A DNA stretch of 64,000 nucleotides, taken from the IMG/VR virus record IMGVR_UViG_2524614843_000001, positions 39,279 to 103,278 of that record. One strand, written 5' to 3'. Positions 1 through 64,000 of the stretch are shown piece after piece. The notes under the pieces were generated by a model, which saw only the letters and a program-made list of their open reading frames with translations, did no database searches and had not been told where the DNA came from. How positions within the stretch are numbered: the stretch's first letter is position 1; each line of letters opens with the position of its first letter. This stretch comes from a virus. Its lineage: Duplodnaviria > Heunggongvirae > Uroviricota > Caudoviricetes. The position numbers were made by a program, and so were the translations under genes.

Positions 1-320
1 ATTTGCAACGCTTTCTGGTCGTTGGTGTCGGACTTGGTGGCTTCGGAGAATTTATCCACGTCCACGTCACCGATCAGAGTTTTCAGGGTCACGGTTACGT
101 CAGTAACGGTGCTGGCCTCTTCCGGTACGGTGTCATTGTACGGGTCGATGAACGCACCTTCCGACAGCACGCCTTCACGGTTGTAAACCCAGGCTTTGCC
201 CTCGATGCGATGGAACGGCAGCAGGGCAAACAGCGCGTCGCGGTCGATTACTTCTTCAACCACACCACGCTCAACAGAAGTTGCCGACAGACGATCGGCA
301 ACGGCTTGCAGCAACGGCAT
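1..320 (-). CDS. Major capsid protein, N-terminal fragment; gene continues beyond window start
   Basis: ATG at 320 (minus) preceded by GGAGTG RBS; translation MPLLQAVADRLS... Lies directly downstream of the scaffold gene in portal-scaffold-capsid order. The listed + ORF 3..362 is its antisense. Confidence 0.5.
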   Translation of the reverse strand, partial: MPLLQAVADRLSATSVERGVVEEVIDRDALFALLPFHRIEGKAWVYNREGVLSEGAFIDPYNDTVPEEASTVTDVTVTLKTLIGDVDVDKFSEATKSDTNDQKALQ

Positions 321-411
321 ATTTCTTCACTCCTTGAATCAAATTCGGTAAGTCCTCGCTGATATAAGTCAGCGGTGACTTACCATAATACCATGAGAAA
401 TGTAGGGCAAA

Positions 412-1275
412 TCAATCGGCAGATTGAGACAAGGCAGCGCTAATGCGAGCCATGCCTTTACCTACCTCGGGTTGTTTGTTGCCTTTATTCAGCTGGCCAT
501 CCGAATTAGAGCCGGCGCCTGGCTTGATTTTCGAGCGCAGCAGAGTGTCCTTATCGGCATCACCCTCGACGATTTTCTTGAGGGCAACGTCAAACGCCAG
601 CGAACTACCGGTGGCGTCAACCAGCGGAGCACGGCCTGCAGCGCCGCGAGGCTTGTCATAGGCAACAATGCTGCCGCTTTCATCCAGATCGAAATGAGCG
701 CCATACAGCGCGCGGGTTTTAGCCGGCGTCAGCACCAATTCGTCACGGATGAAGGCGGAATTGGAGAACGCAGCGCCTACGGTTAGCTCGTTAATCGTGG
801 CTTGAGCGCTCTGCAGCTGCTCAGTCAAGCTGGTGATCTGCTGATCACGCTTGCCGAGCTCTTCCTGATGCGCTTTCACCATGTTGCCCTTGAGCTTGTC
901 GAACTCGCCTGCGGCAGCAAGACGTTCATCTTCGGCTTTGCGCTGATCTTCGAGCATTTTGCGTACCGCTGCGGGGTCAATGCCCTCGAACGCCTTGAGT
1001 TGCTCTTTCAGACCAGAAATTTCGTCCTGAGCCTTTTTCAAGTCGCCCTTCTTCTGCATCACCTCTTGCAGCAGCTTCGCTTCGCTGTCGGTCGGCTTTT
1101 TATCGCTCTTACCGGAAGCATCATCGTTTTTGCCGTCATCAGTCTTGCCACCAGTGTTGTCGTTGGCGTTGCCACCATTGCCACCACCGGAGCCACCGCC
1201 CAAGTCATTCCCGTTACCATCGTTTGCGTCCAGCAGGCGATGCAGACGGAATTGAGCCAACAGTCGTTTATTCAT
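412..1275 (-). CDS. Head scaffolding protein (coiled-coil, G/N/D-rich low-complexity segment)
   Basis: 287 aa, long K/E-rich coiled-coil stretch and Gly/Asn/Asp low-complexity run; sits between portal and capsid genes. Confidence 0.5.
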   Translation of the reverse strand: MNKRLLAQFRLHRLLDANDGNGNDLGGGSGGGNGGNANDNTGGKTDDGKNDDASGKSDKKPTDSEAKLLQEVMQKKGDLKKAQDEISGLKEQLKAFEGIDPAAVRKMLEDQRKAEDERLAAAGEFDKLKGNMVKAHQEELGKRDQQITSLTEQLQSAQATINELTVGAAFSNSAFIRDELVLTPAKTRALYGAHFDLDESGSIVAYDKPRGAAGRAPLVDATGSSLAFDVALKKIVEGDADKDTLLRSKIKPGAGSNSDGQLNKGNKQPEVGKGMARISAALSQSAD

Positions 1276-1341
1276 TGCGTTTTCCTTTGGCCAGTCTCTC
1301 GGCCGATTAAAAGCCAGCAGTTCTCTTAGCTGGGTTGAAGG

Positions 1342-2904
1342 TTAAGAGCCGTTGTTTTCAACGGTCGAACTACCCTGCTGATTCGAGCCCTGACCCAGCG
1401 GGCGAGGGTCAAGGCCGTCAGCAGGCCCACTTTTGCCACCGAAGCCCGGCAGGCTAACCAAGCTTTTTGGCCAGTCCTTTTCGATGGCATCAATGATCTT
1501 TTTGCGCTTCACAACCGATAGCTGCGGATAGAGCTTATCTACCAGGCGCTCCAGTTGATGCCGGCGCAATTCGTCCGGCGCGTCCAGATCTTGCAGGCGA
1601 GTCGCAATATCGAGCTCATCCACCAGACCGCGCGTATCGAAGGTTTCCGGATAGGTCACAAGGTTCTCGCTCACTTCTTTGCTGTGATAAGCGGATACCA
1701 AGCGACAAATTTGGTTTTCAGCCAGCTCAAGCGCATCTGCCTTGGAGACCAGCAGTGCATTCACACGCTCGAAGTCGAAGGCCTTGGCCACGCCCGAGCT
1801 GTTGTCGATGCCCATTGAGTTATCAGATTTGGTGCGCTCACCCGCCAATCCGACAGAGTGGTAGATCTCGTTGATGATCTTGGAGATCACATCGAGAATC
1901 ACATTTGCCTGTTTGGCATCAGGGCTGATGTATTTAGGCTCGCCGCCGTGCTCGCCGTCGTAGGTAAACACGCGCTTGGTGCCGGCATCTACCAGCTTGC
2001 TGTAACCCTCATCACCAGGCAGCAGGCCTTGAGCTGGCATTACCAGCTGGCTAAAGGTCTGGTCCTGAATGATGGCGTCCAGATTCGACAGATAGTTCGC
2101 AACGGCACGGTCGAGATAGGCAATGTCATCAATCAGGCCTGGCGATGAGTACGAGCGCACATGCGAAATCATGTGGTCGAGGAATACCACCGGCACTTTG
2201 CCAATTGAAACTTCACCGCCATCGACAGTGAAGTTGCCAGTTGGCGCCCCTTTGCTATCCAGCTCGGGCTTAATCAGATACCAGTTGTTCTTTGTCCAGA
2301 GGCGGAATCGCTCATGGACGAGGCCGGACGACGTGAAGGGGTCAGCATCATCACGCCCATGCTCACGGAGCAGCACCCAGCTAAGCTCGCCGGCCTCGTC
2401 CCAAGCGAAATCGAGAATATCCTCGACACTCACAAAGTAGGCATACACTGTGTTGCCAAGCTGCTTTTCCTCGGCCAAATTGGCGGGCTTTGGTGTTTCG
2501 GCACCCACTCGGCTATCCACCACAATGGCGACGCGACCACCAATCGAGCTCAGCAGCGAGCCTTGGCGCATAAATTCGTCGATACCCAGGCCTGAGCCAT
2601 TTACGCTCTTCCAAAAGGCCTTCACAAACTCCGGCGCATCAGTAGCGCGCTCAGGTAATTTCTTGAAGAGGTACTTGTTGACCAGATCAGAAACTTCCTT
2701 GGTGTGATTGAAGCGATAGGCACGCGCAATACGCTGCCGAAATTCGTGCTTACCCTCTTTGTGGTAAGTGAAAATGTGCTTCTTAAACCACTCGCGGCCA
2801 CCCTCATAGGTTTCGCGCAGAAAACCCCAATGCTTAATCAGCTTGGCGTATTCCGGATGGCGTCTTTTACTGATGGTTGAAATTTGTTCTTGTGAGTACG
2901 ACAT
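1342..2904 (-). CDS. Portal protein (putative)
   Basis: 520 aa, immediately downstream of large terminase and upstream of scaffold; size and position typical of portal. Confidence 0.55.
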   Translation of the reverse strand: MSYSQEQISTISKRRHPEYAKLIKHWGFLRETYEGGREWFKKHIFTYHKEGKHEFRQRIARAYRFNHTKEVSDLVNKYLFKKLPERATDAPEFVKAFWKSVNGSGLGIDEFMRQGSLLSSIGGRVAIVVDSRVGAETPKPANLAEEKQLGNTVYAYFVSVEDILDFAWDEAGELSWVLLREHGRDDADPFTSSGLVHERFRLWTKNNWYLIKPELDSKGAPTGNFTVDGGEVSIGKVPVVFLDHMISHVRSYSSPGLIDDIAYLDRAVANYLSNLDAIIQDQTFSQLVMPAQGLLPGDEGYSKLVDAGTKRVFTYDGEHGGEPKYISPDAKQANVILDVISKIINEIYHSVGLAGERTKSDNSMGIDNSSGVAKAFDFERVNALLVSKADALELAENQICRLVSAYHSKEVSENLVTYPETFDTRGLVDELDIATRLQDLDAPDELRRHQLERLVDKLYPQLSVVKRKKIIDAIEKDWPKSLVSLPGFGGKSGPADGLDPRPLGQGSNQQGSSTVENNGS

Positions 2905-2932
2905 ATCTGCACCTAAACCTTAACAATATTAA

Positions 2933-2951
2933 ATCACCTGTGACTTATTTA
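2933..2951 (-). promoter_or_regulatory. Class-A intergenic motif copy (aTCAcctgTGACTTATTTA on plus)
   Basis: Between terL stop and portal start; matches consensus GTCA-N4-TGACTTACTTA. Confidence 0.5.
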
Positions 2952-2956
2952 TGCAA

Positions 2957-4213
2957 TCACAAAGAAACGCCCAAAATTTGAACACGGCGCATCGGAAATT
3001 CGAGCTCAATTGGATAGCCAATCGCGTCAGCAATGTGCTCGATACCGGCGCTCTTATCCACTTCGCGCGAACCTTTCTTGTAGAGCACCTGCTCAAATGC
3101 CTTAATCAGATGCTTGCAGCGCTCATCGATGCGCAGAATGACCCGACCGGATGCCGACATAAGCAGTCGATTGACCGCATTGACCCGATCTGCCACTGGA
3201 GGGTGCTTCTTGCGGTACTTAATACGCTTGAAGCCGATCTCTCGCATGATGTCGAGGTCAGACTCACCACGACCATGCTGCCGGCTGGCACCGGCTGGGT
3301 CGGGGTAAAGCGTGATCTGGTTCTTGCCCAGGTAGCGCCAGTAGCGCCGCTCTAACTCGGCGCCCATATCTTCGGTGTTAGAGCTGAACCGCACGCACTC
3401 ATCGACCGCCCACACCTCGCCGTTTGGTTGCGGCTGCAGGATGATTGCGCTCATTGGGTCAATGTTGAAGTCCTGACCAATCCAAATGGGCAAGGCCGGA
3501 TTGAAGTCGTACTTCCCGACATGCACGTTCCGGTCGAAGGTGTAGTACACCCGTCCGCTCATGGTCTCGAACGCCGCGTTGAACTCCTGGTTGAACGTCT
3601 TTTCATCCATATCCGCCTTCGCCGCTTCAATTTCCTCGGGCGGAATAAAGGGCGACATGAGCGTAGGGAACTGCCAGCTCATCCAAGTGCGGCCGTCGCG
3701 CTGCCCCATCATGAAAAGCTTGTGCAAATGGTTGTAGGCCTTTGGCGTTCCGATGATCAGCGCATGACCCAACGTAGAGGCAAGGGTTGGGCGAAGCACC
3801 GTTTCCCACACCTCGGGCTTAATGTCCTGAAACTCGTCCAGCACCACAAAATGCAGACCAACGCCTCGCAAGGTGTCTGGTTTATCCGCACCTTTGAGCT
3901 CGATAATCGTCCCATTGACCAGATGAATGATCATCATGGTTTCATTCATACGTCTGATCAATTTGCGGGGTATAGCGTCGGTAAGCTCGCGCCACATGAT
4001 CTGGCGAGCCATACGGTAGGTAGGCGCCACGTACCAGATCAGCTGCTTAGGCTTAGCCGCATACTTGATGATCGAGATTTTTGAGAGCTGTGTTTTGCCC
4101 CAGCGCCGACCTGCAACCACGACCTTGTAGCGCGCTGGATGCCGATAAACGAGCATCTGGCCGCGATGAAGCTTGAGCGATTGCCGCTTTTTGGCCGTCG
4201 GAACAGTGATCAT
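2957..4213 (-). CDS. terL: Terminase large subunit
   Basis: 418 aa; Walker A VVAGRRWGKT, Walker B-like VVLDEF; C-terminal nuclease-like region; overlaps terS stop. Confidence 0.8.
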   Translation of the reverse strand: MITVPTAKKRQSLKLHRGQMLVYRHPARYKVVVAGRRWGKTQLSKISIIKYAAKPKQLIWYVAPTYRMARQIMWRELTDAIPRKLIRRMNETMMIIHLVNGTIIELKGADKPDTLRGVGLHFVVLDEFQDIKPEVWETVLRPTLASTLGHALIIGTPKAYNHLHKLFMMGQRDGRTWMSWQFPTLMSPFIPPEEIEAAKADMDEKTFNQEFNAAFETMSGRVYYTFDRNVHVGKYDFNPALPIWIGQDFNIDPMSAIILQPQPNGEVWAVDECVRFSSNTEDMGAELERRYWRYLGKNQITLYPDPAGASRQHGRGESDLDIMREIGFKRIKYRKKHPPVADRVNAVNRLLMSASGRVILRIDERCKHLIKAFEQVLYKKGSREVDKSAGIEHIADAIGYPIELEFPMRRVQILGVSL

Positions 4214-4866
4214 TCCGGCACCTCGCTCTCGTCCACCTCGCTCTCGTCATCGACCTCTTCGACTACGCCAGGCTCAAGACCAAACTCTTCCAAATCTTGA
4301 ATTTCCGGCATCGACATGGCTGCGCGCTGCTGGTTGCGGATTTCCTCAACCTCATTGGCCGACAGCTCGGAAATCTCAAAGCCAGGCAACTCCTCTGCGC
4401 CACCCTCTTCTTCTTTGATGCCCAGCAAGATGTACTCTTCGGTGCGCAACTTGCTCATTGCCTCGACACCTAGCTTGATGGTCATCATGGTGTCTTTGAG
4501 GCTATCCATCGAAAAGCCGGCAGGGTTCTCGACGAAGCTCTTTGCAGACAGAGCAGAAATGCTATTGAGCAAGTAGGACAGGCGCTGAGCGGTCTGGATA
4601 TGGCGCTTTTTGGCGTCCTCTTGCAGCTTGAGCTTTTCGTCACGCAGAGCTAGCTCCCGAGCCATGCGCTCTTCGCGCTCTTTCTCTGCCAGCTCGCGGG
4701 CTGCGCGCCCTTTAACCGCACCCAACTCTTTGATCACCCGGGCGATGGTGCCGCGATGCCGATCAAATGCCTTGGCAATCTGCTCGATGCTGGCGTCCAT
4801 CTCGTACATCTCGGCGATTTTCTGTTTTTCCGCCTCGGTCAGACGTGTTTTCGTTTCGCTAGTCAT
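4210..4866 (-). CDS. terS: Terminase small subunit (HTH DNA-binding, acidic C-terminus), putative
   Basis: 218 aa; N-terminal HTH-like segment (IEQIAKAFDRHRGTIARVIKE), coiled-coil, acidic tail; immediately upstream of terL with 4-nt overlap. Confidence 0.5.
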   Translation of the reverse strand: MTSETKTRLTEAEKQKIAEMYEMDASIEQIAKAFDRHRGTIARVIKELGAVKGRAARELAEKEREERMARELALRDEKLKLQEDAKKRHIQTAQRLSYLLNSISALSAKSFVENPAGFSMDSLKDTMMTIKLGVEAMSKLRTEEYILLGIKEEEGGAEELPGFEISELSANEVEEIRNQQRAAMSMPEIQDLEEFGLEPGVVEEVDDESEVDESEVPE

Positions 4867-4879
4867 ACCAATTCAAGTC

Positions 4880-4913
4880 AATAAAAAAAGGGGCAGCGTT
4901 TTACCGCCGCCCC
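4880..4913 (-). terminator. Hairpin plus U-tract (minus-strand sense) 14 nt upstream of terS ATG
   Basis: GGGGCAGCG-ttttac-CGCCGCCCC stem preceded on plus by A8 (U-run on minus transcript). Confidence 0.45.
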
Positions 4914-4988
4914 TTGCACAAACAGGAACCGAACAAGTCTCGCTAAACGCACGACTTGGTTTCATATTACGGCGTTTTAATAACATAA

Positions 4989-5006
4989 GTCAACAGTGAC
5001 TTACTA
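4989..5006 (-). promoter_or_regulatory. Class-A motif copy; its TTGACT half-site plus TAATAT 18 bp downstream form a sigma70-like promoter reading toward terS
   Basis: Minus strand reads TAGTAAGTCACTGTTGACTtatgttattaaaacgccgTAATAT. Confidence 0.45.
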
Positions 5007-5008
5007 TC

Positions 5009-5141
5009 TAATCCGGAGTAGATCGTGGATAGGTAGAAGTTGGGAATTTTTATGCTTTCCAATATTTATTAACTACAGATAGATAGAAAGATAATATCTA
5101 TTGGAGCGTCAAGATTTTCCCAACTCAACCTCTCCGGATTA
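5009..5141. repeat. Nested inverted-repeat element, copy 1 (TAATCCGGAG...GTTGGGAA...CCAATA-[AT-rich core TTAACTACAG + GATAGATAGAAAG]-TATTGG...TTCCCAAC...CTCCGGATTA)
   Basis: Three concentric inverted-repeat pairs around an AT-rich core; second copy at 17699-17860. Confidence 0.7.
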
Positions 5142-5453
5142 CTTCTCCGCGGTAGGCTTTGCAACGAAATTAAGCGCCCCTCGCCGGCTCGCAGCCAAGA
5201 TGCGGAAGGCTTCAAGCGTTGGCTTCCAGAGGTGTCGCTCCTTACCCTCTTCGACGATCACTTCACAGGCGGCAAGACCGTACTGCTGCAGATATGTCAG
5301 AGTGCAGCGCAGCGCACGCGGTGTCGGCGCGTAGCTGAGCATCAAGCGCAGCTCATTCGTCCGGATGGCCTTGCACGCCTCATTCTCATGACAGAGCCTT
5401 GCCAACACCTCCATCTGCTTTACGGTACCGGCGAACTGTTTGACCTTCTTCAT
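5139..5453 (-). CDS. Hypothetical protein (104 aa), last gene of ParB/ABC/GNAT operon
   Basis: GGAGGGA RBS; start overlaps stop of upstream GNAT-like gene. Confidence 0.5.
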   Translation of the reverse strand: MKKVKQFAGTVKQMEVLARLCHENEACKAIRTNELRLMLSYAPTPRALRCTLTYLQQYGLAACEVIVEEGKERHLWKPTLEAFRILAASRRGALNFVAKPTAEK

Positions 5454-6343
5454 GCCAGTCCCTCCAGATTGAGCGGCTCATGCACGCCCTGCCGGTCGAA
5501 TGCGGTCAGCGGAAGCCGGTCGGGCAGTACAAGCCCCACATCGGGGTTGAAGTAGAAGCCCCAGGCTGGCGCCCCGAAAATCAACTGCTGCATTTCCTTG
5601 AGCAAGTGAGCGGCCTCCATCGCCTCAACGCGCGAAGTACCGTTCTTCAAGTTTCCGCCCGTCTTTTCTTTGGCGCTCTCCTTGTAGTACCACTGCTTCA
5701 TGCGGCGCAGCACGCTCTGACGCATCACTTCCGGCATGGCATTGAGCTCGTTCATGATCGCTTCGTGGTCAACAGGGTCGGACTCGAACAGCCCGCGCAG
5801 GAACTTGAGCCCGATCTCGTACTTGGTGCTGGGCTCCGGCTTGGCGAAGCGAAAGCCTGCCCGCTCGGCGAACGGGTTGACCTTGCTCATCGAGCTGCTG
5901 ATCTCGTACAGGCGCAGGCCTTCCAGACGCATCGACAGGTTCAGCATCCGGTACGCCAGCCCGACGCCGCGGAACTGCGTGTCGTTGACCACGCGGGCGG
6001 CAAGCGCGAACTCCCGATTGATGACCTTGCCGCGCATGGTGTTGAGCAACGTGCTGTCTGCGCCTGGCTTGATGCCTGGCAGAACGCGGTGGCGGTTCTT
6101 GTCGAGCAGACGCGGGCGAGTGAACACCACAACACCGATGGTTTTGCCGGCCAGCACGCAGCGCCAGTAGTGGGCGCCGAACATGCTGTTGCTTTCGGTC
6201 TTGTAGTGCAGGGCGTGTAGCTGATGCCAGTCATCAATCGTTCCACGCTCCACGTACATATCGCGCAGCAATGAGAACGTGCGGGAAGCGGGCTGCAAGC
6301 GCATCAGACGCGCGTTTGCAGTGTCGGATAGGATAAGACTCAT
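5450..6343 (-). CDS. GNAT-fold acetyltransferase-like protein with about 120-aa C-terminal extension
   Basis: 297 aa; GNAT motif A-like RVVNDTQFRGVGLAYRML; translationally coupled to the upstream ABC ATPase gene. Confidence 0.5.
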   Translation of the reverse strand: MSLILSDTANARLMRLQPASRTFSLLRDMYVERGTIDDWHQLHALHYKTESNSMFGAHYWRCVLAGKTIGVVVFTRPRLLDKNRHRVLPGIKPGADSTLLNTMRGKVINREFALAARVVNDTQFRGVGLAYRMLNLSMRLEGLRLYEISSSMSKVNPFAERAGFRFAKPEPSTKYEIGLKFLRGLFESDPVDHEAIMNELNAMPEVMRQSVLRRMKQWYYKESAKEKTGGNLKNGTSRVEAMEAAHLLKEMQQLIFGAPAWGFYFNPDVGLVLPDRLPLTAFDRQGVHEPLNLEGLA

Positions 6344-6346
6344 CCT

Positions 6347-7054
6347 TCACTCTCCCGCGCGTTCTGAGCGCGTTTCTGCGTCATTCCGGACGATCTCGAC
6401 TTTCTCCCCGTAATACTTCTCCAGAATCAGGGACGGGTTGAGATCTTCGACCAGATCGCCGTGCGTGGTGGCGACGATCAGAGTCTTGCCGGCGCGGCGT
6501 GCAGCCTGCTGCAGTTGGTACGAGATTGCCTTTGCGGTGTTCCGGTCGAGCACGGCGCCGAACTCGTCGGCAACCCATACATCGGCATCGCTGCTCAGCA
6601 TATAGGCAAGCAATAGACGGTATTTCTGGCCATCCGACAGTTCGCCCGGGCGCCGGATGACGAGGTTTGCGTCATTGATACCGCCAAGAGACAGCAGCCG
6701 GATGGCTTCTTGCATGTCACCATTGGGCGCCAGCTGGTCCACCAGCGGCAGATTCGGGTCGAAAAGCTGACTCAAAACGCCATCTGAGGCCAACCCAATC
6801 GAGCCGACTTTCAAGCCGGCCGTTGCCAGCTGGCGAGCAGTTTCTCGCAGCGCGATGGATTTGCCGGAGCCGGATTCGCCTGTGATGTAGAAAACGTCGC
6901 CCTGCTCGATCTCGAACTGCAGGTTGTCGTAGATGGTGAACTGCTTGTCGTCCAAACCAACGCCAAACATTTCTGCGACCTGGCGCACGCGCTCAGTGCG
7001 CATAACTGACATGGCAAAGGCGACGTTCAGAGTGATGGTGTGTTTCCAGCTCAT
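6347..7054 (-). CDS. Stand-alone ABC-type ATPase (235 aa)
   Basis: Walker A GESGSGKS, ABC signature LSDGQKYRL, Walker B VWVADEF, H-loop TTHGD; ATGA overlap with upstream ParB-like gene. Confidence 0.7.
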   Translation of the reverse strand: MSWKHTITLNVAFAMSVMRTERVRQVAEMFGVGLDDKQFTIYDNLQFEIEQGDVFYITGESGSGKSIALRETARQLATAGLKVGSIGLASDGVLSQLFDPNLPLVDQLAPNGDMQEAIRLLSLGGINDANLVIRRPGELSDGQKYRLLLAYMLSSDADVWVADEFGAVLDRNTAKAISYQLQQAARRAGKTLIVATTHGDLVEDLNPSLILEKYYGEKVEIVRNDAETRSERAGE

Positions 7055-7737
7055 GCCGCGGCTCCTTCAAGATAGCGGCCGGCGAAGTCCATGAATGCGT
7101 CCTTGCCTTCCTTGCCGGTAGCGCCCTCAATCATGGCCATGAAGCGAGTCAGCCGACGTTGCTCTTCCACGGTGACGTGCTTGAAGCCCAGCACCTTGTC
7201 GATATTCACCTTCTCGGCATCGACGGTCTCGATTTTTTCCGCCGTCGAGGTGGCAATCGAGGTGCTTGCAGCAAGTAAGTTATCCACCGTTTCATTGAGG
7301 TCGATTTCATCGATCTTGAAGTCGCGCAGCAGCTTATCGAGCTCGCCGGTGTCGATTGCGGTCAGCTCGGCCAGCTCGGAAACATCGAAAGACAGATCAC
7401 GCAGCTCGGCGGTCAGGAAGTCGAAGTTGGTTTCGCCCAGCTCGCCCATGCGGTTGTCGTTGATGCGGAACAGGCGCTTGTCCTCTTCCGACATGCCGGT
7501 GACAACCAGTACCGGTACCGATTTGAGCTCTAGTTCCAGCGCAGCCAGTCGGCGACCATGACCGGCCATGATGACGAAGTTTTCATCGACGATGATGGGC
7601 GGTCCGGCCCAGCCTCGCTTCATGTTGGCCGCGAGCGCCTTGATCTGGCTCGGTGGGTGATTCTTGGGGTTCCGATCATAGGGAACCAGCTTCTCGATTG
7701 GGAAGTTGTTATGAAGTTCGCGCTTGATGTGTTCCAT
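7051..7737 (-). CDS. ParB N-terminal (ParB/Srx nuclease-like) domain protein 2
   Basis: 228 aa; ParB-box-like GHGRRLAALE; acidic C-terminal half. Confidence 0.6.
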   Translation of the reverse strand: MEHIKRELHNNFPIEKLVPYDRNPKNHPPSQIKALAANMKRGWAGPPIIVDENFVIMAGHGRRLAALELELKSVPVLVVTGMSEEDKRLFRINDNRMGELGETNFDFLTAELRDLSFDVSELAELTAIDTGELDKLLRDFKIDEIDLNETVDNLLAASTSIATSTAEKIETVDAEKVNIDKVLGFKHVTVEEQRRLTRFMAMIEGATGKEGKDAFMDFAGRYLEGAAA

Positions 7738-7740
7738 TAT

Positions 7741-7759
7741 GTCACCTGTGACTTACTTA
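7741..7759 (-). promoter_or_regulatory. Class-A motif copy (GTCAcctgTGACTTACTTA); includes stop codon of ParB-1 and ends 3 nt before ParB-2 ATG
   Basis: Minus reads gcTAAGTAAGTCAcagGTGACataATG. Confidence 0.55.
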
Positions 7760-8427
7760 GCGGTGAAGAGAATGTGAGCGAGAGCGTAGCCGGCATTAGT
7801 CAGCGCATCCTCTTCGGTAAAGCCTTGTTGCTCGCGGACGTTTTCAATCAGCTCGCGGATACGGATGGCGTCTGCCACCGGCACTTTGAAGCGGAGGATT
7901 TCGTGGGTTTTGACCTTTTCGCTCAGCGGCTCAACCACCGGTGCTTCTGGCGTCAGCTCTTCTGGCGCTGAAAAATCAGGAATTTCCAAGGCATCCAGAT
8001 CAATGCTGGTCGCTGCAAACAGATCATTGAGTTCGCGGTCACTAATCGGCATGAAGCTGGTGAGCTCTGGAAGATCAATATTCAGACTGGCAATGACCGC
8101 ATTCAGCGCGTCAATATCGTCGGCGCCGTAGCGCGCGTTATCCAGCAGGCCAATTTCTTTGGCCTCTTCATCGCTAATTGGGCCCAAGTTGAAAATCGGC
8201 ACTTCTGCCAGGCCAATTCGGATGGCTGATTCACATCGATGTTGGCCACCCAAAATTTCCAGAGTTAAACCTTCATTTGAGGGTATTTCGCGCACGATAA
8301 TTGGCTTAAACATGCCTCGGCGCTGAATACTCGCATCCAGTTTTGCCTCGTTATCCGGTGAAACTCGATTCGAGTTCCAAGGGTTAGGTTTTAGAGATCG
8401 CGGGTCAGCTTTTGATTGTCCAGTCAT
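7753..8427 (-). CDS. ParB N-terminal (ParB/Srx nuclease-like) domain protein 1
   Basis: 224 aa; GGQHR motif (EILGGQHRCESA) typical of ParB/DUF262-type domains. Confidence 0.6.
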   Translation of the reverse strand: MTGQSKADPRSLKPNPWNSNRVSPDNEAKLDASIQRRGMFKPIIVREIPSNEGLTLEILGGQHRCESAIRIGLAEVPIFNLGPISDEEAKEIGLLDNARYGADDIDALNAVIASLNIDLPELTSFMPISDRELNDLFAATSIDLDALEIPDFSAPEELTPEAPVVEPLSEKVKTHEILRFKVPVADAIRIRELIENVREQQGFTEEDALTNAGYALAHILFTAK

Positions 8428-8454
8428 TCCCTTATCCGTCCTGCTAAAATGTTA

Positions 8455-8474
8455 GTCATCGATGACTTATCATA
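8455..8474 (-). promoter_or_regulatory. Class-A motif copy (perfect palindrome AGTCATCGATGACT + TATCATA) in divergent region between ParB operon and helicase
   Basis: GTCAtcgaTGACTTATCATA; oriented toward ParB-1. Confidence 0.5.
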
Positions 8475-8489
8475 AGCGCCAAAGGCAAT

Positions 8490-10187
8490 ATGAATCAACC
8501 AACTGTCCAAATCGTACACAACGCAATCACCGCAAAGTTGCTGTGTGAAAACCGAGAGGTTCAGCTGTACGTCGCCAAGCTCATGAGCTACGCGGTTTCG
8601 GGCGCCGAGCACAGCAAGGCGGTCAAAAGCCACGCCTGGGACGGCCGCAGCTCGTTTTTCTCTATGCGCGATCAGACGTTTCCTGCCGGATTCGTCAATA
8701 TGGTGCGCGATTCGCTGACCAAGCTGGGCATCAACTGCGCCGTTCGCGCGAAGCCACTTCCTGAGCCGCTCGGGCCGGAGGACTTTTGGAACGCCGACGG
8801 CATCGGTAACAGCGACGAGCGCTACGACTACCAGCCAGAGACCATCCACCGCCTGCTCAAGCACGGTCGGGGCATTGCGCAGATCGCAACCGGTGGCGGT
8901 AAATCACGCATCTGCCGGCTGGCCTACGCCCGCATCAATCGCCCCACCCTCTTCCTGACAACTCGTTCGGTGCTGATGTACCAGATGAAGAAGAACTTTG
9001 AGGATACCTTTAAAGAGGAAGTCGCTGTTCTGGGCGATGGCGAGTTTGGCATCGAGTACGCCAAGACTGACGGTACCAAAGGGCGCCGGCTGACCAAGTT
9101 CACTGTTGCCATGATTCAAACGCTCGCTTCCAGACTGGAAATGCCGGCTGAGATTGGCGCGCGTGAGCGTCGGCGCGCAAACGAAGTGCTGAACAAGGCC
9201 GCGGAGAAGGCGCGGAAAATGACCGCGGAAGCTGCCGCCAAGTACATTGAGCAAGCAAAGCGCCAGTCCGAAGAAATCATCGCCAGCATTCCAGCCAAGG
9301 AAGAAGCACAGCGCCGTCGGCGTGAGGCAACCATCCAGATTCTCTCGCGCTTCGAGTTCGTGGTGCTGGAGGAAGCGCACGAAGCGTCCGGCAACAGCTA
9401 CTACGAGATCTGCCAGCACTGCACCAATGCGCACTACCGGCTCGCGCTGACCGCCACCCCGTTCATGAAGGGCGACGAGGAAGCGAACATGCGCCTGATG
9501 GCTGTGTCCGGTCAGGTGTTTATCAAGGTCTCCGAGAAGCTGCTGATCGATCGTGGCATCCTTGCCCGCCCCTACTTCAAGTTTATCCGGTTGCTAGAAA
9601 AGCCAAAGGGGCTCAATCGCACGACGGCCTGGCAGAAGGCCTACAAGATGGGCGTGACTGAAAATCCTCACCGGAACAAGGCCATCATCCGTGAGGCGTA
9701 CAAGGCTGCATCAATCGGACTGCCGGTGATGATTCTGGTACAGGCAAAGGTGCATGGCGCGCTGCTCGATGACACCCTGAAAAAGCTCGGTATCCGGTCG
9801 AGCTACATTTTCGGCGACAGCTCGCAGGAAGAGCGCGAGCGTGAGCTCGGCAAGCTCAAGTCGGGCGAAACCCAAGTGCTGATCGGCTCAACGATTCTGG
9901 ATGTGGGTGTGGACGTGCCGGCCGTCGGGATGGTGATTCTGGCTGGTGGCGGGAAGGCGGAAGTTGCCCTTCGCCAGCGTATCGGGCGCGGACTGCGAGC
10001 GAAGAAGGACATGCCAAACGTGTGTCTGGTCGTGGATTTCGACGATCATCACAACAACCATCTGTACGACCATGCGATGACTCGCCAGTACCACATCCGG
10101 AATACGCCAGGCTTCGCGGAAGGGGTGCTGGCGGCAGGGGGCGAATTTGACTATCTCGGTCTTGGGCTCATAAAATCAGCAGCGTAA
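8490..10187 (+). CDS. Superfamily-2 DNA helicase (DEAD/DEAH-box, UvsW/type III res-like) with coiled-coil insertion
   Basis: 565 aa; Walker A IATGGGKS, motif II VLEEAH, motif VI QRIGRGLR; only large plus-strand core gene. Confidence 0.8.
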   Translation: MNQPTVQIVHNAITAKLLCENREVQLYVAKLMSYAVSGAEHSKAVKSHAWDGRSSFFSMRDQTFPAGFVNMVRDSLTKLGINCAVRAKPLPEPLGPEDFWNADGIGNSDERYDYQPETIHRLLKHGRGIAQIATGGGKSRICRLAYARINRPTLFLTTRSVLMYQMKKNFEDTFKEEVAVLGDGEFGIEYAKTDGTKGRRLTKFTVAMIQTLASRLEMPAEIGARERRRANEVLNKAAEKARKMTAEAAAKYIEQAKRQSEEIIASIPAKEEAQRRRREATIQILSRFEFVVLEEAHEASGNSYYEICQHCTNAHYRLALTATPFMKGDEEANMRLMAVSGQVFIKVSEKLLIDRGILARPYFKFIRLLEKPKGLNRTTAWQKAYKMGVTENPHRNKAIIREAYKAASIGLPVMILVQAKVHGALLDDTLKKLGIRSSYIFGDSSQEERERELGKLKSGETQVLIGSTILDVGVDVPAVGMVILAGGGKAEVALRQRIGRGLRAKKDMPNVCLVVDFDDHHNNHLYDHAMTRQYHIRNTPGFAEGVLAAGGEFDYLGLGLIKSAA

Positions 10188-10236
10188 GCCGTTTACTAGA
10201 CATTTTCGGCTTCCTTTTGATATGAGATTCTCTCGT

Positions 10237-10264
10237 TACCCGCTGCAAGGCGGGTATTTTTTTT
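10237..10264 (+). terminator. Rho-independent terminator after helicase
   Basis: CCCGCtgcaagGCGGG followed by T8. Confidence 0.7.
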
Positions 10265-10310
10265 GCCCGCCGATTTTTACAGCTTGCGCTGATCAGATAG
10301 ACAAATGCCC

Positions 10311-10340
10311 GCGGTTAAAGCGGGCATTTTGACTACGAGC
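10311..10340. terminator. Second hairpin (ATGCCCGC-ggttaaa-GCGGGCAT + TTTT) between convergent genes
   Basis: Perfect 8-bp stem, T-run on plus; may serve both strands. Confidence 0.55.
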
Positions 10341-10725
10341 ACTGATCTAGCTTTTTCTCAAGCATCTGAGACCAACGCTCCCGATAATTGTTAGGCCGAT
10401 CATGAACCTTATGAGCTTTCACGTCCGCGGTCGTCTCGTTTTCCGAACCTCGCAGCTCGATAATGCCAATAACCCAATGGCTAGGCCCGCCACCAAAAGC
10501 GGGAGCGTAAATATCGCATGTGGCCTTCTGACCACGCTGAAAACATTGGGCAACGCCAGCTTCACACTTGCGTCCGTTTTGGTAGAAGTTTTCGAGAACC
10601 TCATCGATTGGCGCTTTAATCGTGACGGTTTTGATGTTGAAGTCGCTGTCTTTGAAATCGGCCGGCTTTGAAGCGCAGCCGGCGATCAGAATAGCAGTTA
10701 GGGCAATGGGCAATGCTCTCAGCAT
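10333..10725 (-). CDS. Lipoprotein (signal peptide, lipobox LIAGC)
   Basis: Start taken at internal ATG 10725 (MLRALPIALTAILIAGCAS) with GAGGT RBS; the listed ORF start at 10836 is probably too long. Confidence 0.55.
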   Translation of the reverse strand: MLRALPIALTAILIAGCASKPADFKDSDFNIKTVTIKAPIDEVLENFYQNGRKCEAGVAQCFQRGQKATCDIYAPAFGGGPSHWVIGIIELRGSENETTADVKAHKVHDRPNNYRERWSQMLEKKLDQCS

Positions 10726-10774
10726 CGAATCTAACCTCAGAAGGGATGATGATGCCGGAATGATAACGCCCCGG

Positions 10775-11419
10775 TTAATCCCCGTCTCGCTCAAGTGCCT
10801 CGCGCCAGGTCTTTTTTGCGAGCTCCGGATTGTCATGCGCTAGCTGCAGCATATCCGCCGATGCCTCGGGGCCGAATTTCGCCTTGAGCCCCGCTGACCA
10901 GTCGTGCTGCAGCGCCTCGCGCATCGTCGCGCGCCCGAGCTCCGCCAGATCTTCCGAAACGCCACTGGCCAGCGCAACGATTTGCCACCACTCCCACACG
11001 TACTTCTTCTGGTTATGAGCCGGAATAGCGACGCCAGCCTCTTGCGCCTTTTGCACCGCGGCCTCCATCACGGACACGGCCACCCCGAAGATCTCACTGG
11101 TCTGCGGCTCAGAAGGAGCGCCGAGCAAGCGCACTTTCAGATCTTGGGTCCACTCGACCACGCCTTCGAGCAGACGAACGACCAAGCCGGCATCGATTGG
11201 ATTGATACCCCAGCACTTGCCAATCTTGTCGTCGTAGAGCTCGAACGCCCAGCGCAGCTCGTTGTGGCGCATGAGGTATTCAGTTTCCTCGCGCGCTTCG
11301 GCTTTTTGCTCTTTGGATGCCTGGCCAATCGACACGATACGCACTGTCGGCATCACGCCGTAAATCCCCATTGTGACGATGACTGATTCGGGCAAGGTTG
11401 GTTTAACGTCGGTTGTCAT
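10775..11419 (-). CDS. Hypothetical protein (about 214 aa)
   Basis: Start placed at MTTDVKPT (11419); coding-like codon usage. Confidence 0.45.
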   Translation of the reverse strand: MTTDVKPTLPESVIVTMGIYGVMPTVRIVSIGQASKEQKAEAREETEYLMRHNELRWAFELYDDKIGKCWGINPIDAGLVVRLLEGVVEWTQDLKVRLLGAPSEPQTSEIFGVAVSVMEAAVQKAQEAGVAIPAHNQKKYVWEWWQIVALASGVSEDLAELGRATMREALQHDWSAGLKAKFGPEASADMLQLAHDNPELAKKTWREALERDGD

Positions 11420-11639
11420 GATCGCTTCCGTTTGTGTTGATTTCGACGTACCCGCGCTTGAGGCGCTTTTTCGAGTACGTGTTGGCGAGCGCAGTTGCTT
11501 CTGCCAAGGAGGATACAACTTGGCTTCGCTCTCCGTGAATTTTATTTTTGCGCCCGCCCCAACGACGAATGACCACTAGATCAAATAGGTCACGGTCGAT
11601 CTCAATTCGATACCAACGATCTTCGCTTTGGAAAAGCAT
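11403..11639 (-). CDS. Small protein, possible WGR-domain protein
   Basis: 78 aa; W..Y......D.....RRWGGR...... pattern reminiscent of WGR domain; weak. Confidence 0.35.
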   Translation of the reverse strand: MLFQSEDRWYRIEIDRDLFDLVVIRRWGGRKNKIHGERSQVVSSLAEATALANTYSKKRLKRGYVEINTNGSDHDNRR

Positions 11640-11661
11640 GGCGTTTCTCCGTAGAGGTGAA

Positions 11662-12144
11662 TCAGCCTTTCAAATTTTCAATTTCGTGTGGGTCGAGGTA
11701 TTCAACATCGTCCCAAGTTTCAAAGTTTGAGCGGTATGCTCTGCAGCACGCTGTTTCGATGCCATTTATTAACTCTGCAATGGCAATTTCTGCCATTCCT
11801 GTCCCTCGATCATTAAGAGAGTGTTGATACTTCAACACCGTAGCTACTATCGAGTTGGGTAACACCTCTCTTGCATATGGCAAGTCGAGTGTGGTGTTGA
11901 TAAACAGGTATTTAGAAAGCGGAATCCCACAGACTTTATCTTGCCAACTGAGCAATCGAATCATGTGTTTTATACAAGCCTTGACCCCTTCGTTGTATTC
12001 ATGGCCCGCGCCACACCTTACGCTGCCTACGGCAACTAAAGCGATTTGCGAAGCGAATCGCTTGCCTGCTGGCATCTGTTTATTGGCATGTCCGAAACTG
12101 ATTAAGTCAATGAGTTTTTCTTGTTCCACGGCTTCTTTACTCAT
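11662..12144 (-). CDS. Hypothetical protein
   Basis: About 160 aa; ORF with phage-like codon usage; no recognisable motif. Confidence 0.45.
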   Translation of the reverse strand: MSKEAVEQEKLIDLISFGHANKQMPAGKRFASQIALVAVGSVRCGAGHEYNEGVKACIKHMIRLLSWQDKVCGIPLSKYLFINTTLDLPYAREVLPNSIVATVLKYQHSLNDRGTGMAEIAIAELINGIETACCRAYRSNFETWDDVEYLDPHEIENLKG

Positions 12145-12250
12145 GATAATTTTTAGCTGCAATTATTGGACAATTTTCAAAATTAGACCGTCAATTAAAC
12201 CAAGACTGTTGATAAAAAACATATCGCCAGTCTTGATCTAGGATGCGAAT

Positions 12251-12781
12251 TTAAAAGGCCGTTGTTGTTCGATTGCATCTTTCAACAGCCACCTCATATG
12301 CTGATCGACCAGCGTTAGGTTCTGTTTTTAGCACTGGATATGAACCATTCTCTTTGAAATACTCAATGCCGCGACTCACGCAATCTCCGACGCTAGGCTC
12401 TGATCTTTGCTCTTGCTGATGCTCTCGCTTGTAGTTCTCGCTCTTCACGCTTGCTATGCCGTCGGCCGTGATTTTTTTGTCCTCATCTTTGCAGGCATAA
12501 ATTTGGTACTGCTCTTCTTGCCATTCTTTGATCGGTCTATCGCCGATTACTTTTGACAGGTACTCAGAAAGATCTTTGCTGATGCCTGGCTCTCCGGCCA
12601 ACATTGCACGCTGGCAATCATTGAGATCAAACACATCGATCTGCTCAAGTTTCACCCCGGTGTAATACTTGGCATTCGGGCTAACCGGCTTTGGCGGCTC
12701 TTTCGTTGTCTCGCCGCATCCAGTCATCAGAGTCAAAAGAGTGGCTGCGCAAGCAGCCACGATGTTGGCTTTATGTTTCAT
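12251..12781 (-). CDS. Lipoprotein (signal peptide, lipobox LMTGC)
   Basis: 176 aa; MKHKANIVAACAATLLTLMTGCGE. Confidence 0.6.
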   Translation of the reverse strand: MKHKANIVAACAATLLTLMTGCGETTKEPPKPVSPNAKYYTGVKLEQIDVFDLNDCQRAMLAGEPGISKDLSEYLSKVIGDRPIKEWQEEQYQIYACKDEDKKITADGIASVKSENYKREHQQEQRSEPSVGDCVSRGIEYFKENGSYPVLKTEPNAGRSAYEVAVERCNRTTTAF

Positions 12782-13225
12782 GGTTTCCTTCCTGTCTTAT
12801 CGCTGGTTTTTTATGACGAGCACTGTAACACCGGAGAGGCGCGCGAGGCCATCTTGCGAGGATTTTGTCTACGCATGAACGAAACATTTGCTCGAGGGGA
12901 GGGCGACCTCATGGCGTCGTCCGTGGGTATAGGGGAGGGAAGAGTGCTCGGGGCGTGGGGTTGTGCCGGCAATGGATTCCAGCACTCCGCGTTTTTCTAG
13001 GGCTTCGATTCTGATTTGCTCGCTTTCTCGCTTTTGCTCTCTCGCTTGCTCGCTTGCTTGAATATCGCGCTATTTGACGCACAATCGCGCGCTATTGCGT
13101 TTTCTCTGTCGTGCTAGTATCTGACGCTATTCAATCCGCAAAACGCGCTAGAATCGCTTAAAAACGCTATTGCCTCGCTTGCTTGTTTCGCTTGCTGCTA
13201 CGCTAGCGCACAAAAAGAAAAAGCG

Positions 13226-13256
13226 CGGAATTATCCGCGCTTTCTATTTAATTACT
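13226..13256 (-). terminator. Rho-independent terminator after foreign gene (GCGCGG-ataatt-CCGCGC + TTTTTCTTTTT on minus)
   Basis: Seen on minus strand just 3' of stop at 13260. Confidence 0.6.
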
Positions 13257-13259
13257 TAA

Positions 13260-13889
13260 TTATTCCGCTTTTGCTGCTAATTCAATTCCATACGCTGCGC
13301 ACAATTTTTGTGTTGCTTTGCTTTCTACATTTAGCGCAATTGTCCAGTTTTCCGCGTTTTCTTTTTCCTTGATTGTTGCGATTCCGCATTTAGTTAAAAC
13401 GCTGCGAATTCCATTAGCTTGTCTAAATGTAGCGTGCTGCAATTCGCGTTTGATTGTTACGCTTTGGATTGATTGCATTGATTTTGCTTTCATCCATTCA
13501 AAAACGATGCTTGTGTTAGCGTCAGTCAATGACTTTTTAGAATCGCTTACTGCGACAATTTGCGTATTGTCCAGCAATGCGCGGAAAATCCGTTCCGCTT
13601 TGTCAATTTCATAAACTCCGATTGTTGCGACTTGCTCTAAATCAATTCCAAGCGCAACAAGTTTGCGCAGCTCTTGCTCGCTGAATTTTGCGAGTAATTC
13701 GCAACGATGAGCGCGTGCAATCAGCTTTTGCTCAGCGCGTTTTAATGTGCTGTCTGCTTCTGCTTTGTTTTCTACGTCTTGATTTTCCAATTCCGCGCGC
13801 TGCGCTGCGATTGCTGCGCTTTGTACGCGATTAGTTTCAGCAGCAGACAGAATGTTATTCAGAAATTCTTTAGCGTTAAATTTAGACAT
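13260..13889 (-). CDS. Hypothetical protein encoded in a compositionally foreign (low-GC, A-ending codons) segment
   Basis: 209 aa; codon usage (gca/gaa/caa/aaa/tta) unlike the rest of the window; has own terminator; class-A motif copy immediately upstream. Confidence 0.6.
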   Translation of the reverse strand: MSKFNAKEFLNNILSAAETNRVQSAAIAAQRAELENQDVENKAEADSTLKRAEQKLIARAHRCELLAKFSEQELRKLVALGIDLEQVATIGVYEIDKAERIFRALLDNTQIVAVSDSKKSLTDANTSIVFEWMKAKSMQSIQSVTIKRELQHATFRQANGIRSVLTKCGIATIKEKENAENWTIALNVESKATQKLCAAYGIELAAKAE

Positions 13890-13923
13890 TTTTCGATTCC
13901 TTGTGATTTGATTTAGTTAAACA

Positions 13924-13942
13924 GTCATTGCTGACTTATCTA
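13924..13942 (-). promoter_or_regulatory. Class-A motif copy (GTCAttgcTGACTTATCTA) upstream of foreign gene
   Basis: Motif match. Confidence 0.5.
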
Positions 13943-14518
13943 TCGTTGCGCTTTGTTTTGTGTGTTGCGCTTCGATGAGTTGCATTCTACGCGATACGTT
14001 ATGAACGTCAAGTAATAACGTGCAAGAAAAAGCAAAAAAGTTGATAACTCACTGAAAAACAAAGGAAAAAAATTGATTGTTCCGTCGTTTTTCGCGTGCT
14101 AGTCCAGCGCGTAGCGTTTTGCGTATATAACGCGCGTCAATCCGGCGCGCGCTTGGGCAAATCGCGCTTGCATCTTGTCGCGTCGTGTCGCGTGTTGCAT
14201 CATGCGCAGCAAGCGAAACGCTATGCAAAACGATATATTGTATTTTAATAACCTATTGAAAAATATAATGTTTCCGGACAATCTATCATCCGATAGGTTG
14301 TTCTGCGGCACGTCAATGAGTGCGCCGGCACGCCTTTGAGGCACTCGCCTTATCCCTACGCCACGGCACGACCCTCTCCCATATCCCTAAACCTTGGGCG
14401 CCCGAGTCCGGCAATCCGGAGACTCGCCACTTTACCCGCCCTGCTCTTCCCACGGTTGCCCGCGGCACGCTCGTCCAGCAGAAAAAGCGGCACACCTGCC
14501 GCTCTTCCCTACCTCTGG

Positions 14519-14890
14519 TTACTGCTGGGCAAAGAACTTGCTGTAAAGCTCGATGGGCGCGACGAGCCCTTGTCTGTACTGCTCGACTGTCTCACACAGC
14601 TCGCGCAGCGTTTCGCGCATGGCAAGCGTGCGCTCGACGACGACCCGCGCTTCCCTGTACGGACTTGTCTCTTTGCTTGCGTGCATGAAGTCCTCCAGCG
14701 GTAATGCGCGGTTCTCTTCCGGCTTGTCACCGTAGCGCAGGATGACTTCGGTTTGCGTGCAATACACGTCATGCAGGTGTCCGCGCTGGCAGACGACGTG
14801 GCCCACGAAGTAATACCCGTCATCGTCATGCTGGTAGTGCGGACGGGCGAAGGTGAAAGCGGACGTGGTGGCGTATTGCAGATCGCTCAT
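14519..14890 (-). CDS. Hypothetical protein (123 aa)
   Basis: High-GC3 codon usage typical of this phage; weak RBS. Confidence 0.45.
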   Translation of the reverse strand: MSDLQYATTSAFTFARPHYQHDDDGYYFVGHVVCQRGHLHDVYCTQTEVILRYGDKPEENRALPLEDFMHASKETSPYREARVVVERTLAMRETLRELCETVEQYRQGLVAPIELYSKFFAQQ

Positions 14891-15111
14891 GGTGCTGACT
14901 CGCGTGTGTTGTTGATCGAGTCGTCAGTGTGTGTGCGTAGGCGTGGTGGAGATTGGCGTGGAACTGGAGTGCCGGAGAGTACCGTGGCCAGGCCGAGGGA
15001 AAGTGAAGGCCATGAGCCAGAAAAGGCCAAAGGCCAAGAGACCGTAAAGGCCATGCCGCGGGATACCGTGGCTTTACGTGGAACAAGGCCGGAGCCTTGC
15101 GTGTGCAGTCC

Positions 15112-15375
15112 TTACGCTGCCGGTTCGATTTCAGGTTTGACGATGGTGCGCGCTGCGGTGTCGAACACTTGCTTTGCTTTGGCCAGTGATTTGAATTTCA
15201 GCTCGCGTTTTTGGGTGCTGCTGCGGCCGTCGATGTGTTTAACGACTGCGCTGTGGGTGATGCGGATAAAGTCGTCATCGAATGCTTGCATGGTTAATGA
15301 GTGGATGATCTCGCCAAAGCGAGTTTTGAAGGTGTGATTTTTGTGGTCGATGAAGTCGATAGCGGTTGCAGTCAT
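15112..15375 (-). CDS. Hypothetical protein (87 aa)
   Basis: GGAGTG RBS. Confidence 0.5.
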   Translation of the reverse strand: MTATAIDFIDHKNHTFKTRFGEIIHSLTMQAFDDDFIRITHSAVVKHIDGRSSTQKRELKFKSLAKAKQVFDTAARTIVKPEIEPAA

Positions 15376-15522
15376 TTGATTTCACTCCAGTTTTGCGCTG
15401 TTGCGCTGTTGTCGATGGAGTGATTTTCAGCTGACACCTATGGCGCAGGAGCGGGGCTAATTCGACGCCCTCCAGCGTGCCGTGGCCTGTGAGGCAACGC
15501 CGGCAAATCCGGCGAGATACGC

Positions 15523-15780
15523 CTAGTCCTGAGCGAACCGGCGTGCGAGCAAGCTGATCAGGCCGAACTTGGCCTGGTGCATGGTGTTGTGGACCGAAAT
15601 GACGGCCGCATCAGGTTCGTTTTCCGGCAGGTAAGGCTCTTCGATCACCACGCAAAATCCGTCGGCGGTGACGTAGATGAAAGCGCGCGTCAGGCCGGTA
15701 TCTGCCTCGAGGTATGCGTTATTGAAATCGCTGCGCGCTAATGCCGGATTGTGCTTGATCTGCTCGAGTGAGGCTCGCAT
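15523..15780 (-). CDS. Hypothetical protein (85 aa)
   Basis: AGGAG RBS. Confidence 0.5.
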   Translation of the reverse strand: MRASLEQIKHNPALARSDFNNAYLEADTGLTRAFIYVTADGFCVVIEEPYLPENEPDAAVISVHNTMHQAKFGLISLLARRFAQD

Positions 15781-15842
15781 GTTCTGAACTCCTGATTGCG
15801 TTGTTTGGAGTCCTTATTGTGCAAAGTGCCTTGTGGTGGAGA

Positions 15843-16115
15843 TCAGGCGCTTAAAGCGAGTTGCAGCTCGTCCCGCAGTGCGGTCAGACCGGTGAAGGTA
15901 CGCAGTTTGACGCCGGCTTCGCGTGCCACATGGATGGCGTTGTGATCGATGAAGCGGGTGGCCAGCACGAGGTCAGAGCCGCGGATTTTACGGGCGATCA
16001 TCTTGTCCCCGCCGTCATCCGAGGGGCAACAGTCGATTTTGTGGGGTTTGATTTCAAGGCCTTTGAGGACAATGCTCGCTTGCGCCTTTAACAAGCCTAA
16101 TAACAGGATTTTCAT
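15843..16115 (-). CDS. Hypothetical protein (90 aa)
   Basis: AGGAAA RBS. Confidence 0.5.
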   Translation of the reverse strand: MKILLLGLLKAQASIVLKGLEIKPHKIDCCPSDDGGDKMIARKIRGSDLVLATRFIDHNAIHVAREAGVKLRTFTGLTALRDELQLALSA

Positions 16116-16252
16116 GGTTGGATTTCCTTCGCGTGTTGTTGATGAAGCGAAGTGTTCCAGAGCCCTTTTGGGACATACACGGGGTGTTTAATCCGTCCCT
16201 TGGTGTGCCGTGGCCTGATGATGATTGGCCAGCAAAGCACTGGCCATTGAAC

Positions 16253-16597
16253 TCAAGCGATCAGCATTTTGACGCGGCGGGAGATCTCATTGAATACAGA
16301 ATTGCCAAGCGTGGCCACTTTCACGCCATTGCGCGCCACAATATCAATCGTGCGGATTTGCAGCGGGTCGATGTAGCCGGAAACTGGCATACCGACAGGG
16401 AGTGGAATATCTGTTTTTTGCGGACCATTATTGCGTGTCGTGATGGGAATAACGATCGCATAGTTGGTCGCTTTGAATTCAGGTATGGAAATAATCAGGA
16501 CTTTGCGCGCGTTCTTGTAGTCCATTTCGCGGCCTAATGAACCAGCATCAGGATGTTGCAGCTCGACAATATCGCCAGGATTGAATGAATGGGACAT
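16253..16597 (-). CDS. mazF: MazF/PemK-family endoribonuclease toxin
   Basis: 114 aa; GDIV...PITTR...I.IVAR pattern of MazF/PemK/CcdB fold. Confidence 0.7.
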   Translation of the reverse strand: MSHSFNPGDIVELQHPDAGSLGREMDYKNARKVLIISIPEFKATNYAIVIPITTRNNGPQKTDIPLPVGMPVSGYIDPLQIRTIDIVARNGVKVATLGNSVFNEISRRVKMLIA

Positions 16598-16664
16598 TCC
16601 GGTATTCCTCGTCTTGATGACGATGTTATTATGCGCGCTCCATTGCGGGGCGCGCAGGGGTTGA

Positions 16665-17048
16665 TCAAATCACCACTTCCTCGCCTACAGGTCCGCCAAA
16701 GTCAGCGAGCGTGTAGTCAGCCGAGAGTTGGGACAGGCCGGCGAGAAAATCGTCTTGCGCGATACTGGGCAGATTAAAGTTGATGATCGGCGTATTGTCG
16801 GCGCCTTGCAGTACCCGAGCCTCACCTTGATCGACCTGCTTGCGGACCAGGAAGAAGGTTTCGCCTTCGATTTCAACCTCATGCCACTCGACCGCATCAC
16901 CGCGCTCCAGATGCAGGCGTTTACGCACCGGCGCACTGACGATGGCCGAGAGTGAGTTGCCGACGGCGGCGATTTTAGTGGTAGCGAAGGCTGCGGCTTC
17001 GCCGCTCACGATTTGGTGGCCGAGCTCTTCGAGTGTGGCGGTTTGCAT
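16665..17048 (-). CDS. mazE: MazE/AbrB-family antitoxin (swapped-hairpin domain) with C-terminal extension
   Basis: 127 aa; VGNSLSAIVSAPVRKRLHLERGDAVEWHEV matches MazE/AbrB looped-hinge helix; 67 nt upstream of toxin. Confidence 0.6.
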   Translation of the reverse strand: MQTATLEELGHQIVSGEAAAFATTKIAAVGNSLSAIVSAPVRKRLHLERGDAVEWHEVEIEGETFFLVRKQVDQGEARVLQGADNTPIINFNLPSIAQDDFLAGLSQLSADYTLADFGGPVGEEVVI

Positions 17049-17090
17049 GTTCGTGTCCTCAGTACGTTATAACGTGATGTTATCACATAA
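17049..17090 (-). promoter_or_regulatory. Putative autoregulated TA promoter/operator (palindromes ACGTTATAACGT and GTGATgttATCAC)
   Basis: Palindromes immediately upstream of antitoxin start. Confidence 0.4.
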
Positions 17091-17524
17091 ATTTACGCAC
17101 GCAAGATGGCACTCTGATACAGCCCTGCACCCGCGGCCAGCAGCACGCTAACCGATTATGCTGCCCCGAGCTGAAAAGACAATAGCGATTCCCGACGCAG
17201 AAACCCATCAAATTTCGATTTTCTACCCCTCGGGTATATCACGACTCATCTGAGACGGGAAAATCGCTTAAATCGGGTTTATGCGGATTTCTCGGGCAGG
17301 CGGTCCAAATTGAGCACCACGGCACCCCTACACAACCACCTCTGCCCTCTCCCTCGACCAGTGACCCGCGCGGCGCATCCCACGGCCAAGCCAACCTCCT
17401 GCCTGGGAGTGGACTGCGCGCGCCGGTACCCTATATTGGCCGCCCGCCCCGAAATTTCCGGACAGCCTGGGCGCTGATATTGGCCACCCCGAGCCACCCG
17501 CAGTCAGCCTTGGTCAACCACGGC

Positions 17525-17552
17525 GAGACTGATCTGCCGAGAGTGAGGATGA
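17525..17552 (+). repeat. 28-bp direct repeat (iteron-like) copy 1: GAGACTGatcTGCCgAGAGTGAGGATGa
   Basis: One of 4 same-orientation copies. Confidence 0.7.
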
Positions 17553-17594
17553 CCAGGCTGCGGGACAGGCCGGATACCCGAGGGCGAGTACCGG

Positions 17595-17622
17595 AGAGAC
17601 TGGCGTGCCTAGAGTGGGGATG
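17595..17622 (+). repeat. Iteron-like repeat copy 2
   Basis: GAGACTGGCGTGCCTAGAGTGGGGATGG. Confidence 0.7.
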
Positions 17623-17698
17623 GCTCGTTCCTGAGCCGTGGGTGGCCGCGGCCAGGCTTTCACTCCCAATCCGGAAGTGGCGGACTGCCTGCGGCTCG

Positions 17699-17860
17699 TA
17701 ATCCGGAGGGTGGAGCAACTCGTCTGCTGAGTGGTTGGGAAGTTGGGAAGGTCAGAGTTGGGAAAAAGTGCTCGTCCCAATAGTTTTTATATTAACTACA
17801 GTGGATATATTAAATATTGGTGTGAGGAAAAATTCCCAACTTTTAGGCTCTCTCCGGATT
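17699..17860. repeat. Nested inverted-repeat element, copy 2 (TAATCCGGAG...GTTGGGAA x3...CCAATA-[AT core TTAACTACAG]-TATTGG...TTCCCAAC...CTCCGGATTA)
   Basis: Same architecture and orientation as copy 1 at 5009-5141; flanked by iteron-like repeats. Confidence 0.7.
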
Positions 17861-17881
17861 ACTCAAGAAAATCAATGGTTT

Positions 17882-17909
17882 GAGACTGGTTTGCCTAGAG
17901 TGAGGATGA
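17882..17909 (+). repeat. Iteron-like repeat copy 3
   Basis: GAGACTGGTTTGCCTAGAGTGAGGATGA. Confidence 0.7.
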
Positions 17910-18030
17910 GGCACTCCGGAAGTGCGTCAAACTGCCATTTTCCCAACTCCAAGGCGCCTCATTCCCAACTGCCTCTGTCATACCCTTCCGACCCATACAC
18001 GCGCACAGGCCGGGACTCGGGAAAGGCCTT

Positions 18031-18363
18031 TTAGTGGATGCTGTACTGCCACTGCAGCACGCGCGTCTGGTCCATCAGATCGCCAATCAGTCCGCGCGAC
18101 GCATTCTTCGCCGGAGACTTCCAAGACGCTGCCTTCCACAAGGTCAGGTCAGACAAACGCACAAACCCCCAAGCGGAACGCGAGTAGATATTGCCGGTCT
18201 CACGATCACGACGCACCATCACCAGGCGGGCATAGACCTTGCCATACTCCGCTTCGATGGTCAGCTCTTCATGCTTGTGCAGGCTCGGGTATTCCTTGGC
18301 CATGCGCTCACGCAAGATCTCAGTGGCACGAGTGATGGCATTCTGGATGGCTGTTGATGACAT
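18031..18363 (-). CDS. Hypothetical protein (110 aa)
   Basis: Start at MSSTAIQN with GGAGGA RBS; lies inside the non-coding repeat region. Confidence 0.45.
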   Translation of the reverse strand: MSSTAIQNAITRATEILRERMAKEYPSLHKHEELTIEAEYGKVYARLVMVRRDRETGNIYSRSAWGFVRLSDLTLWKAASWKSPAKNASRGLIGDLMDQTRVLQWQYSIH

Positions 18364-18448
18364 GAGGCATTCCTCCGTGTTGTTGACGGACTCATGTTCA
18401 TGTCTGCCTAGTGGCGCGTGCGCGGTAATCCGGAGTAGCCCGCGGCGA

Positions 18449-18476
18449 GAGACTGGTGTGACCAGAGTGAGGATGG
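18449..18476 (+). repeat. Iteron-like repeat copy 4 (preceded by TAATCCGGAGTAG half-site)
   Basis: GAGACTGGTGTGACCAGAGTGAGGATGG. Confidence 0.7.
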
Positions 18477-18526
18477 GCAGGACGTGCCAAGGTAGGGAGA
18501 GGAAAGGCACAGCCGAGGGAGCCGGC

Positions 18527-18715
18527 CCCACTCCCCGCCTCCTGTCCTTCGCCTCTGCGTCCTGTCGCTTGATCTATCTTCCTTACCTGTGTCCTACCCT
18601 TAGCCCCTACGTGTCCTACTACTTGCGCCCCTATACCCTACCTGCGCGTCTACTTACCCCTCTCTACCTAACCCTACTCTCTCTCGTACCTGTCTGATCT
18701 GTCTCTACCCTATCC
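18527..18715 (+). repeat. About 190-bp polypyrimidine (C/T >85%) tract
   Basis: Strongly strand-asymmetric composition, non-coding. Confidence 0.6.
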
Positions 18716-18728
18716 GGAGTGTCTGTGT

Positions 18729-18965
18729 TTACGGGCGATGCTTGTTAGATGAGGTGGTTGCTAGAGGTGTGTATTTGCCTTGTCGTAAATCCATTTTAGA
18801 GAGCAGTTCGAGTAGCTCTGGTGTGACTTGGATGACGTACCACACTCCCCCGATGAGCAGATAGCAATTAGGGTATTGCAGATCGTAGGCATCAATCTGT
18901 GTGTCGGAAGTGATGGTGATTTCTTCTGTTGAGTTTGGGTCTGTTGATTTGGCGATGAGGGGCAT
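18729..18965 (-). CDS. Hypothetical small protein (78 aa)
   Basis: ORF only; low support. Confidence 0.3.
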   Translation of the reverse strand: MPLIAKSTDPNSTEEITITSDTQIDAYDLQYPNCYLLIGGVWYVIQVTPELLELLSKMDLRQGKYTPLATTSSNKHRP

Positions 18966-19548
18966 GGATAGGTTCTCTTTGTGAAAATGGATGGCGTACC
19001 TCAGTCTGGATGAGGCCTGTCTGTGTGGAAGTATTCTGCCTGAATTGGATGGCGTTTTCTGGTTTGGCCTGTCTCTCTGTCTGTTTCTCTTCCTATCTAT
19101 CTATCGCTCTATCTCTCTGTCTAGCGGGAATGACGTTTCCCTGCGCTCTGCTGCGTTTTCGTGTGTCCGGATGAGTCGTGATATGTCCGGAGCTTGCCCG
19201 CGCGCTCTGTGTGCGATTGTGCGGATTTGTCTGGATGGATGACGAATGTGAGGGAGGATGAATTACCGGAGCAGGCTGATCATGTGTTTTTTGCTGCATT
19301 GATGCTGCATTTCTTCGCGAAGGCTTGAAATTATTGGCATTTTGAATAGGCGGAAATCGAAAGCCTATTTGCATTAAACCATTGTGAATACGACATACGA
19401 GCGTTGATTTGCGGCAGGATTGCGTCACTTTTACAGCAAACAGCGCTGGTTGAATCTTGGAATGCAGATATATTTGGAGGCATGAATAATTAGGTCTTAC
19501 CATATTGCCCATATACACACTTAATCATCTACCATTTGGGAGAATCTC

Positions 19549-20190
19549 ATGCGTGGTTTATTGGCAACCCTGGTATTTACGCTCCTGACCGGCTGCGGCA
19601 CTTTTGTCCGCACTAATGTATCGGTGTTTCACGAGCTGGACTCATCGCTATCTGGTGTCACTTACACGATTGTCCCTTCCAATGAGCAAAAAGAAAGCCT
19701 CGAGTTCCGGTCATACGCCAAGCTGATTAAAAACCAGCTGCAAACACGCGGCATGTCGGAGGTTCCATACAAAGAGGCCAAATACGCCATCTTGATGCAG
19801 TATGGAATCGATAATGGCCAAGAGGTTGTATCGACCTATCCTATTTTTGGCCAGACAGGGGTTAGCAGCACCTACACAACCGGTTCCGTGAACGTGTACG
19901 GCAATACTGCCACCTATAACGAGAGCACCTATGTCACTCCGACCTTCGGAGTTGTTGGTACCGGAACCTCATCAGACACGGTGTTTACCCGCTACTTGAA
20001 CCTAGACATTGTGGACATTGCGAATTCTGGCGATGGAAAGGTGAGAAAGGTCTACGAAGGCAAGGCGATCAGTAAAGGCTCTAGCAGCCAGCTCGCTCCA
20101 GTGATGCCATATATGGTGAAGAGCGTCTTTGAGGACTTCCCTGGCACTAGCGGTTCAACCAAGACGATTGAGTTGCCATTGCAAAAATAA
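19549..20190 (+). CDS. Lipoprotein (plus-strand moron; signal peptide, lipobox LLTGC)
   Basis: 213 aa; GGGAGA RBS; AT-rich promoter-like upstream region and own terminator. Confidence 0.65.
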   Translation: MRGLLATLVFTLLTGCGTFVRTNVSVFHELDSSLSGVTYTIVPSNEQKESLEFRSYAKLIKNQLQTRGMSEVPYKEAKYAILMQYGIDNGQEVVSTYPIFGQTGVSSTYTTGSVNVYGNTATYNESTYVTPTFGVVGTGTSSDTVFTRYLNLDIVDIANSGDGKVRKVYEGKAISKGSSSQLAPVMPYMVKSVFEDFPGTSGSTKTIELPLQK

Positions 20191-20195
20191 GCTGA

Positions 20196-20237
20196 CGTAA
20201 AATTTAGCCAAATAATAAAGGGTGGATTTTCCACCCT
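20196..20237. terminator. Rho-independent terminator (GGGTGG-atttt-CCACCC + TTTATTTT), A-rich on 5' side so potentially bidirectional
   Basis: Hairpin plus T-run after lipoprotein gene. Confidence 0.7.
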
Positions 20238-20250
20238 TTTATTTTGAGGT

Positions 20251-21591
20251 TTAGCAGTAGGCAAGCAGCTCGATGAGTGAGTTTGCGATTGCCTCATCTT
20301 CAAGCTGCCAACATTCTTTGGCGAGATTAGTGACGATACTTGCCAACTTGAAGTTATCAGGCGATCGCTCCTTGAGCAGTTGAGGCTGTGTGTAAAAGAG
20401 CACCAACGCCCAGCGATACAATCCTGCGCTCTTGAGCAAGTGGTTAATCTTGCGCTCTTCTTGAGGCACAGCTGCTGCAGAACAGACGATTTCCTTATAG
20501 GGCGCCGTCAGAGGATTAGGCCATGCGCGCTCTTCCGCCACTTTCCACTTGCAAGCATTACCCCAATAGAGCGCGGTAAACACATGATTCGCGCAGCTCA
20601 GCGGTCGGCTTTTTGAGTAGGGCTGATAAGGCACTTTGGTCAGCAAGGCAACAATTGCATCACGGTTGACGAGTCCTGCCTCAAATGCACTCACTAGCCT
20701 GGCCGTATGATCATCATTTGCTTGATCGGGGAAGAGCGAGCTGATCGTATCGCCGGTCTCTATGAGATAACCCATGTCACACATGCCAAGCTCAGCGAGC
20801 TTTTGCATTACATACATGCCGTTTTCGGCGTAATTGCACAGGTAGATACCCATAGCTCGCTTGAGAGAATAGCGAGTTTTTTGGCATCGATAGTCAAACA
20901 GCGCAGCCTGCTCTGCCGATAGTTGATACCGGCAATCCTCAAAGAAAACCTCCATGTAATGCCGGAATGCTTGGAAAAGCTGGGCATTTGTCCAATTGGA
21001 TTGGACAGCGCCGCTGGCCATGAAATCAACCATCTTGGCGTCAAAGACGTAATCAATGCAGCCATAGTCGAGCTCTTCGGCAGACAGCACATTGCCTTTG
21101 AGCAGGTTCTCACGCATCGAGTTATGAGTGGTTTCAATGTAATGCCAGGCACTCCCCGGCGATTGCTTAATTGGCCATTCGGTTTCGCCTGCAAACCCTT
21201 CCATCTTCATCTGCTGAGCAAAGTCAGTCATGCCATCAGGTGAAAAGAGTCCCGCATTCAGATAGTCAAAAATGATGCGTAGCTTTCCGAGCCTTCTGTA
21301 ATGGCTGGGGTAAAAAGGGGCGACCGAGTGCGGATTATTGAAAGGGCTGGAGCCATTTTTGATACTGGCGCTCAAGTGCTGCACGATGGCTTTTCCGTTG
21401 GGCGCCACTTTCCAAAGATACTCGTTAGCAAGGGTCGTGAATTGTTTTTCTAGCTTTTGAGCTCTCCCCTTTGTCGTACCCAAAAGCTTAGCGATTTCTT
21501 CGATGCTAATTTCAGAGTCTTTCGCCGCGACAGCGCGAGCCGCGTCAAAGTAGGATTTGAAGGTGATGTGATCGTTTGTAGAAGCGGCCAT
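20251..21591 (-). CDS. Large hypothetical protein, paralog A (N-terminal HTH resembling sigma-70 region 4)
   Basis: 446 aa; about 40-45% identical over long stretches to 21932..23356 (e.g. EYLWKVAPNGK, GSAWHY, FMASG.VQS.W). Confidence 0.6.
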   Translation of the reverse strand: MAASTNDHITFKSYFDAARAVAAKDSEISIEEIAKLLGTTKGRAQKLEKQFTTLANEYLWKVAPNGKAIVQHLSASIKNGSSPFNNPHSVAPFYPSHYRRLGKLRIIFDYLNAGLFSPDGMTDFAQQMKMEGFAGETEWPIKQSPGSAWHYIETTHNSMRENLLKGNVLSAEELDYGCIDYVFDAKMVDFMASGAVQSNWTNAQLFQAFRHYMEVFFEDCRYQLSAEQAALFDYRCQKTRYSLKRAMGIYLCNYAENGMYVMQKLAELGMCDMGYLIETGDTISSLFPDQANDDHTARLVSAFEAGLVNRDAIVALLTKVPYQPYSKSRPLSCANHVFTALYWGNACKWKVAEERAWPNPLTAPYKEIVCSAAAVPQEERKINHLLKSAGLYRWALVLFYTQPQLLKERSPDNFKLASIVTNLAKECWQLEDEAIANSLIELLAYC

Positions 21592-21624
21592 ATCGGTCTA
21601 CCTAAAGTCATACGAGATTTAAGG

Positions 21625-21921
21625 TTATTCAGCTAGCTGCAGATCTTCGGCAAAAGCCGTCATCGAGTCGATGATGTCGCCATTGGCATCAACCAGGTCG
21701 GTGATCACGCCTTCACTGGTGTAATTCACGCAGGTTGAGCCCCAATCTTTCCGGCCGACTACAACACGGTCGTCGTGATTGGGCGCGATCTCGATGTTGA
21801 CATTCTCGCCGTAGCGAATGGCGACCGGTTCGATGATGCGCTGGCGCAGGATTTCGATGATCATCTCGACCTTTTCGGCCAGTTTTTCGTTTTGCTCTTG
21901 TATGAGTGTTTCGCGGTTCAT
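21625..21921 (-). CDS. Hypothetical protein (98 aa) between the two paralogs
   Basis: ORF with plausible codon usage. Confidence 0.45.
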   Translation of the reverse strand: MNRETLIQEQNEKLAEKVEMIIEILRQRIIEPVAIRYGENVNIEIAPNHDDRVVVGRKDWGSTCVNYTSEGVITDLVDANGDIIDSMTAFAEDLQLAE

Positions 21922-21931
21922 TGTTGAATCC

Positions 21932-23356
21932 TTATCGGTAGTACATCAGTGCTGCCAGCTTGTCGGCGATTTCACAGTCATCCATTTTCCAATGCTCGCT
22001 CAGGATTTCCTTGACCAAAGCAGCCAGCTTAAAGTTTTCCGGTGATTGCTTTTCGAGGAACTCGGGCTCGGCGCAGTAAAGCGTCAGCGCCCACTGATGC
22101 AATCCGGTGCGAGATAGCAGCTCGGAAATGGTGCGATCTTCTCCTTCCAACTCGAGGGCGAGCTTGATCATTTCCGACTTAGGTGTATTGAGCGGCTCAG
22201 GCCAGTTCAGCGGCTTCTGAATCTCCCAGTCGCTATAGTTCGCCCAGTAATGCGCTCTAAAAACAAGTGCGGCGCAATCCAGAGGTCGCTCGATACTCAC
22301 ATGCTCACTGCATTCTTCGGCGATGGCCATTTTGATCATGTTTTCGCGGTCAATGAGTCCGGCTGTGAAAACATCGGCGAGTCGTGCGAGTGCGCCTTCT
22401 TTTTTCAAATTGGTAAACAGAGACGTTTGCGGATTGCCATATCGCGGCAGCAAATCAGCGTCGCATAGACCAAGTTCAATCAGCGTTTCCATAACCTTCG
22501 TGCCACCGGCTTTGTAATGGCAAAGGAATCTAGCCATTCGCTCTTTGAGGTCGATCAGGGTGGCGTAGCAGCGTTGAGATAGGGCTCGGAGCTCCTCTTC
22601 TGGCAGCTCATATTGGCATTTTTCATAAAAATCGATCATGTACTGGCGGAAGCTCTCAGTCAGCTTGTCATCGTGCCAAGAGCTTTGAACGAGACCGCTC
22701 GCCATAAAGTCGATGACCTTTGCCTCAAAGGTATAGCGATTGTGAGCAAAGGCGGCTTCATCGGCAGAAAGAACAGCACCTTTGAGCAGATGATCGCGTA
22801 TCGAGCTGTTCATGCTATCCAAGTAATGCCAGGCGCTCCCTTCATGTTTCTCGATTGGCCATTCTTCTTCACCATCAAAACCGTCACACCTTATTTGTTC
22901 CGCGAAATCGAGCATCAGGTCGTGCGAAAACAGACCGGCATCCAGATATTCAAAAATCGTCCGTAACTTAGTCAGCCGATTATTTTTGGGGTAGGGCAAC
23001 GAAGAAATCCAATGCCTTTTGAAAAAATCAGCTCGAGGCTTTTTGAGGATGCTCAGCAGATGTTCAATAATCTCTTTGCCATTTGGTGCCACTTTCCACA
23101 GGTACTCGCCAGCTAGGAAGATGAATTGCTTTTCTTTCTTTTTGGCGCGTCTGACTGTGGTACCCATGATCGCGGCAATTTCATCGATGCTGATATTCTG
23201 GTCTTTGGCCGCGACAGTTCGAGCGGCATCAAAGTAGTCTTGGTAGCTCAAACCTTTGCTGCCGATACCGATTCGATTTAGTGCATGTATCGCCTTCTCT
23301 TCATTCAAACCAGATTCGATAAGGATTTTCAAAGATTGCTCGTATCGAGTTCCCAT
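21932..23356 (-). CDS. Large hypothetical protein, paralog B
   Basis: 474 aa; paralogous to 20251..21591. Confidence 0.6.
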   Translation of the reverse strand: MGTRYEQSLKILIESGLNEEKAIHALNRIGIGSKGLSYQDYFDAARTVAAKDQNISIDEIAAIMGTTVRRAKKKEKQFIFLAGEYLWKVAPNGKEIIEHLLSILKKPRADFFKRHWISSLPYPKNNRLTKLRTIFEYLDAGLFSHDLMLDFAEQIRCDGFDGEEEWPIEKHEGSAWHYLDSMNSSIRDHLLKGAVLSADEAAFAHNRYTFEAKVIDFMASGLVQSSWHDDKLTESFRQYMIDFYEKCQYELPEEELRALSQRCYATLIDLKERMARFLCHYKAGGTKVMETLIELGLCDADLLPRYGNPQTSLFTNLKKEGALARLADVFTAGLIDRENMIKMAIAEECSEHVSIERPLDCAALVFRAHYWANYSDWEIQKPLNWPEPLNTPKSEMIKLALELEGEDRTISELLSRTGLHQWALTLYCAEPEFLEKQSPENFKLAALVKEILSEHWKMDDCEIADKLAALMYYR

Positions 23357-23369
23357 TTTTCTCTCCTAT

Positions 23370-23894
23370 TCAACGCATTTGAGGCTTTCTAGCGCTCTCG
23401 ACAGAATTATTTTGCTGCACTTGATCTGGCATATTCAGGCGCTCTTGCTCGATCTGCTGGATTCCCGCATCGACCAGGCCGATCAGCTCTTCCTCAGTGG
23501 CGCCACACTCAAATCCATCCAGAAGCCGGCAGATTAGGCTGGCCAGCTTTGGACTGCGGGCGGTACCGGTGGTGTGACCAATTAGCGCTCGCCAGCGCAT
23601 TGCATCGGCAGCAAGGTCGCTCACCTTCGGGTCACGCTCTACCTGTAAATGCCAGTCCAGCAATTGAGACACGGCCTCACGCGGCGAGCTGAACGAGTCG
23701 GCTGTTGCACCAATTGTCACCAGCTGCTCGTCAACCGCATTGCGCCAGGCGTCCTCTTGGCAGTGTGCGCATTGGAATGGCTCGTACCAGCGCTTGATTG
23801 ACGGCGACTGCGCCTCGTATTGCTGCTGGGTCATGAATCGCTTGAGGCCTGTCACGCCGATGGTGCGCCAGGCTATTTTGTTTTCAGATGCCAT
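23370..23894 (-). CDS. Hypothetical protein (174 aa)
   Basis: ORF. Confidence 0.45.
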   Translation of the reverse strand: MASENKIAWRTIGVTGLKRFMTQQQYEAQSPSIKRWYEPFQCAHCQEDAWRNAVDEQLVTIGATADSFSSPREAVSQLLDWHLQVERDPKVSDLAADAMRWRALIGHTTGTARSPKLASLICRLLDGFECGATEEELIGLVDAGIQQIEQERLNMPDQVQQNNSVESARKPQMR

Positions 23895-24128
23895 ATTTCG
23901 CTTTCGCCCTCATCATGCTTGAGAAATCGACGTAGCTTTGCCAGCTGTCGTACCAGAATCGCCACCGGTTATAAGCGTGTGAGGTGTAGGTCCAAGGTTG
24001 AACTTCTGGATTTTCCACCTCGATGTAGCGCTTGCTTGGAGGCAGAAAGTCACCGCCAAACTCATTCAGTGGTTTCCTTCTGCGCTCCATTTCAGCAGGG
24101 TCTCGGCCAGTCAGATGCAACCCCATAC

Positions 24129-24536
24129 TCACACCTCCCGGGCGATGACCTGATATGCCTGCCAGCACTGCTCGCGCATATCCGGCGTAACCAACATCCG
24201 GTCGAGGGTCTGCAGGTATTCTTCCTGTGTTGCGAACTTCGCCGGTCGGAGATCTTCGCGGCCACTGCAGAAGCCCAGCCAGTCGAGCACATGAGCCTTC
24301 AAATTGGGCTTATGGACACGCCAGTTTTTCAGGTCGTACCGACCAACATAGGGCTCGGCCTCTGTGAAGCCAGCCTGCTCATGCACGATCTTAAAATCGC
24401 ACTTGTCGTAGCCGCCGTGCTCGGGTGCGGTACGGCTCCAGCTGGAAAGTAGCTCATCGGCGTGGCCAAAAGTATTGAACTCAGCCGGCTTGGTTGGGGC
24501 GCCCTGCCCTTCTGCTCTGATTAAGGTGATTTTCAT
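24129..24536 (-). CDS. Hypothetical protein (135 aa)
   Basis: Start at MKITLIRAEG with AAGGAG RBS. Confidence 0.5.
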   Translation of the reverse strand: MKITLIRAEGQGAPTKPAEFNTFGHADELLSSWSRTAPEHGGYDKCDFKIVHEQAGFTEAEPYVGRYDLKNWRVHKPNLKAHVLDWLGFCSGREDLRPAKFATQEEYLQTLDRMLVTPDMREQCWQAYQVIAREV

Positions 24537-24671
24537 GGCGTCACTCCTTCGTTTCGATGGAGTAATTGTCACGCTCGCCTACTGGTGCGTGATTGGTGAG
24601 TTTGAGCTGGCCTTGGGATTTTCTGGCGCTAAAAATACCCACATTGCTGCGGGTATCTCTGGCGCTATCGC

Positions 24672-25514
24672 TTATGCTTCGGACGCGGATTTACTCACGC
24701 GATTAAGCAGATCTTCGGCAATACGCTCTGCCGACTCCACACCGCGCTGTTCAACGATTCCGATGCGATTTGTGTCATTCAGCAAATCAGCCACCTTTTC
24801 CGACCATTCGCGCGTTACCGCAGCCATTTGATCAACAAAGGCGTTCTTGTCAATTTTGCCTTCTGAGGTCGTCTGAGCAATGCAGGCGTCGCGGAAAGTG
24901 GCCAGATGCGCTTCAAACATATTCATCAGGCCAATGCACGGCGTCGGTGCGTCGGCATACTCAGCGCTAATACCGTACTGCTCTAGCACCTGAGTTTCAT
25001 CAGTAATGGTGATGCCGGTCATCGCGCAAGACAGGATGCTCAGTTTTGGGCCAGCAATCCATTTCTGGATTTCGCTCAAGATTTCCGCCAGCTCAGCCAA
25101 TTCATCAATTGCCTGCTTGTTTTCAGGGTCGATGTTCTTGCGGGCGTTGATTAGCAGCTTGTCACATTCAGCCTTGAATTCATCTTCGACAGCGAGGATG
25201 GGGTCGTATTCGGTGGCCAGCGAACTATTTGCAAGGGTCAGACGTGCGTACATTGTGACCGAGCCAAGCATGTCTCCATACGTGGCCTTGTTCATTGCGC
25301 CCAAGAAACCTTTGGCGATCGCTTCCGGCAGCTCATTTGCTTTCGCTTTCAAGCCTTCGATCATATCCGCCTTTTGGTTTTGCTCACGAATCGCCAGGAA
25401 TAACGAACCGAAAGCCGCACTCATATTGGCGTTCATGAGATCGGGAACGTGATGCAAGGCGCGCGATACGCTTTTTTGCTGTTTCATGATTTGATCAGGT
25501 GTGAAGGTAGACAT
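24672..25514 (-). CDS. Hypothetical protein (280 aa)
   Basis: ORF. Confidence 0.5.
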   Translation of the reverse strand: MSTFTPDQIMKQQKSVSRALHHVPDLMNANMSAAFGSLFLAIREQNQKADMIEGLKAKANELPEAIAKGFLGAMNKATYGDMLGSVTMYARLTLANSSLATEYDPILAVEDEFKAECDKLLINARKNIDPENKQAIDELAELAEILSEIQKWIAGPKLSILSCAMTGITITDETQVLEQYGISAEYADAPTPCIGLMNMFEAHLATFRDACIAQTTSEGKIDKNAFVDQMAAVTREWSEKVADLLNDTNRIGIVEQRGVESAERIAEDLLNRVSKSASEA

Positions 25515-25532
25515 TTTTATTCCTTTTGAGGT

Positions 25533-26072
25533 TTACCAGGTGGCGTAACCTGTATCGGTTACTGCCGATTGAGACGAGAAACGGAAGTTCCGAATTTCGC
25601 CAAATGACTCGGCCTCTTTTGGGCGCGGGTCAAATTCTTTTACTGAGCCGAAGTACCACTCGGAAGTCTGATACTCGTAGCGCTTCTCTTTGTGGTTCAT
25701 GAAAGGCGTGAGCTCATACAGACCGATCTCGATCTCCGGCTCTTCTCGATCACTAACCGCAGGCTTTAGCTGAATGTGCAGCTTCATGGTCATCGCCTCC
25801 GCACCGGTCGATAAGCCAACGGAGCAATCCGCTGGCAGCTCGATCTGTTTGATCAGCCAAAAGATCGCTTGGTCATCCGACTGAACGAACAAATCGTCCG
25901 GTAGGTCATTCATTTCGATCTTGCTCAGCCCGCCATCTTCGTTGCGGTACCGTGTGACAAACAAATCACTAACCGACTCGCAAATGGCAAAGAGATCGCC
26001 GGCTACTTGCAGTGTTACGGGGTGATCGCCAACTGCGATGCTGAGATCAACCAAATGCGCGTTTTCATTCAT
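25533..26072 (-). CDS. Hypothetical protein (179 aa)
   Basis: ORF. Confidence 0.5.
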   Translation of the reverse strand: MNENAHLVDLSIAVGDHPVTLQVAGDLFAICESVSDLFVTRYRNEDGGLSKIEMNDLPDDLFVQSDDQAIFWLIKQIELPADCSVGLSTGAEAMTMKLHIQLKPAVSDREEPEIEIGLYELTPFMNHKEKRYEYQTSEWYFGSVKEFDPRPKEAESFGEIRNFRFSSQSAVTDTGYATW

Positions 26073-26213
26073 GACTGGTTACTTCGCGTGAAACTCGATG
26101 CGTGTATTGTGCAACTCAATTCGCGGCAAATAATAAGTCAGCGCGGACTGATTAACAAGCCCCAATTTATGCCCTTGGCACTAGGAAAAACCTGAATAAA
26201 TAGAAAGGCAGAA

Positions 26214-26250
26214 AGAAAGATAGATAGATAAATGGATAGATAGAAAGAAG
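26214..26250. repeat. Class-B motif, tandem copies (AGAAAGATAGATAGATAAATGGATAGATAGAAAGAAG)
   Basis: GATA-repeat family. Confidence 0.6.
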
Positions 26251-26251
26251 G

Positions 26252-26286
26252 CTAAAAAGATAGGCTGGAGCTATCTATCTCCAGCC
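26252..26286 (-). terminator. Terminator hairpin GGCTGGAG-ctatctat-CTCCAGCC followed on minus by TATCTTTTT
   Basis: After stop of 26303..27100. Confidence 0.6.
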
Positions 26287-26302
26287 TTCCTTGTTTCAGG
26301 CA

Positions 26303-27100
26303 TTACGCGGTTTCTTTCTTGTATTTCGCTACGATGGTTGAGTTTTCGAGCAGACGCAAACCACTACGACCGGAACGCTCAGCGATTTTCATTGCAGGGA
26401 ATAACTGCATAATCTGACCAGTCTGAGAGTTGATTGTGCCTGACTTATAGCCTGCAGCTTCCATTGCGGAACGGATAACGCTTGAATCGCATTCGCCGGT
26501 TGCAACCAACTTATCCAGCGCAATCTTGGTATAAACCGAGATAGCCACATCGTCTTGCAGGTAAGCAAAGAGGTTCTTAGCCTTCTCTTTCACCTTGACC
26601 GCGAGTTGATCGATGATCGCTGCAGTTTCAGTTGGTCCCTCGCCAGCACTGAGCTCGACAGTGGCAGCGACTTCACGCGCAGCCCGACCCTTACCCGCTG
26701 TCGCTTTTGGCGCTTCTTCGTTTGCACTTGCCTTCTTACCGGCAGCGCGGCTGCGAGTGCTGGCTTTCTCGGATGGTGTGGCAGAGGCCTTCTCTTCATC
26801 CGGAGCGGCCGACTCTTGCTCGGCGTAGATTTTTTCCCGAGCCTCAATCGAATTGATCACCGCCTCTTCATCTTCGATGGAGACTGACGCAGCAACCGCT
26901 TCGGCTTCCGGCTCAACTTCGACTTCACGCTCGTCACTGGCGCTCAGCGCTGTTGGTTCAAGACTGCCGATCAGCGCATCGAGCTCGGCATCAGAAACGA
27001 TTTGGTTTTCGCCGGCTGCAGCGGTAACTGATGATTCATCCAGACCTTGCAGCAGAGCGTCCAGATCGGCAGAGGTAGCTTGGTTGATTTCTTGACTCAT
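26303..27100 (-). CDS. Hypothetical protein with highly acidic N-terminal half
   Basis: 265 aa; D/E-rich first about 100 aa. Confidence 0.5.
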   Translation of the reverse strand: MSQEINQATSADLDALLQGLDESSVTAAAGENQIVSDAELDALIGSLEPTALSASDEREVEVEPEAEAVAASVSIEDEEAVINSIEAREKIYAEQESAAPDEEKASATPSEKASTRSRAAGKKASANEEAPKATAGKGRAAREVAATVELSAGEGPTETAAIIDQLAVKVKEKAKNLFAYLQDDVAISVYTKIALDKLVATGECDSSVIRSAMEAAGYKSGTINSQTGQIMQLFPAMKIAERSGRSGLRLLENSTIVAKYKKETA

Positions 27101-27161
27101 GATTTCATTCCTTGTCGGTTCGTTTTGATGTGTTGTCGCTATCGACAGGACGAATCATCAG

Positions 27162-27539
27162 TCATGACCTGTGGGAGAGGTCAGGCGCTTTTTCTTGCCC
27201 CAAAGCCTCGCCCTTCGCTTCCGCCCGCGCTGCAATTTGGGCTTTTAGCTCTTCGATGTACTTTAAAACCGCGCGCTGGGTGCCCTCCATTGCTTCGGCC
27301 ATATAGGGTTTGCCAGCCTTGCGGTATGCAGCAATTCTGGCGCCGATGCGCTGGTAATCTAGCTCCACGATTTCCAGCTGGATGGCGAGCGGTCGGTTGT
27401 ACCAAATGTTGGGTACCAGGTAATACTCGCCAGTGGCAGGGTCGTGATACCGCAAATGAGGATAAAGCCGCGTGTCCGGCGTGAGCAGTACCAGATCATC
27501 TGCCGGCTTTGGCAGTGTTTGGCGGAACTCGGGGTTCAT
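27162..27539 (-). CDS. Hypothetical protein
   Basis: ORF. Confidence 0.45.
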   Translation of the reverse strand: MNPEFRQTLPKPADDLVLLTPDTRLYPHLRYHDPATGEYYLVPNIWYNRPLAIQLEIVELDYQRIGARIAAYRKAGKPYMAEAMEGTQRAVLKYIEELKAQIAARAEAKGEALGQEKAPDLSHRS

Positions 27540-27668
27540 GCACGTCACCATGTTTCATACCCCTGTTTGTTGTGGAGACTGACCATTACCTTCACGTCGC
27601 CATCAGTCTTGAATTCAACCAGCTGCGCGATCGCCTTGAGCATCGGTAGCATGGCCAGCGCGCCCGCC

Positions 27669-28079
27669 TCACCGTTGTTGCGAATGAACAGATCGAGCTG
27701 CTCTTTGGCCTGCCGCGCGACGGCTGGAAATTCTTGGTTTGTGATCATTGCGCAGTAATTCCTCTGAATCTTGTTTGGTCATGAAGATATGCTCGATGCC
27801 ACTCCAGACCATGAAGTAGCACGGCACACCCATAAACTTGCCCTTGTGATAGGTCACGCACCGGTCTTGCAGCAGGTGAAGGCCTTTTGCGTGCCGGCCG
27901 AATGCGTACCCGAGCATGGAAGAGACCATCTTTAGCGACACCTTCCGGAAGAAGGTCTTGGCCGATATGCCTCTGGCGTTGTCCGTCATGCTGTCGAGCG
28001 CCTCGATAGCCCACCACCGCGTAGGCAGATCGCAACAGCGGGTATGCAATACGAGCCTCATTTGCGCTTCTCCCGACAT
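27669..28079 (-). CDS. Hypothetical protein (Cys/Trp-rich)
   Basis: ORF; start uncertain, overlaps small ORF 27545..27748. Confidence 0.35.
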   Translation of the reverse strand: MSGEAQMRLVLHTRCCDLPTRWWAIEALDSMTDNARGISAKTFFRKVSLKMVSSMLGYAFGRHAKGLHLLQDRCVTYHKGKFMGVPCYFMVWSGIEHIFMTKQDSEELLRNDHKPRISSRRAAGQRAARSVHSQQR

Positions 28080-28357
28080 GATGTGCAGTAGCCGTCGTAC
28101 TCACTGGCGTAACCCTTGCCGCAGCGACAAATCAAGCTGCCTGTGCGTGTGCTGCGCACAATTCGACGCCGATCTGCAGGCGGCACAATTCGATCGCCAG
28201 TTCGATCTGAGTACCGCTTGGCCTGCATTTCGTCCTCGAACAGTATTGAGCTCGCCATCCGGCCAGGCTTATCCGAGACGCACTTCCACTTGTAGGGATG
28301 CGGCACCCATAAGTCATTCAGCGATGACTGATTTTGCTGTTGATGCCAAGTGCTCAT
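28058..28357 (-). CDS. Hypothetical protein with C-terminal Cys4 zinc-ribbon
   Basis: CRCG...CTSC. Confidence 0.45.
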   Translation of the reverse strand: MSTWHQQQNQSSLNDLWVPHPYKWKCVSDKPGRMASSILFEDEMQAKRYSDRTGDRIVPPADRRRIVRSTRTGSLICRCGKGYASEYDGYCTSCREKRK

Positions 28358-28743
28358 TCATGCACCCCCACTACCACCTCAGTCGCGGGCTGGCCGGTCA
28401 CTTCATAACCGTGCAGATTGCCCAGCTCGTACAGCTGATCGTCACTGCCCTCTCCCCAAATGTGAGAGCGGCCGCCGTCGCTCATGTAGACCGTCACTGG
28501 CTTGATCGGGTTGAGCATGAAGAACCAGCACGTCCAGCCTGATTCGTCACGCTGGCGCATGATCTGCCGGCCAACGTCCGAGCGCGTGAACTTGTAATCA
28601 CTGTGCCGGAAGCCTTGATAGTGAGCTCGGGTCACGCCAACGTCGGCTTCCTCGATCTCGAAAACCTGCTCGGTGCCTGGTCGCCCGTCATAGTGGGGAA
28701 CCAAGCTGCCGAGCCGAACCTTCTTCTCTCTCAGCAGCTTCAT
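28354..28743 (-). CDS. Hypothetical protein
   Basis: Start at MKLLREKK adjacent to upstream stop. Confidence 0.45.
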   Translation of the reverse strand: MKLLREKKVRLGSLVPHYDGRPGTEQVFEIEEADVGVTRAHYQGFRHSDYKFTRSDVGRQIMRQRDESGWTCWFFMLNPIKPVTVYMSDGGRSHIWGEGSDDQLYELGNLHGYEVTGQPATEVVVGVHE

Positions 28744-28745
28744 GG

Positions 28746-29171
28746 TCAGTCCTCGATCTGGCGCGATTCGGATTCTTCGGACGTGTGCGGCGAAATGTGG
28801 CGTGCGCCGCAGCTCGGGCAATCGTCATCCACCTGGCAGCTCCATTCGTCCTGCCATTTGTGGCCGCAGCTCGGGCAATGGTAGTGGTTGATGAACCACG
28901 ATTCGTCGCTGTCGTTGTGCCAGAGCACGTCCGGCGTCTCGGCGGTGTGCGGCACTTCGGTCATGACGTATTGCATCCGGTTTACCCAATGCAGACCAGG
29001 CGTGATGATCATGTTGCCGTCGTTGTCGAGCAGCGTCCAAAGCCGGTTCTCGCGCAGCGCAGCCTCATAGTCGTCAGAGGCAGGGTGAATCTCGCGGAGC
29101 GTGCCGTCGTCACGCAGCGCCGGCCGGAAGTTGGCCAAAAATTCATCATCGGTCATCATCTTTACGGTCAT
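28746..29171 (-). CDS. Hypothetical zinc-ribbon protein (CPSCG...CPSCG)
   Basis: ORF with paired CxxC. Confidence 0.5.
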   Translation of the reverse strand: MTVKMMTDDEFLANFRPALRDDGTLREIHPASDDYEAALRENRLWTLLDNDGNMIITPGLHWVNRMQYVMTEVPHTAETPDVLWHNDSDESWFINHYHCPSCGHKWQDEWSCQVDDDCPSCGARHISPHTSEESESRQIED

Positions 29172-29174
29172 GGC

Positions 29175-29627
29175 TCAATCCTCTGTGTGGTCCATAACAG
29201 TCAAAACAGGCTCGAGGTTATCGCCCGGGCCACACACCATTTTCAGCACGGTGCCGGCCAGCTTTTGCTGCTCGACCCATTCCCAGGTGCGGCCGACATG
29301 CACCTTATAATCGCCGTTCTCTTCGCGCTCGAGACGGTAATACAGCGTGGTCTCATCACCGGTTGCAGTCTTTTTCGATTCGACGATGCCGTTGCGCAAG
29401 GCGATGGCCAAGCAAATCATGTTGCGGTTCTTCTCGCTCTCGCTCAGTTGCGGGTCGTATGCGGCAAAGCCAGGCTTCACGCCGTCGATAAACTCGCTCC
29501 AAACGGATGGCGTTACAGCCAAAGGCATGTTGAAGCCGATGTAGCCAGCAATGTGAGAGAGATCTAACAAAACACCATCTTCGATCGCCTGCTTGCGGCT
29601 GTATCCATAAACTTCTTCATCGAACAT
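29175..29627 (-). CDS. Hypothetical protein (150 aa)
   Basis: ORF. Confidence 0.5.
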   Translation of the reverse strand: MFDEEVYGYSRKQAIEDGVLLDLSHIAGYIGFNMPLAVTPSVWSEFIDGVKPGFAAYDPQLSESEKNRNMICLAIALRNGIVESKKTATGDETTLYYRLEREENGDYKVHVGRTWEWVEQQKLAGTVLKMVCGPGDNLEPVLTVMDHTED

Positions 29628-29691
29628 TGCGGTTCCTCCTGTTGTGTTCGTGAGTTGATTTTGCGTGCTCGCCTACGGGGAAATCTGGCGC

Positions 29692-29955
29692 TCAGTGAAC
29701 GACCGCATAAGCTTTCCGGACGGCCATGATTTGCCCTTTGCAGGCGGATACGATCAGGTCATCACCAATCAAGACGCTCATGCCTTCGTATTCGTTGGCG
29801 ATCTCTCGCGCATAGTCTTGGTCGGCAGCCTCAAGGGTCTTGTCCGGCGAGGATTCCATCAGATCAACGATCTTGAGCCGGAACATGACTTCGCGGCTCT
29901 TAGCCGGGTCATGTGGCAGGACGTAGGTTCCATATTTCAGGGTGTCGAATTTCAT
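29692..29955 (-). CDS. Hypothetical protein (87 aa)
   Basis: ORF. Confidence 0.45.
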   Translation of the reverse strand: MKFDTLKYGTYVLPHDPAKSREVMFRLKIVDLMESSPDKTLEAADQDYAREIANEYEGMSVLIGDDLIVSACKGQIMAVRKAYAVVH

Positions 29956-30001
29956 GGTTTATTCCTTGTTCTTTTCGATGATTCAGTGTCCATCGAGCCA
30001 T

Positions 30002-30035
30002 AAGGGCGTGCATTCATTGTGAGAAGCACGCCCTT
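30002..30035. other. Strong hairpin AAGGGCGTGC-N14-GCACGCCCTT (no U-tract) followed by class-B motif at 30054-30070
   Basis: 10-bp perfect stem. Confidence 0.5.
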
Positions 30036-30092
30036 ATCTGGCTTTCTTGCTGTCTTTCTATCTATCTATCGCTCTTTCTAGTAAGCGATCTA

Positions 30093-30467
30093 TCAAGGGG
30101 TGGATTTCACCGTTACAACTGCCGCGAAGGTCACTCTCTGCTCGCAGCTATCCTCCGGAAGCACAGCGGGCAGGCCGTTGAGGTCATAGCCTTTGTGGTA
30201 GTGGTCGTTGAGATCGATGCCGGTGATCATCTGATACAGGTCTCGCACATCGTCCTCGGTGCCGTCGAAGAAGGCCTGCGCAATACCCTCTTCATCCACG
30301 CCGTACAGCGTCCAGAAGGTTGAGAGGTATCCATCCAGCAGATGCGGGTCGGCGAGCACCGTTTTGTCGTCGGCATAGAGCGCCAGCGGCTCGACAAAAG
30401 GCTCTTGGTTTTCATCGAGCAGCTCAACGCAACGGCGAATGTCATAACTGGTGAAGCGCTTAGTCAT
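30093..30467 (-). CDS. Hypothetical acidic protein (124 aa)
   Basis: Start at MTKRFTSY. Confidence 0.5.
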   Translation of the reverse strand: MTKRFTSYDIRRCVELLDENQEPFVEPLALYADDKTVLADPHLLDGYLSTFWTLYGVDEEGIAQAFFDGTEDDVRDLYQMITGIDLNDHYHKGYDLNGLPAVLPEDSCEQRVTFAAVVTVKSTP

Positions 30468-30603
30468 GATCGTTCGTCTCCGCGGGCAACCAGGCATTTG
30501 GGTTAGTGACGGTTTGCCACCAGCTGACCCACGCATAAAGTGCTAGCTGGCCATAAAGCGGGACACCCCAAGCAGAATGAGGAAATAGGAACATAGCTAT
30601 CTA

Positions 30604-30620
30604 CCTTTCTATCTATCTAT
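30604..30620. repeat. Class-B motif copy CTTTCTATCTATCTATC
   Basis: GATA-repeat family. Confidence 0.6.
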
Positions 30621-30631
30621 CAATCTGGTTA

Positions 30632-31129
30632 TCAATCGATGGTGTAGCTGGTACTAGAATCGCCAAAGCTGTACTCAACACCGCCAGCAGATCGCGTAGG
30701 CTCGTCATGCGCGCTGCTAGAACTCCAGGCGCTTGAGGCAACGGTAGGGCTGGGAGAGAGCCCGCTTAATACGTGCCGGTCTGTGGTTTCACGCTCTGAC
30801 GAGCGATCAAGGGCATCGGTCTTGTCGAGCAGATCAATTGCCGCTGCGATGGCTGTGAAAGTCACTGCCGGTTCGTCGGTATCCGGCTTGGTCTGGGCAA
30901 ACCCAAATGAGGTTGATCGACTCGAAACTGTCGGCCGCGGAGTAGGCCGATCAAGGATTTCCAGTAACGCTTTATGCTCGGCATCCGAATCGACCAGTGC
31001 TCGGGTTGTGGCTACAGCCGGTTGGCTAGGTCGAGGTGTGGTCGCACGCTTGGGCGGCTGGGTGGCGATCGGCAAATCTGCTTTACGACGGAACAGCCGC
31101 TTGAAGAACGCTTTGATTGACAGTCTCAT
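30632..31129 (-). CDS. Hypothetical low-complexity (P/T/S-rich) protein
   Basis: ATGA overlap with upstream gene. Confidence 0.4.
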   Translation of the reverse strand: MRLSIKAFFKRLFRRKADLPIATQPPKRATTPRPSQPAVATTRALVDSDAEHKALLEILDRPTPRPTVSSRSTSFGFAQTKPDTDEPAVTFTAIAAAIDLLDKTDALDRSSERETTDRHVLSGLSPSPTVASSAWSSSSAHDEPTRSAGGVEYSFGDSSTSYTID

Positions 31130-31437
31130 GCCGCCACCCCGCTCACTGAGTCAGGCACCCGCATCCAGCATTGAATCCAGACCGCATCATGGGCTTCACT
31201 CACAACGGCATCGTCATCGACGGCGATATGATCTTCTGCCATCAAACGACCGATTTTGATTTCCTTCTCGGTAGCCTGGCGCCGGCCAACTTGGGCGTTG
31301 TGTATCTTCACGATATGAATTGCATCGTCGAGGTCCATCGGGCCAGCAACAAGACAACCTTCTTCATCCAGCACAACGCCACGCTTGAAGGGCTCGCCGG
31401 TTTTGATTTCGTCATAAGACCAACGTGATTCGTTCAT
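31126..31437 (-). CDS. Hypothetical protein (103 aa)
   Basis: ORF. Confidence 0.5.
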   Translation of the reverse strand: MNESRWSYDEIKTGEPFKRGVVLDEEGCLVAGPMDLDDAIHIVKIHNAQVGRRQATEKEIKIGRLMAEDHIAVDDDAVVSEAHDAVWIQCWMRVPDSVSGVAA

Positions 31438-31488
31438 AACTCACCTATTACTAACTTTGGTTAATGGGAAATAGGGCGATATTGGCTG

Positions 31489-31566
31489 TCTATCTATCTA
31501 TCGCTCTATCTGTGATTGATATTCTCTAGCTGCTTTTCTGGCTATCGATGGGAGATAGATAGAAAG
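31489..31566. repeat. Two class-B motif arms in inverted orientation (TCTATCTATCTATC ... GAGATAGATAGAAAG) flanking a 50-bp spacer
   Basis: Palindromic arrangement. Confidence 0.6.
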
Positions 31567-31585
31567 CCATGCCTATCACCAAGCC

Positions 31586-31613
31586 AAAAAGAGAGGCTGG
31601 GGAACAGCCTCTT
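31586..31613 (-). terminator. Rho-independent terminator (AGAGGCTG-gggaa-CAGCCTCT + CTTTTTGG on minus) after membrane protein gene
   Basis: Hairpin plus T-run. Confidence 0.65.
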
Positions 31614-31644
31614 AAATCACCACAAGGAAAAATGGTTTGGGCGC

Positions 31645-31953
31645 TTAATTGCGCAGAGAAAGATGGCCAAATAGGCCGAGCACCGGCAAGAACACAGTGA
31701 CGGTGACTATGCCGAGTAAGGCACGATATATGCCGTAGCCAAGCAAAGCTGCGCCACCCAAGATTTCACGATGCTGGATAGCGAGCGCAAAGCTCAACAG
31801 GCCTGCGGCCACATTCAAAATGACCAGGCGATACAAAGACTCTGGCAAATAGACCAGGTTGAGAAAAATGCCGATGTGCAAACTGCGCGGCCAATTTGTC
31901 CGATTGCGCTCCCGATAGGACAGGAATCGGATACGAGACACAAATGGGGTCAT
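31645..31953 (-). CDS. Small membrane protein (2-3 TM helices)
   Basis: Hydrophobic stretches; ATGA coupling to dnaQ-like gene. Confidence 0.5.
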   Translation of the reverse strand: MTPFVSRIRFLSYRERNRTNWPRSLHIGIFLNLVYLPESLYRLVILNVAAGLLSFALAIQHREILGGAALLGYGIYRALLGIVTVTVFLPVLGLFGHLSLRN

Positions 31954-32507
31954 ACCTTCTTCTCCAAACGAAATGCACCAAGATCAATGCCCTTAAAGAA
32001 AGCCTGCATCATCACTTCCACGTCATAGAGCGCGGAGTGGGCCTTGCTCGGGTCATAATCCACGTTCAGGGCATAGCAGAGCTCGCCCAAGTTCGGGTTC
32101 TTGCCGGTGGGTGTCGCCCAGCGACCGTTTTCCATCGTGCAGAACACCTCAATGTCCGGCTTGATCGATTGCCCCACACGCAGCAACTCATGCGCGAGGA
32201 AGGGCGCATCGAAGTTGGCGTTGTGGATGATTAGCCAGTCGCAGGCGTTGACGATCTTCCCGATCTTTGGCGCCACATCCTCCCAAACCGGCTTGTCGCG
32301 CAGGTCATCCAGGCTGATGCCATGAACGCGCTGAGCGTCGGCATCAATGTTGCGCATCGGGTTGATGCGCTGGACGAAGTGACCGCGCGCCTTGCGAGTG
32401 TTCGCCACAGGGTCAACGTCATAGAGTAGGGCGGCCACTTCAATGATGCGGTGGCCTTTTTCGTAATCGAGACCGGTGGTTTCGGTATCCAGTCCAGCGA
32501 TGATCAT
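31950..32507 (-). CDS. dnaQ: DnaQ-like 3'-5' exonuclease (DEDDh, Pol III epsilon-like)
   Basis: Exo I GLDTETTG, Exo II HNANFDAPFL, Exo III HSALYDVEV. Confidence 0.8.
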   Translation of the reverse strand: MIIAGLDTETTGLDYEKGHRIIEVAALLYDVDPVANTRKARGHFVQRINPMRNIDADAQRVHGISLDDLRDKPVWEDVAPKIGKIVNACDWLIIHNANFDAPFLAHELLRVGQSIKPDIEVFCTMENGRWATPTGKNPNLGELCYALNVDYDPSKAHSALYDVEVMMQAFFKGIDLGAFRLEKKV

Positions 32508-32509
32508 GG

Positions 32510-32986
32510 TCAGATCTCCTTGTAACCAGACTCTTTCAGCCGATTGCAGACGCTATCGAATTTGGTTTTGGCGGCTGCGGCCGGCGCCGAGTCACTCGAG
32601 GTATCCAGCTGCTTGACGTTTGCCCATTCACCTTCTTTCAGGCCGGTGCAAACCGATACGACGGGCTCGCCGTAATTCCAGCGCACACAGACCAGCGAGT
32701 TGTCAGGCTTGGAGAAGAAGCGCACGATTTTCTCGGGCGGGCGCTTGGAGCCGGACTGATCTTGAACCGCCTTAGTCAGCTCATCGATCTTGTCGGCAAC
32801 CGACATAGGAACGATGCCGCAGATTACGCGAAAGAGCGCCTGTAATGCGGCATAGGTTTGGGCGTCACCGCGATGAGCGCTGTCATACAGCGTGGCGATT
32901 TCGATTAAGGCCTGCTCGGTCTTTTCAAGCAGCTGCTCATAAACCTCATTTACTTCCGGATTTGCGGCTTCTGATTGGGTACTCAT
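32510..32986 (-). CDS. Hypothetical protein (158 aa)
   Basis: ORF. Confidence 0.5.
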   Translation of the reverse strand: MSTQSEAANPEVNEVYEQLLEKTEQALIEIATLYDSAHRGDAQTYAALQALFRVICGIVPMSVADKIDELTKAVQDQSGSKRPPEKIVRFFSKPDNSLVCVRWNYGEPVVSVCTGLKEGEWANVKQLDTSSDSAPAAAAKTKFDSVCNRLKESGYKEI

Positions 32987-33022
32987 TGTTCGGCATCCTG
33001 TTTGTGTTGCGACAGAAAGAGC

Positions 33023-33670
33023 TTAATGAAGCTGCAGCGGGGTGCTGTCGGCGCTGTTGAGCATTGCCTGCTCATCCAGCCGGTAGATGAGGCTGCGAAC
33101 CAGCTGCACGCGCTCATTCAAATCAACCACGTCGGCAGGAATAACGACGCAACGCGGGCCATAGGAATGGGAGTGCCGCAAGGACGCCATCAAACCGTGC
33201 AGGATGAGGGTCATGTGATTCATGAACAGCGGGTTGTAGGCCGCAGAGCCTTCGGCTTCCGAATATGGAATGCCCGGCTGCACCAAAAAGCCCAGCGTGA
33301 AGTAGCGTCTGAAAACTTCCACGCACTCACTCAGGTACGCTTGTGTTTTGCTCTGCAGCTCATGGGATTGCGCTGTCTCGCGCTGAATATCTGCAATTGT
33401 GTATGCGTACAAATCCAAAGGGGTGCGATCTACCAGACAATCTGAGCGGCTCGATACCGGCAGGCTGTCATACAGTTGAATCAGATAGGCCAAGATGTGC
33501 TGCTGAACCAGTAGGCGCTGGTCAAACGTCAGCTCTTCCTTTGGAGAAACGCCGAGGTCTTTGAATACTGACGAAACATCGGTCTTGATGAATTTGAAGC
33601 CATGCCGCTCCGCAAGGGTGCTGGCCAGAGTCGTTTTGCCTACGCGCTGTGCGCCGCAAAAGCCAATCAT
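33023..33670 (-). CDS. P-loop nucleotide/deoxynucleotide kinase-like protein
   Basis: Start at MIGFCGAQRVGKTT (Walker A) with CAGGAGAG RBS; DRTPLDLYAY motif reminiscent of dNK/dNMP kinases. Confidence 0.55.
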   Translation of the reverse strand: MIGFCGAQRVGKTTLASTLAERHGFKFIKTDVSSVFKDLGVSPKEELTFDQRLLVQQHILAYLIQLYDSLPVSSRSDCLVDRTPLDLYAYTIADIQRETAQSHELQSKTQAYLSECVEVFRRYFTLGFLVQPGIPYSEAEGSAAYNPLFMNHMTLILHGLMASLRHSHSYGPRCVVIPADVVDLNERVQLVRSLIYRLDEQAMLNSADSTPLQLH

Positions 33671-33753
33671 GTTGCTCTCCTGTTTGTGAGTCTTTCGATG
33701 ATGTGAGAGGAACAAAGGGGCGACGAGCGCCCCTTCTTCATTGACGCGGGGCG

Positions 33754-34545
33754 TTACTTGGCCGGTACGTTGACCATGCCTTTAAAATCAGCCGGCAGGA
33801 TGATCACGGACGAGCCATCCTTGCGCTCGGCGAACTTATTCAGTGCCTTCACGTATTCCATCTGCAGCAGGTTCGGGGTCAGGGACTTCGCCAGCTGCTC
33901 GTTGGCCAGCGCTTGCTCGCGGGCAATATCGACGCGCTTCTGAGCCAGTTCGAGGTCTTTCTGCGCAGCTACAGCTTTGCGGTTCGCGTCCTCGATGGAT
34001 TGGTCAGTCAGCATGGTGCTGATGACGATTTCCTTGATCTGGAAGGTGTCGGGGTCGCGGGCATTCAGCTCAGCCTGCAGCTTCTCCTGAATGGCTTTGC
34101 GGATTTCGTCACGCTTTTGATGTGCGGTCAGCGAGTCGAAGCGCGAAACCACATCCATCGCAGCGGTGCTGGCCAGTCGAGCAACCAGTTTTGAGCCAGG
34201 GATGCACTCGCCATCCACGCAGTCATATTGGTTGCGGTACTTCACCTTGAGCTCGGCAATCGTCTCCGGCTTCACCGAGTAGATCACGGCAATGTCGAAG
34301 TCCTTGAAGGCCAGCTTGTCGCTACCCTGCACCTTGAGGTCAGGCAGTTCGAGGGTCACGTCCTTCGCCGTGAACTTCTCCACGTCATTGAACGGCTCGA
34401 AGTACATGCCGACCGGCATTTCAGCCATGACGACGTTACCGTTGAAGGAGTTGGTTTTTACACCGACCTCACCGGTCGAGATCTTGCCGCAGGCCGTTAA
34501 GGCAACTGCGAAGCAGATGGTGAGCAAGCTGGTGATGATGCGTTT
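33754..34545 (-). CDS. SPFH/Band-7 (prohibitin/flotillin-like) lipoprotein
   Basis: Lipobox LTACG, SPFH core followed by A/Q/E-rich coiled coil. Confidence 0.65.
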   Translation of the reverse strand, partial: KRIITSLLTICFAVALTACGKISTGEVGVKTNSFNGNVVMAEMPVGMYFEPFNDVEKFTAKDVTLELPDLKVQGSDKLAFKDFDIAVIYSVKPETIAELKVKYRNQYDCVDGECIPGSKLVARLASTAAMDVVSRFDSLTAHQKRDEIRKAIQEKLQAELNARDPDTFQIKEIVISTMLTDQSIEDANRKAVAAQKDLELAQKRVDIAREQALANEQLAKSLTPNLLQMEYVKALNKFAERKDGSSVIILPADFKGMVNVPAK

Positions 34546-34550
34546 CATAC

Positions 34551-34751
34551 TTAAAGTACCCATGTGAAGGTTTTGAACAAATCGATAGCGACAATGAGCG
34601 CTATCACTACAGCGGCAGTCGCCAGTAGAGCCAGAGCTAGGTTTTTCAGGACACTCAGGCTCTTATTGGCCACGCCTTTGCGCTTAAAGCTGCTGGCGAC
34701 AATCCAGCCCAGGCTCAAAAGCACAATGAGAACGAGGAAGCCTCTAATCAT
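34551..34751 (-). CDS. Small 2-TM membrane protein immediately upstream of SPFH gene (NfeD-like partner?)
   Basis: 66 aa, two hydrophobic helices; ATG lies inside class-A motif. Confidence 0.45.
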   Translation of the reverse strand: MIRGFLVLIVLLSLGWIVASSFKRKGVANKSLSVLKNLALALLATAAVVIALIVAIDLFKTFTWVL

Positions 34752-34760
34752 GTCATCACT
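34742..34760 (-). promoter_or_regulatory. Class-A motif copy (GTCAtcacTGACTTACTTA); contains stop of upstream gene and start ATG of downstream gene
   Basis: Minus reads gcaTAAGTAAGTCAgtgaTGACATGatt. Confidence 0.55.
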
Positions 34761-34767
34761 GACTTAC

Positions 34768-35049
34768 TTATGCGGCGATGCTTTCAGACTTCTTTTTCGG
34801 GCCGCGCGGCGCACCAAAAGTCACTTTCAGCGCTTCCTGCAGCTCGTCGCCAATGGCAGCGAGACGAGTGGCCAACACTTCCGGAGTGATTGCGCCTGTG
34901 TCAGAGTCGGCAAACACCTTTTCAGCCAGTAGGCCTTGCAGGTTTTCAGTGCGCTTCACCTTCTTGCTGTGCTTCACAGCTTCGGCATGTGATGGGTGGT
35001 GTGAGCCATCGATGGCTTTGAACATTTGAACTTTAGCGATACCGGTCAT
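34768..35049 (-). CDS. Hypothetical protein (93 aa)
   Basis: TGGAGT RBS. Confidence 0.5.
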   Translation of the reverse strand: MTGIAKVQMFKAIDGSHHPSHAEAVKHSKKVKRTENLQGLLAEKVFADSDTGAITPEVLATRLAAIGDELQEALKVTFGAPRGPKKKSESIAA

Positions 35050-35100
35050 GGTTTACTCCATAGGTTGATAAAGCCGGCCGAAGCCGGCGACAGGTTGAAA

Positions 35101-35751
35101 TCAAGCAGGCTGAGCCAGCTTGGAAAAGAAATCTGTTACTTCTGCAGGTTTGATGGCGGGCAGGTTGGATACTGCAACCACTTCTTTTGGCACGTACTTG
35201 AGAACGTCCGGCCAGAGTTCCGCGGCACGCTCGACCGTTGGCATGGCCAGTACGGAATGCAACATTTCATGTGTTTCCGCCCATAGCGTGATCAAGCCTT
35301 CCTCGCGGGCGTACAGATCGCCATAGAGCGCCAGCTCTTCGTCGCTGATTGGGTTGTCGCTGATTGCAACGCTGTGGTGCGGGATGTAGGCAGTGCTGCA
35401 CTCGCAGCGAATCAGGCTGGTACCGGCTTCAACGTGCTCGGCGTTGCGTTTGCCGCTGAATGTGTCGTAGGACGACCAGTTCTTCGGAGTGACGAAGGTT
35501 AGGCCGCAGAGGTTGGTCAGCGATTGGCCGTCGTACCCCTTGCAAAAGCCGGTGCGGTAGCAAGTCTGGAAATACTTGGCGTGACCGTTCTTGTAGAGCG
35601 ACAGAATCTCAGCCGGCAGGTGAGATTCGTGAATTTTGAGGTTCAAGGCCAATCGTTCTTCGATCAACGCATTCAGTTTCGGTAACAGCAATTGCACCAA
35701 AACATTCTTGCGAGTTTCAGCAGCGACGCCTTTAGTGAGTTTGCGAGCCAT
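35101..35751 (-). CDS. Hypothetical protein (216 aa)
   Basis: ORF. Confidence 0.5.
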   Translation of the reverse strand: MARKLTKGVAAETRKNVLVQLLLPKLNALIEERLALNLKIHESHLPAEILSLYKNGHAKYFQTCYRTGFCKGYDGQSLTNLCGLTFVTPKNWSSYDTFSGKRNAEHVEAGTSLIRCECSTAYIPHHSVAISDNPISDEELALYGDLYAREEGLITLWAETHEMLHSVLAMPTVERAAELWPDVLKYVPKEVVAVSNLPAIKPAEVTDFFSKLAQPA

Positions 35752-35813
35752 CTTTTCAGTTCCTTGTTTGAGTTAGTCAGTAATTAGATGATGCGTTTTA
35801 TTGTCCGGCGTAT

Positions 35814-35832
35814 GTCATCTATGACTTACTTA
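35814..35832 (-). promoter_or_regulatory. Class-A motif copy (GTCAtctaTGACTTACTTA)
   Basis: Motif match; preceded by 12-bp-stem hairpin 35839-35876 and another copy at 35882-35899. Confidence 0.55.
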
Positions 35833-35881
35833 TTGACGGGCTACCATGCAGCCAGCCATAACTTGATCGGCTGCATGGTAA

Positions 35882-35899
35882 TTCAGTTATGACTTACTA
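35882..35899 (-). promoter_or_regulatory. Class-A motif copy (tTCAgttaTGACTTACTA) abutting thyX stop
   Basis: Motif match. Confidence 0.45.
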
Positions 35900-36823
35900 T
35901 CAAGAGGCAAATAAAAGCGCATCGATAATTTCTTTGCGCTCGCGTTTGCCCAAGCCATTGTCGGCCAATCGAGCCTCGAGCATTTCGTAAAGGTCGTTCT
36001 CGGCCAAAATTTCGTGCAGGGTATTCCGCGCGGTACGCGACAGCTGAATCGAGTGCAGGCGGTATTCCTCGAAGGCCGCATAGGTCTCCGGTACCCACAG
36101 CTTCACGAAGTCGGCAATGGCGTTCGCATAGACGCGCACCTCGTATTGAGCGTGCGAGTGCATCCGGAGGCGCAGGAAGTGCAGCAGGTTGTGCAGATCG
36201 CACTTCCAGTACCATTCCGTGTAAATGTTGATTGGCAGAACGGTACGAGCCAATTCACGCGCCACGCCGTCGGCAAGCGTTTTCTCATAAGCCTGGTAGG
36301 CCTCGTCGCTCAGGTGCGCCGCAACTTGCAGGAACTCGTGCGCCTTTTCCAGCGGCAGGCTGTCACCGCGACCCTGCTTGTTGTCGGTGGACTGCAGGCA
36401 GATCTGCTCCGGCTCGGGCAGGTAGAACTCGTCACGCAGGACGGAGTAGCGGGCGCTGTATTCATTCAGGCTGGCAGTGCGATGCCGGATGACCTGGCGT
36501 GCAACGAAGATCGGCAGCTTCATGTGCAGCTTGATTTCGCAGCCCTCGAAAGGCGAGGTGTGGGCATGGCGCATCAGGTAGCGCAGCAAGTTCCGGTCGT
36601 CATTCACAGCTTTCGTGCCTTCACCGTAACTGGTCCGCGCCATCTGGACGACAGAGGCATCGTTACCCATGTAGTCGATCACGCGCACGAAGCCTTTATC
36701 GAGGCACCGCGTCGGCGTCAGCAGTACGTCCTCCAGCGCCGGCACGGTCGGGCGAAGCGTCGGTGATGTGGGGGCTTGGCGAGCTGCAAGGATTTGAGCA
36801 GTCTGTTCGGGAGTCATAAACAT
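35900..36823 (-). CDS. thyX: FAD-dependent thymidylate synthase ThyX
   Basis: ThyX signature RHRTASLNEYS (RHRxxxxxxxS). Confidence 0.85.
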   Translation of the reverse strand: MFMTPEQTAQILAARQAPTSPTLRPTVPALEDVLLTPTRCLDKGFVRVIDYMGNDASVVQMARTSYGEGTKAVNDDRNLLRYLMRHAHTSPFEGCEIKLHMKLPIFVARQVIRHRTASLNEYSARYSVLRDEFYLPEPEQICLQSTDNKQGRGDSLPLEKAHEFLQVAAHLSDEAYQAYEKTLADGVARELARTVLPINIYTEWYWKCDLHNLLHFLRLRMHSHAQYEVRVYANAIADFVKLWVPETYAAFEEYRLHSIQLSRTARNTLHEILAENDLYEMLEARLADNGLGKRERKEIIDALLFAS

Positions 36824-36903
36824 GATGAGGTTCTCGATGGTTGAATAAAAAGGGCGACCTAAGCCGCCCCGTATGAAAGTGCAGAAAGCACTTTGGCCAG
36901 AAA

Positions 36904-37176
36904 TTAAGCAGGCAGCTTCTTGATCGAAGGCACTGGCTTAAATTTGAAGGCGCGGTGAGCTGGAATGTTCACATTTTCACCATTCGCAGGATTGCGCTTC
37001 ACAGCTGCCGCCTTATCAACCGCTTGGAAAGTACCGAAGTCAGCGATAGTCACTTTATCGCCGGCTTTGACCTGGGCAGCGATGGTATCGAACAGGTCTT
37101 TGACGATCTGTTCTGCTAAGGCTTTGGTGATGTTATGGTCAGCTGCGATCTTTGCAGCCAGCTCTTTACGAGTCAT
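36904..37176 (-). CDS. HU/IHF-family DNA-binding protein
   Basis: 90 aa; GDKVTIADFGTF...RNP.NGE....P motif typical of HU. Confidence 0.8.
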   Translation of the reverse strand: MTRKELAAKIAADHNITKALAEQIVKDLFDTIAAQVKAGDKVTIADFGTFQAVDKAAAVKRNPANGENVNIPAHRAFKFKPVPSIKKLPA

Positions 37177-37385
37177 ACGACAAGCTCCTTTTTAGAGGTT
37201 GAATTGTGAGACGTTGGTGCTTTTGCGCCGGTCTCGGAATTGATTTCTGCAAGCACTTCGCCTGCCAGTACATGCCCAATCATCGCTACCATATCTGCTG
37301 CCCCAAGATAGCCAGCAGCACGAAGCTCTGCTGAGAATTTTGAGGCGATGCGCATGGATAACTCTTCTGCCGATAAGATGCTCAT
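37173..37385 (-). CDS. Hypothetical protein (70 aa)
   Basis: AAGGAG RBS; ATGA overlap with HU gene. Confidence 0.5.
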   Translation of the reverse strand: MSILSAEELSMRIASKFSAELRAAGYLGAADMVAMIGHVLAGEVLAEINSETGAKAPTSHNSTSKKELVV

Positions 37386-37440
37386 ATCTGCTCCTTGATT
37401 GATAACACTGACAGGATAAAGCGCATTCAGTGGGCATTAT

Positions 37441-37459
37441 GTCAGCCGTGACTTAATAA
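37441..37459 (-). promoter_or_regulatory. Class-A motif copy (GTCAgccgTGACTTAATAA)
   Basis: About 45 nt upstream of RBS of 37173..37385. Confidence 0.5.
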
Positions 37460-37486
37460 CACAATGCCCACAAAATTGCCCAATGA

Positions 37487-37825
37487 TTAGCCGATAGCGT
37501 CGAAAATGGCGTCACGTACTAGCTGCCCCAACTGAGGCGCCGCAACGATGCCCGTCCGGCGTTCGGTCTCTTGGCCGTCGGCATAAATGATCAGCGCAGG
37601 CACATTGCGCACACCGGCCATTTCAGTGATTGGCTCGGGCAGGGTATCTACCTCAACCTCGCCAAAACGCACCGAACCATCTTCGCGCGCCAGCTCTGCC
37701 GCTACTTGGTCAAAGATCGGCTTGAACTGCTTGCAGGGGCCGCAGAAGGTGGCAGAAACCTTGAGTACGGCAACGCCAGCGGTTTTTGCGAACTGATCGA
37801 AGTCCGCCTGATTCTTGATTTGCAT
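37487..37825 (-). CDS. trx: Thioredoxin
   Basis: Active site FCGPCKQF (CGPC). Confidence 0.85.
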   Translation of the reverse strand: MQIKNQADFDQFAKTAGVAVLKVSATFCGPCKQFKPIFDQVAAELAREDGSVRFGEVEVDTLPEPITEMAGVRNVPALIIYADGQETERRTGIVAAPQLGQLVRDAIFDAIG

Positions 37826-37844
37826 GGGTTTTCCTTCTTTCTCG

Positions 37845-37861
37845 CTTTCTATCTATCTATC
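37845..37861. repeat. Class-B motif copy CTTTCTATCTATCTATC in trx 5' leader
   Basis: Minus reads GATAGATAGATAGAAAG cg AGAAAGAAGGAAAAccc ATG. Confidence 0.6.
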
Positions 37862-37878
37862 TTGCTATTTAGCTAGCC

Positions 37879-38889
37879 TTAATCATCATCGCCCCAATCC
37901 AGCGCACCGCTCTTATACGAAACCACTTTGGTCTCGAAGAAGTTACGCAGGTTGCCGTTGATGGAGCTGTAATCCAAGAACCAAGGAATCGGATTGCTCA
38001 CCATATAGATTGGCTCCATACCAAGCATTACCGCACGGTCATCAACCAGCCACTTCACAAAGTCGGTAATGATGGCCGGCGTCAGGCCCATTACACCCTT
38101 CTCGACGATGTGGCAGCCCCAGGTGATTTCCAGATTGCCGGCGTTGATCAGAAGTTGGCGAGCGTCGCGCCAGAAGTCGGCATCAAAGATCTCGGGGTTC
38201 TCTTCGCGCAGTGTCCGGAACATCGACAGGAAGAGCGCCAAATGCGACTCCTCGTCCCTCTGTATGAGCTTAATTCCTTCGGCAGTACCAGGCATCTTGG
38301 AATTGCGCGCCAGCGCGTAGAAGGTGGCAAAGGCCGAGTAGAAGTAGATGCCCTCCAGCGCGATATTCGAGACCACTGCGAGCGCGAAATTGCGCGGGCT
38401 ATAGTCGTTACCCAAGATCGCGGACTGCGCCAGAATGTGCTCGTTCTTGGCTGCGAGAATGTCGTCGCGCATGAACAGGGTGTAAATGCTGCTCGGGTCG
38501 TCGGTGATCGCTTCGATGATGGTTGAGTAGGCCTTCACATGCAGCGCTTCTTCCCAAGTCTGCCGGCTGATGGCCATGCGGACTTCCGGACTGGTGATGT
38601 AGGGCGCAATGTTGTCCGCTAGGTTGTGGAACTGGATACCGTCGAGATTGGATACGAAGGCTAGTGCGCTGTCGAAAGCGTGACGCTCACCGGTGGTCAG
38701 ATCACCACCCTTGTACTGCATAACGTCGCGGCCAAGTGCCATCTCCTTGACCGTCCAGTTATTGCTTTCCATTGTTTCGATTAACTCCCAAGCCCATTTG
38801 TGCTTGAGTGGTGATACGCACATCAGACGATCGTGGGAGCCGCCGATGAGCCGGCGATTGTTGACTGATTCGATGATGGCTTGTTGCAT
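37879..38889 (-). CDS. nrdB: Ribonucleotide reductase class I small (beta) subunit
   Basis: 336 aa; di-iron ligand motifs incl. DEESHLALF. Confidence 0.85.
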   Translation of the reverse strand: MQQAIIESVNNRRLIGGSHDRLMCVSPLKHKWAWELIETMESNNWTVKEMALGRDVMQYKGGDLTTGERHAFDSALAFVSNLDGIQFHNLADNIAPYITSPEVRMAISRQTWEEALHVKAYSTIIEAITDDPSSIYTLFMRDDILAAKNEHILAQSAILGNDYSPRNFALAVVSNIALEGIYFYSAFATFYALARNSKMPGTAEGIKLIQRDEESHLALFLSMFRTLREENPEIFDADFWRDARQLLINAGNLEITWGCHIVEKGVMGLTPAIITDFVKWLVDDRAVMLGMEPIYMVSNPIPWFLDYSSINGNLRNFFETKVVSYKSGALDWGDDD

Positions 38890-38910
38890 GTTGTGTTTTC
38901 CTCTACGTTA

Positions 38911-38930
38911 GTCATCGATGACTGACTAAT
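38911..38930 (-). promoter_or_regulatory. Class-A motif copy (GTCAtcgaTGACTgACTAAT)
   Basis: Palindromic core AGTCATCGATGACT identical to copy at 8455. Confidence 0.5.
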
Positions 38931-39046
38931 GATAACGGAAACTTAATGGCGCGTCTGTCGTCTGTAGAGTGTCACCGGTAGTATTTTATTGCTGGTATGA
39001 TGCAAAATGCCGACAATAGACTGGCATTTTGCAAATGGAGGTTCTG

Positions 39047-39835
39047 ATGAATGTGAAATCGCTATTTTGGTCTCGTAGAAGGGTCAAAGAGCGCAATGCC
39101 AGGGCGCTTTCTCTACAGCCAAGCAGGAATCAGTCCGACACTTTGGTTGTGAATGTGATTGCCGATCTGTCACAGGCTGATCTTTGCGGTCAAAATATTG
39201 CTCAGCAGGATTCGACAAGTAAAGCGCCAAAAAGATTGCACATGTCTAGGGTTATTGGAAAAAGAGGCGATGGTCGTCAGCGCAGCTCAGTTGTAAATAA
39301 ATTGAGCTATGCCTCTCCCTTTGATGCTACAAGCTTTTCGGTAGAGCTGGATTCAAACGGCGAGCTGAAAATATACCATCCAAAGAAAGCGCATCCGGTA
39401 CGTCCTTCAAACGATGAACTCTTGTACTACAAGGGGCGCCCAATCTCATTAGACCATGCAGGCGACATCAAGCAGAGCATCGCTTTTGCCAAGATGATTG
39501 AAGAAGGGCTCGACACGAAAACCATAAGGGCTCTTTTGGATGTAGGATTTACGCAGACTGAGCTCGATGTGGTCATACCTGCACGCACTCTGAAACGCAG
39601 GCTTGTATCTGATCAACAGCTGACCCGTGAAGAGTCGGCAAAATTGGTGCGATACGTTCGCACCTTCTCATCGGCTCTTGAGATCTTTGGCGATAAGGAA
39701 AAAGCGCTGGCATGGTTAAGAGCCCCCAAGAAGAAGCTGGATGGCAAAACGCCGCTCGATCTTCTGTCAAACGAAATAGCGGCTCAAGTAGTTGAGGATT
39801 ACCTTGGACAAATTCAGTCAGGGTACTTCGCATGA
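39047..39835 (+). CDS. Xre/MbcA/ParS-type antitoxin (C-terminal HTH + DUF2384 domain) with unusual about 110-aa N-terminal extension
   Basis: C-terminal ...GKTPLDLLSNEIAAQVVEDYLGQIQSGYFA typical of RES-partner antitoxins; GGAGG RBS; lower GC than surroundings; start uncertain. Confidence 0.55.
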   Translation: MNVKSLFWSRRRVKERNARALSLQPSRNQSDTLVVNVIADLSQADLCGQNIAQQDSTSKAPKRLHMSRVIGKRGDGRQRSSVVNKLSYASPFDATSFSVELDSNGELKIYHPKKAHPVRPSNDELLYYKGRPISLDHAGDIKQSIAFAKMIEEGLDTKTIRALLDVGFTQTELDVVIPARTLKRRLVSDQQLTREESAKLVRYVRTFSSALEIFGDKEKALAWLRAPKKKLDGKTPLDLLSNEIAAQVVEDYLGQIQSGYFA

Positions 39836-40266
39836 AGCTATATCGCATCAGTAATTATGCCGATTTGCAAGGGGAGGGAGGCCGGCGTTTTTCTGCTCGG
39901 TGGCATCACAAAGGCGAGCCGATTGTTTATCTTGGTGAGTCTGTGACTGGCTGTATGCTTGAGGTGATGGTTCACATAGAGGCGGATGTACCGGATACCT
40001 TCAAGCTAAGTACCGTAGAAACGAACGATGCGTCCGTACAAGCGCTCGACGTTTCCTCACTGCCAACAAACTGGCGGGACGATCAGGGTGTAACCAAGCA
40101 GATTGGAACGGAGTGGCTGGCCGATCAGTCCTCGGCCTTGCTGAGAGTGCCTAGCGCTATCGCGCCTGAAACATGGAACTACCTACTCAATCCAAAGCAT
40201 CCGGATGCGGCCAAGTGTGAGATTGTGGACGTGGATGATTACCCTTGGGACAAGCGCCTATTTTAA
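39832..40266 (+). CDS. RES-domain toxin (NAD+-targeting, MbcT/ParT-like)
   Basis: 144 aa; R..E..S motifs GGRRFSARW...YLGES...EVMVH; overlaps antitoxin stop. Confidence 0.7.
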   Translation: MKLYRISNYADLQGEGGRRFSARWHHKGEPIVYLGESVTGCMLEVMVHIEADVPDTFKLSTVETNDASVQALDVSSLPTNWRDDQGVTKQIGTEWLADQSSALLRVPSAIAPETWNYLLNPKHPDAAKCEIVDVDDYPWDKRLF

Positions 40267-40296
40267 ACCCGGCTTTCGCCGGGTTTATTTTTACTA
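40267..40296 (+). terminator. Rho-independent terminator (AAACCCGGC-tttc-GCCGGGTTT + ATTTTT)
   Basis: Hairpin plus T-run after RES gene. Confidence 0.7.
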
Positions 40297-40518
40297 CTGA
40301 CTAAAGACGACCTCCGCCACCGCCTCTCGGTGCTCGCCATTAAGCCTGTACGCTACTGCACCTTTAGCCCTTCCCGCGATGTAGTAGCCTATCGCTGGAT
40401 TGTCCGACTTGCCTTCTGGAAAGACAATGAGCGGTTTGATGTGTGTGGCGCCCGATGGCAAGCCTGTGACCTTAAATGGCGTATCTGATGTTGCGTTGAT
40501 GATAATTTGAACTGGCAT
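40294..40518 (-). CDS. Hypothetical small protein (74 aa)
   Basis: Start at MPVQIIINAT with AGGAGG RBS. Confidence 0.4.
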   Translation of the reverse strand: MPVQIIINATSDTPFKVTGLPSGATHIKPLIVFPEGKSDNPAIGYYIAGRAKGAVAYRLNGEHREAVAEVVFSQ

Positions 40519-40650
40519 ATTGGAATCCTCCTGTATTGTGCCTTGTGGATAGAGCAGAGAAGCAAACCGATGCTTCAAGCTCGTCATAGTTATTTATTGC
40601 CGCAGAAAAAAAACAGCCCAAAATGGGCTGTTTTTCTGCTCTGCAAGGCC

Positions 40651-42975
40651 TTACTGGCAGGATTCGCAGTCTGGATTATCCACTGCGCACATTTTGCCAA
40701 GCTCGGGCGCTGGCGATTCGGCCTTTGCCTTCACTTCGCTAGATGGAGTGCGCAAGTAGTAGGTGGTCTTGCAGCCCAACTCCCAAGCCAGTTCGTACCA
40801 GCCGGACAGTGTTGGGCCATCGATGCCGCCGTCCTTGTCAACGAAAATGTTGAGGGACTGCGACTGGTCAATCCACTTGCCGCGGACTGCAGCCGCCTTG
40901 ATCAGCCAGGTCTGCGCAATTTCAAACGCAGTCTTGATGATCTTGCGGCCGTAGCGCAGAGTCGGGTCAATCACGCGATAGTCGCCGCCCAAGTTGGATG
41001 CGGTGTATTCGCGCTGATAAACCGGCTCGATGCAAGGCGTGGTACCGACGATATTGCTGATCGTTGCCGTTGGCGCAATGGCCATGCAGTTAGAGTTGCG
41101 CATACCGAAGGTCATCACCAGTTCACGAACACCTTCCCAATCGCACGTAGACCACTCGCCATCATGCAGTGCGGCTACTGCATCCTTATTGATCACAGTG
41201 TCGATCGGTAGAATGCCCTTCGACCACTTCGAGCCGGCAAAGCTAGGATACGCACCGCGCTCCTGCGCCAGCTCGCATGAGGCGATGATTGCGCAATAGC
41301 TGACCCATTCCATCATGCGGTCAGCGGCCTCTAAATGCTCGCGGCTATCCCATTCGTAGCCGGCAGCGGCCAGCCACTCGGTATAGCCCATGATGCCTAA
41401 ACCAACAGGGCGATGACGCAGATTGGATGCGCGCGCTCGCTCAGATGGGTAGAAGTTAATGTCGATCACGTTGTCGAGCATACGCATTGCCGTTGATACC
41501 GTGCGCTTGAGCTTGGCTGAGTCCAGCGTGATGTACTTCTCGCCGTTCTCTTCCACTTCGATCAAGTGGCGCGACAGGTTTACCGAGCCCAGGTTGCAGA
41601 CTGCCGTTTCGTCATCGCTGGTGTTCAGCGTGATCTCGGTGCAGAGGTTGGAGTTATGCACCACGCCAACGTGATCTTGCGGGCTGCGCAGATTGCAAGC
41701 GTCTTTGAAGTTCACCCAAGGATGACCGGTCTCGAACAGCATGGTCAGCATTTTGCGCCACAGCTTGCGTGCCGGCATTTGGCTGTGAATCTTCTCAGGC
41801 TCATTTTCGACGATTTCGTTGTAGCGCTTGCTGAACGCCTCGCCATACAGATCGTGCAGCTCTGGTGCCACGCTCGGGTCGATGAAGAACCACTCAGCCT
41901 TCGCCTTGACGCGCTTCATGAACTCGTCCGGAATCCAGCTGGCAGGGAAAATGTCGTGCGCGCGGCGGCGCTCGTCACCAGTGTTTTTCTTGAGCTCGCA
42001 GAAGGCAGGGAAGTCCGGATGCCAGGGCTCCATGTATGCAGCGAATGCGCCATTGCGCTTGCCGCCCTGATTAACCGCTACCGCAGTATCGTTGAACACT
42101 TTGAGATAAGGAATGGTGCCGGCCGATTTGCCTTGTGTACCCTTGATCAACGCACCTTCACCACGAACGCGAGTCCAGTCAGTACCGATACCACCGGCCC
42201 ACTTCGACAGCATGGCGCACTCTTCAATCGTGCCGTAAATAGAGGCATGGCGCGCATTGATCGGGTCGTCCGAAGTCAGCGTATCGGCTACCGTGTTCAG
42301 ATAACAGCTCGACAATTGGCTGCGCGGCGTGCCGGCGTTGAACAGGGTAGGGGTGCTGCTCATGAAGTCGAAGGTCGAGAGCACATTGTAAAATTCGATG
42401 GCGCGCAGAGTCGGGTGCGGCTCATTGATTGCCAGGCCCATCGCAACACGCATAAAGAAATGCTGCGGCATTTCGATGATCTTGCCCTTGCGCTCTTTAC
42501 CTACGGGGTCAAGACGAATCAGGTAGCGATCAGCAACCGCACTGATGCCTTGATAATCGAACAACAAGTCACGGCTTGGGTCGATGGCATCATTGAGCTG
42601 CTTGAAATTGAATAGGCCAGAATCCAACACTGGATTGAGTCGGCCAATCTTTACGCCTTTGGCGATATAGCTTTCCAATGAAGGGTATTCAACATCACCA
42701 CCGGTCACTTCCTTGATGATGCGCTGATACATCAGACGCGCAGCAAAGAAACGGTAGTCCTGTTTATCCAACGCAATAAAGCCAGCGGCCGTCCGAATCG
42801 CCGCCTCTTGGATTTCGTGTGTGCTAATGCCCTCATACAGTTGCGGAATTACTGCATCAAGAACCAGCTTAGCGTCAACATCAAGCCCCTTTCCGGCAAT
42901 AACAAGGGCATTAAGTAGTTTGTCGCTATTAAATTGAACTTGAGAACCGGAGCGTTTTTGTACGTTTTTCAGCAT
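40651..42975 (-). CDS. nrdA: Ribonucleotide reductase class I large (alpha) subunit with N-terminal ATP-cone
   Basis: 774 aa; ATP-cone, catalytic Cys motifs, C-terminal CxxC-like tail (CAVDNPDCESCQ). Confidence 0.9.
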   Translation of the reverse strand: MLKNVQKRSGSQVQFNSDKLLNALVIAGKGLDVDAKLVLDAVIPQLYEGISTHEIQEAAIRTAAGFIALDKQDYRFFAARLMYQRIIKEVTGGDVEYPSLESYIAKGVKIGRLNPVLDSGLFNFKQLNDAIDPSRDLLFDYQGISAVADRYLIRLDPVGKERKGKIIEMPQHFFMRVAMGLAINEPHPTLRAIEFYNVLSTFDFMSSTPTLFNAGTPRSQLSSCYLNTVADTLTSDDPINARHASIYGTIEECAMLSKWAGGIGTDWTRVRGEGALIKGTQGKSAGTIPYLKVFNDTAVAVNQGGKRNGAFAAYMEPWHPDFPAFCELKKNTGDERRRAHDIFPASWIPDEFMKRVKAKAEWFFIDPSVAPELHDLYGEAFSKRYNEIVENEPEKIHSQMPARKLWRKMLTMLFETGHPWVNFKDACNLRSPQDHVGVVHNSNLCTEITLNTSDDETAVCNLGSVNLSRHLIEVEENGEKYITLDSAKLKRTVSTAMRMLDNVIDINFYPSERARASNLRHRPVGLGIMGYTEWLAAAGYEWDSREHLEAADRMMEWVSYCAIIASCELAQERGAYPSFAGSKWSKGILPIDTVINKDAVAALHDGEWSTCDWEGVRELVMTFGMRNSNCMAIAPTATISNIVGTTPCIEPVYQREYTASNLGGDYRVIDPTLRYGRKIIKTAFEIAQTWLIKAAAVRGKWIDQSQSLNIFVDKDGGIDGPTLSGWYELAWELGCKTTYYLRTPSSEVKAKAESPAPELGKMCAVDNPDCESCQ

Positions 42976-43013
42976 AAATAACAGCCTTTCTTATTAAATA
43001 ACGTGTGACTTAC

Positions 43014-43598
43014 CTACTTTTTATTAAAAAAAGAGGTAGCCATCGCCGTTGCGCTCTTGAACTGTTCGGTTATAACACCTGCGTTAATAACCCCCACCGA
43101 ATCGGCCAAATGCTCGTTTTTGCCGAGCAATTCGATCTGCCCCTTGTACTTCCGCGTGAGCCAGGGAAGCGAAGGGTACCGATCAACGGCCCAATCGATG
43201 ATCTCCTTTTTCGTTGCGTTTCGTTTTCCAACCGTGACCATTTTGACCTCTTCCTCTTTCACTTCGATTAGAGGCAAATCTAGTCCGGCCAGAATGCCGA
43301 CCACAATCCCGAATGACTTGGCAGCAGACGCGCTTTGCCCTCCGGTTGGCACTTCTGCGATCAGCATTGACGCTTGGGTGTGTTGAATGTACTGACGCAC
43401 ACCCTGCACAATCTCCCGAGCGCACCGCAAATCATCGCTATTACGGCGCACCTTTTTGCTGTTATCACGCTCGGTTTCAATCAAGCGTAGATCATGTAAT
43501 GTAAGTTGCCCGTTACTTAGGTCGTAACTGGCATGACTCAATCCTACATTGCGAAAAGCTGCATCGATTCCAACGATGCTTAACTGGTGATGAAACAT
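43014..43598 (-). CDS. RuvC-like Holliday-junction resolvase
   Basis: IVGIDAAFRNVGL (RuvC motif I), IAEVP, ADSVGVINAG; start placed at MFHHQ. Confidence 0.6.
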   Translation of the reverse strand: MFHHQLSIVGIDAAFRNVGLSHASYDLSNGQLTLHDLRLIETERDNSKKVRRNSDDLRCAREIVQGVRQYIQHTQASMLIAEVPTGGQSASAAKSFGIVVGILAGLDLPLIEVKEEEVKMVTVGKRNATKKEIIDWAVDRYPSLPWLTRKYKGQIELLGKNEHLADSVGVINAGVITEQFKSATAMATSFFNKK

Positions 43599-43653
43599 GG
43601 CGATATTATTCTGTAACAATCAAATGTAAGCAAACCTGCCTGGCAAATATTAT

Positions 43654-43672
43654 GTCATTGATGACTTACTTA
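43654..43672 (-). promoter_or_regulatory. Class-A motif copy (GTCAttgaTGACTTACTTA)
   Basis: In 370-bp AT-rich gap upstream of resolvase gene. Confidence 0.55.
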
Positions 43673-43986
43673 TGCAGGCAAAGATTTGAAGTCAATAGTA
43701 AAAGTAAACAACAAAGAGCAGGCGGGCCGGTCAGGTGACGCTTCACTTCATTCATTTTTAACCTCCAGTTTAACTGCCAGCTGATGTTCTCTAAGCTGGC
43801 TTTTGATTGAAAATAAAAGAGATTTCTCTTTCATTTCATATTGTTATGTCATTGTTACGGGTCAGCAACAATCACTATTTGAGGCCAGCAGGGGATGTAA
43901 TATGGTTGCCAAAGTCATAAATTCAATCCCTAAGAAAGTGGCCTCAAGTTAAATCAAACGTATGACCAAAAGCCGACGAACGGTAG

Positions 43987-44640
43987 CTACCAAGAGCCGT
44001 ATCCTGCCTCAAAACGTTGCTCTTTGAGCACTGCCTTTTGGCGAAAACTTTCAAGTAACTTCTGGCATTCTTGATCAATTGCGTCAGCAACAATCCAATA
44101 CTCACCCTGATCGAGCCGAACAAGGCTAAGCTCGGAAGTCACGGCATAAGTCTTGTCGGCGTCGAGCTCCGGAATCACAAAGTTGAAGGTATTTGTGCAA
44201 GAGCCAAATTGGCCAATTTTCGTATCCGCATTGATCAAGCGAGCAGTGGAGCCACTCGTGACCAAGTAGCTGTTGACCTTATCAATCACTCTGTTGATCA
44301 AATTGCTAGGGTCATATTCTTTTTCGATCAATGCGCCTCTGAACTTGTCCATGATTTTCTCAGCCACACTCTCCGGCGTAATTGGCTCTGATATAAGCAT
44401 CGAATCCGCATAGCTTAGGGACAGTCTTAGGCACAATTGATGACCCTCTATGTCCGCCACAATCCTAAAAACAGATGACTCATTAGGCACATCGTCGTAA
44501 CAGTCGAGCTTGAACTCTTCCGGCTTCAAGCCATAGGTTGTCATCCGGAGAATCAAGCTGTCGTTTACCAGCTTGGTAAATTCCGATGAGCCAATTTTTG
44601 GCGCCTCTTTAGGTCTTTTCATAAACTTAAACATCACCAA
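43987..44640 (-). CDS. Hypothetical protein ending in ...AGYGSW
   Basis: 217 aa. Confidence 0.5.
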   Translation of the reverse strand: MVMFKFMKRPKEAPKIGSSEFTKLVNDSLILRMTTYGLKPEEFKLDCYDDVPNESSVFRIVADIEGHQLCLRLSLSYADSMLISEPITPESVAEKIMDKFRGALIEKEYDPSNLINRVIDKVNSYLVTSGSTARLINADTKIGQFGSCTNTFNFVIPELDADKTYAVTSELSLVRLDQGEYWIVADAIDQECQKLLESFRQKAVLKEQRFEAGYGSW

Positions 44641-45146
44641 CTCCCATACCCTAGATCGTTACGCTCTGCTTGAAGCGCGGCTTTCGCTTCTTTTTCCTTC
44701 CTTAATGCTTCCAGCTGAGCGCGCGCAGCTTGAGGGGTAACGACGGAACTGATCACCCAAGCGATCAACTCTTCCAGCGTCCTAGCGCTTCCGAATTGAT
44801 CTTTGGGGCGACCGGTCACAATCCATCGTCCGAAGTTGACCACAATGCGGCCAAGCTCCAGCTCATCAGTGGCGGTATTGCGGACGAAATTACCCTTCTC
44901 GTCGCGCATAGCCACATGAAAATGCAGATCACGGCCTGAATTGACCGCCTCAACGCTGAGCACCTCCCACTCGCTGTCAGGCTTTGCAACCCTTGATTGG
45001 ATGCCGCCAACCGAATAGATCGTTTCGCCTGGTGCGATGGGACTTAGAACGAGCCGCTCGGCGCCGCTCGTTCTTTCGCTGATGATGCCGTTGAGTGCGA
45101 TTTCAACCTGACGATTCAGGCTGGCAACGTCAGCAAGTCCAGCCAT
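44634..45146 (-). CDS. Hypothetical protein ending in ...LGYGSW
   Basis: 170 aa; shares C-terminal GYGSW tail with the adjacent gene. Confidence 0.5.
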   Translation of the reverse strand: MAGLADVASLNRQVEIALNGIISERTSGAERLVLSPIAPGETIYSVGGIQSRVAKPDSEWEVLSVEAVNSGRDLHFHVAMRDEKGNFVRNTATDELELGRIVVNFGRWIVTGRPKDQFGSARTLEELIAWVISSVVTPQAARAQLEALRKEKEAKAALQAERNDLGYGSW

Positions 45147-45149
45147 GAT

Positions 45150-47189
45150 TTAGACCTCCACTCGACTAATGCCGCCTTCTTTGACGACGGTAACGTGCTG
45201 ATCAACCCATGCGTTCAGATCGTTATGGCTAATCACGATGACTGAGCCGCGCTCGCGTGCTTTCTCTTCCAGCAGAACCATCAAACGCTCAAGACCGGAG
45301 GTGTCCAGCGCGTGATCGACCTCATCGGCAATGAAGAGATCGACCGGCTTGGTCGCACGGCTGGCAACCAGGTCTTGCAGCGCCATTGCGCACGCCAGTC
45401 GCACCTTCCGCTTCTCGCCGCCCGACAGACCGGCGAAGTTGGCCGCACCCTTCTCATTGGTGACGTGGATTGTGAATTTCTCGCGCAGCTCGCCCTTGCT
45501 GGTAGTCGAGAGCGTGCTCCATTGCGCCGTGATGTTGCCGTCAGACAAGCCGCCCAAGTAGTGCGAAGTACGGTCGTTCAGATAGGGCGTAACCGTGTCC
45601 AGAATGTGCGCCCGCACGCCAGCCGGCGAATAAACACGCTTCACTTCTTCCGCCACTTCCAACTCGACGGTCGCTTTCTCGATCTCGGCAATCACAATGG
45701 CGATTGTCTCTTCGAGCTCCCCGCGTCGCTCTTCGGCAGCAGCCATACGCGGAACAACTGGATTGGCGGCGTGACGCTCTCGGTCGAGCTCGGCTTGCAG
45801 TCGCTTGAGCTCAGCTTCTTTGTTAGCCAGGTCATTGATCAACGTGCGCAAGGTCGTGACCCCAGCATTGAGCTTGCCAAGACGCTCCAGCAGCTCGGTC
45901 GGCTTCACAACAGCCGCTTTCTCGGCCGCAATGGTCGCCTCTAGCGCTGCGCGCTTCGATTCGTGCGCAGCAATCGCATCAGCCTGTCGCTGCTTGGCTG
46001 CATTCAAATCGGTCGTCAGTACGGCCAACTCGTTCTTGATGGTCGTCGCCTCGCCTGCAGTGGCTTTGGTCTTTTCCAGCAGATGCGACTTGAGCGTTTC
46101 CAGCTCTTCCGGCGTGTGGGGCTTGCCGCATTCCGTGCAAGGCTTGGCCAACTCCGCTTCCGCATTGTCATAGCGGCTCTTGAGTGACTTAGCCTCACTC
46201 ACCTTGCGGTCCATATCGGCCTGTTTAATTGCAATCTGCCGATTCAGACGGTCGATTTCCGGCTGGTCTGCCGCGCTCGGATTGATCTTGCGCAGCTCGG
46301 CGAGCTCCGTTTCCGCTTTCACCAGTGCGGCGCCCGGGCGGCTCGCATCCTCGATAGCCTTATTGACTCGCTCGATCTCGCCATTGAGTTTGGCCAAGCT
46401 CCCATGCGCGTCCTTCGCTTTAAGCGCATCCACTTCGCCGGATAGCTCTTTCTCTCGCTCTTCCAGCCGTTTGATTGTCGCAGCGCTGTTGTCCAGCCAC
46501 AGCTTGCTTTGCTCTTCCAGTTCGCCCTCTAGCTGCTTGCAGCCGTCGAGCTCGATGCCCAGCTTGGACTGACGCACCTGCAGCGCAGAAAGCGCCTCTT
46601 TCCGATCTTGCACGCAGCCGCTCGCGCGCTTGTAGGCTTCTTCCAGACGAGTAATGCCGGCAGCTTCCTCAACCAGCAGTTTGAGCTGCTTGTCCGTCAT
46701 GCTAGGCAGATCTGGCATCGCTTCCTGTCCGGAGTACACCGCGGACTTGAACACCTCATACGGGCAGCCCAAAACACGCTCGATTTCAGCCTGAGTTTCG
46801 CGCTCTGTGCCGCGCGTTAGGTCAAGGATGACTGTTACCCCGTCCGCCTGCACTTGCTCGAAATACAGGGCGTTTTTGTGCTCTTTCGACTTGCGATAGC
46901 GGCGCACACGGTAGATCTCACCACCTGGCTCGGAAAAGTGAACAGAGCCGAAGCATTCCTTCTTGGCGCGGTTGTTGATCACATCATCACCGGTCACGCC
47001 CTTCGCAGTCGTGCCATACACGACCCATGACAAGCCTTCGAGCAGCGAGGATTTGCCGGCGCCGTTGGAATCGGTCGAGGAATCGTCGCGGTTTTCGCCC
47101 TGTACTAGCAGCAGTCCGCGATCAGCTAGCGAGATTTCTGCCTCACCCAGCGTCATGAAGTTTTGCAGGAACAGTTTGCCGAATTTCAT
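45150..47189 (-). CDS. sbcC: SbcC/Rad50-like recombination ATPase
   Basis: 679 aa; Walker A GAGKSS, long coiled coils with CxxC zinc hook (CTECGKPH), C-terminal Walker B/D-loop LFIADEVDHALD. Confidence 0.8.
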   Translation of the reverse strand: MKFGKLFLQNFMTLGEAEISLADRGLLLVQGENRDDSSTDSNGAGKSSLLEGLSWVVYGTTAKGVTGDDVINNRAKKECFGSVHFSEPGGEIYRVRRYRKSKEHKNALYFEQVQADGVTVILDLTRGTERETQAEIERVLGCPYEVFKSAVYSGQEAMPDLPSMTDKQLKLLVEEAAGITRLEEAYKRASGCVQDRKEALSALQVRQSKLGIELDGCKQLEGELEEQSKLWLDNSAATIKRLEEREKELSGEVDALKAKDAHGSLAKLNGEIERVNKAIEDASRPGAALVKAETELAELRKINPSAADQPEIDRLNRQIAIKQADMDRKVSEAKSLKSRYDNAEAELAKPCTECGKPHTPEELETLKSHLLEKTKATAGEATTIKNELAVLTTDLNAAKQRQADAIAAHESKRAALEATIAAEKAAVVKPTELLERLGKLNAGVTTLRTLINDLANKEAELKRLQAELDRERHAANPVVPRMAAAEERRGELEETIAIVIAEIEKATVELEVAEEVKRVYSPAGVRAHILDTVTPYLNDRTSHYLGGLSDGNITAQWSTLSTTSKGELREKFTIHVTNEKGAANFAGLSGGEKRKVRLACAMALQDLVASRATKPVDLFIADEVDHALDTSGLERLMVLLEEKARERGSVIVISHNDLNAWVDQHVTVVKEGGISRVEV

Positions 47190-48250
47190 TTTGCGGTCTC
47201 CACCAGCATGTCAGCTGCAAGACGCTGTACCGCCTCCTGCAGATCAGGTTTCACAGTCTTGGTCACGTAGTCGCCAATGGTCGCTTCAAGCGTGGCGCCA
47301 GTTTTGACGGTCGCTCCAGTGCGCGAGACTGCGGCGGACTTCTTGATCGGATGCACGACAACGCCAGCGGCACCGGAATCCATCAGAAAACGCCGGATTT
47401 CCTGCACTTCGGCGTCGTTCTCGAACTCGGCTTTCACGCGGACATAGTTGCCATCGACCACCAGTGGGACTTCCTCTTCGGATAGGGATACGTCCAAATC
47501 CATGAATGAAGGGGCGTTGCTTGCGCGGTAGGTAACACCGCTATCGGAGACCAGCAGAAAGCCGGCCGATGAGCCTACGTCGCTCCAGCTGTGATGCGTC
47601 AGCGCGCCCACCGAGATCACATTCCCCTCGAAGCGTTTGTGATGGTGGTAGTGGCCCGAGAACACGTACCGGAAGCCAAGCTCGGCAAGGAATTCAGGGG
47701 TGACGCCGTGATCGGGTAGCCCTTTGATTACGCCGTCGATAGGCGCGTGAATGAACAGATCGCAGTCTGGTGCAGCGTGCTTGTCAGCCAGCTCGATGAG
47801 CTTTTCTTTCAGCTCTGCAACCGACTCAAACCAGGGAATCATGACGCACTTATGGTCGCCAAAGTCATAGAAGCCTGACTCGCTGGCGATGATCACGCCA
47901 GGCATACGCAGCGCTTCGACTGCAGACCCGAGCCGGATGGCTGTCTTGAACTCCAGATCATGATTGCCAGGCAGGATGACGATTTCCATGCCGTTGCCAG
48001 CTGTCTCGTGCTCGACCGCATCACGTACCGGATTAAGTACCGATGGAGCAATCTGGCCGCGAACGTGGAACACATCGCCGGTCACATAGACGCGATTGCC
48101 ACCAATCTCGCGCAGCTCCGTGCAAAGACGGTGAAATTCTTCGATTTGATTGTGCAGTCGGCTGTTGATGCCATGCTCGTTGACCGACGAGAATGCCGAC
48201 CAGTTGTGCATGTGCATGTCAGAGCCGATGCCAAATGGCTTGAAACTCAC
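47186..48250 (-). CDS. sbcD: SbcD/Mre11-like nuclease
   Basis: Calcineurin-like phosphoesterase motifs GSDMHMH, GDVFH, GNHD. Confidence 0.8.
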   Translation of the reverse strand: MSFKPFGIGSDMHMHNWSAFSSVNEHGINSRLHNQIEEFHRLCTELREIGGNRVYVTGDVFHVRGQIAPSVLNPVRDAVEHETAGNGMEIVILPGNHDLEFKTAIRLGSAVEALRMPGVIIASESGFYDFGDHKCVMIPWFESVAELKEKLIELADKHAAPDCDLFIHAPIDGVIKGLPDHGVTPEFLAELGFRYVFSGHYHHHKRFEGNVISVGALTHHSWSDVGSSAGFLLVSDSGVTYRASNAPSFMDLDVSLSEEEVPLVVDGNYVRVKAEFENDAEVQEIRRFLMDSGAAGVVVHPIKKSAAVSRTGATVKTGATLEATIGDYVTKTVKPDLQEAVQRLAADMLVETAK

Positions 48251-48252
48251 AA

Positions 48253-48672
48253 TTAGCTCTCCTTGTTACGGGTTTCGGTTTGTGCGTAGAAGATATGTCG
48301 CCCAATGCGGGCGGTGGGTCTGAATGCGTGGCGCCATTCAGGGCTGACATACGTTGCGTGGTAGAAGCGAGCTCCACCCGTCACGTCCAGCATGTACGGA
48401 GCTAATGAAGCAACGAGTTTCGCGGTCATCCAAGCTTCTTTTTCTCGGGGGATTGGGGCGAAGAAGGCATCGCCGGAAGCGTGCTTGATTACCCCTGTCG
48501 TCCACGAAAACTGATTGGGGCGCTTCACTTCTTGGCATACAGAAGTGCCGTTGTCGCGCGCCCGATTGAGGGTAACTTGGGCAACTGCCAGCTGGCCTGC
48601 AAACGGCTCGCTGCGCGCCTCGTTGTAGACGTTCAGCGCAAGACACATGGCTAAGGTTTTTGCGATGATCAT
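48253..48672 (-). CDS. SleB-like cell-wall hydrolase (Hydrolase_2 family), candidate endolysin
   Basis: NEARSEPFAGQLAVAQVTLNRA matches SleB catalytic region. Confidence 0.65.
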   Translation of the reverse strand: MIIAKTLAMCLALNVYNEARSEPFAGQLAVAQVTLNRARDNGTSVCQEVKRPNQFSWTTGVIKHASGDAFFAPIPREKEAWMTAKLVASLAPYMLDVTGGARFYHATYVSPEWRHAFRPTARIGRHIFYAQTETRNKES

Positions 48673-48678
48673 TAGTCA

Positions 48679-48698
48679 GTCAGTCCTGAGTTAATAAC
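48679..48698 (-). promoter_or_regulatory. Degenerate class-A motif copy (GTCAgtccTGAgTTAATAAC), 7 nt upstream of hydrolase ATG
   Basis: 17/20 identical to copy at 37441. Confidence 0.35.
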
Positions 48699-48758
48699 GG
48701 AGTCAGTATCACGCTCAATGACAGGGGTGTTACTGACTCCGGAAGGGCTACCAGACGG

Positions 48759-48926
48759 TTAAGAAATGCCGAAAATCAGGCGTAGCGCGCTGGGCGCAAA
48801 GTGCTGCTCATAGAGCCAGCTGAAAACATCCACCATCAGGTAGGTGTAAAAGCCAATCCATAGACCGACCCAAGCCGTACTCGGCAAACGGCCATATTGG
48901 CGCTCAAGCTTGCTTTGCAGTTTCAT
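48759..48926 (-). CDS. Small membrane protein (1 TM)
   Basis: Start at MKLQSK with GGAGG RBS. Confidence 0.4.
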   Translation of the reverse strand: MKLQSKLERQYGRLPSTAWVGLWIGFYTYLMVDVFSWLYEQHFAPSALRLIFGIS

Positions 48927-49515
48927 GGATACCTGCCTCCAGAGTGGCGCGCTCAGCTTGGAGATTCCGCTCGATGGCGGCTTCACTGGTAAACCGGTCT
49001 GGATAGCGCTGTTTGAGCTTGTTAATTACGGTAGTGCGAATTTGCTCTTCACTCAGGCCGGTGGCATCGTGGAAGATGGCCTTGTACCAATCAATGTCGC
49101 CGATCTCTTCGGCCACATTCACCACATCAAGGGACTGCTTGCGCTCAACAACGCCAAGCACTGCATCGGCCAGCTCTCCGGCCTCCGTTGCAATCCCGAT
49201 CATGGCGTGGAACACACGCGGGTCGATGTTGATCTTCGCTTTGCGCTCAATCTGACCCTCACGATCAATGCCGTGCTCTTCTCCATCGATGACTTTCTCC
49301 GCATACATCAGATGGCCCCAGGCATCGTTCAGCTTGATGGCTAAATCGCCCGATTTCACCGGCTTACCGTAGTAGATGTTCTTCTTGATGGCGTCGAGCA
49401 GCTCAGCGCCGGCAGAGAACAAGGTTAGTGCGGCAATCAGCAGCTCCTCATTGGTGGCGGGCAAGCCCTCCAGTCGAGATTCGGTACGTACCGCATCGGT
49501 AATGAAGCTATTCAT
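48904..49515 (-). CDS. mazG: MazG-like nucleoside triphosphate pyrophosphohydrolase
   Basis: EEIGDIDWY and E.GELADA motifs. Confidence 0.7.
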   Translation of the reverse strand: MNSFITDAVRTESRLEGLPATNEELLIAALTLFSAGAELLDAIKKNIYYGKPVKSGDLAIKLNDAWGHLMYAEKVIDGEEHGIDREGQIERKAKINIDPRVFHAMIGIATEAGELADAVLGVVERKQSLDVVNVAEEIGDIDWYKAIFHDATGLSEEQIRTTVINKLKQRYPDRFTSEAAIERNLQAERATLEAGIHETAKQA

Positions 49516-49610
49516 GTGAGGCTCCTAAGTTGGTTGAGTAAGAAGTCCCAATCAAGGGAGAAGAAGAGGGCGAGCCCCAGCCCGCCCATAACTTTGAAGA
49601 GGGCGCACAT

Positions 49611-49913
49611 TTAGAAACGCGCCTTGATCAGCTTGATCTCGGTAGCAATGCGCTCAAAAGGATGAATGTCATCGGTGGCGCGATCGATCGCCTGCCAGAT
49701 CTCCACGATGACAACGGCGCCAATCAGCAGGACTGCGCTGGCCCATTCTGTTTTCAGCCAATCATTGAGGAAGGTGAGGTGTAGACCGGTACCGAGTGCC
49801 GAGACCAGTACATAGAGGGCGATGGTCGTGGCCAGCGCCGGCAAAATGCTGAACAGAATCAGTACCACTGAGATCAGCAGTAAACGGCCAATTTCGACTA
49901 AATGTGATTTCAT
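49611..49913 (-). CDS. Membrane protein, 3 TM (holin candidate)
   Basis: 100 aa hydrophobic; adjacent to lysozyme gene. Confidence 0.4.
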   Translation of the reverse strand: MKSHLVEIGRLLLISVVLILFSILPALATTIALYVLVSALGTGLHLTFLNDWLKTEWASAVLLIGAVVIVEIWQAIDRATDDIHPFERIATEIKLIKARF

Positions 49914-49930
49914 GGTTCTCTCCTTTGCTA

Positions 49931-49949
49931 ATTCACCACTTACTTACTT
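49931..49949 (-). promoter_or_regulatory. Degenerate class-A motif copy (TTCAccacTTACTTACTTA)
   Basis: Between lysozyme stop and membrane protein start. Confidence 0.4.
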
Positions 49950-50436
49950 AAACGGGCAATAAAAATAGCTGACGCTCGGCGGTACGACGGCGCACCAGTC
50001 CAGGCTGACGCTTACCCATTGCAAAAACCCACTTGTTAAACTCCTCCGCGGCCTTGTAGTAGTTACCGGAATTGAGGTGACGGAGCAGGGTGCTATCGCC
50101 CAATCCTTCCGCGATGTTGTCCTGATCAATATCCGGACCCACATTGAAGGTGAAGGATACGATGGCGTCGAACTGGTTCTGATTCAGAGGAACGCGAACC
50201 AGCTTGAGTACCGCCTTCTCAATTCTCAACAAGTCCTTGTCGAAGATTTCTTCGGCTTGAGCGGCGGTTATCCCTTTCATCATCCACTCGTCGCCAGCTT
50301 CAATCTTGTGGCCCCAGCCTATCGTCCAGTATCCGGCCGGACACTTATAAGGCTTTAAGGCCACCTGATCGGATTGCTCAAATTTCTTAATGATCGCTCG
50401 GCCGCGCTGACCGGTTCTCATCGCAGTGCTTGCCAT
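49948..50436 (-). CDS. Glycoside hydrolase family 24 lysozyme (T4/lambda-type endolysin)
   Basis: Start at MASTAM with AGGAGG RBS; FEQ...YKCPAGYWTIGWGH, GL..RR..E..LF motifs. Confidence 0.75.
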   Translation of the reverse strand: MASTAMRTGQRGRAIIKKFEQSDQVALKPYKCPAGYWTIGWGHKIEAGDEWMMKGITAAQAEEIFDKDLLRIEKAVLKLVRVPLNQNQFDAIVSFTFNVGPDIDQDNIAEGLGDSTLLRHLNSGNYYKAAEEFNKWVFAMGKRQPGLVRRRTAERQLFLLPV

Positions 50437-50458
50437 TAAATCCTCCTGCTTATCTATA

Positions 50459-50478
50459 GTCACTGATGACTTACTTTA
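50459..50478 (-). promoter_or_regulatory. Class-A motif copy (GTCActgaTGACTTACTTTA)
   Basis: Upstream of lysozyme. Confidence 0.55.
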
Positions 50479-50496
50479 ACAGGGGAATAATATCAG

Positions 50497-50931
50497 CTAT
50501 GCGGCTTTTTTGGGACGTTCCGCCTTCTGCTTTGCTCGCTCGATCATGATGTTAGTCGTCACCTGCTCGATCTGGAGCGGACTCGCCTTTGTGAAGGCCT
50601 CTTCCGCAAGAACCAGTCCGCGATGGACGTTGAACACGGTGGTTTCGGTGATGGTCACGACGCGCTCCATAGCAACAGTCATATCCATGAGCCGGACTGC
50701 TTCATCGTAAGCTTTCTTTAATGCCGGAGGCACTTTTCCTTCCCGAAGCTCAGCCAGGCGCATTCCAATGCAAAGGGTGGCGTAGAGCTGACCAAGCATC
50801 GTTGCGTTCCCTGTACCGGTACTCAGGCATTCGAGAGCAATGCGTCCCTTGATGACGCGATTGACGACCTCTGCTCGGGAGAGCGTTCTTAGGTTCTCCA
50901 TTCGTTTGATGAGTGATAGGGCGTGTTTCAT
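50497..50931 (-). CDS. Hypothetical protein (144 aa)
   Basis: ORF. Confidence 0.5.
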   Translation of the reverse strand: MKHALSLIKRMENLRTLSRAEVVNRVIKGRIALECLSTGTGNATMLGQLYATLCIGMRLAELREGKVPPALKKAYDEAVRLMDMTVAMERVVTITETTVFNVHRGLVLAEEAFTKASPLQIEQVTTNIMIERAKQKAERPKKAA

Positions 50932-51292
50932 GATTTCACCAATTTAACCTTGAGCCTGGCGCGGCGGAACTCGGAGACCGGCAGCATCCGTTGCAACTGA
51001 TAGCCGGCGTGTTTTGCTCGACGATAAATCGAGGGGTCAAGCGCCTTTGCGAGCTGAGTGAGGTGCAGTTCATTCTCGGTCTTGTCCCAGACGCCAAGTA
51101 GCGTCGCGCCTTTCCGTTCTGCCTTGTAGATGAGGTCCTGATCGAAGCCCCACATGGCGTCGCCGGACCGCAGTGCTTCACTGATCGAGCTCAGACCATT
51201 GGTGTAAATGTGCGCGGTTTTCTTGTAGGAAATGAAAGCCAGGTTCTCTCCTATGAGATAGAAGGCTCCTAATTGCTTCCTTCCCTTGCGCA
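50928..51292 (-). CDS. Hypothetical protein (GTG start, AGGAGG RBS)
   Basis: Shorter than listed ORF; class-A copy at 51342-51360 upstream. Confidence 0.4.
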
Positions 51293-51341
51293 CGACTTCA
51301 ATTTTCTCCACACATACCTCCTGCAAGGGCGCAAATAATAT

Positions 51342-51360
51342 GTCAGCGCTGACTATTAAA
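51342..51360 (-). promoter_or_regulatory. Class-A motif copy (GTCAgcgcTGACTATTAAA)
   Basis: Perfect palindrome core. Confidence 0.45.
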
Positions 51361-51641
51361 CAAGCCTCTGTTTGTATTTGCTGACAGAACATATTTTATT
51401 GAAGGAAATAAGGTGTGAAACGGTAGAAACTTGATTACAAAAACAAAACGGACATGGCTGGAAAATTTGCGTCGTTTTGTAGACACCACTCGGTAAAAAT
51501 CACTTGCTCTTGCGAAAGTCCCGTAAATGGCTCAAGATGATACATATACGCTACATAAGCGCCCCCCACTGTTACTTTTACGCCTCTATGCTCGCTCGAC
51601 ACAGGACTACCCATCCGTTCATGCTTATGAGGTGACTAATT

Positions 51642-51872
51642 ATGGCCATCACAACCCTGAAAAAAATACCTCGGCAGTTTATGTACGCCGGTGTGAATCG
51701 TTCTTGCGCTTCTGATAGAATGTTCCTCGTCTCCCGAGAGGACTTTGATCGTTTGATCGGGCCAAATCACGAGCGTCTCTCCCAAGATAGAGTTAGGGAG
51801 ATCGCTACATTCATGGTTCGTAAGATCAATAGTCGCGGCAAAATAAATGGAAGAATCAAAAAAGTCGGTTAG
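51642..51872 (+). CDS. DUF1778/TacA-like antitoxin (short; C-terminal toxin-binding region conserved)
   Basis: 76 aa; DRMFLVSREDFDRLIGPN resembles DUF1778 C-terminal segment; GAGGTGA RBS. Confidence 0.45.
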   Translation: MAITTLKKIPRQFMYAGVNRSCASDRMFLVSREDFDRLIGPNHERLSQDRVREIATFMVRKINSRGKINGRIKKVG

Positions 51873-52521
51873 TGAAGAACCAAACTTTGATGCCGACGAG
51901 ATCGGCCCATTGAAGCCTGAACATGATTGTTCGGGCTTCGTTGTTTCTGCGCCCGCAGACGCGAGCGGCGACGAGCAGATTCGCTTTGCCGATCTGCAAA
52001 ACTACCTAACCTCCGGTCAGGCACTCGCAGAGCACACTGCAGGCTATACCAAAGTCACCGTCGTCTACAACGGTAAAACGCAAGAAGTTCACGGCTACTA
52101 TACCTGCAACGTCACTACGCTCAACGTGATGGATAGCCGTAGCACCGTATGCCCCGGCGCAACCGATCACTTCGACGTTCAAGTGCCGACTTACGGAGTG
52201 CCGGCGCTCATGCTTAGCAGGCTTGCCGTTCGCTCGGATGTGCAAGGTTTCGGCTATGGTAGTGAGATGATGCAAGACCTCTTCCAGCATTTTGAAGAGG
52301 TCGCACAAGTGACGCCATTGACCGGCATTGCTCTGGACTATCTCGACGCCAAAGCCATGAGTTTTTATGGCAAATTCGGCTTCTCGGCATTCAACAACAA
52401 GAACACCAAGCACCGCATGTTCCTTTCGAGAGCAGACGTGATCGCGCTGAATGCCACCGTTGTCGATGAAATCGCCGATGCCGAAGAGGCGCTCGACGAA
52501 GCGACGGACAAGACTAGCTGA
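51847..52521 (+). CDS. GNAT-family toxin (TacT/KacT-like aminoacyl-tRNA acetyltransferase)
   Basis: 224 aa; PLKPEHD.SGF.....GYYTCNVTTL and ALMLSRLAVRSDVQGFGYGSEMM follow the TacT pattern. Confidence 0.6.
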   Translation: MEESKKSVSEEPNFDADEIGPLKPEHDCSGFVVSAPADASGDEQIRFADLQNYLTSGQALAEHTAGYTKVTVVYNGKTQEVHGYYTCNVTTLNVMDSRSTVCPGATDHFDVQVPTYGVPALMLSRLAVRSDVQGFGYGSEMMQDLFQHFEEVAQVTPLTGIALDYLDAKAMSFYGKFGFSAFNNKNTKHRMFLSRADVIALNATVVDEIADAEEALDEATDKTS

Positions 52522-53026
52522 CCCGCTTCATGTAGATGGCCGTGGCGTATTTGTTCTGCATCGCCAGGTTGCCGTAGCAGTTCCGCAGGACGCGCCAGAT
52601 CGCCTTGCCTGGCTCGTCTACTTCCTTGCCGAGCAGGGTGTGATTGTCAGCGCCAAAGTTGTCACACACATCCTGCAGCTCGCCGGCATAGACCGCATCC
52701 ACCTCGCCATACCCGAAGATCTGACCGGTCTTTGTGCTGACCAGACCAACCCGAGTACCGATCTTCACACGTTCCGCCCAGGCTTTCCCCACTCGAATCG
52801 TATTAAAGCGCGCCGTCATACCGGCATCTGACTGGAAGGCAATGACAGGCAGGAAGTCGCTACATTCCGTGATGCGCTGTGCGCTGGAGTACGGAGCAAG
52901 CACGGCACGCTCGCACGCCAGCTGATTGCCGCAGTGCGCGCAAAGTGACTTGTCCGCTTGCTTGGAAGTCGTGATGTAGCCGGCAGGAGTGAGCCGGACG
53001 TACCGATAGTTGGTGTCCAAAGTCAT
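52514..53026 (-). CDS. Hypothetical protein (PUA/ASCH-like?)
   Basis: Start at MTLDTNYRY; CxxC pair; convergent 8-nt overlap with GNAT toxin gene. Confidence 0.4.
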   Translation of the reverse strand: MTLDTNYRYVRLTPAGYITTSKQADKSLCAHCGNQLACERAVLAPYSSAQRITECSDFLPVIAFQSDAGMTARFNTIRVGKAWAERVKIGTRVGLVSTKTGQIFGYGEVDAVYAGELQDVCDNFGADNHTLLGKEVDEPGKAIWRVLRNCYGNLAMQNKYATAIYMKRVS

Positions 53027-53087
53027 GAGGTTCGGGTTCCTGTTCTTGTTTTGCTGGAATCCTAGCGCCCCTTGCTTTGGATAGCAA

Positions 53088-53108
53088 GAAAGATAGATAG
53101 ATAGAAAG
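53088..53108. repeat. Class-B motif copy AGAAAGATAGATAGATAGAAAG
   Basis: GATA-repeat family. Confidence 0.6.
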
Positions 53109-53114
53109 ACAGAG

Positions 53115-53141
53115 CAACAGAAAACCCCGCGCAGGGCGGGG
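53115..53141 (-). terminator. Terminator after recA-like gene (CCCCGC-gcagg-GCGGGG + TTTTCTGTT on minus)
   Basis: Hairpin plus T-rich tail. Confidence 0.6.
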
Positions 53142-53154
53142 TTCTTGGTTAGGC

Positions 53155-54150
53155 TTAGAGCATGGCGAAGAGCAGTTCTTCCTGCTTTTCTTCCTCGATG
53201 GTCTTGATCGCCTGGTTGAAGGTCAGCATCTTGCCTTGCCAGTTGATGCGCTTCTTGTCGGCACTGATTTCCAGCTTGCCCAGCGACTTGAGGTGTTCCA
53301 GCGTGGAGCCGATGGTGTCGAAGTAGGCGAGGCCATTGTCTGCGAACTTCAAATCCCAATCGACGGTCTGGAACGGACGAGTCACCCTGTTTTTCACGGT
53401 CTTGGCACTGATCGTCTGCCCAAGGAAAGTCTTGGTCGCTTTATCTACCAGCTTCGTGCGAGAGATCGAGAGCCGTACTGTCGCGTAGAACTCCATCGCT
53501 TGACCGCCTGGCGTGGTAGAAGCATCGCCGTAGAGAACACCTGGCTTCAATCTAATTTGATTAAGGTACAGGACGGTCAGCTTGAGCTTAGCCACCGTCT
53601 TTTCGATGGATTGCATGGTCTGTGAGATTGCTCGCGCCTGCGCCGTGTAGTCGTTCATCGTGTACTCGGTCAGCTTCTTGTCCATCTTCGACTGCGGCAT
53701 CATAGCTGCAATTGAATCGAACACCAGTACGATCGGTGGCTCGAAGCCCACAATTGAGCGCATCTTGTCCGCAATCTCGAACGCCTCATCGTGCGAGGAC
53801 TCCCACGTTTCCGGCTGCAGATAGGTCAGCAGCGGCGAATCTGTGTTTACCCCGAGCGAACGGGCGTGATTGAGGTTGAAGCTGCGCTCATGGTCCATGA
53901 ACATTGCCAAGCCGTCATTCTGCTGCGCGGCCTTCATGACTGCGGTTGCAATTGTGGTCTTGCCGCATGAGCTCGGGCCAAAGATTTCGACGATCTGGCC
54001 TTCTGGAACGCCGCCATTGTGATAGTCGCCGGACATGATGAAGTTCAGCGGCTTGAAGCCGGTGTCCAGATAGCGCCGGATTTCCAGCTGATCTTGGTTT
54101 TTTGAGACGCCCTTGAGAGCGCCTTCCAGTGCTTTGAGATCGAGAGGCAT
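53155..54150 (-). CDS. RecA/UvsX-family recombinase
   Basis: Walker A EIFGPSSCGKTT, RecA core. Confidence 0.8.
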   Translation of the reverse strand: MPLDLKALEGALKGVSKNQDQLEIRRYLDTGFKPLNFIMSGDYHNGGVPEGQIVEIFGPSSCGKTTIATAVMKAAQQNDGLAMFMDHERSFNLNHARSLGVNTDSPLLTYLQPETWESSHDEAFEIADKMRSIVGFEPPIVLVFDSIAAMMPQSKMDKKLTEYTMNDYTAQARAISQTMQSIEKTVAKLKLTVLYLNQIRLKPGVLYGDASTTPGGQAMEFYATVRLSISRTKLVDKATKTFLGQTISAKTVKNRVTRPFQTVDWDLKFADNGLAYFDTIGSTLEHLKSLGKLEISADKKRINWQGKMLTFNQAIKTIEEEKQEELLFAML

Positions 54151-54160
54151 GGTGAACTCC

Positions 54161-55075
54161 TTAGACCGCGCTCAGGCGGGCAAATGGCTGGGTGTACTCA
54201 GCCAGCTTGGAAAGAATGGACATGAAGAGGTGGTCTTGGCAGAAGCGCGCAAACTGGTCGTAGTCGTATGCGCCCTGCGTTGTAACGCGCTCGGCAAGCA
54301 GCTCGCGCGGGTACTTGCGCAAATCCATCAGCTTGAGGTTGCGGAAGTAGTCGGCGCGGTTATCCATGAGTGCCTGCAGACGCTTGCCAGGCTTCTTGAT
54401 CTCGCCGGCATCCAGTGCAGACAGCAGCGCATCGACCGAGCCGTATTCAGCAAGCAGCTTCGAGGCGGTACCGGCACCAATGCCTTCGATGCCCTCGATG
54501 TTGTCGGAGGTATCGCCGACCAGTGCCTTACCCTGCAGGAACGCGGCGGGTGACTCGTAACCGGTGAAGTCGAGGAAGTTGGTCAGGTTGCAGTGACGGT
54601 CACGGATTGGGTCGAACCATTCGACCTGTTCGCCAACCAGCTGCAGCCAGTCCTTGTCGGCACTGACCAACTGAACGTGCATACCGCGCGCAACAGCGCT
54701 CTCGGTGAGCAGTCCGGCCAGGTCGTCGGCCTCGCCATGCAGCGGCTTGATCTGGTAGACGCCCAAGTGCTGAACAACCTCTTGGATGCGCGGCAGCTGG
54801 AGCTTGAAGTCAGCCTCGTCCTTCTCCTTCTCGGGGGTCGAGTCCTTGTCGCGGTTCGCCTTGTAAAGCGGGTATTCGTCGTAGCGCCATTGCGCACGGC
54901 CGTCCCACAGAATCATTGGCTTCGAGTGCGGAAAGCGACTTACCGCCGTCGAGAGCATCTGCAGGAAGTGATAAATTGCCTGCGTCGGAAAGCCCCCGAC
55001 ACTTAATGGCGTACCGGCGTGATGTGATGCGCGGGCAAGGTTATTGCCATCAATAAACATCATGCTTTTCATCAT
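54161..55075 (-). CDS. 5'-3' exonuclease / flap endonuclease (PIN + H3TH)
   Basis: FIDGNNLA, HGEADD, GDTSDNIEGIEGIG. Confidence 0.85.
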   Translation of the reverse strand: MMKSMMFIDGNNLARASHHAGTPLSVGGFPTQAIYHFLQMLSTAVSRFPHSKPMILWDGRAQWRYDEYPLYKANRDKDSTPEKEKDEADFKLQLPRIQEVVQHLGVYQIKPLHGEADDLAGLLTESAVARGMHVQLVSADKDWLQLVGEQVEWFDPIRDRHCNLTNFLDFTGYESPAAFLQGKALVGDTSDNIEGIEGIGAGTASKLLAEYGSVDALLSALDAGEIKKPGKRLQALMDNRADYFRNLKLMDLRKYPRELLAERVTTQGAYDYDQFARFCQDHLFMSILSKLAEYTQPFARLSAV

Positions 55076-55097
55076 GGGAAAATCCTCTTGAGAGAAA

Positions 55098-55120
55098 AGT
55101 GCCGGCGCTTGGCCGGCACT
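55098..55120 (-). other. Perfect hairpin GTGCCGGC-caagc-GCCGGCAC + TTTTCTCT between class-A motif and RBS
   Basis: Either a terminator or a 5'-terminal mRNA stem-loop. Confidence 0.5.
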
Positions 55121-55122
55121 AT

Positions 55123-55146
55123 GTCACCTATGACTTACTTACTTAA
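55123..55146 (-). promoter_or_regulatory. Class-A motif copy, extended (GTCAcctaTGACTTACTTACTTAA); supplies TAA stop of SSB gene
   Basis: Best consensus match. Confidence 0.6.
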
Positions 55147-56096
55147 CCCAAAGCAGCAAGCAGGGCATCCACATCCTCATCAGAAGGAATGGCAGTTGCA
55201 GCTGGAGCTGCGGTAGCCGTTACAGCTGGAGTCGGAGTTGCCGCTGGTGCGGTCTCTACCGCAGCGGGTGCGGGTGGAGTCGCTTCAATCTCTTTCGTAC
55301 CGCCGTCTTGAAACGCCGCCTCAAGCGCTGCCAGCTCTGCGTCTTGCTCAGCATCGAGCGCATCGTTGTGCGCCAGCAGACCCGCGTTGCTAGTGCCACC
55401 CAAGCGAGCAATGCCGCCTGTTGCGCCGCCAGTGATCTGCGACAGCAGCATCATCGATTTGCTGCGGCCTTGATCGTTGGCGCCTTCCAGCTTCACCCAT
55501 TCGTCGATATTGACGACCTTCTGCATCAACTCAGCCGGCAGGGGTTTGGCAGGTACCGGAATCACCACAGCGCGATACTCGGTATTCTTGCCGGTACCCG
55601 ACTTCTCGATCTCAATCTCGAAGCCTTTATCCAGAGAGGCCAGGTCGAGCCCGTTCTCAATGTAGGTAATCATGGTCGGCAGAATGTCGTTCTCGAAGAG
55701 ACCCTTCGGCAGCTCAAACAGCTTCGGACGACGCTCACTTTCCGGTGCGTCCACCTGAATCATGTTCATCAGGACGCGACCACTGGAACGAGCTTCCTCC
55801 AGCAGCTTTTTGGTATCTTCATTGCCCGCAGCTGCAAATAGGCCAGCTGCGATTGCCTCGCAGACCTCGCAGTGCTCGCCGTAAGTCTTGGCACGGCACA
55901 GATAAGCACCGGTTTGGCCAGCGTGCTTAACGTAGTGCATACCAAAATCGTGGAAGTTCACGTCAGTCGAATCAGGACGCCAAGTAGGCAAGATGCGATA
56001 CTTGTGTTTGCCATCGGCCAGCTTTGCGGTTTTGTCGCGCTTGCTCGCGTCGGCTTGTTGTTTGCGTTGTTGCAGTTTTTCCAGAAGTGATGCCAT
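55143..56096 (-). CDS. gp32-like single-stranded DNA-binding protein with acidic C-terminal tail
   Basis: Zn-binding pattern H..(x)..C...C..C (HYVKH...YLCRAKTYGEHCEVCEA), A/P/T-rich linker, acidic end DEDVDALLAALG. Confidence 0.6.
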   Translation of the reverse strand: MASLLEKLQQRKQQADASKRDKTAKLADGKHKYRILPTWRPDSTDVNFHDFGMHYVKHAGQTGAYLCRAKTYGEHCEVCEAIAAGLFAAAGNEDTKKLLEEARSSGRVLMNMIQVDAPESERRPKLFELPKGLFENDILPTMITYIENGLDLASLDKGFEIEIEKSGTGKNTEYRAVVIPVPAKPLPAELMQKVVNIDEWVKLEGANDQGRSKSMMLLSQITGGATGGIARLGGTSNAGLLAHNDALDAEQDAELAALEAAFQDGGTKEIEATPPAPAAVETAPAATPTPAVTATAAPAATAIPSDEDVDALLAALG

Positions 56097-56171
56097 TTTC
56101 AGATTCTCCGATTTAAAAAGTGCGCTATGCGCAAAGGTTTAAAAGTGTGATTGCTCACGTTTAAATTATAA

Positions 56172-56190
56172 GTCACCTGTTACTTATTTT
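56172..56190 (-). promoter_or_regulatory. Class-A motif copy (GTCAcctgTtACTTATTTT); minus strand continues TGACTTATAAT (TATAAT)
   Basis: Motif match. Confidence 0.5.
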
Positions 56191-56758
56191 GTGCGGGCAA
56201 AAACGTATCCCCGTCGATTTCCCGCTGCGCATCTTCCCGCACCTGGGCAGCAGCCATCGCTGCGGAATACGCGCTTGCAGACCCACCCGCGCCACCGGTA
56301 AACGCTAGGTTTCTCTGCATTTCCGTGATCTTCTGGCGAGCCAGAACATCCAGAAGGCTTCGTCGTCCTTGGAAGGTAAAGGCAGACGACTTGATCATTT
56401 CCGCGGCCGTTTCCGCGTCATTGAAGAGCTTGCGCGCCAAGATGACCTTCGCATCGAGGCTCACTTCTGATTCGATGCGCTTGTCGGTCGGCTTCTCGCC
56501 CCGAGCGATGATGCCGGCGCGGATTTCGCGGTAAGCGCGCGCTTCGACCAGTTCGAGGTTGTGCTTTGCGGCTCGGGCGATCTGGTCGCCATCCCTCGCT
56601 AATGAGAAGAAGTAAATGGTGTCGGCGGTGTGTGATGTGATCACATCGTTCAGCCGCACCTCGTCAATGACGGCTCGCGCCTCCATTTCCTTGACCTTGC
56701 CGATCAGCTCGGTGAGCTTTTCGCGCAGGACGGTTTCGAGTGATTTGGGTTCAGACAT
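56180..56758 (-). CDS. Hypothetical protein (192 aa)
   Basis: ORF. Confidence 0.5.
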   Translation of the reverse strand: MSEPKSLETVLREKLTELIGKVKEMEARAVIDEVRLNDVITSHTADTIYFFSLARDGDQIARAAKHNLELVEARAYREIRAGIIARGEKPTDKRIESEVSLDAKVILARKLFNDAETAAEMIKSSAFTFQGRRSLLDVLARQKITEMQRNLAFTGGAGGSASAYSAAMAAAQVREDAQREIDGDTFLPAQNK

Positions 56759-56766
56759 GGCTCTTC

Positions 56767-58002
56767 CTAGTTCACAGCTTCCGCCACACGGCGGAATACT
56801 TCATTGAGCGTGGCTTGCTTGCTGTCATCGAACAGCACTTGACCAGGCGAAATGCCGACGATGATCGTGGCGTTGTACTTGGCCGAGAAAATGGCGGTAC
56901 CAGGCTCGGGCTTGCGCGCATCCGGCAGGAAGTAGCGGGTCGCGGCAGAGCCCAGCGTGACGATCACTGGCGGCGCCAGAATCTCGATCTCCCGCTCGAT
57001 GTACTGCGAGCAGGCGGCGATCTGTGCGTCGGCAAGGAACTTCTCGTCCTTCGGCTTGGGCGACTTCACCAGCGCAGTCCAATACCCGTTATCGAAGGTC
57101 AGATAGTTCACGCCCAGCGCGGTGCGGGTTACATCCTCCATCGAGTCGGTCAGCACCTTGCCATTGCGCTCGTCACGGAAGCTTGGCGCGTCGATCACTG
57201 CCATGAACTTCGGCTGCCGACCGATGCGGGGCGACGGATGCACACCGCCCGCCAGTGAGCAGGCGGTGCATTGCTTGGCGTCGCGCAGAGTGATCATCAG
57301 CTTTTCCTTCACGAACTTGCCGGCTTCGATGTTGCGATCAGCCTTCACCACGCCGGAGATCAGGCCAGGCAACAGCTCGATCTGATCTTTCAGGCGCTCG
57401 TTGTGAAGTGCTGGAAGCTGTGAGGGTTCGATGCCGGCAAAGGCGCCGACACGATCAAGGCAGTCGCGCACTTTGACGTTGACCTTCGACTTGTTCACGC
57501 GCGCCTCGAAGTTCTCTTTCGAGGTGAATGGGCCAGCAGGCAACGCCTCGCATACCAGATTGCCCTTCTTGTCGAACTCTTCGACCTTTGCCGAATTGCG
57601 CGCCTGCACGATCAGCTCTGCAGTGGTGGTCGAGATACCCTTCACGCGATTGAAGGGCATAACCAGCGTGACTTTGCTGCGCGCCACGTCATAGCCGATC
57701 TCGAAGCGGTCAGCGCTGGAGAGGTTCACATCGGGCGGAACCAGCAGCAGACCGGCGTTCTCAGCGTCACGCACCAGACCAGGCAGCTTGTCCTCGTCCA
57801 GAACAGACAGACAGGCAGCGTAGAACTCAGCCGGATAGTTCACTTTCAGCCACATGGACTGATAGCTGATCAGCGAGTAGGCAACGGCATGACTTTTGTT
57901 AAAACCATAGGCGCCGAAGGCCATAATCTGACTCCAGAGAGCCTCTGCGTCCGCTTTGCTCATGCCGTTTTCGAGTACGCGGCTTGATACGATCTTGGCC
58001 AT
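56767..58002 (-). CDS. dnaE: DNA polymerase III alpha (DnaE) C-terminal fragment fused to a degenerate family-4 UDG-like domain
   Basis: GAYGFNKSHAVAYSLISYQ (DnaE fingers hallmark); C-terminal about 180 aa align to family-4 uracil-DNA glycosylase (CTACSL, VIVTLGSAATRYFL) but GEGPG motif is IDAPS and catalytic His replaced. Confidence 0.75.
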   Translation of the reverse strand: MAKIVSSRVLENGMSKADAEALWSQIMAFGAYGFNKSHAVAYSLISYQSMWLKVNYPAEFYAACLSVLDEDKLPGLVRDAENAGLLLVPPDVNLSSADRFEIGYDVARSKVTLVMPFNRVKGISTTTAELIVQARNSAKVEEFDKKGNLVCEALPAGPFTSKENFEARVNKSKVNVKVRDCLDRVGAFAGIEPSQLPALHNERLKDQIELLPGLISGVVKADRNIEAGKFVKEKLMITLRDAKQCTACSLAGGVHPSPRIGRQPKFMAVIDAPSFRDERNGKVLTDSMEDVTRTALGVNYLTFDNGYWTALVKSPKPKDEKFLADAQIAACSQYIEREIEILAPPVIVTLGSAATRYFLPDARKPEPGTAIFSAKYNATIIVGISPGQVLFDDSKQATLNEVFRRVAEAVN

Positions 58003-58004
58003 AG

Positions 58005-58175
58005 TCAGTTACTCCACCAGCCCTCGCGTTCGAGCGTCTCTTTGGCAATCTTGAGTGCTTCGGTGCGGGTCATTGTTGGATTCTCGCGCTGCAGCTGATT
58101 AGCCAATCGGGCTTCTTCCTGAATGACAGCTTCGCTGCGGCGGTTCAGTTTGTTGGTAAAGGTGTCCGTGTTCAT
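58005..58175 (-). CDS. Small ORF (56 aa) lying between the two dnaE pieces
   Basis: AAGGAAA RBS; stop 2 nt before DnaE-C ATG. Confidence 0.4.
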   Translation of the reverse strand: MNTDTFTNKLNRRSEAVIQEEARLANQLQRENPTMTRTEALKIAKETLEREGWWSN

Positions 58176-58235
58176 CGTGCGTTTCCTTTGTTTTCCTGAT
58201 TCTCACTTGGAATACTCGGGTCGCTGCGGGGCGTT

Positions 58236-58254
58236 AGTATGCGCTGACTTACTT
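58236..58254 (-). promoter_or_regulatory. Class-A motif copy, half-site degenerate (GTATgcgcTGACTTACTTT) inside the dnaE split
   Basis: Motif match. Confidence 0.4.
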
Positions 58255-58289
58255 TCAAGAGCAAGACCAAACGCCCGCAGGGCGTCCAG

Positions 58290-60656
58290 TTACAGGGCGA
58301 GCTCAACCCCGCGCGCAATCGCTTCCTCGACAGTCAGCAGTTCATCGCTATCCACCGCCTTGTACCGCGTTGCACGATGGACTGTGAGCGTCCTGCCGTC
58401 ATCGAGCGTGACTTCAATCTGACCGAGTTCAGCGCCGGAAATGAATGACGCGCCAATCTTGGCCATCTTGTCCATATCCTTCTTACCTATGGCCTTGCGG
58501 AGCCCGTCTGCGCCCGCCATCGTGAAGCCGCACAGATCTCGGGCGACCTGCATGACTTCCTCTTGGTACACGATGACGCCATAGGTATCCTTGAGCGCGT
58601 CCTCGCAGAGCGGGTGCGGATAGCTGACCGGCTCCAACCCTTGCTTGCGGGCGACAAACTGATCGAGCAGACCGGAATCCAGCGGGCCAGGACGATAAAG
58701 CGCCGTCGCTGCCGCAATATCCTCGAAGGTCAGCGCCTCGTAGCTCGCCAGATCTTTGAGCAGCTTCATCATGCCGCCCGACTCGAACTGGAACACGCCG
58801 ATGGTCTTGCCTTGCCCGAAGCCCTCCAGCGTGATCGTGTCATCGAGGGGCAGATCGAGCAGATCGGGCGTTTTGCCGTGCCGCTCCTTGATGTAGTCCA
58901 GAACCAGCGAAGTCAGATCGAGCGTGGTCAGCCCGAGAATATCCATCTTCACCAAGCCCATGTCCTCGACGGTGCGCTTGTCCCAATTCGTTGTCGGTTG
59001 GCCAGAGCGCATTTCCACGACCGCGCGCTCGTTGATCGGTACGCCGGCAATCACAATGCCTGCAGCGTGACGACCCAGCGACCGGTTGTGATCTTCCAGC
59101 GCCAGGGAATGCTGCCAGAGCTCCGGATAGCGCTCGGAATAGGTCTTAATTGCCCCGACTTGCTCAGCGGCTTCTGCCATCGGGGCGACCATGCCATGCT
59201 CTTTCGGGTAGAGCTTCGTGCATTCCAGATCGCCATTTGGTACCTCGAACACGCGACCCACATCACGGATTGCAGAGGCGCCGGCCAGCGTCGTGAAGTT
59301 GGAGATGCCCGCCACGTAATCAGCACCGAATTTCTCGGTAATGTGGTTGATGACGAGCTCGCGGCGAGTGGCCTGAAAATCCAAGTCCGCGTCAGGCAAG
59401 TCCAGACGTTCTGGATTGATGAAGCGCTCGAAAATCAGACCGTGCCGGATAGGGTCAACATCCGTGATACCGAGCAGGAAAGCGACCAGAGAACCACCCA
59501 CGGAACCCCGACCTGGCCCGACAGCGACGCCGTTTTGTTTCGCCCAGCGGGTGATGTAGCGCGCCAGCAGGAAGTAGCCGCAGAAGCCCAGCTTGGACAG
59601 CACGCCAAGCTCGTATTTGAGCCGCTCCATGTAATGCGGGAGATCTGCCTTGCTCGGCTTGTAGCCGAAGGAGGAGCCCTCAACCAGACGCTCGACAAAG
59701 GCGCGCTTACATAGCTCAACCAGCGCCAACTCTTCCTTCTCGACGAGTTTGGGTAATGACACTGGCCATTTTGACCAGGTGTAATCACACATACTCTCGA
59801 CAACCGCCATGTTCCTGATTGCACCCTTGAGCCGCTCCATATCAAGCGCCTCATCGAACAGCTTGAGATAGGTCTCGCCAAAGGCTTTGCATTCCGCGGC
59901 GAACTCCGCAGGACTGAGGATGCTCAGGTTGCCGGAGATCTGCGAAGGCGCAATCCGCCAGCCATCCTTCATCTTGTTGTTGCTGCACACAGCCGCGTAC
60001 ACATCGAGGGAGTTACTTTGTGACGGGTCTGCTAGCAGCGCAGGGCGCGTCGCTACGACCGGTATACCCGTTGCGTGGGCATATCCGAGCACATCGCGGC
60101 CAATGCGCGCAAACAGCGGATTATTGACGACAGGAAGCTCAATAAAGAGCGCGTGGGGCTGCGCAGCCCGCAGTTTGTCCAGACGCTCATAAGCTGTCGC
60201 TTGATCGACTTTGTAGAGCGCGCCCAGCAGATCACCAGTCATCACGACCAGACCATCCGGTGCAGACGCGATATGCTCCAGCACCTCGTCGAAACTGAGG
60301 CGCGGGAAGTAGTAGAAGTGGCTTTCCGAGTTAGCGAGGCTCAGCAGCTTGAAGATCGCCTTGAGCCCGCTTTCGTTACGTACCAACAACCGCAAAGTGA
60401 ATGAGCGCGGACGCTTCACCTCTGCAGATTTCTCGGTCGGGTCACACAGCACGACCTCAACTGTCACGCCGATGATTGGCTTGATGCCGGCGTCCTTCGC
60501 TGCAGTCATCAGCGCCGGCATTCCTGAGACGGTCATCTTGTCCGTAATGGCAATGGCCGTCAGTCCCTTCTCGACCGCCTGCGCCACCGCTTTCTTTACT
60601 GATAGCAGTGAGCCGCCAATCGTGAAGTCACTACGCACACCAAGAGCAACTTTCAT
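58290..60656 (-). CDS. dnaE: DNA polymerase III alpha (DnaE) N-terminal fragment (PHP, palm, thumb, part of fingers)
   Basis: 788 aa; PHP domain start MKVALGVRSDF, palm motifs; homology ends about 40 aa before stop. Confidence 0.8.
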   Translation of the reverse strand: MKVALGVRSDFTIGGSLLSVKKAVAQAVEKGLTAIAITDKMTVSGMPALMTAAKDAGIKPIIGVTVEVVLCDPTEKSAEVKRPRSFTLRLLVRNESGLKAIFKLLSLANSESHFYYFPRLSFDEVLEHIASAPDGLVVMTGDLLGALYKVDQATAYERLDKLRAAQPHALFIELPVVNNPLFARIGRDVLGYAHATGIPVVATRPALLADPSQSNSLDVYAAVCSNNKMKDGWRIAPSQISGNLSILSPAEFAAECKAFGETYLKLFDEALDMERLKGAIRNMAVVESMCDYTWSKWPVSLPKLVEKEELALVELCKRAFVERLVEGSSFGYKPSKADLPHYMERLKYELGVLSKLGFCGYFLLARYITRWAKQNGVAVGPGRGSVGGSLVAFLLGITDVDPIRHGLIFERFINPERLDLPDADLDFQATRRELVINHITEKFGADYVAGISNFTTLAGASAIRDVGRVFEVPNGDLECTKLYPKEHGMVAPMAEAAEQVGAIKTYSERYPELWQHSLALEDHNRSLGRHAAGIVIAGVPINERAVVEMRSGQPTTNWDKRTVEDMGLVKMDILGLTTLDLTSLVLDYIKERHGKTPDLLDLPLDDTITLEGFGQGKTIGVFQFESGGMMKLLKDLASYEALTFEDIAAATALYRPGPLDSGLLDQFVARKQGLEPVSYPHPLCEDALKDTYGVIVYQEEVMQVARDLCGFTMAGADGLRKAIGKKDMDKMAKIGASFISGAELGQIEVTLDDGRTLTVHRATRYKAVDSDELLTVEEAIARGVELAL

Positions 60657-61255
60657 CGCAGATAAATCCCATTTTTTTGTTTGATACCGAAGAAACGCAG
60701 CAAGGCACAGGCAATACTTGCACTCGATTTCGCCGAGTTTTCTGTCATGCCCTGCTGAATGAGTGCCTGATTGAGTTCGGCCTGGCGGAAGCCGCCATTG
60801 CCGATCAGTAATGCGCAGGCGATACGCATAAATTTCGGACCTTCACCCTCAAAAGGGTTTTTTGACTGTGACAAGTCACCTATTACGTCAATACCGCGTC
60901 GCAGGATGGCTCGAGCTTCACGCTGAGCCTTGACCGGTAATGAGCTAATCAAGCGCTCTTCCTCAATGGTGAGCTTGTAGTCAAAACGAAGCGGCATCTG
61001 TCCGGCCGCACGAATTTCCGGCACATGCACCGCGCCCAGCTCTCCAGATGACTCAGGCCGCATTGGCGCAAAACCCTCTCTGCGATGCGACTTGTTGGCT
61101 CGATCAATCAACGCTTGGACAGGCGCACCTTCGAGCACAATCTTGCTACCCACCTCTAATGCAATGCCGGCGCATTCAGCCCGCAGAGCGCAGCTTTGAC
61201 AGCGAGCACCCTGCGGGTCATAGGTGACAATCGAACCAAAACAACCTGGCTTCAT
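60653..61255 (-). CDS. Hypothetical protein with N-terminal Cys4 zinc finger
   Basis: CFGS...CQSCALRAEC; ATGA overlap with dnaE. Confidence 0.5.
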   Translation of the reverse strand: MKPGCFGSIVTYDPQGARCQSCALRAECAGIALEVGSKIVLEGAPVQALIDRANKSHRREGFAPMRPESSGELGAVHVPEIRAAGQMPLRFDYKLTIEEERLISSLPVKAQREARAILRRGIDVIGDLSQSKNPFEGEGPKFMRIACALLIGNGGFRQAELNQALIQQGMTENSAKSSASIACALLRFFGIKQKNGIYLR

Positions 61256-61264
61256 TATTACTAG

Positions 61265-61284
61265 CTCACCTATGACTTACTTAC
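61265..61284 (-). promoter_or_regulatory. Class-A motif copy (cTCAcctaTGACTTACTTAC); contains stop codon of AAA+ gene
   Basis: Motif match. Confidence 0.55.
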
Positions 61285-62549
61285 TCACCGAAATAGCGCT
61301 GAGCAACAGCAGTTGCAACCTCAGAATCAACGCCACCCAAGCGGTTGATGTACGTCTGACGCGCAGCAAGCATGAATGAACCGCGCTTTTTGCCAATGTC
61401 GGCAAGCTCTTGAACTACCCGCGTTGAGATTGGGGCGCCAATTTTGCCCTTCGTGTATGAGTCACGAATATCGTTGGCGAAATCCACGATCTTGGTTGCA
61501 TCTTCTTTGGTTACGCCGATGCGTGACACCACCAGCGCAACTTCGGCCTGCTTCTCCATATACGGCACATTTTCGACGATAGCAAAGCGCTCCATACTGG
61601 CTGCGTTCTGAATCTTCGTGCCGGCATACAGACCAGACTCATCGCCAGAGCCGTTGGTGTTGCCAGTAGCAACAAAGCGGAAATTTGGATGAGGGCGAAC
61701 AACACGCCAACCGGAAGTCTCAGGCGCTTCCTTGATGATCAGAGGTTTGCCCTCGAGCACTGCCTGGTACGTGGCGATAATGTCGGACTGCGCAAAGTCA
61801 TACTCGTCGGCGCAGTAAACCCAACCGTGCTTCATCGCCAACGGCAAGAGGCCTGGCTCAAAGTAGGTTCCGCTTTCGTTAGCGAGCAGCTGACCGACAA
61901 TCGCAGCAGACTCGGTATCGCCAGCGTGCTGCACGCGAATGTAGGGGCGATTGGTGCGAGCGCAGACTTGCTCGTATAGGGATGACTTGCCGACGCCCGA
62001 GTGGCCCCACAAGTAAATGCGCTTGTTGTTTTCCAGCGCGAAGAGCACCGTTTTCAGCAGGTCAATTGAGTACACGTAGTCGTGGTCAATGAAAGGGATG
62101 TGCTCTTCATATTCGGCCTGGCGAGCCTGCACAGTCACCTTGATAGGTTCGCCCCGTCCATTCATTGCGGCCTTTACACGCCCCAACTCAAACAACTCAT
62201 GCAGATTCGCGGTAGTCTCCCGACCAAATGGCAAGACTTTCGCTGAGCTCTTTTCGACCGCTGCACCTGCCATTTCAACGCTGAGTGGCGCTGCAGCGGG
62301 TTTTGATGATTCGGTCGAGGCCGCAGCTGGAGCAGCACGACGAGCAAGCGCTTCTTTTGCCATTTCGGACAGCGTTGGCGCGTCCGGATAGGCAGAGGTA
62401 TACGCTGCTTCTGCCGCGACAGTATCGCCACCGACGATCTTGTGAGCATCCATTGCAGTTTGATCGCCAGCTTTTGCAATTTCGCGCAGGTGCAAACGGA
62501 TAGAGTGAACTTCTGCGCCGCATACGCGGCAGGTGATTTTGTCAGACAT
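61281..62549 (-). CDS. AAA+ ATPase, MoxR/CobS-like
   Basis: Walker A LWGHSGVGKSSL, Walker B YCADEYDF; N-terminal CxxC. Confidence 0.75.
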   Translation of the reverse strand: MSDKITCRVCGAEVHSIRLHLREIAKAGDQTAMDAHKIVGGDTVAAEAAYTSAYPDAPTLSEMAKEALARRAAPAAASTESSKPAAAPLSVEMAGAAVEKSSAKVLPFGRETTANLHELFELGRVKAAMNGRGEPIKVTVQARQAEYEEHIPFIDHDYVYSIDLLKTVLFALENNKRIYLWGHSGVGKSSLYEQVCARTNRPYIRVQHAGDTESAAIVGQLLANESGTYFEPGLLPLAMKHGWVYCADEYDFAQSDIIATYQAVLEGKPLIIKEAPETSGWRVVRPHPNFRFVATGNTNGSGDESGLYAGTKIQNAASMERFAIVENVPYMEKQAEVALVVSRIGVTKEDATKIVDFANDIRDSYTKGKIGAPISTRVVQELADIGKKRGSFMLAARQTYINRLGGVDSEVATAVAQRYFGE

Positions 62550-62572
62550 AGCGGTTCCTTGTGCGTGATTGA

Positions 62573-62590
62573 TAGTAAGTCATAACTGAC
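62573..62590 (+). promoter_or_regulatory. Class-A motif copy in inverted orientation (TAGTAAGTCAtaacTGAC on plus)
   Basis: Only copy whose TAAGTA flank is on the plus strand. Confidence 0.45.
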
Positions 62591-62656
62591 TTTTGCGAAT
62601 GATAAGAGATTGGAGCAGGGAAAGTCGAGGGGTCGATCGCTAACCCCTCGAAGCAT

Positions 62657-64000
62657 TTAGTCTTTCAGTAGCAGCTGGGACAGCTCGCTCACGACGCGCT
62701 CGGGCAGCTCTTCCAGCTTGTTCACAACCACGCTTCGGTTGTAGAACCGCTGCACGGCATTACTCATGATGCCGATGCCGATCACTTCCACGAATTTTTC
62801 GATTTCCTGCACCTTAGATGCCAGATGCGCATTCGCCACCGCATACTTGCAAGAAGGGATATGAAATGCTGGCGCCCCGTCAGACAGCACGATCAAGATG
62901 TGTCGGGTCGCTTTTTGCCGCACCAAACGTCGCGCGCCAATCATGACCGATTCCCCATCGATGTTATTGAGCAGCGGAATGTCATGACTGGCCGCCGCGA
63001 TCATGTTGATCTTGTGCTCACGGTTGAAGCGCTCATCAAAGGTCTTGAAGATTGGCATGTTGATCGGCTCAATCCGGTCGAAGTAATCTTTATTTGGCTC
63101 CGCATCCCAGCCTTCAACCAACTCTTTAGGCAGTTCGCTCGTTGTAAAGCCGATAACCTCATTCGGAATCCGAAGGCGATCAAGCGTCTCAGCCAATGCC
63201 CACGCGGCCTGCATTGCCAGCAAGACTTTGGAGCCACTCATTGAGCCCGACATATCAACCATGAGCTGCACAGCCACAGAGCGCGCTGTAGCCTGCACCT
63301 TCTCGCGGAATACCCGCGTATCACCGGTTTTCAGACGATGGAGTGCTGCGCCATGAATGCGCCCTTTCTTCTGTCCTCCATACCAAAACACCTGATCGCG
63401 CGCCGACACTGCCCGTTCAAGACGCTTTTGCATTTGACCGGCCATGTGCCTGATCTGCTCTTCCATGCCATGAATTTCATTTTCGGCCGACTCTGCCGCA
63501 CGACTACTGATGCGGACGGGCTCAATGCGGTCATACTCCGTACTAAACACCTGGTACGGCGAATCTTTGATTTCATCTAGCGCCATCGAGCCGATCAGAT
63601 TAGCCATTGACTCGTCGAACTCGGGAATTTCCTCTTTGCTCATGTCCAGATCGCGGGGCAGACCGACCTTTGAAGAACGATCTTCCTCTTCTTCGGTCTC
63701 TGTCGGTGTCGGCACAGTCGCGTTTTCATCTTCGGACTCTTCTGGCGCCTCGCTCGGTTCTGGAGCCGGTTCTTCTGAGCCTGTGAAATCGCCCTCTCCT
63801 GATTCTGGCGCGGACTCGTTTGGCTCAGGCTCTTCTGGCGATTCGGGCTCAAGATCTCCCTCCGATGATTCTGGCTCCTCCGGATGCGGTTCTTCGCTCT
63901 CAGGTTCCGGTTCCGCCTCTGGTTCAACCTCAGACTCCGGTTCGGAAGGCTGTTCTTCGGACTCGGGTTCGGACTCGGGTTCGGACTCGGGTTCGGACTC
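62657..64000 (-). CDS. von Willebrand factor A (CobT-like) protein with N-terminal acidic (ESEP)n repeat region; 5' end beyond window
   Basis: MIDAS motif DMSGSMSG; frame stays open upstream of the listed GTG at 63715 through a Glu/Ser/Pro tandem repeat to the window end. Confidence 0.7.
   Translation of the reverse strand, partial: ESEPESEPESEPESEEQPSEPESEVEPEAEPEPESEEPHPEEPESSEGDLEPESPEEPEPNESAPESGEGDFTGSEEPAPEPSEAPEESEDENATVPTPTETEEEEDRSSKVGLPRDLDMSKEEIPEFDESMANLIGSMALDEIKDSPYQVFSTEYDRIEPVRISSRAAESAENEIHGMEEQIRHMAGQMQKRLERAVSARDQVFWYGGQKKGRIHGAALHRLKTGDTRVFREKVQATARSVAVQLMVDMSGSMSGSKVLLAMQAAWALAETLDRLRIPNEVIGFTTSELPKELVEGWDAEPNKDYFDRIEPINMPIFKTFDERFNREHKINMIAAASHDIPLLNNIDGESVMIGARRLVRQKATRHILIVLSDGAPAFHIPSCKYAVANAHLASKVQEIEKFVEVIGIGIMSNAVQRFYNRSVVVNKLEELPERVVSELSQLLLKD

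Follow-up and report, generated by a model that had tools for sequence, protein, structure and literature searches.

Genome context and distribution of the motif

The DNA analyzed here, called the window in the following, comprises the last 64 kb of a 103-kb element of Chitinibacter tainanensis that shows distant kinship with the SSU5 and RHEph10 phage-plasmids. It carries, among others, genes for terminase, portal, ParB-like, ribonucleotide reductase, lysozyme, SSB and DnaE proteins, and a recurrent motif is found in the gaps between its genes (Table 1). Read on the gene (minus) strand, this motif of 22 bases has the partly palindromic consensus T-w-A-R-TAAGTCA-N4-TGAC-w-TA, in which an imperfect 7-4-7 palindrome (the 18-bp core dyad TAAGTCA-N4-TGACTTA) is joined by an extra TAAG on its upstream side. 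The 7-4-7 dyad motif holds about 27 bits of information, and its core is what a dimeric DNA-binding protein would be expected to need.

A search with GTCA-N4-TGACTTACTTA, allowing up to two mismatches, returned 16 matches where 0.07 were expected. Weight-matrix scanning located 25 copies in the window and four more in the 9.6 kb just beyond the window start; at the threshold used, 30 matches compare with 0.54 in shuffled sequences. Nearly every copy is intergenic: of the 22 gene-strand occurrences of the heptamer TAAGTCA, 19 fall in the 14% of the sequence that lies between genes, and 24 of the 65 gaps of 15 nt or more carry a motif copy. The TAAG extension is situated upstream relative to the minus-strand genes in 26 to 27 of the 29 copies. 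In ten of the 29, the stop codon of the upstream gene falls at motif positions 1 to 9, and the next start codon follows at positions 20 to 95. For at least seven copies this start codon is at positions 20 to 29 and the Shine-Dalgarno sequence lies within the motif itself (in N4 and the right arm), so that a transcript starting 3' of the motif could not express the adjacent gene; a downstream start is thereby ruled out at these tight junctions, which would suit a predicted binding site. No copy is present between 14 and 26 kb of the window, a zone whose genes encode a PemK toxin and, on the plus strand, a lipoprotein, functions typically expressed by a resident plasmid. These data support the view that the copies form a cis-regulatory family that is specific to the phage and linked to transcription units.

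Table 1. Motif copies in the 64-kb window with their strand and surroundings
Coordinates	Strand	Context and features
62572..62593	+	Upstream of CobS-like gene; only copy with plus-strand TAAG extension; minus strand reads AAAGTCA-GTTA-TGACTTA; sigma-70-like promoter TCGACT-18-TATCAT (62628-62599) stops 6 nt short of AAGTCA
61262..61283	-	Fills 25-nt gap between CobS-like gene and gene for 200-aa Cys4 protein; TAA stop at position 1, ATG at 29, Shine-Dalgarno AGGTGAG inside motif
58234..58255	-	Degenerate; in 287-nt gap splitting DnaE gene; preceded by terminator-like hairpin 58290-58266
56169..56190	-	Upstream of gp32-like SSB gene; TATAAT at positions 21-26
55120..55141	-	Exact consensus; after SSB gene; terminator hairpin 55120-55098 directly next
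51339..51360	-	TTGTTT at positions -2..4 and TATTAT at 21-26 (read from site sequence)
50456..50477	-	Upstream of lysozyme gene
49929..49950	-	After lysozyme gene, whose stop codon it provides
48676..48697	-	Degenerate, near-symmetric; upstream of 139-aa and SbcD-like genes
43651..43672	-	Exact consensus; ends in TGACATAAT
42995..43016	-	Degenerate; upstream of ribonucleotide reductase large-subunit gene; provides upstream stop codon
38908..38929	-	Near-symmetric; upstream of 336-aa gene 37879-38889; gap adjoins plus-strand genes
37438..37459	-	Within loop of 7-bp outer stem GGGCATT...AATGCCC; next ATG at position 23
35879..35900	-	In 17-bp spacer of sigma-70-like promoter TTGATA-17-TACCAT
35811..35832	-	Exact consensus; 68 nt downstream of copy 35879..35900, past hairpin 35876-35839
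34749..34770	-	Exact consensus; upstream stop at position 1, next ATG at 20
31437..31458	-	Absent from original prediction; ATG at position 22; Shine-Dalgarno AGGTGAG within motif
28314..28335	-	Weak; absent from original prediction; 19 nt past minus-strand gene; antisense to possible plus-strand ORF
26134..26155	-	Absent from original prediction; in spacer of sigma-70-like promoter TTGTTA-17-TATTAT; entrance to motif-free zone
13921..13942	-	Near-symmetric; exit of motif-free zone; sigma-70-like promoter 14011-13984 lies 42 nt upstream
8452..8473	-	Near-perfect palindrome; 62-bp divergent gap between ParB-like (minus) and helicase (plus) genes; -10 of promoter-like site TTGATT-18-TATGAT abuts AAGTCA
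7738..7759	-	Exact consensus; 15-nt gap between two ParB-like genes; stop at position 5, ATG at 23, Shine-Dalgarno AGGTGA
4986..5007	-	Upstream of small-terminase-like gene; right arm TTGACT is -35 of promoter-like site 4993-4964; strong terminator 4915-4888 after
2930..2951	-	Between large terminase and portal genes
365..386	-	Upstream of capsid-region gene with start codon at window position 320 and most of its length beyond window start

The motif was first noted by inspection of the window, and this original prediction of a real, recurrent, intergenic element biased toward the minus-strand gene array is borne out by the counts above. All 22 of its coordinates hold, the one given as 34742 really being 34752-34770 and those at 48679, 58236 and 42999 being degenerate; three copies had been missed (Table 1). 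Both of the hairpins that it named (55098-55120 and 35839-35876) are present. Its statement that no copy is sense to plus-strand genes stands as a strong bias in orientation, yet it is not strictly true, since the near-perfect palindrome at 8452..8473 lies 17 nt before the helicase start. It had further regarded the copies as stop/start codon junctions. The overlaps are real, yet they are not conserved: at the junctions of relatives the stops are shifted to the right arm or are gone. They result from tight packing of the genes and are not what the motif is for.

Conservation in relatives and a candidate regulator

Seven relatives (L078, L079, L081, L084, RHEph10, L093, and L094) show enrichment of the AGTCA-N4-TGACT core at sense-oriented junctions, with four to ten matches each where 0.2 to 0.7 were expected; the DnaE proteins of these relatives are only 42-50% identical to that of the window. 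The arms are invariant and the loop varies in four Rhizobium phages. Dense arrays of the same dyad are found on some metagenome contigs.

Alignment revealed a conserved XRE/434-repressor-like helix-turn-helix (HTH) protein of about 135-156 aa encoded in all seven motif-bearing loci, where its gene adjoins two to four clustered motif copies and heads the CobT-CobS-DnaE lytic array. This gene is found next to ParA or integrase genes in L093 and L094 and diverges there from the lytic array; in the alpha-proteobacterial relatives it runs in the same direction as the lytic genes and looks more like a gene for Cro or an activator. It was not found in L082, nickie, or SSU5, the loci lacking the motif (SSU5 has a variant of its own); phylogeny and incomplete loci confound this co-occurrence of gene and motif. 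Homologues are named XRE-family regulators in their source databases. The HTH assignment of this candidate is weak: the solved structures that it matches best, those of the phage 434 repressor and Cro, give E values of about 0.02-0.1, and matches to Pfam HTH_3 are below threshold. An XRE-like regulator gene was not found in 73.6 kb of the C. tainanensis element, and the link between regulator and motif therefore comes from the relatives. Their candidate gene lies just upstream of CobT, a place that is here off the contig end, in agreement with the earlier suggestion that the binder is probably encoded outside the window.

Promoter context and a repressor-site interpretation

Sigma-70-like promoters are depleted overall (19 found versus about 36 expected), and the gene arrays possess almost no sigma-70 consensus promoters. 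Half of the ten gene-strand promoter-like matches overlap or abut a motif copy, and they do so in registers of the repressor type, with the motif in the 17-bp spacer (35903, 26158), at +1 (62628, 8498), or with its right arm serving as the -35 (4993).

We tentatively favor, with somewhat less than even confidence, an interpretation in which the copies are dispersed operator- or stoperator-like predicted sites of a dimeric HTH regulator of the phage, probably the prophage repressor. The most likely binder would be the XRE/434-repressor-like protein, whose gene is expected just beyond the end of the window and of the contig. The two TAAGTCA half-sites of the 18-bp dyad would be read by one monomer each, and the repressor would occupy all sites in the plasmid-prophage state. 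Regulation would presumably be negative: a site placed over a promoter (spacer, -35 or +1) would block initiation in the fashion of an operator, and a tight-junction site inside a gene array would obstruct read-through transcription like a roadblock, in the manner of mycobacteriophage stoperators. About 70 kb of lytic genes could be silenced together in this way, with the accessory genes of the motif-free zone left free for expression. Why the TAAG extension is consistently on the upstream side is not readily explained by a roadblock at a symmetric site.

Alternative functions of the motif

The main rival, somewhat doubtful in our judgment, holds the motif to be the upstream part of a lytic promoter that depends on an activator and resembles the late promoters of P1. 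A phage factor bound to the dyad, centered at about -19.5, would replace the -35, and host sigma-70 RNA polymerase would be recruited to a -10 in or just after the right arm; the tight-junction copies would be non-initiating or vestigial. Hexamers resembling a -10 indeed peak at motif positions 19 to 21 (28 of 55 copies from the window, L093, L094, and L078; 11 of the 19 window copies with room for a leader), mostly with no -35 element, and the right arm of L094 systematically reads TGACTAT(AAT), not the symmetric TGACTTA. This hexamer pattern agrees with promoters that need an activator no less well than with repressor sites. Four of the motif copies are followed by a hairpin within which the start predicted from the sequence falls, so that transcripts begun there would escape it. 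The scarcity of consensus promoters in the gene arrays also agrees with activation, and the motif-free zone could represent an early region transcribed by the host. However, at least seven copies are tight junctions, three CATAAT hexamers are really CATAATG start-codon contexts, 16 of 28 window copies are devoid of a -10-like hexamer, and motif positions 23 to 27 hold less than 0.4 bit each. A -10-like box lies upstream of the dyad in the Rhizobium phages and L084, which places the dyad at about +1.

P1 itself is likewise a phage-plasmid with regulation spread over many sites. Its late promoters (an Lpa box at -22 plus a -10 at fixed distance, no -35) consist of AAGTGACTT or AAGTTACTT, 4 nt, and the -10, with AAGT/ACTT half-sites common to both systems (PMC10695390). 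These half-sites are spaced by 8 nt here and by 1 nt in P1, a -10 accompanies only about 40% of the copies here, and the motif covers replication genes besides late genes; a search for a homologue of Lpa (PF25716) found none. The C1 operators of P1 differ as well, being asymmetric 17-mers.

Action of the motif as RNA or through the non-template strand is improbable. It would in that case be a small hairpin with a UAAGUAAG tail in 5' leaders, and its recognition would fall to a nut- or ops-like antitermination factor, a translational regulator, or a processing nuclease. The motif always has the sense orientation within leaders, where it comes shortly before the Shine-Dalgarno sequence and the start codon, and the dyad of relatives begins at about the predicted +1. 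Moreover, strong terminators within the gene arrays (40633-40610, 49587-49568, and 53143-53122) have no promoter after them, which suggests some read-through mechanism. The two arms vary independently, though, with 81.1% of cells paired (81.2% in shuffles), a covariation score of 0.037 (0.040 in shuffles), and zero compensatory changes, and this points to recognition as sequence, not as a hairpin. The fifth pair is an A-A mismatch in one third of the copies, a variable loop on a conserved stem is the reverse of the boxB-type pattern, and no Rfam family matched; copy 8452..8473, moreover, is a symmetric DNA site serving two divergent genes.

It appears quite improbable that the motif is, as originally proposed, a complete promoter used by a sigma factor or RNA polymerase of the phage. 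Such a promoter would account for a long, information-rich and oriented element in a setting where host-type promoters are scarce, and relatives do have a gene for a Sigma70_r2 protein in between those for CobS and DnaE. Yet in the 73.6 kb neither a homologue of this protein nor an ORF matching an RNA polymerase family was found while the motif is nonetheless present, and L082 has the sigma-like gene and no motif. Most copies lack a -35 and a fixed -10, dyad symmetry is not a trait of sigma or T7-type promoters, and the tight-junction copies speak against it as well.

Non-transcriptional roles at the DNA level (strand-specific nick sites, ParB/KorB-type loading sites, or cassette recombination boundaries) would draw on the copy preceding each of the two ParB-like genes, the copy in the DnaE-splitting gap, at whose equivalent L094 has an HNH endonuclease gene, and the dense metagenomic arrays, but are highly improbable given the conserved placement shortly before start codons at the orthologous junctions of relatives, the overlap with promoter-like sites, and the linkage to the HTH regulator gene.

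Comparison with known dispersed sites

Under the favored repressor-site interpretation, the system would be of a familiar type, previously undescribed in this group. In Cluster A mycobacteriophages, the L5 gp71 repressor has more than 20 dispersed sites at promoters and in short intergenic spaces; their orientation shows a striking correlation with transcription direction, and the proposed role of these stoperators is prophage silencing, with both initiation and elongation blocked (PMC9283540). The predicted sites described here agree with them in copy number, in lying at junctions, in their bias of orientation, and in overlapping stop and start codons. The L5 sites, however, are asymmetric, 13 bp long and bound by a two-domain monomer, whereas the 18-bp dyad is suited to a dimer and its asymmetry is limited to the 4-nt TAAG extension; hosts and phage lineages are unrelated.

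Cluster O mycobacteriophages, whose genomes encode ParB-domain proteins, carry over 30 instances of the 17-bp TGTTCGG-N3-CCGAACA, a 7-bp inverted repeat with a variable center; many are intergenic, and their function is unassigned (PMC4351075). Dispersal, a 7-bp inverted repeat with variable center, and ParB-like proteins recur here. About one third of the Cluster O copies are intragenic and they show no orientation bias, in contrast to the nearly always intergenic, oriented copies of our motif, and those phages are not known as temperate, unlike the plasmid-prophage relative studied here.

Operators of the lambdoid/434 type are confined to the immunity region, whereas most copies here are dispersed over tens of kilobases. 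They resemble the present sites in being dyad-symmetric, 14-18 bp long, and read by a CI- or Cro-type HTH dimer (here a candidate), and copies in the relatives likewise cluster beside the regulator gene, between divergent genes.

Recurrence and Anatomy of the Junction Element

A partly palindromic element recurs at the gene junctions of this Chitinibacter tainanensis genome, as the original prediction had claimed: its plus-strand pattern, GTCA-N4-TGACTTACTTA, gave 16 matches at two or fewer mismatches where 0.07 are expected. The gene (minus) strand carries five exact matches to TAAGTAAGTCA-N4-TGAC and 13 at two or fewer mismatches, compared to no exact match and three relaxed ones on the plus strand, all three of them palindromic echoes. 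An iterated weight-matrix scan of 73.6 kb, comprising the window and a 9.6-kb extension beyond its start, likewise placed the copies far above the shuffled level, with 30 matches at threshold against 0.54 in block shuffles, and led to 29 accepted copies (25 in the window and four in the extension). Equal frequency in coding regions, named at the outset as a refuting observation, was not found: TAAGTCA is the most over-represented intergenic word, and 19 of its 22 gene-strand occurrences fall into the 14% of the sequence that is intergenic (gene calls are ORF-based throughout). The 22 copies originally listed all hold, save that 34742 should read 34752; three others had been missed (see the table).

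Alignment of 28 copies gave the logo T w A R / T A A G T C A / n n G n / T G A C w T A. Its core, TAAGTCA-N4-TGACTTA, is an imperfect 7-4-7 dyad of 18 bp in which 11 bp separate the centres of the half-sites. Conservation is stronger in the left arm than in the right one (A7 in 28/28 copies, its partner T20 in 18/28), and only the upstream side carries an additional 4-nt TAAG-like extension. This extension is on the upstream side in 26–27 of the 29 copies, a count that is partly circular since the matrix was trained on forward-aligned copies; the asymmetry between logo positions 1–4 and 23–26 is independent of this circularity. Positions 23–27 hold less than 0.4 bit each, and the logo of the 28 copies contains no -35 element. 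Farther upstream there is only a weak T-rich tract (0.2–0.6 bit per position); taken as a T-rich/TTGCC tract at -15 to -5, it was rejected as a promoter or binding element, several cases being the tail of an upstream terminator.

When the seven possible base pairs were counted, 81.1% of the cells were paired compared to 81.2% in shuffles, and the arm covariation score was 0.037 compared to 0.040. Deviations in the two arms are thus independent of each other, which indicates that recognition uses the sequence of each half-site in turn and that there is no selection for a hairpin. Covariation at the shuffle level and the lack of an Rfam match in the window speak against a structured RNA or RNA hairpin. 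The motif is not an intrinsic terminator either, as its stem is A+T-rich and no T-run follows.

Placement Relative to Genes

Copies occupy 24 of the 65 gaps of at least 15 nt. The overlaps with stop and start codons that had been predicted are real: the stop codon of the upstream gene lies at motif positions 1–9 in 10 of the 29 copies, and the next start codon, found at positions 20–95, falls at positions 20–29 in at least seven (among them 61283, 7759, 31458, and the one that precedes the tape-measure gene). A transcript begun 3' of the motif would be unable to express the adjacent gene at the latter junctions. The Shine-Dalgarno sequence at tight-junction copies, AGGTGA(G), is formed by N4 and the right arm.

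Between 14 and 26 kb of the window there are no copies. Besides a toxin and a lipoprotein gene, this zone contains small ORFs without known function and two large paralogous ORFs (446 and 474 aa) without a family match. A second intergenic repeat family, (GCGA)TAGATAGATAGAAAG, often sits just 5' of a start codon or behind a terminator, and also in gaps free of the class-A motif.

Features of the window and of related sequences referred to in the text
Feature	Position	Strand	Remarks
Motif copy missed earlier	31437-31458
Motif copy missed earlier	26134-26155
Motif copy missed earlier	28314-28335		weak
Promoter-like site	62628-62599	minus	-10 ends 6 nt before AAGTCA
Promoter-like site	8498-8469	minus	-10 abuts AAGTCA
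Promoter-like site	35903-35875	minus	dyad within 17-bp spacer
Promoter-like site	26158-26130	minus	dyad within 17-bp spacer
Promoter-like site	4993-4964	minus	right arm TTGACT = -35
Promoter-like site	14011-13984	minus	42 nt upstream of copy 13942
Strong array-internal terminators	40610-40633, 49568-49587, 53122-53143, 36851-36870, 33715-33734
Promoter-like site with strong terminator	4888-4993
Hairpins following the motif, window	55098-55141, 35839-35900
Hairpins following the motif, L089	11887-11940, 15851-15900
Motif-free zone	14000-26000
PemK-family toxin gene	16253-16597		in motif-free zone
DUF4136 lipoprotein gene	19549-20190	plus	in motif-free zone
(GCGA)TAGATAGATAGAAAG repeats	37845-37861, 31486-31502, 30605-30621, 30052-30068, 19089-19105
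(GCGA)TAGATAGATAGAAAG, inverted copies	~53089-53104, 31547-31562, 26228-26243, 5071-5086		31562/31502 form an inverted pair
Split DnaE	56767-60656		788-aa and 411-aa parts
Gap within DnaE	58003-58289		287 nt
200-aa protein gene	60653-61255	minus	adjoins DnaE
Weak paralogue of 200-aa protein	26303-27100
Perfect tandem repeat (TTCGGACTCGGG)	63956-64000		3.8 units
SSU5 stretch (L091)	record 25000-74999		variant motif
Dense dyad array, metagenome contig L191	~11300-11830
Dense dyad array, metagenome contig L201	~1890-1965

Conservation in Related Phages

The gene set of the window is that of a large siphophage or phage-plasmid. It includes terminase and portal genes, two ParB-like genes and a helicase, and genes for ribonucleotide reductase, SbcCD, RecA, a gp32-like SSB, a 5'-3' exonuclease, a split DnaE and CobS. 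For DnaE, NCBI has an identical protein from C. tainanensis, encoded on a contig of 103,278 bp whose final 64 kb, by coordinate arithmetic, are the window; the second-best match shares only 50% identity. A Logan contig identical to the window adds the 9.6 kb, which lead into head and tail genes; copies follow the capsid gene, surround the tail genes, and immediately precede the tape-measure gene. Close relatives were found neither in INPHARED nor in PLSDB or GTDB genomes, and the exact motif was not found in IMG/VR; distant kin are SSU5/pMT1, Rhizobium phage RHEph10 and Pseudomonas phage nickie (DnaE 38–45% identical).

Among the dyads at sense-oriented junctions of distant relatives, AGTCA-N4-TGACT ranks first or is strongly enriched. 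Counted at no more than one mismatch and with overlapping matches merged, dyads exceeded expectation in the related loci L078 (9 vs. 0.2), L079 (10 vs. 0.6), L081 (4 vs. 0.3), L084 (9 vs. 0.2), L093 from Chromobacterium sp. (8 vs. 0.3) and L094 (10 vs. 0.7), and in RHEph10 (8 vs. 0.6). Copies are retained at orthologous junctions, for instance 5' of CobS and 5' of the 200-aa gene adjoining DnaE. Salmonella phage SSU5 possesses its own variant, TAAGT-N4-ACTTA (13 matches vs. 1.0 expected); the junction motif in the sampled stretch of its record, AAAAA-TAAGTA-N2/3-(C)ACTTA(CTTA)T, has the doubled arm downstream, opposite to the arrangement in the window. No dyad was found in nickie or in the related locus L082.

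Four Rhizobium phages that are 80–95% identical share the junction order terminator, CGTCTATC, taac, AGTCAGTCA-N4-TGACTGACT, Shine-Dalgarno, ATG, in which the dyad arms are invariant and the loop is variable. Other junctions of these phages have the identical GTCTAT box but no dyad, indicating that the dyad is an add-on at about +1 and not the promoter itself. In the RHEph10-group Rhizobium phages (L090, L098, L099, L100) the box, (C/G)GTCTAT(T/C)C, lies ~25–45 nt 5' of start codons and may represent the class of promoter used by the sigma-like protein that these phages encode. These four also share a second palindrome, TCGCTAATTAGCGA or TTAGCGA...TCGCTAA. A metagenome scan for the motif returned mostly single chance matches; two contigs with few ORFs, L191 and L201, contain dense arrays of (T/A)AGTCA-N4-TGACT, with 3–10 copies at 20–75 nt spacing, that look like iterons or a centromere.

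Promoters and Terminators Around the Copies

Sigma-70-like sites are depleted in the window (19 vs. ~36 expected). Ten are on the gene strand, of which five overlap or adjoin a copy and one more lies near a copy. Sigma-70 -35/-10 pairs at 16–18 bp in a fixed register with the motif were not found; the overlapping promoter-like sites use four registers. From the spacer to +1, these are the registers of repressor operators. Pointing the other way, hexamers resembling a -10 box peak at motif positions 19–21 (28 of 55 copies from the window, L093, L094 and L078). They occur in 12 of 28 window copies, among them 11 of the 19 with room for a leader. The hexamer is enriched but by no means general, and its counts are partly confounded by start-codon contexts; three of the CATAAT cases are CATAATG.

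Strong terminators are mostly found in gaps without the motif. Five strong intrinsic terminators lie within co-directional arrays, 20–50 nt from the next start codon and with no promoter-like site after them, so that the downstream genes would need read-through or antitermination. Directly 5' of the small-terminase-like gene, a promoter-like TTGACT-18-TAATAT is followed ~45 nt on by the strongest terminator of the region (11-bp stem, T7 run). This layout recalls lambda PR'-tR' and hints that the late operon may be subject to antitermination. At four copies, two in the window and two in locus L089, a G+C-rich hairpin starts 1–8 nt after the motif. If transcripts started ~10 nt after TGAC, the start would be inside the hairpin, and such transcripts would escape the terminator that halts those arriving from upstream.

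A Candidate Regulator Encoded Beside CobT in Relatives

Each motif-bearing relative (7/7) encodes a conserved protein of 135–156 aa just 5' of CobT, flanked by 2–4 clustered copies; in L093 and L094 its gene adjoins ParA or integrase genes and is divergent from the lytic array. The best matches of its profile are the DNA-binding domains of 434 repressor and 434 Cro, at weak E-values (0.02–0.1), and Pfam HTH_3 matches stay below threshold. Its homologues are named XRE-family regulators in the source databases, and some carry PF01381. The gene is absent from L082, nickie and the sampled SSU5 stretch. It was not found in the 73.6 kb of the present element, nor was there a Chitinibacter homologue among the 120 matches listed; judging from synteny with the relatives, it should be located just beyond the contig end. 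The putative link between regulator and motif is drawn from these relatives together with weak HTH statistics.

Pfam and PHROGs scans of ~55 window ORFs yielded no regulator. A promoter for a phage RNA polymerase or sigma factor, as initially proposed, found no counterpart in the gene content: the 73.6 kb contain no RNA polymerase-like ORF and, by profile search, no homologue of the sigma-like protein of the relatives, RHEph10 included.

Proposed Dispersed Operators Versus Activator-Dependent Promoters

The properties of the motif fit dispersed operator-type sites of a dimeric HTH regulator. Operators of the XRE/434 type are dyads of ~14–18 bp whose half-sites are centred about one helical turn from each other, and the present dyad agrees with both values. 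We settle on the prophage-repressor reading, at somewhat less than even odds, with the XRE-like protein as the predicted binder. Sites that overlap promoters would then block initiation, those in tight junctions would act as roadblocks, as do the stoperators of mycobacteriophage L5 (PMC9283540), and the motif-free accessory zone would stay expressed. Like Cluster A stoperators, the copies are many (29 in 73.6 kb), lie in short intergenic spaces, and follow the direction of transcription (26–27 of 29). The Cluster A stoperator, however, is an asymmetric 13-mer at which a monomeric repressor with two domains halts elongating RNA polymerase depending on orientation, whereas the present site is a 7-4-7 dyad and its candidate binder resembles 434 CI/Cro.

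The strongest alternative is a -35-less promoter that depends on an activator, as in phage P1, where 11 late promoters carry the Lpa box (PMC10695390), extracted as AAGTGACTT or AAGTTACTT, then 4 nt, then the -10. The AAGT/ACTT half-sites common to P1 and the motif and the -10 enrichment at the copies speak for it, but the tight junctions, the -10 boxes upstream of the dyad in relatives, and the missing Lpa homologue speak against it; phmmer with P1 Lpa (PF25716) as the query found no match below E = 1 among all ORFs of the window, the extension and 12 related loci. The geometry differs as well: in P1, 4 nt separate the 9-bp inverted repeat AAGTnACTT from the -10, whereas here the half-sites are 8 nt apart and the hexamer starts 0–2 nt after TGAC. 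We consider a P1-type promoter less probable than a repressor site.

Rather improbable is a combination of both functions, in which one XRE-type regulator would occupy nearly every lytic junction as an orientation-sensitive roadblock and operator in the plasmid-prophage state. Once it is removed or modified, these sites, joined to a -10 and with the start often inside the adjacent terminator hairpin, would serve as -35-less promoters that bypass terminators. If true, a single cis element conserved in alpha-, beta- and gamma-proteobacterial phage-plasmids would be operator, stoperator and promoter at once.

A sigma-factor or RNA polymerase promoter, an RNA element, and a non-transcriptional DNA function are all less likely. 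The upstream TTGC lacks a GG 10 nt farther upstream, as a sigma-54 promoter would require; the 21–24 bp from the upstream TTGCC to the downstream -10 are too long for a MerR-type promoter; and the right arm is no general -35, since a -10 follows 17 nt downstream only at copy 5007. The match of some copies to the SP6/T7-like AGGTGACA lies within the variable N4, and the 73.6 kb contain no gene for an RNA polymerase. An IHF site does not fit either: such sites are not dyads, and the spacing differs by one.

Returning to the operator reading, dispersed phage operator families are already known from the P1 C1 operators, the L5 stoperators and the Cluster O repeats (PMC4351075). New here would be a variant that is dyad-symmetric and oriented and belongs to phage-plasmids of proteobacteria; we found no description of it. 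Our literature search also found nothing on the regulation of SSU5, nickie or RHEph10, or on the silencing of ~70–100 kb of lytic genes. If the tight-junction copies are roadblocks, silencing of elongation across the genome would operate in proteobacterial phage-plasmids as well as in actinophages, with a dimeric instead of a monomeric regulator. Proteobacteria widely harbour SSU5-like and related DnaE-encoding phage-plasmids, whose cargo includes resistance and virulence functions. The conserved site family and the co-occurring candidate regulator offer two handles on the regulation of this group, making immunity, induction and superinfection exclusion directly testable.

Further Features of the Element

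The gap that splits DnaE contains a terminator-like hairpin, a degenerate motif copy and a 56-aa ORF. An HNH endonuclease gene occupies the same split in L094, which suggests a decayed homing-endonuclease insertion. The 200-aa protein adjoining DnaE has an invariant C-X13-C-X2-C-X5-C, with the spacing of WhiB-like Fe-S proteins (E = 0.3 only against WhiB in the PDB), and a conserved C-terminal domain besides this Cys motif. Its family is kept beside DnaE in all relatives, nickie included; the Sigma70_r2 gene that precedes it in many relatives is missing in this element. The terminal tandem repeat, which reaches the last base of the window, also the end of the NCBI contig, could represent iterons or an assembly break.

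Follow-up and report, generated by a model that had tools for sequence, protein, structure and literature searches.

The region directly upstream of the small terminase gene (terS) in this viral DNA raises the question of whether a promoter and a strong terminator placed one after the other, immediately before the first packaging gene, act together as a gate on transcription into the packaging genes, and, if so, by what means such a gate might be opened. The earlier note had recognized both signals and had read them as the control point of a possible antitermination-controlled late operon, resembling lambdoid pR′-tR′ or a processive-antitermination arrangement. Here the arrangement is examined in the window, which is the whole stretch of 64,000 nt that was analyzed, and in the corresponding regions of related elements.

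The gap before terS and its genomic setting

The genes around the gap are those for a putative TerS (an HTH protein), TerL, portal and scaffold, and upstream of the gap is a ParB-ParB-ABC ATPase operon that ends in a small winged-helix (wHTH) gene (Table 1). Elsewhere, the window encodes a DnaE-type Pol III alpha subunit, CobS/CobT, RNR and SbcCD. TerL is 60-64% identical to its counterparts in SSU5-like phage-plasmids, Rhizobium RHEph10-like phages and Pseudomonas nickie-like phages; the closest TerL relative reaches only 69% identity, and a blastn search of phage GenBank sequences returned no DNA-level match to the window. The homologous TerL and portal, the DnaE, CobS/T and RNR genes and the gene order (helicase / ParB-ParB-ABC...wHTH / terS-terL-portal-scaffold-MCP) are those of the SSU5-like family, and this synteny, with the same gap architecture, is also seen in relatives from Klebsiella, Rhizobium and Pseudomonas. 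A protein identical to the wHTH product is annotated as hypothetical in Chitinibacter tainanensis, and the other contigs that carry this gene represent the same element. Judged by its gene content, TerL identity, gene order and this protein match, the window is an SSU5-like phage(-plasmid) of a betaproteobacterium (Chitinibacter).

SSU5-like phage-plasmids are widespread, comprising Yersinia pMT1-like, Salmonella pHCM2-like and Klebsiella elements as well as many environmental relatives, and the literature that was searched holds nothing on lytic gene control or on these signals in the SSU5 family. The present analysis offers a regulatory map for this group, consisting of a family-wide palindrome in sigma70-type promoters, two contrasting ways of combining such promoters with terminators (termed bypass and gate designs below) and a candidate regulator gene.

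The candidate regulator is the wHTH gene, which in nearly all relatives immediately precedes the terS gap and whose family profile matches the DNA-binding domains of MarR, PadR and LexA. The space between its stop codon and the palindrome described below is filled by a large imperfect inverted repeat, for which the predicted RNA fold has a dG of -42.3 kcal/mol (z = -6.4). Analogous inverted repeats with an AT-rich center occupy the same place in most relatives.

Table 1. Positions of the features discussed in the text (window numbering)
Feature	Position	Strand	Details
Small winged-helix gene (MarR/PadR/LexA-DBD-like)	5139..5453	-	last gene of ParB/ABC operon; candidate regulator
Large imperfect inverted repeat	5010..5138	-	AT-rich center; contains CTATCTATC; wHTH stop codon to palindrome
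Alternative overlapping promoter Pa	4982..5010	-	TAGATA (5010-5005), 17-nt spacer holding the palindrome, TATGTT (4987-4982); 8/12
Palindrome TAAGTCA-N4-TGACTTA	4986..5003	.	perfect copy; operator-like; overlaps -35
-35 hexamer TTGACT (Pb)	4988..4993	-	consensus scan; in relatives TTGACA fused to palindrome, type-A loci
-10 hexamer TAATAT (Pb)	4964..4969	-	18-nt spacer; in relatives conserved TAnAnT 17 nt past -35
Predicted Pb start	4957	-	A, 7 nt past -10; from promoter geometry
Leader 5′ hairpin AAGUC-N13-GACUU	4935..4957	-	RNA fold
Pyrimidine-rich linker GUUCGGUUCCUGUUUGUGC	4916..4934	-	at position of relatives' CU-box UUCUCCUCC
Intrinsic terminator	4883..4915	-	11-bp stem, 8 GC, 6-nt loop, T7 at 4889-4883
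Spacer, T-run to terS ATG	4867..4882	-	16 nt; weak Shine-Dalgarno; no promoter room
Putative small terminase gene terS	4210..4866	-	N-terminal HTH protein; 4-nt overlap with terL; synteny
Large terminase gene terL	2957..4213	-	phrog_2/phrog_10250, E ~1e-49
Portal-gene promoter	2928..2956	-	TTGCAT (2956-2951), 17-nt spacer with palindrome (2930-2947), TTTAAT (2933-2928)
In-window bypass case	55098..55137	-	palindrome promoter, -10 CATAGT abutting terminator hairpin

A palindrome within sigma70-type promoters

The repeat that had been noticed earlier as a "class-A copy" is real: TAAGTCANNNNTGACTTA, with up to 3 mismatches allowed, occurs 29 times in the window as against 1.3 expected, and the copy before terS matches it with 0 mismatches. 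Among the relatives, AAGTCA-N4-TGACTT is found 171 times (about 15 expected) in 47 distinct related loci. The copies reside in intergenic gaps and are directional, with TAAG preceding on the coding strand, and syntenic sites are located before terS, in the terL-portal gap, ahead of the scaffold gene and on either side of the capsid gene. Individual genomes have half-site variants of their own, in which both arms are altered symmetrically (AAGTAA/TTACTT, AAATCA/TGATTT), and the palindrome is largely absent from the enterobacterial SSU5 branch and from nickie.

The palindrome typically starts 9-10 nt past the upstream stop codon, the distance to the next ATG being loose, and the elements follow one another in the order stop codon, TTGCAA-like -35, 2-4 nt, palindrome and TAtnAT -10, so that the palindrome constitutes the spacer of a sigma70-type promoter. 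A promoter score of at least 8/12 in this geometry is reached by 32% of the copies versus 2.8% of control positions, and a score of at least 9/12 by 14% versus 0.4%. Promoters of this construction are found directly past the terL, portal and scaffold stop codons, both in the window and in relatives, such that the portal, scaffold and capsid genes are each provided with a palindrome-containing sigma70-type promoter of their own. Two other roles for the palindrome were considered and rejected. As a plain -35 element, most copies in the window would be too near the next ATG, and the palindrome sits instead between the -35 and -10 positions; as an RNA hairpin, its commonest variant, TGACATA, would break the pairing with no compensation. 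This uncompensated change, together with the fixed promoter geometry, favors a site that is bound by a protein at the DNA level.

A comparable use of palindromes is known from the phage-plasmid P1, where Lpa-dependent late promoters have a palindrome between the -35 and -10 positions. Both the C1 operators, which are scattered over the P1 genome, and the Lpa promoters resemble the present system in that many copies of a short regulatory element reside inside sigma70-type promoters, including those of late genes, but the sequence, the geometry (here a 16-bp 6-N4-6 palindrome as the spacer) and the proteins differ, and the resemblance is one of arrangement. The role of Lpa in P1 has been described (PMC8198154).

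At terS itself, the sigma70-like promoter of the earlier note is present as TTGACT-18-TAATAT (Pb), which scores 9/12 against the consensus, but its TTGACT is the right arm of the family-wide palindrome rather than a free-standing hexamer. This placement of the -35 inside a palindrome arm is a variant of the family layout. The two hexamers are separated within the 16-18 bp range of sigma70-type promoters; a match of this quality is by itself no more frequent than chance would predict (12 kb contain 4 promoter-like sites, with 5.5 expected), and the weight of the assignment comes from conservation and not from the single match. The overlapping alternative, Pa, displays the family-typical geometry in which the palindrome lies within the spacer. 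Whether transcription were to start from Pa or from Pb, the terminator would be at least 45 nt downstream.

Terminator and leader in the window and in its relatives

The terminator that the earlier note placed after the promoter and directly before terS is present as well; the coordinates of all these elements are shifted by 2-3 nt from those given there. It is composed of a GC-rich stem-loop, AAGGGGCGGCGG-TAAAAC-GCTGCCCCTT (4915-4888, minus strand), with a predicted dG of -22.2 kcal/mol, followed by a U-tract. When a stem of at least 9 bp, at least 7 GC and at least 7 T in 8 are demanded, it is the one terminator in the 64 kb on either strand, and 30 shuffled sequences yielded 0. The gap from the T-run to the terS ATG at 4866 is short, as had been noted, although it measures 16 nt and not 14. 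The terS Shine-Dalgarno sequence is weak, unlike the AAGGAG-type sequences of other genes in the window.

Since the stretch that separates the T-run from the start codon, 16 nt in the window and 13-29 nt in relatives, leaves no room for a promoter, expression of terS and terL requires read-through of the terminator. To this extent the earlier proposal is partly supported for terS; it does not extend to the portal, scaffold and capsid genes, which have their own promoters, and an antiterminator is neither recognizable in the window nor annotated in a relative. The gate therefore most likely governs terS-terL rather than the whole structural operon, and a single processive event is not required for the later structural genes.

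The transcript predicted from about position 4957 to the U-tract is 77 nt long, and its predicted fold (z = -4.4) consists of a hairpin at the 5′ end, a linker rich in pyrimidines and the terminator. Neither at gathering nor at permissive thresholds did Rfam match any family in the window gap or in those of 7 relatives. In a read-through RNA, the linker of the window can pair with GAAUUGG at the start of terS, and pairing of the linker or CU-box with the terS Shine-Dalgarno sequence was accordingly considered as a general translational lock; this was rejected, as the pairing holds only in the window and in two related loci (L084 and L004), and its family-wide median rank relative to random 16-mers is 0.85. 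A leader peptide was likewise rejected, the 30-aa ORF at 4966-4873 being without a Shine-Dalgarno sequence and the leaders of relatives (20-50 nt) being too short to encode one, as was a small antisense ORF opposite the CU-box, the peptides of which, by eye, are not conserved.

Comparisons across the family indicate that the cassette is maintained by position and not by stem sequence. Of 47 distinct regions upstream of terS, about 21 have a canonical terminator whose end is 13-29 nt from the ATG, and their stems show no relationship in sequence to one another; what recurs is the succession of promoter, short leader, terminator and a gap of about 20 nt. Such terminators precede 20 of 46 terS genes, whereas among the remaining ORFs of these loci only 7 of 360 have one (odds ratio ~39, p ~8e-16). 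It is this conservation that validates the arrangement as a whole.

The layout is most regular in about 17 diverged loci, referred to as type A. An A-rich stretch is followed by TAAGTCA-N4-TGAtTGACA, in which the palindrome runs into a near-consensus -35, with the palindrome starting 13 nt before TTGACA, and then by N17 and TAnnnT (TAnAnT). Downstream are a leader of 20-50 nt, a GGGCnn...nnGCCC stem, T7-8, about 20 nt containing a Shine-Dalgarno sequence, and the ATG. The terminated RNAs predicted for these loci are 45-76 nt long and end in U6-8. Type-A leaders often finish in a CU-rich box, TTCTCCTCC, which is present in about 10-12 of 18 leaders that are otherwise unconserved and is mostly unpaired in the predicted RNAs of relatives; its conservation suggests a recognition element. 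The leader of the window differs from the type-A pattern in being longer, in having a 5′ hairpin and in showing only a weak CU-box. In SSU5/Cyrano, a hairpin-GUGUGUUUU variant is observed.

The terminator is missing from about half of the family, mainly members from alphaproteobacterial hosts, in which 5-12 nt separate the palindrome from the terS start codon. Some lineages can therefore do without the gate.

By the distance of the hairpin from the -10, terminators located downstream of palindrome promoters can be sorted into two distinct classes. About 16 relatives have a terminator of the first, capsid-gene class following the capsid gene, with 0-4 nt between the -10 and the start of the hairpin, and the window contains one case of this bypass design (Table 1). 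New transcripts from such a promoter would begin within the 5′ arm of the hairpin and so could not form the terminator, while transcripts arriving from upstream would be stopped; by this geometry, the bypass design is a predicted insulator. In the terS class, the hairpin lies 45-71 nt from the same position and is fully transcribed, so that the terminator would act on the promoter's own transcripts. The contrast between the two designs indicates that the family is able to bypass a terminator and yet does not do so at terS.

How transcription into terS-terL may be controlled

The sharing of this layout by many distant relatives makes it probable that transcription into the packaging genes is held back deliberately. 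The interpretation put forward here, with moderate confidence, is that the conserved promoter-leader-terminator cassette gates transcription into terS-terL and that read-through is regulated by a phage factor that is not lambda-Q-like. Host sigma70 RNA polymerase would start at a promoter in which a palindromic, operator-like element overlaps the -35, and the transcript would carry a complete and very strong intrinsic terminator 45-75 nt downstream. Most transcripts would, with no extra input, end as an RNA of about 75 nt, and read-through from the upstream ParB/ABC/wHTH operon would end at the same terminator, such that only polymerases passing it would reach terS and terL. Candidate inputs are a factor that binds the palindrome, the winged-helix protein encoded next to the cassette and, in relatives, the CU-rich box of the leader. 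Were read-through regulated in this manner, terminase, and hence packaging and transduction, would be under a dedicated, non-Q checkpoint. Weighing against this reading are the lineages that do without the gate, the weak CU-box of the window, a promoter match that is not significant by itself and the failure of the screens to find an antiterminator, and a fixed partial terminator or an sRNA function would account for these signals as well.

Conceivably, the factor that binds the palindrome, possibly the wHTH protein, is loaded at the promoter and renders host RNA polymerase resistant to the terminator, thereby forming a Q-independent late-gene switch, or else the short CU-box RNA that is released at the terminator is a family-wide sRNA with an anti-Shine-Dalgarno seed; this more specific proposal is speculative and, on balance, improbable. 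If either the switch or the sRNA were true, a kind of regulation not described before would be present in a widespread group, to which the pMT1/pHCM2-type phage-plasmids belong. A screen of 20 orphan proteins encoded in the middle of the window revealed nothing recognizable as an antiterminator, a sigma factor or an RNA polymerase, and none is annotated in Klebsiella phage pJN2-26.

It could instead be that the terminator is constitutively leaky and, with no antitermination factor involved, sets a low and fixed level of terS-terL expression, the premise being that terminase is needed in catalytic amounts and that portal, scaffold and capsid are driven separately. The separate palindrome promoters before these three genes, the weak terS Shine-Dalgarno sequence in the window, the failure to find an antiterminator and the lack of a conserved pause element are all consistent with such a passive attenuator, which would amount to ordinary, though neat, expression tuning. 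However, near-consensus type-A promoters coupled to very strong terminators would be an odd means of achieving weak expression, the conserved CU-box of the leaders would be left unexplained, and a palindrome over the -35 implies regulation. Passive attenuation is thus considered unlikely, if by no means far-fetched.

A different emphasis would make the short RNA the main product, a trans-acting sRNA of about 47-76 nt with an Hfq-type terminator (U7-8), an unstructured 5′ part and, in relatives, a CU-rich seed resembling an anti-Shine-Dalgarno sequence, with read-through into terS being secondary. The minimal architecture of an sRNA gene is present, in that a strong promoter of its own is followed by a short transcript and a strong terminator with a long U-tract; the RNA is predicted to fold well (z = -4.4), and the CU-box is mostly unpaired. 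Lambda 6S RNA and Gifsy-1 IsrK are possible parallels, and for the latter the published report describes a promoter-proximal terminator or attenuating leader with short and read-through isoforms, a precedent for a dual sRNA/leader (PMC4825925). A leader-attenuated late module of phage derivation is also represented by BaGTA BrrG, in which BrrG is Q21-like (10.1101/2024.11.20.624540). Both systems are similar to the terS gap in having a promoter-proximal terminator or attenuating leader before phage-derived late genes, but they differ in their Q-like antiterminators (AntQ, BrrG) and in a -10-like element, neither of which was found here. Against an sRNA as the main product are the absence of Rfam matches, a leader sequence that is unconserved except for the CU-box (with no clear CU-box in the window copy) and a position that about 20 lineages have kept at some 20 nt from terS, as would be expected of a role in cis. 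A scan of the leader RNA against 70 translation-initiation regions of the window gave no significant target (p ~0.15), and none of the published Y. pestis RNA-seq sRNAs on pMT1 maps to the terS gap. A predominantly trans-acting role consequently appears doubtful.

The possibility that the terminator merely ends the ParB/ABC/wHTH operon, the promoter-like sequence being non-functional or incidental, is very unlikely. This terminator is indeed the first canonical one past that operon, the sigma70 match taken alone is at chance level, and a terminator likewise separates terS from the regulator gene in RinA-type phages; nevertheless, pure insulation would leave terS promoterless, with nothing fitting into 16 nt, would not account for a palindrome and TTGACA-N17-TAnnnT whose spacing upstream of the terminator has stayed constant in about 17 diverged loci, and would ignore the overlap design that the family uses for this very purpose at the capsid-gene site. 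The comparison with the RinA/LtrC/ArpU systems of Gram-positive phages is instructive in this regard. They share with the present locus a regulator gene directly before terS, a terminator between the two and a regulated promoter in the gap (PMC3152322). In phi11/80alpha, transcription has been mapped to start 23-24 bp ahead of the terS ATG (PMC3152322), which places the terminator upstream of the start and limits it to the function of an insulator, whereas the terminator described here follows the promoter and forms part of the transcript predicted from it. The 16-nt gap of the window contains no promoter elements for a RinA-type start about 20-25 nt before terS.

A true lambda-type Q cassette controlling the whole structural operon is the least credible reading and is disfavored: the order of small DNA-binding protein gene, promoter, terminator and late genes mimics Q-pR′-tR′, and there is a DNA element (the palindrome) at the promoter, but the adjacent gene encodes a MarR/LexA-like wHTH protein that matches no Q family, the pause element is not enriched and the late genes further downstream are served by promoters of their own. 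The Q cassette is defined by a Q gene, a pR′ promoter with a Q-binding element (QBE), a sigma-dependent pause element, a terminator and the late genes (10.1101/651190). The wHTH protein had no match at E<=1 among the Q-family Pfam entries, and a -10-like pause element in +1 to +30 occurs in 3 of 17 leaders (18%) as compared with 13% of control 30-mers, and is absent from the window. The lambdoid likeness suggested by the earlier note is accordingly not sustained in its defining features, the adjacent gene being of the MarR/PadR/LexA type.

There is, nonetheless, a general resemblance to lambda Q-pR′-tR′ and its 6S RNA, which likewise combines an upstream gene for a small DNA-binding protein, a strong sigma70 promoter with a DNA element, a transcript that is terminated early and, ahead of the first late gene, a strong intrinsic terminator, with packaging genes thereafter. 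The present cassette departs from it in lacking both a Q-family protein and a conserved pause element of the -10-like type, in the brevity of the relatives' leaders (only 20-50 nt) and in the location of the gate directly before terS rather than before lysis genes. The conserved palindrome that overlaps the -35 is a possible counterpart of the Q-binding element, but it also occurs in many promoters that have no terminator downstream.

Gap and leader upstream of terS

The gap between the stop codon of the small winged-helix protein gene and the promoter of terS, the putative small terminase gene, is occupied by a large inverted repeat, imperfect and AT-rich at its center, whose predicted fold has a ΔG of -42 kcal/mol (z -6.4). 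Comparable inverted repeats lie at the equivalent position in most of the related phage loci (L001-L100), and their centers contain TATATA, GTAAG or AAGT..ACTT motifs. For the element in the window, possible roles are a site related to cos/pac, a substrate of RNase III or the sequence bound by the winged-helix protein. Several homologues of this protein in the family alignment (A1), including those of L026, L035, L031, L010, L004 and L018, end at the C-terminus in an acidic tail (..EDxDL.., ..LEEL..); the window's own protein has no such tail in A1.

Downstream of the promoter, in loci where a palindrome-containing promoter, a short leader and a terminator precede terS (type A), a CU-rich, anti-Shine-Dalgarno-like box, TTCTCCTCC, is kept in about 10-12 of 18 leaders, the rest of the leader sequence being unconserved. 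The box resides 1-12 nt 5′ of the terS terminator stem and is mostly single-stranded in predicted folds, and its pairing with the terS Shine-Dalgarno sequence is not general among the leaders. Leader and terminator in the window are also covered by a 30-codon ORF (MKPSRAFSETCSVPVCARGGGKTLPLFLLT*) that stops 6 nt 5′ of the terS ATG. This ORF is probably not translated, since it has no Shine-Dalgarno sequence and is not conserved among relatives.

Palindrome promoters at other sites

The family-wide palindrome (TAAGTCA-N4-TGACTTA) also forms part of a promoter 3′ of the major capsid gene, where the -10 element abuts a terminator hairpin and new transcripts therefore begin within the 5′ arm of that hairpin. 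This overlapping terminator/promoter is a conserved design in which upstream transcripts are halted and transcription is re-initiated. Another copy lies within the 15-nt gap separating the two ParB-like genes. The loop and right arm of this copy (AGGTGA) also serve as the Shine-Dalgarno sequence of the downstream gene, whose ATG is overlapped by the copy's -10-like CATAAT.

Dispersed and repeated sequences

Elements of the form GATAGATAGATA / TATCTATCTATC occur in nine intergenic regions of the window, in either orientation; some are at the center of strong hairpins and others are not. A 33-nt direct repeat (GAGACTGGTGTGCCTAGAGTGAGGATG...) is present in four copies within about 1 kb, part of them inside weak ORFs, and because their spacing is iteron-like, the array may represent a site for plasmid replication or for partition. 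Two neighboring orphan genes (446 and 474 aa), neither with a family match, share a 173-nt direct repeat at 72% identity and are probably paralogues. A perfect 12-nt tandem repeat, TTCGGACTCGGG, reaches the window end.

Positions of the described features (window coordinates unless a locus is named)
Feature	Position	Strand
Inverted repeat	5010-5138	minus
30-codon ORF	4873-4966	minus
CU-rich box, examples	L014 ~3330; L026 ~2580; L035 ~3290; L084 ~3290	
Terminator/promoter overlap, window	55098-55137	
Terminator/promoter overlap, relatives	L002-L095, ~8700-9150	
Palindrome between ParB-like genes	7738-7755	
GATAGATAGATA / TATCTATCTATC elements	5078-5089, 19094-19105, 26215-26246, 30055-30066, 30606-30617, 31487-31498, 31554-31565, 37846-37857, 53088-53099	
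Hairpins centered on such elements	26156-26305 (z -4.7), 29986-30135 (z -4.4)	
33-nt repeat	17525-17557, 17596-17628, 17882-17914, 18449-18481	
173-nt repeat	21390-21562, 23074-23246	
12-nt tandem repeat	63956-64000

What the first reader, a model, noticed from the sequence alone, without database searches (positions are those of the whole stretch)
5078..53108. Class-B motif: (GATA)3GAAAG repeats in about 10 intergenic regions, usually next to terminator hairpins
CTTTCTATCTATCTATC / GATAGATAGATAGAAAG occurs at 5078, 19093, 26214 (tandem), 30054, 30604, 31489 and 31553 (inverted pair), 37845 and 53088, in both orientations.

Several copies lie directly after rho-independent terminators (26252-26286, 31586-31613, 53115-53141) or a strong hairpin (30002-30035). 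They sit 20-60 nt before the next start codon; at trx the motif abuts the RBS.

This suggests a second promoter class, or regulator-binding or RNA-level sites, that defines individually terminated transcription units.
Basis: seen in the sequence. Interest (0 to 1): 0.55.

Follow-up and report, generated by a model that had tools for sequence, protein, structure and literature searches.

The report
GATA-repeat tracts between phage-plasmid genes
A 103-kb phage-like plasmid of the bacterium Chitinibacter carries eleven short (GATA)n repeat tracts, always between genes and half of them beside transcription stop hairpins. They are real and far from chance and do not behave like promoters, but their job, most likely a protein-bound boundary mark, is unproven.

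Summary
The core GATAGATAG occurs 17 times against 0.19 expected. All 17 hits lie in 8 spacers, within the 12.9% of the window that is non-coding.

The 17-mer is the best-conserved part of 30-55 nt degenerate period-4 tandem arrays, (GATA/GAAA/GACA)n. These are purine-rich on one strand, and "AG" stays in register for 8-14 units.

Five arrays have the purine strand as gene-sense and five have the pyrimidine strand. An eleventh 9-mer copy sits in a terminator loop. In four spacers the array is joined in a fixed orientation to a GC hairpin. Three of these hairpins are intrinsic terminators of the upstream gene, and two of the array-plus-terminator composites are clearly copies of each other.

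There is no -35/-10 partner at fixed spacing, and one array ends 19 nt before an ATG. The "second promoter class" reading is therefore not supported.

The element is a separate contig of Chitinibacter tainanensis and an SSU5/nickie-like phage-plasmid. It has no close relative in any collection searched, so orthologous conservation cannot be tested. More distant relatives lack GATA arrays but carry their own spacer motifs.

My best guess, at low confidence, is duplicated DNA-level protein-binding or architectural boundary sites. Rival readings are a strand-specific RNA function, recombination cassettes, and neutral repeats.

The parts
5074..5094 (+). Class-B array with two GATA units plus GAAAG. 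The pyrimidine strand is gene-sense. It lies 49 nt after the stop of gene 5139-5453, in the 272-nt spacer upstream of terS.
19065..19128 (-). Period-4 purine tract of 14 or more AGNN units, with core at 19089-19105. It lies in the divergent spacer between the 78-aa gene (start at 18965) and the DUF4136 gene (start at 19549).
26194..26251 (+). Double array (cores within 26215-26251) directly after the U-tract of the terminator of gene 26303-27100. The pyrimidine strand is gene-sense.
26262..26287 (-). Intrinsic terminator hairpin (9 bp stem, usable in both directions). Its 8-nt loop is ATAGATAG; the 9-mer copy of the core at 26271-26279 overlaps it.
30030..30085 (-). Period-4 purine tract with an exact 17-mer at 30054-30070. 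The purine strand is gene-sense. It lies 23 nt after the stop of gene 30093-30467.
30001..30036 (-). Strong GC hairpin without a U-tract, 18 nt downstream of the array and 46 nt before the start of gene 29692-29955.
   Evidence: z -6.7; coding score supports the minus-strand gene
30589..30632 (-). Period-4 purine tract with an exact 17-mer at 30605-30621, 7 nt after the stop of gene 30632-31129. A 40-odd-aa ORF with a poor coding score starts 10 nt after the 17-mer.
31482..31517 (-). Purine-sense array with core at 31486-31502, 48 nt before the ATG at 31437. It is one arm of an inverted pair.
31550..31566 (+). Pyrimidine-sense array 25 nt after the terminator stem (about 20 nt after its U-tract). 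It is the other arm of the inverted pair; the two arms pair as a long hairpin in the -46.5 kcal/mol fold of 31470-31619 (z -3.0).
31592..31612 (-). Intrinsic terminator of gene 31645-31953. Its A-tract and stem match the 26.2-kb terminator at 18 of 22 positions.
37829..37880 (-). Purine-sense tract with an exact 17-mer at 37845-37861. It lies 18 nt after the stop of the 336-aa gene 37879-38889 (nrdB by position; not tested) and 19 nt before the thioredoxin ATG, running into its Shine-Dalgarno sequence.
53075..53126 (+). Pyrimidine-sense tract with an exact 17-mer at 53092-53108, directly after the recA terminator. It sits at the recA-side edge of a 4.9-kb stretch that phage nickie lacks.
53121..53145 (-). 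Intrinsic terminator hairpin of recA (gene 53155-54150).
36904..37176 (-). Phage-encoded HU/IHF-family DNA-binding protein (90 aa). It is the last gene of the array-headed unit trx / 81-aa gene / HU / terminator. It is a candidate binder by inference only.

Best explanation
The (GATA)3GAAAG motif is the conserved core of a lineage-specific family of short, degenerate tetranucleotide tandem arrays. The arrays punctuate the spacers of the accessory and early region of a Chitinibacter SSU5-like phage-plasmid.

I think they most likely act on double-stranded DNA as orientation-independent recognition or architectural sites for a DNA-binding protein. In this reading they mark and insulate the ends of transcription units together with the adjacent intrinsic terminators. 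A comparable case is the IHF-binding RIP/BIME elements next to hairpins at operon ends in E. coli. Others are the dispersed operators of P1 and the tandem short-repeat operators of plasmid ribbon-helix-helix repressors.

The family grew by duplication of array-plus-terminator cassettes. A phage-encoded HU/IHF-family protein (36904-37176) is a candidate binder.

**Shown:**
- non-random occurrence confined to spacers
- period-4 array structure
- mixed orientation
- fixed array-hairpin geometry
- common descent of two composites
- absence of promoter features

**Inferred:**
- protein binding
- the identity of the binder
- the insulating role
For: - **Occurrence.** There are 17 core hits against 0.19 expected, all in the 12.9% of the window that is non-coding.
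- **Conservation.** GATAGATA plus a further G is invariant in 10 aligned copies, with decaying flanks, as expected for a recognition core.
- **Orientation.** The asymmetric sites occur in both orientations, with one tandem and one inverted pair. This fits a DNA-level site and not a promoter.
- **Geometry.** Four spacers have the same layout: purine array, 12-36 nt (mostly A-rich), then a GC hairpin.
- **Common descent.** The 26.2-kb and 31.6-kb terminators match at 18 of 22 positions, so array plus terminator was copied as a unit.
- **Subfamilies.** Subsets of copies share 18-22 nt including non-periodic bases, for example AGAGCGATAGATAGATAG.
- **Eight-bp periodicity.** The arrays also read as 8-bp repeats, AGAAAGAT x3.4 and TCTTTCTA x4.1. 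From memory, this is the spacing used by tandem-repeat operators of MetJ/ParG/omega-type repressors.
- **Candidate binder.** An HU/IHF-family gene sits in the cassette headed by the 37.8-kb array and is absent from the equivalent 58 kb of phage nickie.
- **Parallel in a relative.** Nickie has its own 14-mer, TTTGCAAGCGTTTA, in 8 copies: both orientations, all in spacers, with one tandem and one inverted pair, in the equivalent ORFan region.
Against: - No binding protein has been shown. The HU/IHF link rests on position only, and the E. coli IHF consensus WATCAANNNNTTR is absent from every array.
- A 4-bp register does not match the DNA helical repeat, so it is an unusual format for a duplex-binding protein.
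- The arrays do not overlap recognisable promoters, unlike P1 operators.
- The fixed orientation of array relative to hairpin could equally mean that both are read on one RNA strand.
- No related genome carries the arrays, so purifying selection cannot be demonstrated.
Confidence: 0.3

Rival explanations
1. The tracts are strand-specific RNA-level elements. Read as pyrimidine RNA (CUUUCUAUCUAUCUAUC..., UC every 4 nt, G-poor, unstructured), a tract just behind an intrinsic terminator would load Rho and act as a fail-safe stop. Copies in the other orientation would do the same for antisense transcripts. Read as purine RNA, they would give an unstructured A/G-rich leader that feeds into the ribosome-binding site.
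For: - Three of the five pyrimidine-sense arrays start 0-20 nt after the U-tract of the upstream gene's terminator, always on the terminator's strand.
- Single arrays are predicted to be unpaired.
- The pyrimidine strand is C-rich and G-poor over 30-55 nt. In my own hand count of the 53.1-kb tract (sequence, not computed by a tool), C is about 26% and G about 12%.
- From memory (Guerin et al. 1998, NAR), simple polypyrimidine repeats act as artificial Rho-dependent terminators in one orientation only.
- Two purine-sense copies end 19 and 10 nt before an ATG.
- Outside this phage, non-microsatellite copies of the exact 17-mer sit 6-19 nt before the ATG of a long ORF in 11 of 65 cases.
Against: - A compositional signal such as a rut site does not explain an invariant 9-17 nt core.
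- Half the arrays are purine in the sense RNA, so the model needs unproven antisense transcription.
- The purine-sense copies lie 10 to 123 nt from start codons, so there is no fixed ribosome-binding-site relationship.
- At 30-55 nt the arrays are short for a Rho loading site.
Confidence: 0.2
2. The tracts are recombination-spread punctuation cassettes, in the manner of the T4 PeSL elements. The array, with or without its terminator, would be a short repeated patch copied around the ORFan-rich region. It would serve mainly as microhomology for shuffling, gain and loss of accessory genes by the phage's own recombination genes (RecA-like, gp32-like, 5'-3' exonuclease, SbcCD-like; Pfam-level assignments). 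Any regulatory effect would come from the terminator it carries.
For: - Two array-plus-terminator composites are homologous (18 of 22 positions).
- Subfamilies share 18-22 nt.
- Seven of the 11 arrays lie in 26.2-31.6 kb, among genes with no Pfam or PHROG function; the 474-aa protein at 21932-23356 was shown to be an ORFan.
- Arrays sit where gene content differs from relatives. The recA-to-sbcD interval holds 10 genes in 4.9 kb here but 2 genes in nickie. The spacer upstream of terS replaces a 131-140-aa gene present in L117 and L118.
- Phage-encoded recombination genes are present in the window.
Against: - Mixed orientation would produce inversions rather than cassette exchange.
- No second genome carries the arrays, so no exchange event can be shown.
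- A core of 17-28 bp is at or below the usual minimum for efficient homologous recombination.
Confidence: 0.2
3. The motif is a second promoter class recognised by a phage-specific sigma factor or activator.
For: - The tracts lie in spacers upstream of genes, and three follow terminators, where the next unit would be expected to start.
- In the 53.1-kb spacer a weak TTGCTA-17-TAGGAT site abuts the array.
Against: - Orientation relative to gene direction is 5:5.
- No conserved partner element sits at a fixed spacing.
- The GATA register cannot form TAnnnT on either strand.
- The array ends 19 nt before the trx ATG and is fused to its Shine-Dalgarno sequence.
- No sigma factor or RNA polymerase gene was found among the proteins scanned or precomputed.
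- Sigma-70-like sites are fewer than in shuffled sequence.
Confidence: 0.05
4. The tracts are neutral microsatellite-like products of replication slippage that persist in non-coding DNA and have no function.
For: - TRF calls them period-4 tandem repeats with 6-10 degenerate copies.
- Another period-4/8 tract, (AGCG/AGCA)n, without the GATA core lies at 13003-13068.
- The compact three-frame stop property of (GATA)3G is not part of a general enrichment: 23 such blocks against a mean of 16.8 in shuffles.
Against: - The same unit, the same number of perfect units (three in 6 loci, never more) and the same 3' flank GAAAG recur at independent loci.
- 'AG' is kept in register while the other two positions vary, which is not what uniform decay would give.
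- Only 8 of about 50 spacers of 30 nt or more carry the arrays.
Confidence: 0.05

Closest known systems
RIP/RIB-type BIME elements of E. coli (IHF site flanked by REP hairpins at the 3' ends of transcription units; from memory: Oppenheim et al. 1993, Boccard & Prentki 1993)
   Same: - A dispersed extragenic repeat family lying after gene ends.
- It occurs in both orientations and is physically coupled to hairpins.
- It contains an asymmetric protein-binding stretch.
- An HU/IHF-family gene is present in this element.
   Different: - The arrays carry no IHF consensus.
- The repeat is a tetranucleotide tandem array, not a palindrome.
- It is on a phage-plasmid, not a chromosome.
- Binding is untested.
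Dispersed asymmetric operators of phage-plasmid P1 (C1 repressor, 17-bp sites) and 'stoperators' of mycobacteriophage L5 (from memory; cluster A context in PMC6550527, title and abstract as listed only)
   Same: - About ten asymmetric sites of 13-17 bp are scattered through spacers of a temperate phage or plasmid genome.
- Some occur as tandem or inverted pairs.
   Different: - P1 operators overlap promoters, and stoperators have one orientation relative to transcription. Here there is no promoter overlap and orientation is 5:5.
- The internal tandem-repeat nature is unlike either.
PeSL (promoter-early stem-loop) cassettes of T4-type phages (from memory: Arbiol et al. 2010)
   Same: - A short repeated spacer cassette including a stem-loop.
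- It is concentrated in the ORFan-rich hyperplastic region.
- The copies are related by descent, and some sit beside gene-content differences.
   Different: - PeSLs carry a recognisable early promoter and share the orientation of transcription.
- Here no promoter is present and orientation is mixed.
Tandem short-repeat operators of ribbon-helix-helix plasmid proteins (omega heptads, ParG tetramer boxes with 8-bp periodicity, MetJ 8-bp metboxes; from memory)
   Same: - Arrays of very short repeats with 4-8 bp periodicity, in direct or inverted order, on plasmids.
- They are read cooperatively by small dimers.
   Different: - Those arrays sit at promoters or centromeres of specific operons, not dispersed over 48 kb.
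- No ribbon-helix-helix protein was detected among the small proteins scanned.
TRAP-binding (G/U)AG repeat leaders and artificial polypyrimidine rut sites (from memory)
   Same: - A single-stranded register of 8-14 short repeats next to a hairpin (UAG or AG every 4 nt).
- A pyrimidine repeat works as a Rho entry site in one orientation.
   Different: - TRAP needs 2-3 nt spacers, giving a period of 5-6.
- Most array-hairpin composites here are on the non-coding strand.

Membership tests
Bacterial sigma-70-type or phage-specific promoter | One orientation relative to the downstream gene | tested here: not met
   Five arrays are purine-sense and five pyrimidine-sense relative to minus-strand genes.
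Bacterial sigma-70-type or phage-specific promoter | A -10-like TAnnnT and/or a second conserved block at fixed spacing, with room for a leader | tested here: not met
   No conserved flank was found. Promoter-like scans are not enriched and give no consistent position. The trx copy ends 19 nt before the ATG.
Intrinsic terminator | GC-rich hairpin followed by a U-tract formed by the motif itself | tested here: not met
   Arrays are predicted unpaired when single. Hairpins are separate, adjacent elements in 4 of 8 spacers.
L5-type stoperators | Asymmetric sites with a single orientation relative to the direction of transcription | tested here: not met
   Orientation is 5:5.
L5-type stoperators / P1 C1 operators | Bound by the prophage immunity repressor | not testable with these tools
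   No repressor was identified, and binding needs EMSA or ChIP.
P1 C1-type dispersed operators | Overlap with promoters of the controlled genes | tested here: inconclusive
   Weak sigma-70-like sites lie 0-90 nt from some arrays, with no constant overlap. The host promoter consensus is unknown.
IHF-binding site (RIP/RIB) | WATCAANNNNTTR core | tested here: not met
   Only 2 matches occur in the window, at 17870 and 37014, and neither is in an array.
T4 PeSL-like recombination cassette | Copies related by descent that include a stem-loop | tested here: met
   The 26.2-kb and 31.6-kb array-plus-terminator composites match at 18 of 22 positions in the A-tract and stem.
T4 PeSL-like recombination cassette | Cassettes flank genes that are swapped between related genomes | tested here: inconclusive
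   The only comparisons possible are with distant relatives. There are extra genes after recA relative to nickie and a missing gene before terS relative to L117 and L118. No relative carries the arrays.
Plasmid iterons / centromere repeats | Clustered direct repeats at an origin or partition site | tested here: not met
   The arrays are spread over 48 kb. A separate 33-nt repeat family at 17525-18481 is the better iteron candidate.
Phase-variable microsatellite | Long perfect repeat run of variable length | tested here: not met
   There are never more than three perfect GATA units, and the same number recurs at six loci. Length polymorphism between isolates could not be examined.
Known RNA family | Match to an Rfam covariance model | tested here: not met
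   There were no Rfam hits at gathering threshold and no tRNA or tmRNA in the window.

The most novel reading that the evidence does not exclude
The arrays could be tracks for an oligomeric protein that reads single-stranded nucleic acid in a 4-nt register, with AG kept every 4 nt for 8-14 units. Working with the adjacent hairpin, this would be a TRAP-like or nut-like device. It would switch termination at unit boundaries on or off, or form a natural bidirectional insulator combining a three-frame stop block, a terminator and a Rho pad. That would be a new kind of phage-plasmid gene-expression punctuation.
Probability: 0.08. Interest if true: 0.7.

Novelty: new variant of a known kind. Interest (0 to 1): 0.35.

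Why it matters
SSU5-like phage-plasmids are widespread, including carriers of resistance genes, yet how they partition their genomes into separately controlled units is essentially unstudied. This element carries two mutually exclusive spacer motif systems:
- a palindromic class A at core genes
- GATA arrays at accessory genes

A distant relative has its own dispersed 14-mer in the equivalent region. This suggests that lineage-specific spacer codes are a general feature of the group.

If the arrays are protein-bound boundary sites, they offer a handle on how accessory 'moron' genes are insulated, silenced or expressed in the plasmid state. They would also be simple parts for synthetic insulators. 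If they are only recombination scars, they mark hot spots of gene gain.

Tried and rejected
1. **Close relatives for orthologous comparison.** Megablast of 12 kb against phages found only one short 76% match, to a ThyX gene of an unrelated phage. The best non-self portal is 59% identical in a 5.8-billion-protein database. The 474-aa neighbour is an ORFan. A protein-pattern scan of viral contigs found nothing.

2. **Collection scans with the 17-mer.**
   - Viral contigs gave 13 single hits.
   - Genome contigs gave 100 hits. This is the listing cap, and Chitinibacter was not among them, so the host was not tested.
   - The genome hits were mostly (GATA)n microsatellites, contamination, or a Coleofasciculus repeat.
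   - No other genome showed dispersed copies.

3. **Relatives.** L117 and L118 (21 kb each), nickie (58 kb) and the DUF4136 homologue loci carry no GATA arrays.

4. **Three-frame stop idea.** (GATA)3G carries TAG in all three frames and needs exactly three units to do so. However, compact three-frame stop blocks are not enriched overall (23 against a mean of 16.8, range 7-26). Half the arrays face the wrong way. I treat this property as incidental.

5. **Sigma-70 promoter scans**, both strict and relaxed, showed no consistent relation to the arrays.

6. **Rfam and tRNA searches** found nothing.

7. **IHF consensus** is absent from the arrays.

8. **Search for a regulator.** No ribbon-helix-helix or helix-turn-helix protein turned up among ten small proteins; the only hit was an HU/IHF-family protein. 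Its nearest phage homologues are 44% identical or less, so co-occurrence with arrays could not be tested.

9. **Attempt to reach host chromosomal DNA** through a host-like moron gene. The DUF4136 search returned homologues from other bacteria only.

10. **Literature search** for the motif found nothing relevant.

11. **Small ORF after the 30.6-kb array.** It has a poor coding score of -0.25.

Full report
**What the window is**

The portal protein is 100% identical to a Chitinibacter tainanensis protein on a 103,278-bp contig. The next best hit in 5.8 billion proteins is 59% identical. Coordinates from a Logan assembly of the same run place the window at the last 64 kb of that contig.

Portal, terminase, split DnaE, RNR, SbcCD-like, RecA-like, gp32-like and CobS-like ATPase genes tie it to the SSU5 / RHEph10 / nickie group of about 100-120-kb siphophages and phage-plasmids, at about 40-52% protein identity. 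Three features fit a plasmid-prophage lifestyle, by inference:
- it is a separate contig in an isolate genome
- it has a PemK-family toxin gene
- it has iteron-like 33-nt repeats

Nearly all genes are on the minus strand.

- The 17-mer with up to 2 mismatches matches 14 times against 0 expected.
- The 9-mer core matches 17 times against 0.19 expected.
- Using the Logan gene calls plus my own ORFs for the gaps, 12.9% of the window is non-coding. All 17 core hits lie in 8 spacers: 4867-5138, 18966-19548, 26073-26302, 29956-30092, 30468-30631, 31438-31644, 37826-37878 and 53027-53154.
- That makes eleven arrays: ten full ones plus a 9-mer in a terminator loop.

**What the motif really is**

- Tandem Repeats Finder reports period-4 arrays of 6-10 degenerate copies at six loci.
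- A test for 'AG' kept in a 4-nt register over 8 units finds the same loci and none in 20 shuffles.
- The unit series reads, for example, GAAA GAGC GATA GATA GATA GAAA GACA GCAA GAAA.
- In an alignment of ten copies, GATAGATA plus a further G is invariant, and the flanks decay (alignment A1).
- Six loci have exactly three perfect GATA units, and none has more.
- Subfamilies share 18-22 nt including non-periodic bases, such as AGAGCGATAGATAGATAG and ATAGCAAGA.

The finding is therefore a family of 30-55-bp strand-asymmetric tetranucleotide arrays (purine with T on one strand) with a 13-17-bp conserved core.

**Orientation and neighbours**

- The purine strand is gene-sense at 19.1, 30.07, 30.6, 31.50 and 37.9 kb.
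- The pyrimidine strand is gene-sense at 5.1, 26.22, 26.24, 31.55 and 53.1 kb.
- Four spacers share one geometry: purine array, 12-36 nt (mostly A-rich), then a GC hairpin.
- In three of these (26.2, 31.6 and 53.1 kb) the hairpin plus U-tract is, on the other strand, the intrinsic terminator of the upstream gene. The array follows it as a pyrimidine tract.
- In the fourth (30.0 kb) the composite faces the other way. It sits between two minus-strand genes, whose reality is supported by codon-usage scores.
- The A-tract and stem of the 26.2-kb and 31.6-kb terminators match at 18 of 22 positions, so array plus terminator was duplicated as a unit.
- About ten good minus-strand spacer terminators exist in the window, and only three carry arrays.
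- The 31.50 and 31.55-kb arrays form a long inverted repeat (fold of 31470-31619: -46.5 kcal/mol, z -3.0). Single arrays are predicted unpaired.

**Why the arrays are not promoters**

- Orientation is 5:5 relative to gene direction.
- Nothing is conserved at a fixed distance on either side.
- Sigma-70-like sites are fewer than in shuffles, and under relaxed criteria they lie at inconsistent distances.
- By direct reading, a GATA register can never give TAnnnT on either strand.
- The trx copy ends 19 nt before the ATG, merged with the Shine-Dalgarno sequence.
- No sigma factor or RNA polymerase gene appeared in the Pfam or PHROG results.

I find it to be the palindrome TAAGTCA-N4-TGACTTA, often just after a TAnnnT box. 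It is present at 18 or more spacers of core genes. Classes A and B share only one spacer.

**Comparative evidence**

- Collection scans with the exact 17-mer returned only isolated hits, microsatellites and an unrelated cyanobacterial repeat.
- Two metagenomic relatives (58-59% portal identity) and phage nickie have no GATA arrays.
- L117 has its own class-A-like palindrome, ACAGTCAG-AA-CTGACTGT, at seven spacers.
- Nickie has eight spacer copies of TTTGCAAGCGTTTA in both orientations, with a tandem and an inverted pair, in its ORFan region.

Lineage-specific dispersed spacer motifs therefore look like a trait of the group.

Arrays here also sit where gene content differs from relatives:
- The recA-to-sbcD interval is 4.9 kb with 10 genes here, against 0.9 kb with 2 genes in nickie. 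The 53.1-kb terminator plus array lies at its edge.
- The terS-upstream spacer replaces a 131-140-aa gene present in L117 and L118.

**Mechanism**

I weigh four readings.

*DNA-level protein site (0.30).*
- In favour: the invariant core with decaying flanks, both orientations, tandem and inverted pairs, restriction to spacers, and the nickie parallel.
- Precedents from memory: P1 operators, L5 stoperators, IHF-binding RIP/BIME elements beside hairpins at operon ends, and short-repeat operators of ribbon-helix-helix proteins with 8-bp periodicity. TRF also sees 8-bp units here.
- A phage HU/IHF-family gene (Pfam E = 2.8e-25) is the last gene of the unit headed by the 37.8-kb array, and it is missing from 58 kb of nickie. 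This is only a lead.
- Against: the E. coli IHF consensus is absent from the arrays, and no binder has been shown.

*Strand-specific RNA role (0.20).*
- In favour: the fixed array-terminator geometry, the unstructured G-poor pyrimidine tracts behind three terminators, and, from memory, the orientation-dependent behaviour of artificial polypyrimidine rut sites.
- Against: it does not explain the invariant core or the purine-sense half.

*Recombination cassette without a sequence-specific role (0.20).*
- In favour: the demonstrated duplication and the accessory-region bias.
- Against: the mixed orientation, and no observed exchange event.

*Promoter (0.05) and neutral slippage (0.05).* Both are disfavoured for the reasons given above.

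The remaining probability is unassigned.

**A discarded idea**

(GATA)3G places TAG in all three frames and needs exactly three units to do so. The class-A (TAAG)n run does the same with TAA. Compact three-frame stop blocks are not enriched overall (23 against 16.8 in shuffles), and half the arrays face the wrong way. I treat this property as incidental.

Elsewhere in bacteria, the exact 17-mer, when not part of a microsatellite, lies 6-19 nt before a long ORF's ATG in 11 of 65 cases. Three of these are Burkholderiales housekeeping genes. This shows that such purine tracts are tolerated, and possibly useful, in ribosome-binding regions. Only two arrays here have that spacing.

**Verdict**

- The promoter interpretation is not supported.
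- The association with unit boundaries is supported.
- The function is unresolved, with a DNA-level boundary or operator-like role as the leading, low-confidence model.

The element is a new variant of a known kind, namely dispersed spacer repeats of phage and plasmid genomes. It is unusual in being a tetranucleotide tandem array. Interest is moderate to low (0.35) until binding or transcript data exist.

Noticed in passing
window, for example 366, 2934, 4990, 7742, 8456, 13925, 34753, 35815, 35883, 37442, 43655, 50460, 55124, 58246, 61266, 62577; also L014 12524, 13521, 16623, 18253: The class-A motif is a palindrome, TAAGTCA-N4-TGACTTA, usually just after a TAnnnT box. It is in gene-sense orientation at 18 or more spacers of core replication and structural genes. 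It often contains the upstream stop codon and abuts the next ATG. It looks like a promoter/operator or a 5' hairpin unit. Relative L117 has an analogous palindrome, ACAGTCAG-AA-CTGACTGT, at 7 spacers.
   Followed up: partly
window 4867-5138: The spacer upstream of terS holds a sigma-70-like TTGACT-18-TAATAT (4993 to 4964) followed by a strong terminator (4915 to 4888, 11-bp stem and T7) only 22 nt before the terS ATG. This layout resembles lambda pR'-tR' and suggests antitermination control of the late operon.
   Followed up: no
window 17525-18481 (copies at 17525, 17596, 17882, 18449); non-coding stretches 17049-18030 and 18364-18728: Four to five copies of a 33-nt direct repeat, GAGACTGGT.TGCC.AGAGTGAGGATG, lie in unusually long non-coding DNA next to a PemK-family toxin gene (16253-16597). 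They are candidate plasmid iterons or an origin.
   Followed up: no
window 36904-37176 (-): A phage-encoded HU/IHF-family DNA-binding protein of 90 aa (Pfam PF00216, E = 2.8e-25; closest NCBIfam model is IHF alpha, below its cut-off). It is absent from the equivalent region of phage nickie.
   Followed up: partly
window 12782-13259: A 478-nt spacer begins with a bidirectional terminator (13218-13245). It is then filled with (AGCG/AGCA)n period-4/8 repeats and four AATAGCG boxes on the gene-sense strand. This is a second kind of period-4 purine tract, without the GATA core.
   Followed up: no
window 63956-64000: A perfect 12-nt tandem repeat, TTCGGACTCGGG x3.8, runs into the end of the window, which is also the end of the 103,278-bp contig. 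It may be a genome terminus, a longer repeat array, or an assembly edge.
   Followed up: no
window 19549-20190 (+): A DUF4136 lipoprotein gene on the opposite strand, with its own bidirectional terminator (20217-20239). It is 66-70% identical to chromosomal genes of Zoogloeaceae and other bacteria, so it is a host-derived moron.
   Followed up: yes
L120 27409, 32399, 32426, 33130, 34633, 34643, 36892, 39270 (Pseudomonas phage nickie): Nickie carries eight spacer copies of TTTGCAAGCGTTTA in its ORFan region, in both orientations. One pair is tandem (27 bp apart). One pair is inverted and forms a hairpin followed by a T-run.
   Followed up: partly
window 8454-8467 and 38910-38923: A perfect 14-nt palindrome, AGTCATCGATGACT, lies in each of the two divergent spacers (ParB-like / helicase, and 37879-38889 / plus-strand genes). 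It is a symmetric variant of class A.
   Followed up: no
window about 41476-41735 (inside nrdA, 40651-42975): The Logan assembly of the same sequencing run breaks into two contigs inside nrdA, whereas the NCBI contig is continuous. The cause is unknown.
   Followed up: no
L051, L062, L073, L085, L088, L097, L113 (Coleofasciculus chthonoplastes MAG): The exact 17-mer is part of a multi-copy repeat, ...CATGGGATAGATAGATAGAAAGAGAGAGATTGAAAATACTTCGGGG..., that often sits at contig ends. It is probably a cyanobacterial mobile or repeat element unrelated to this phage.
   Followed up: no
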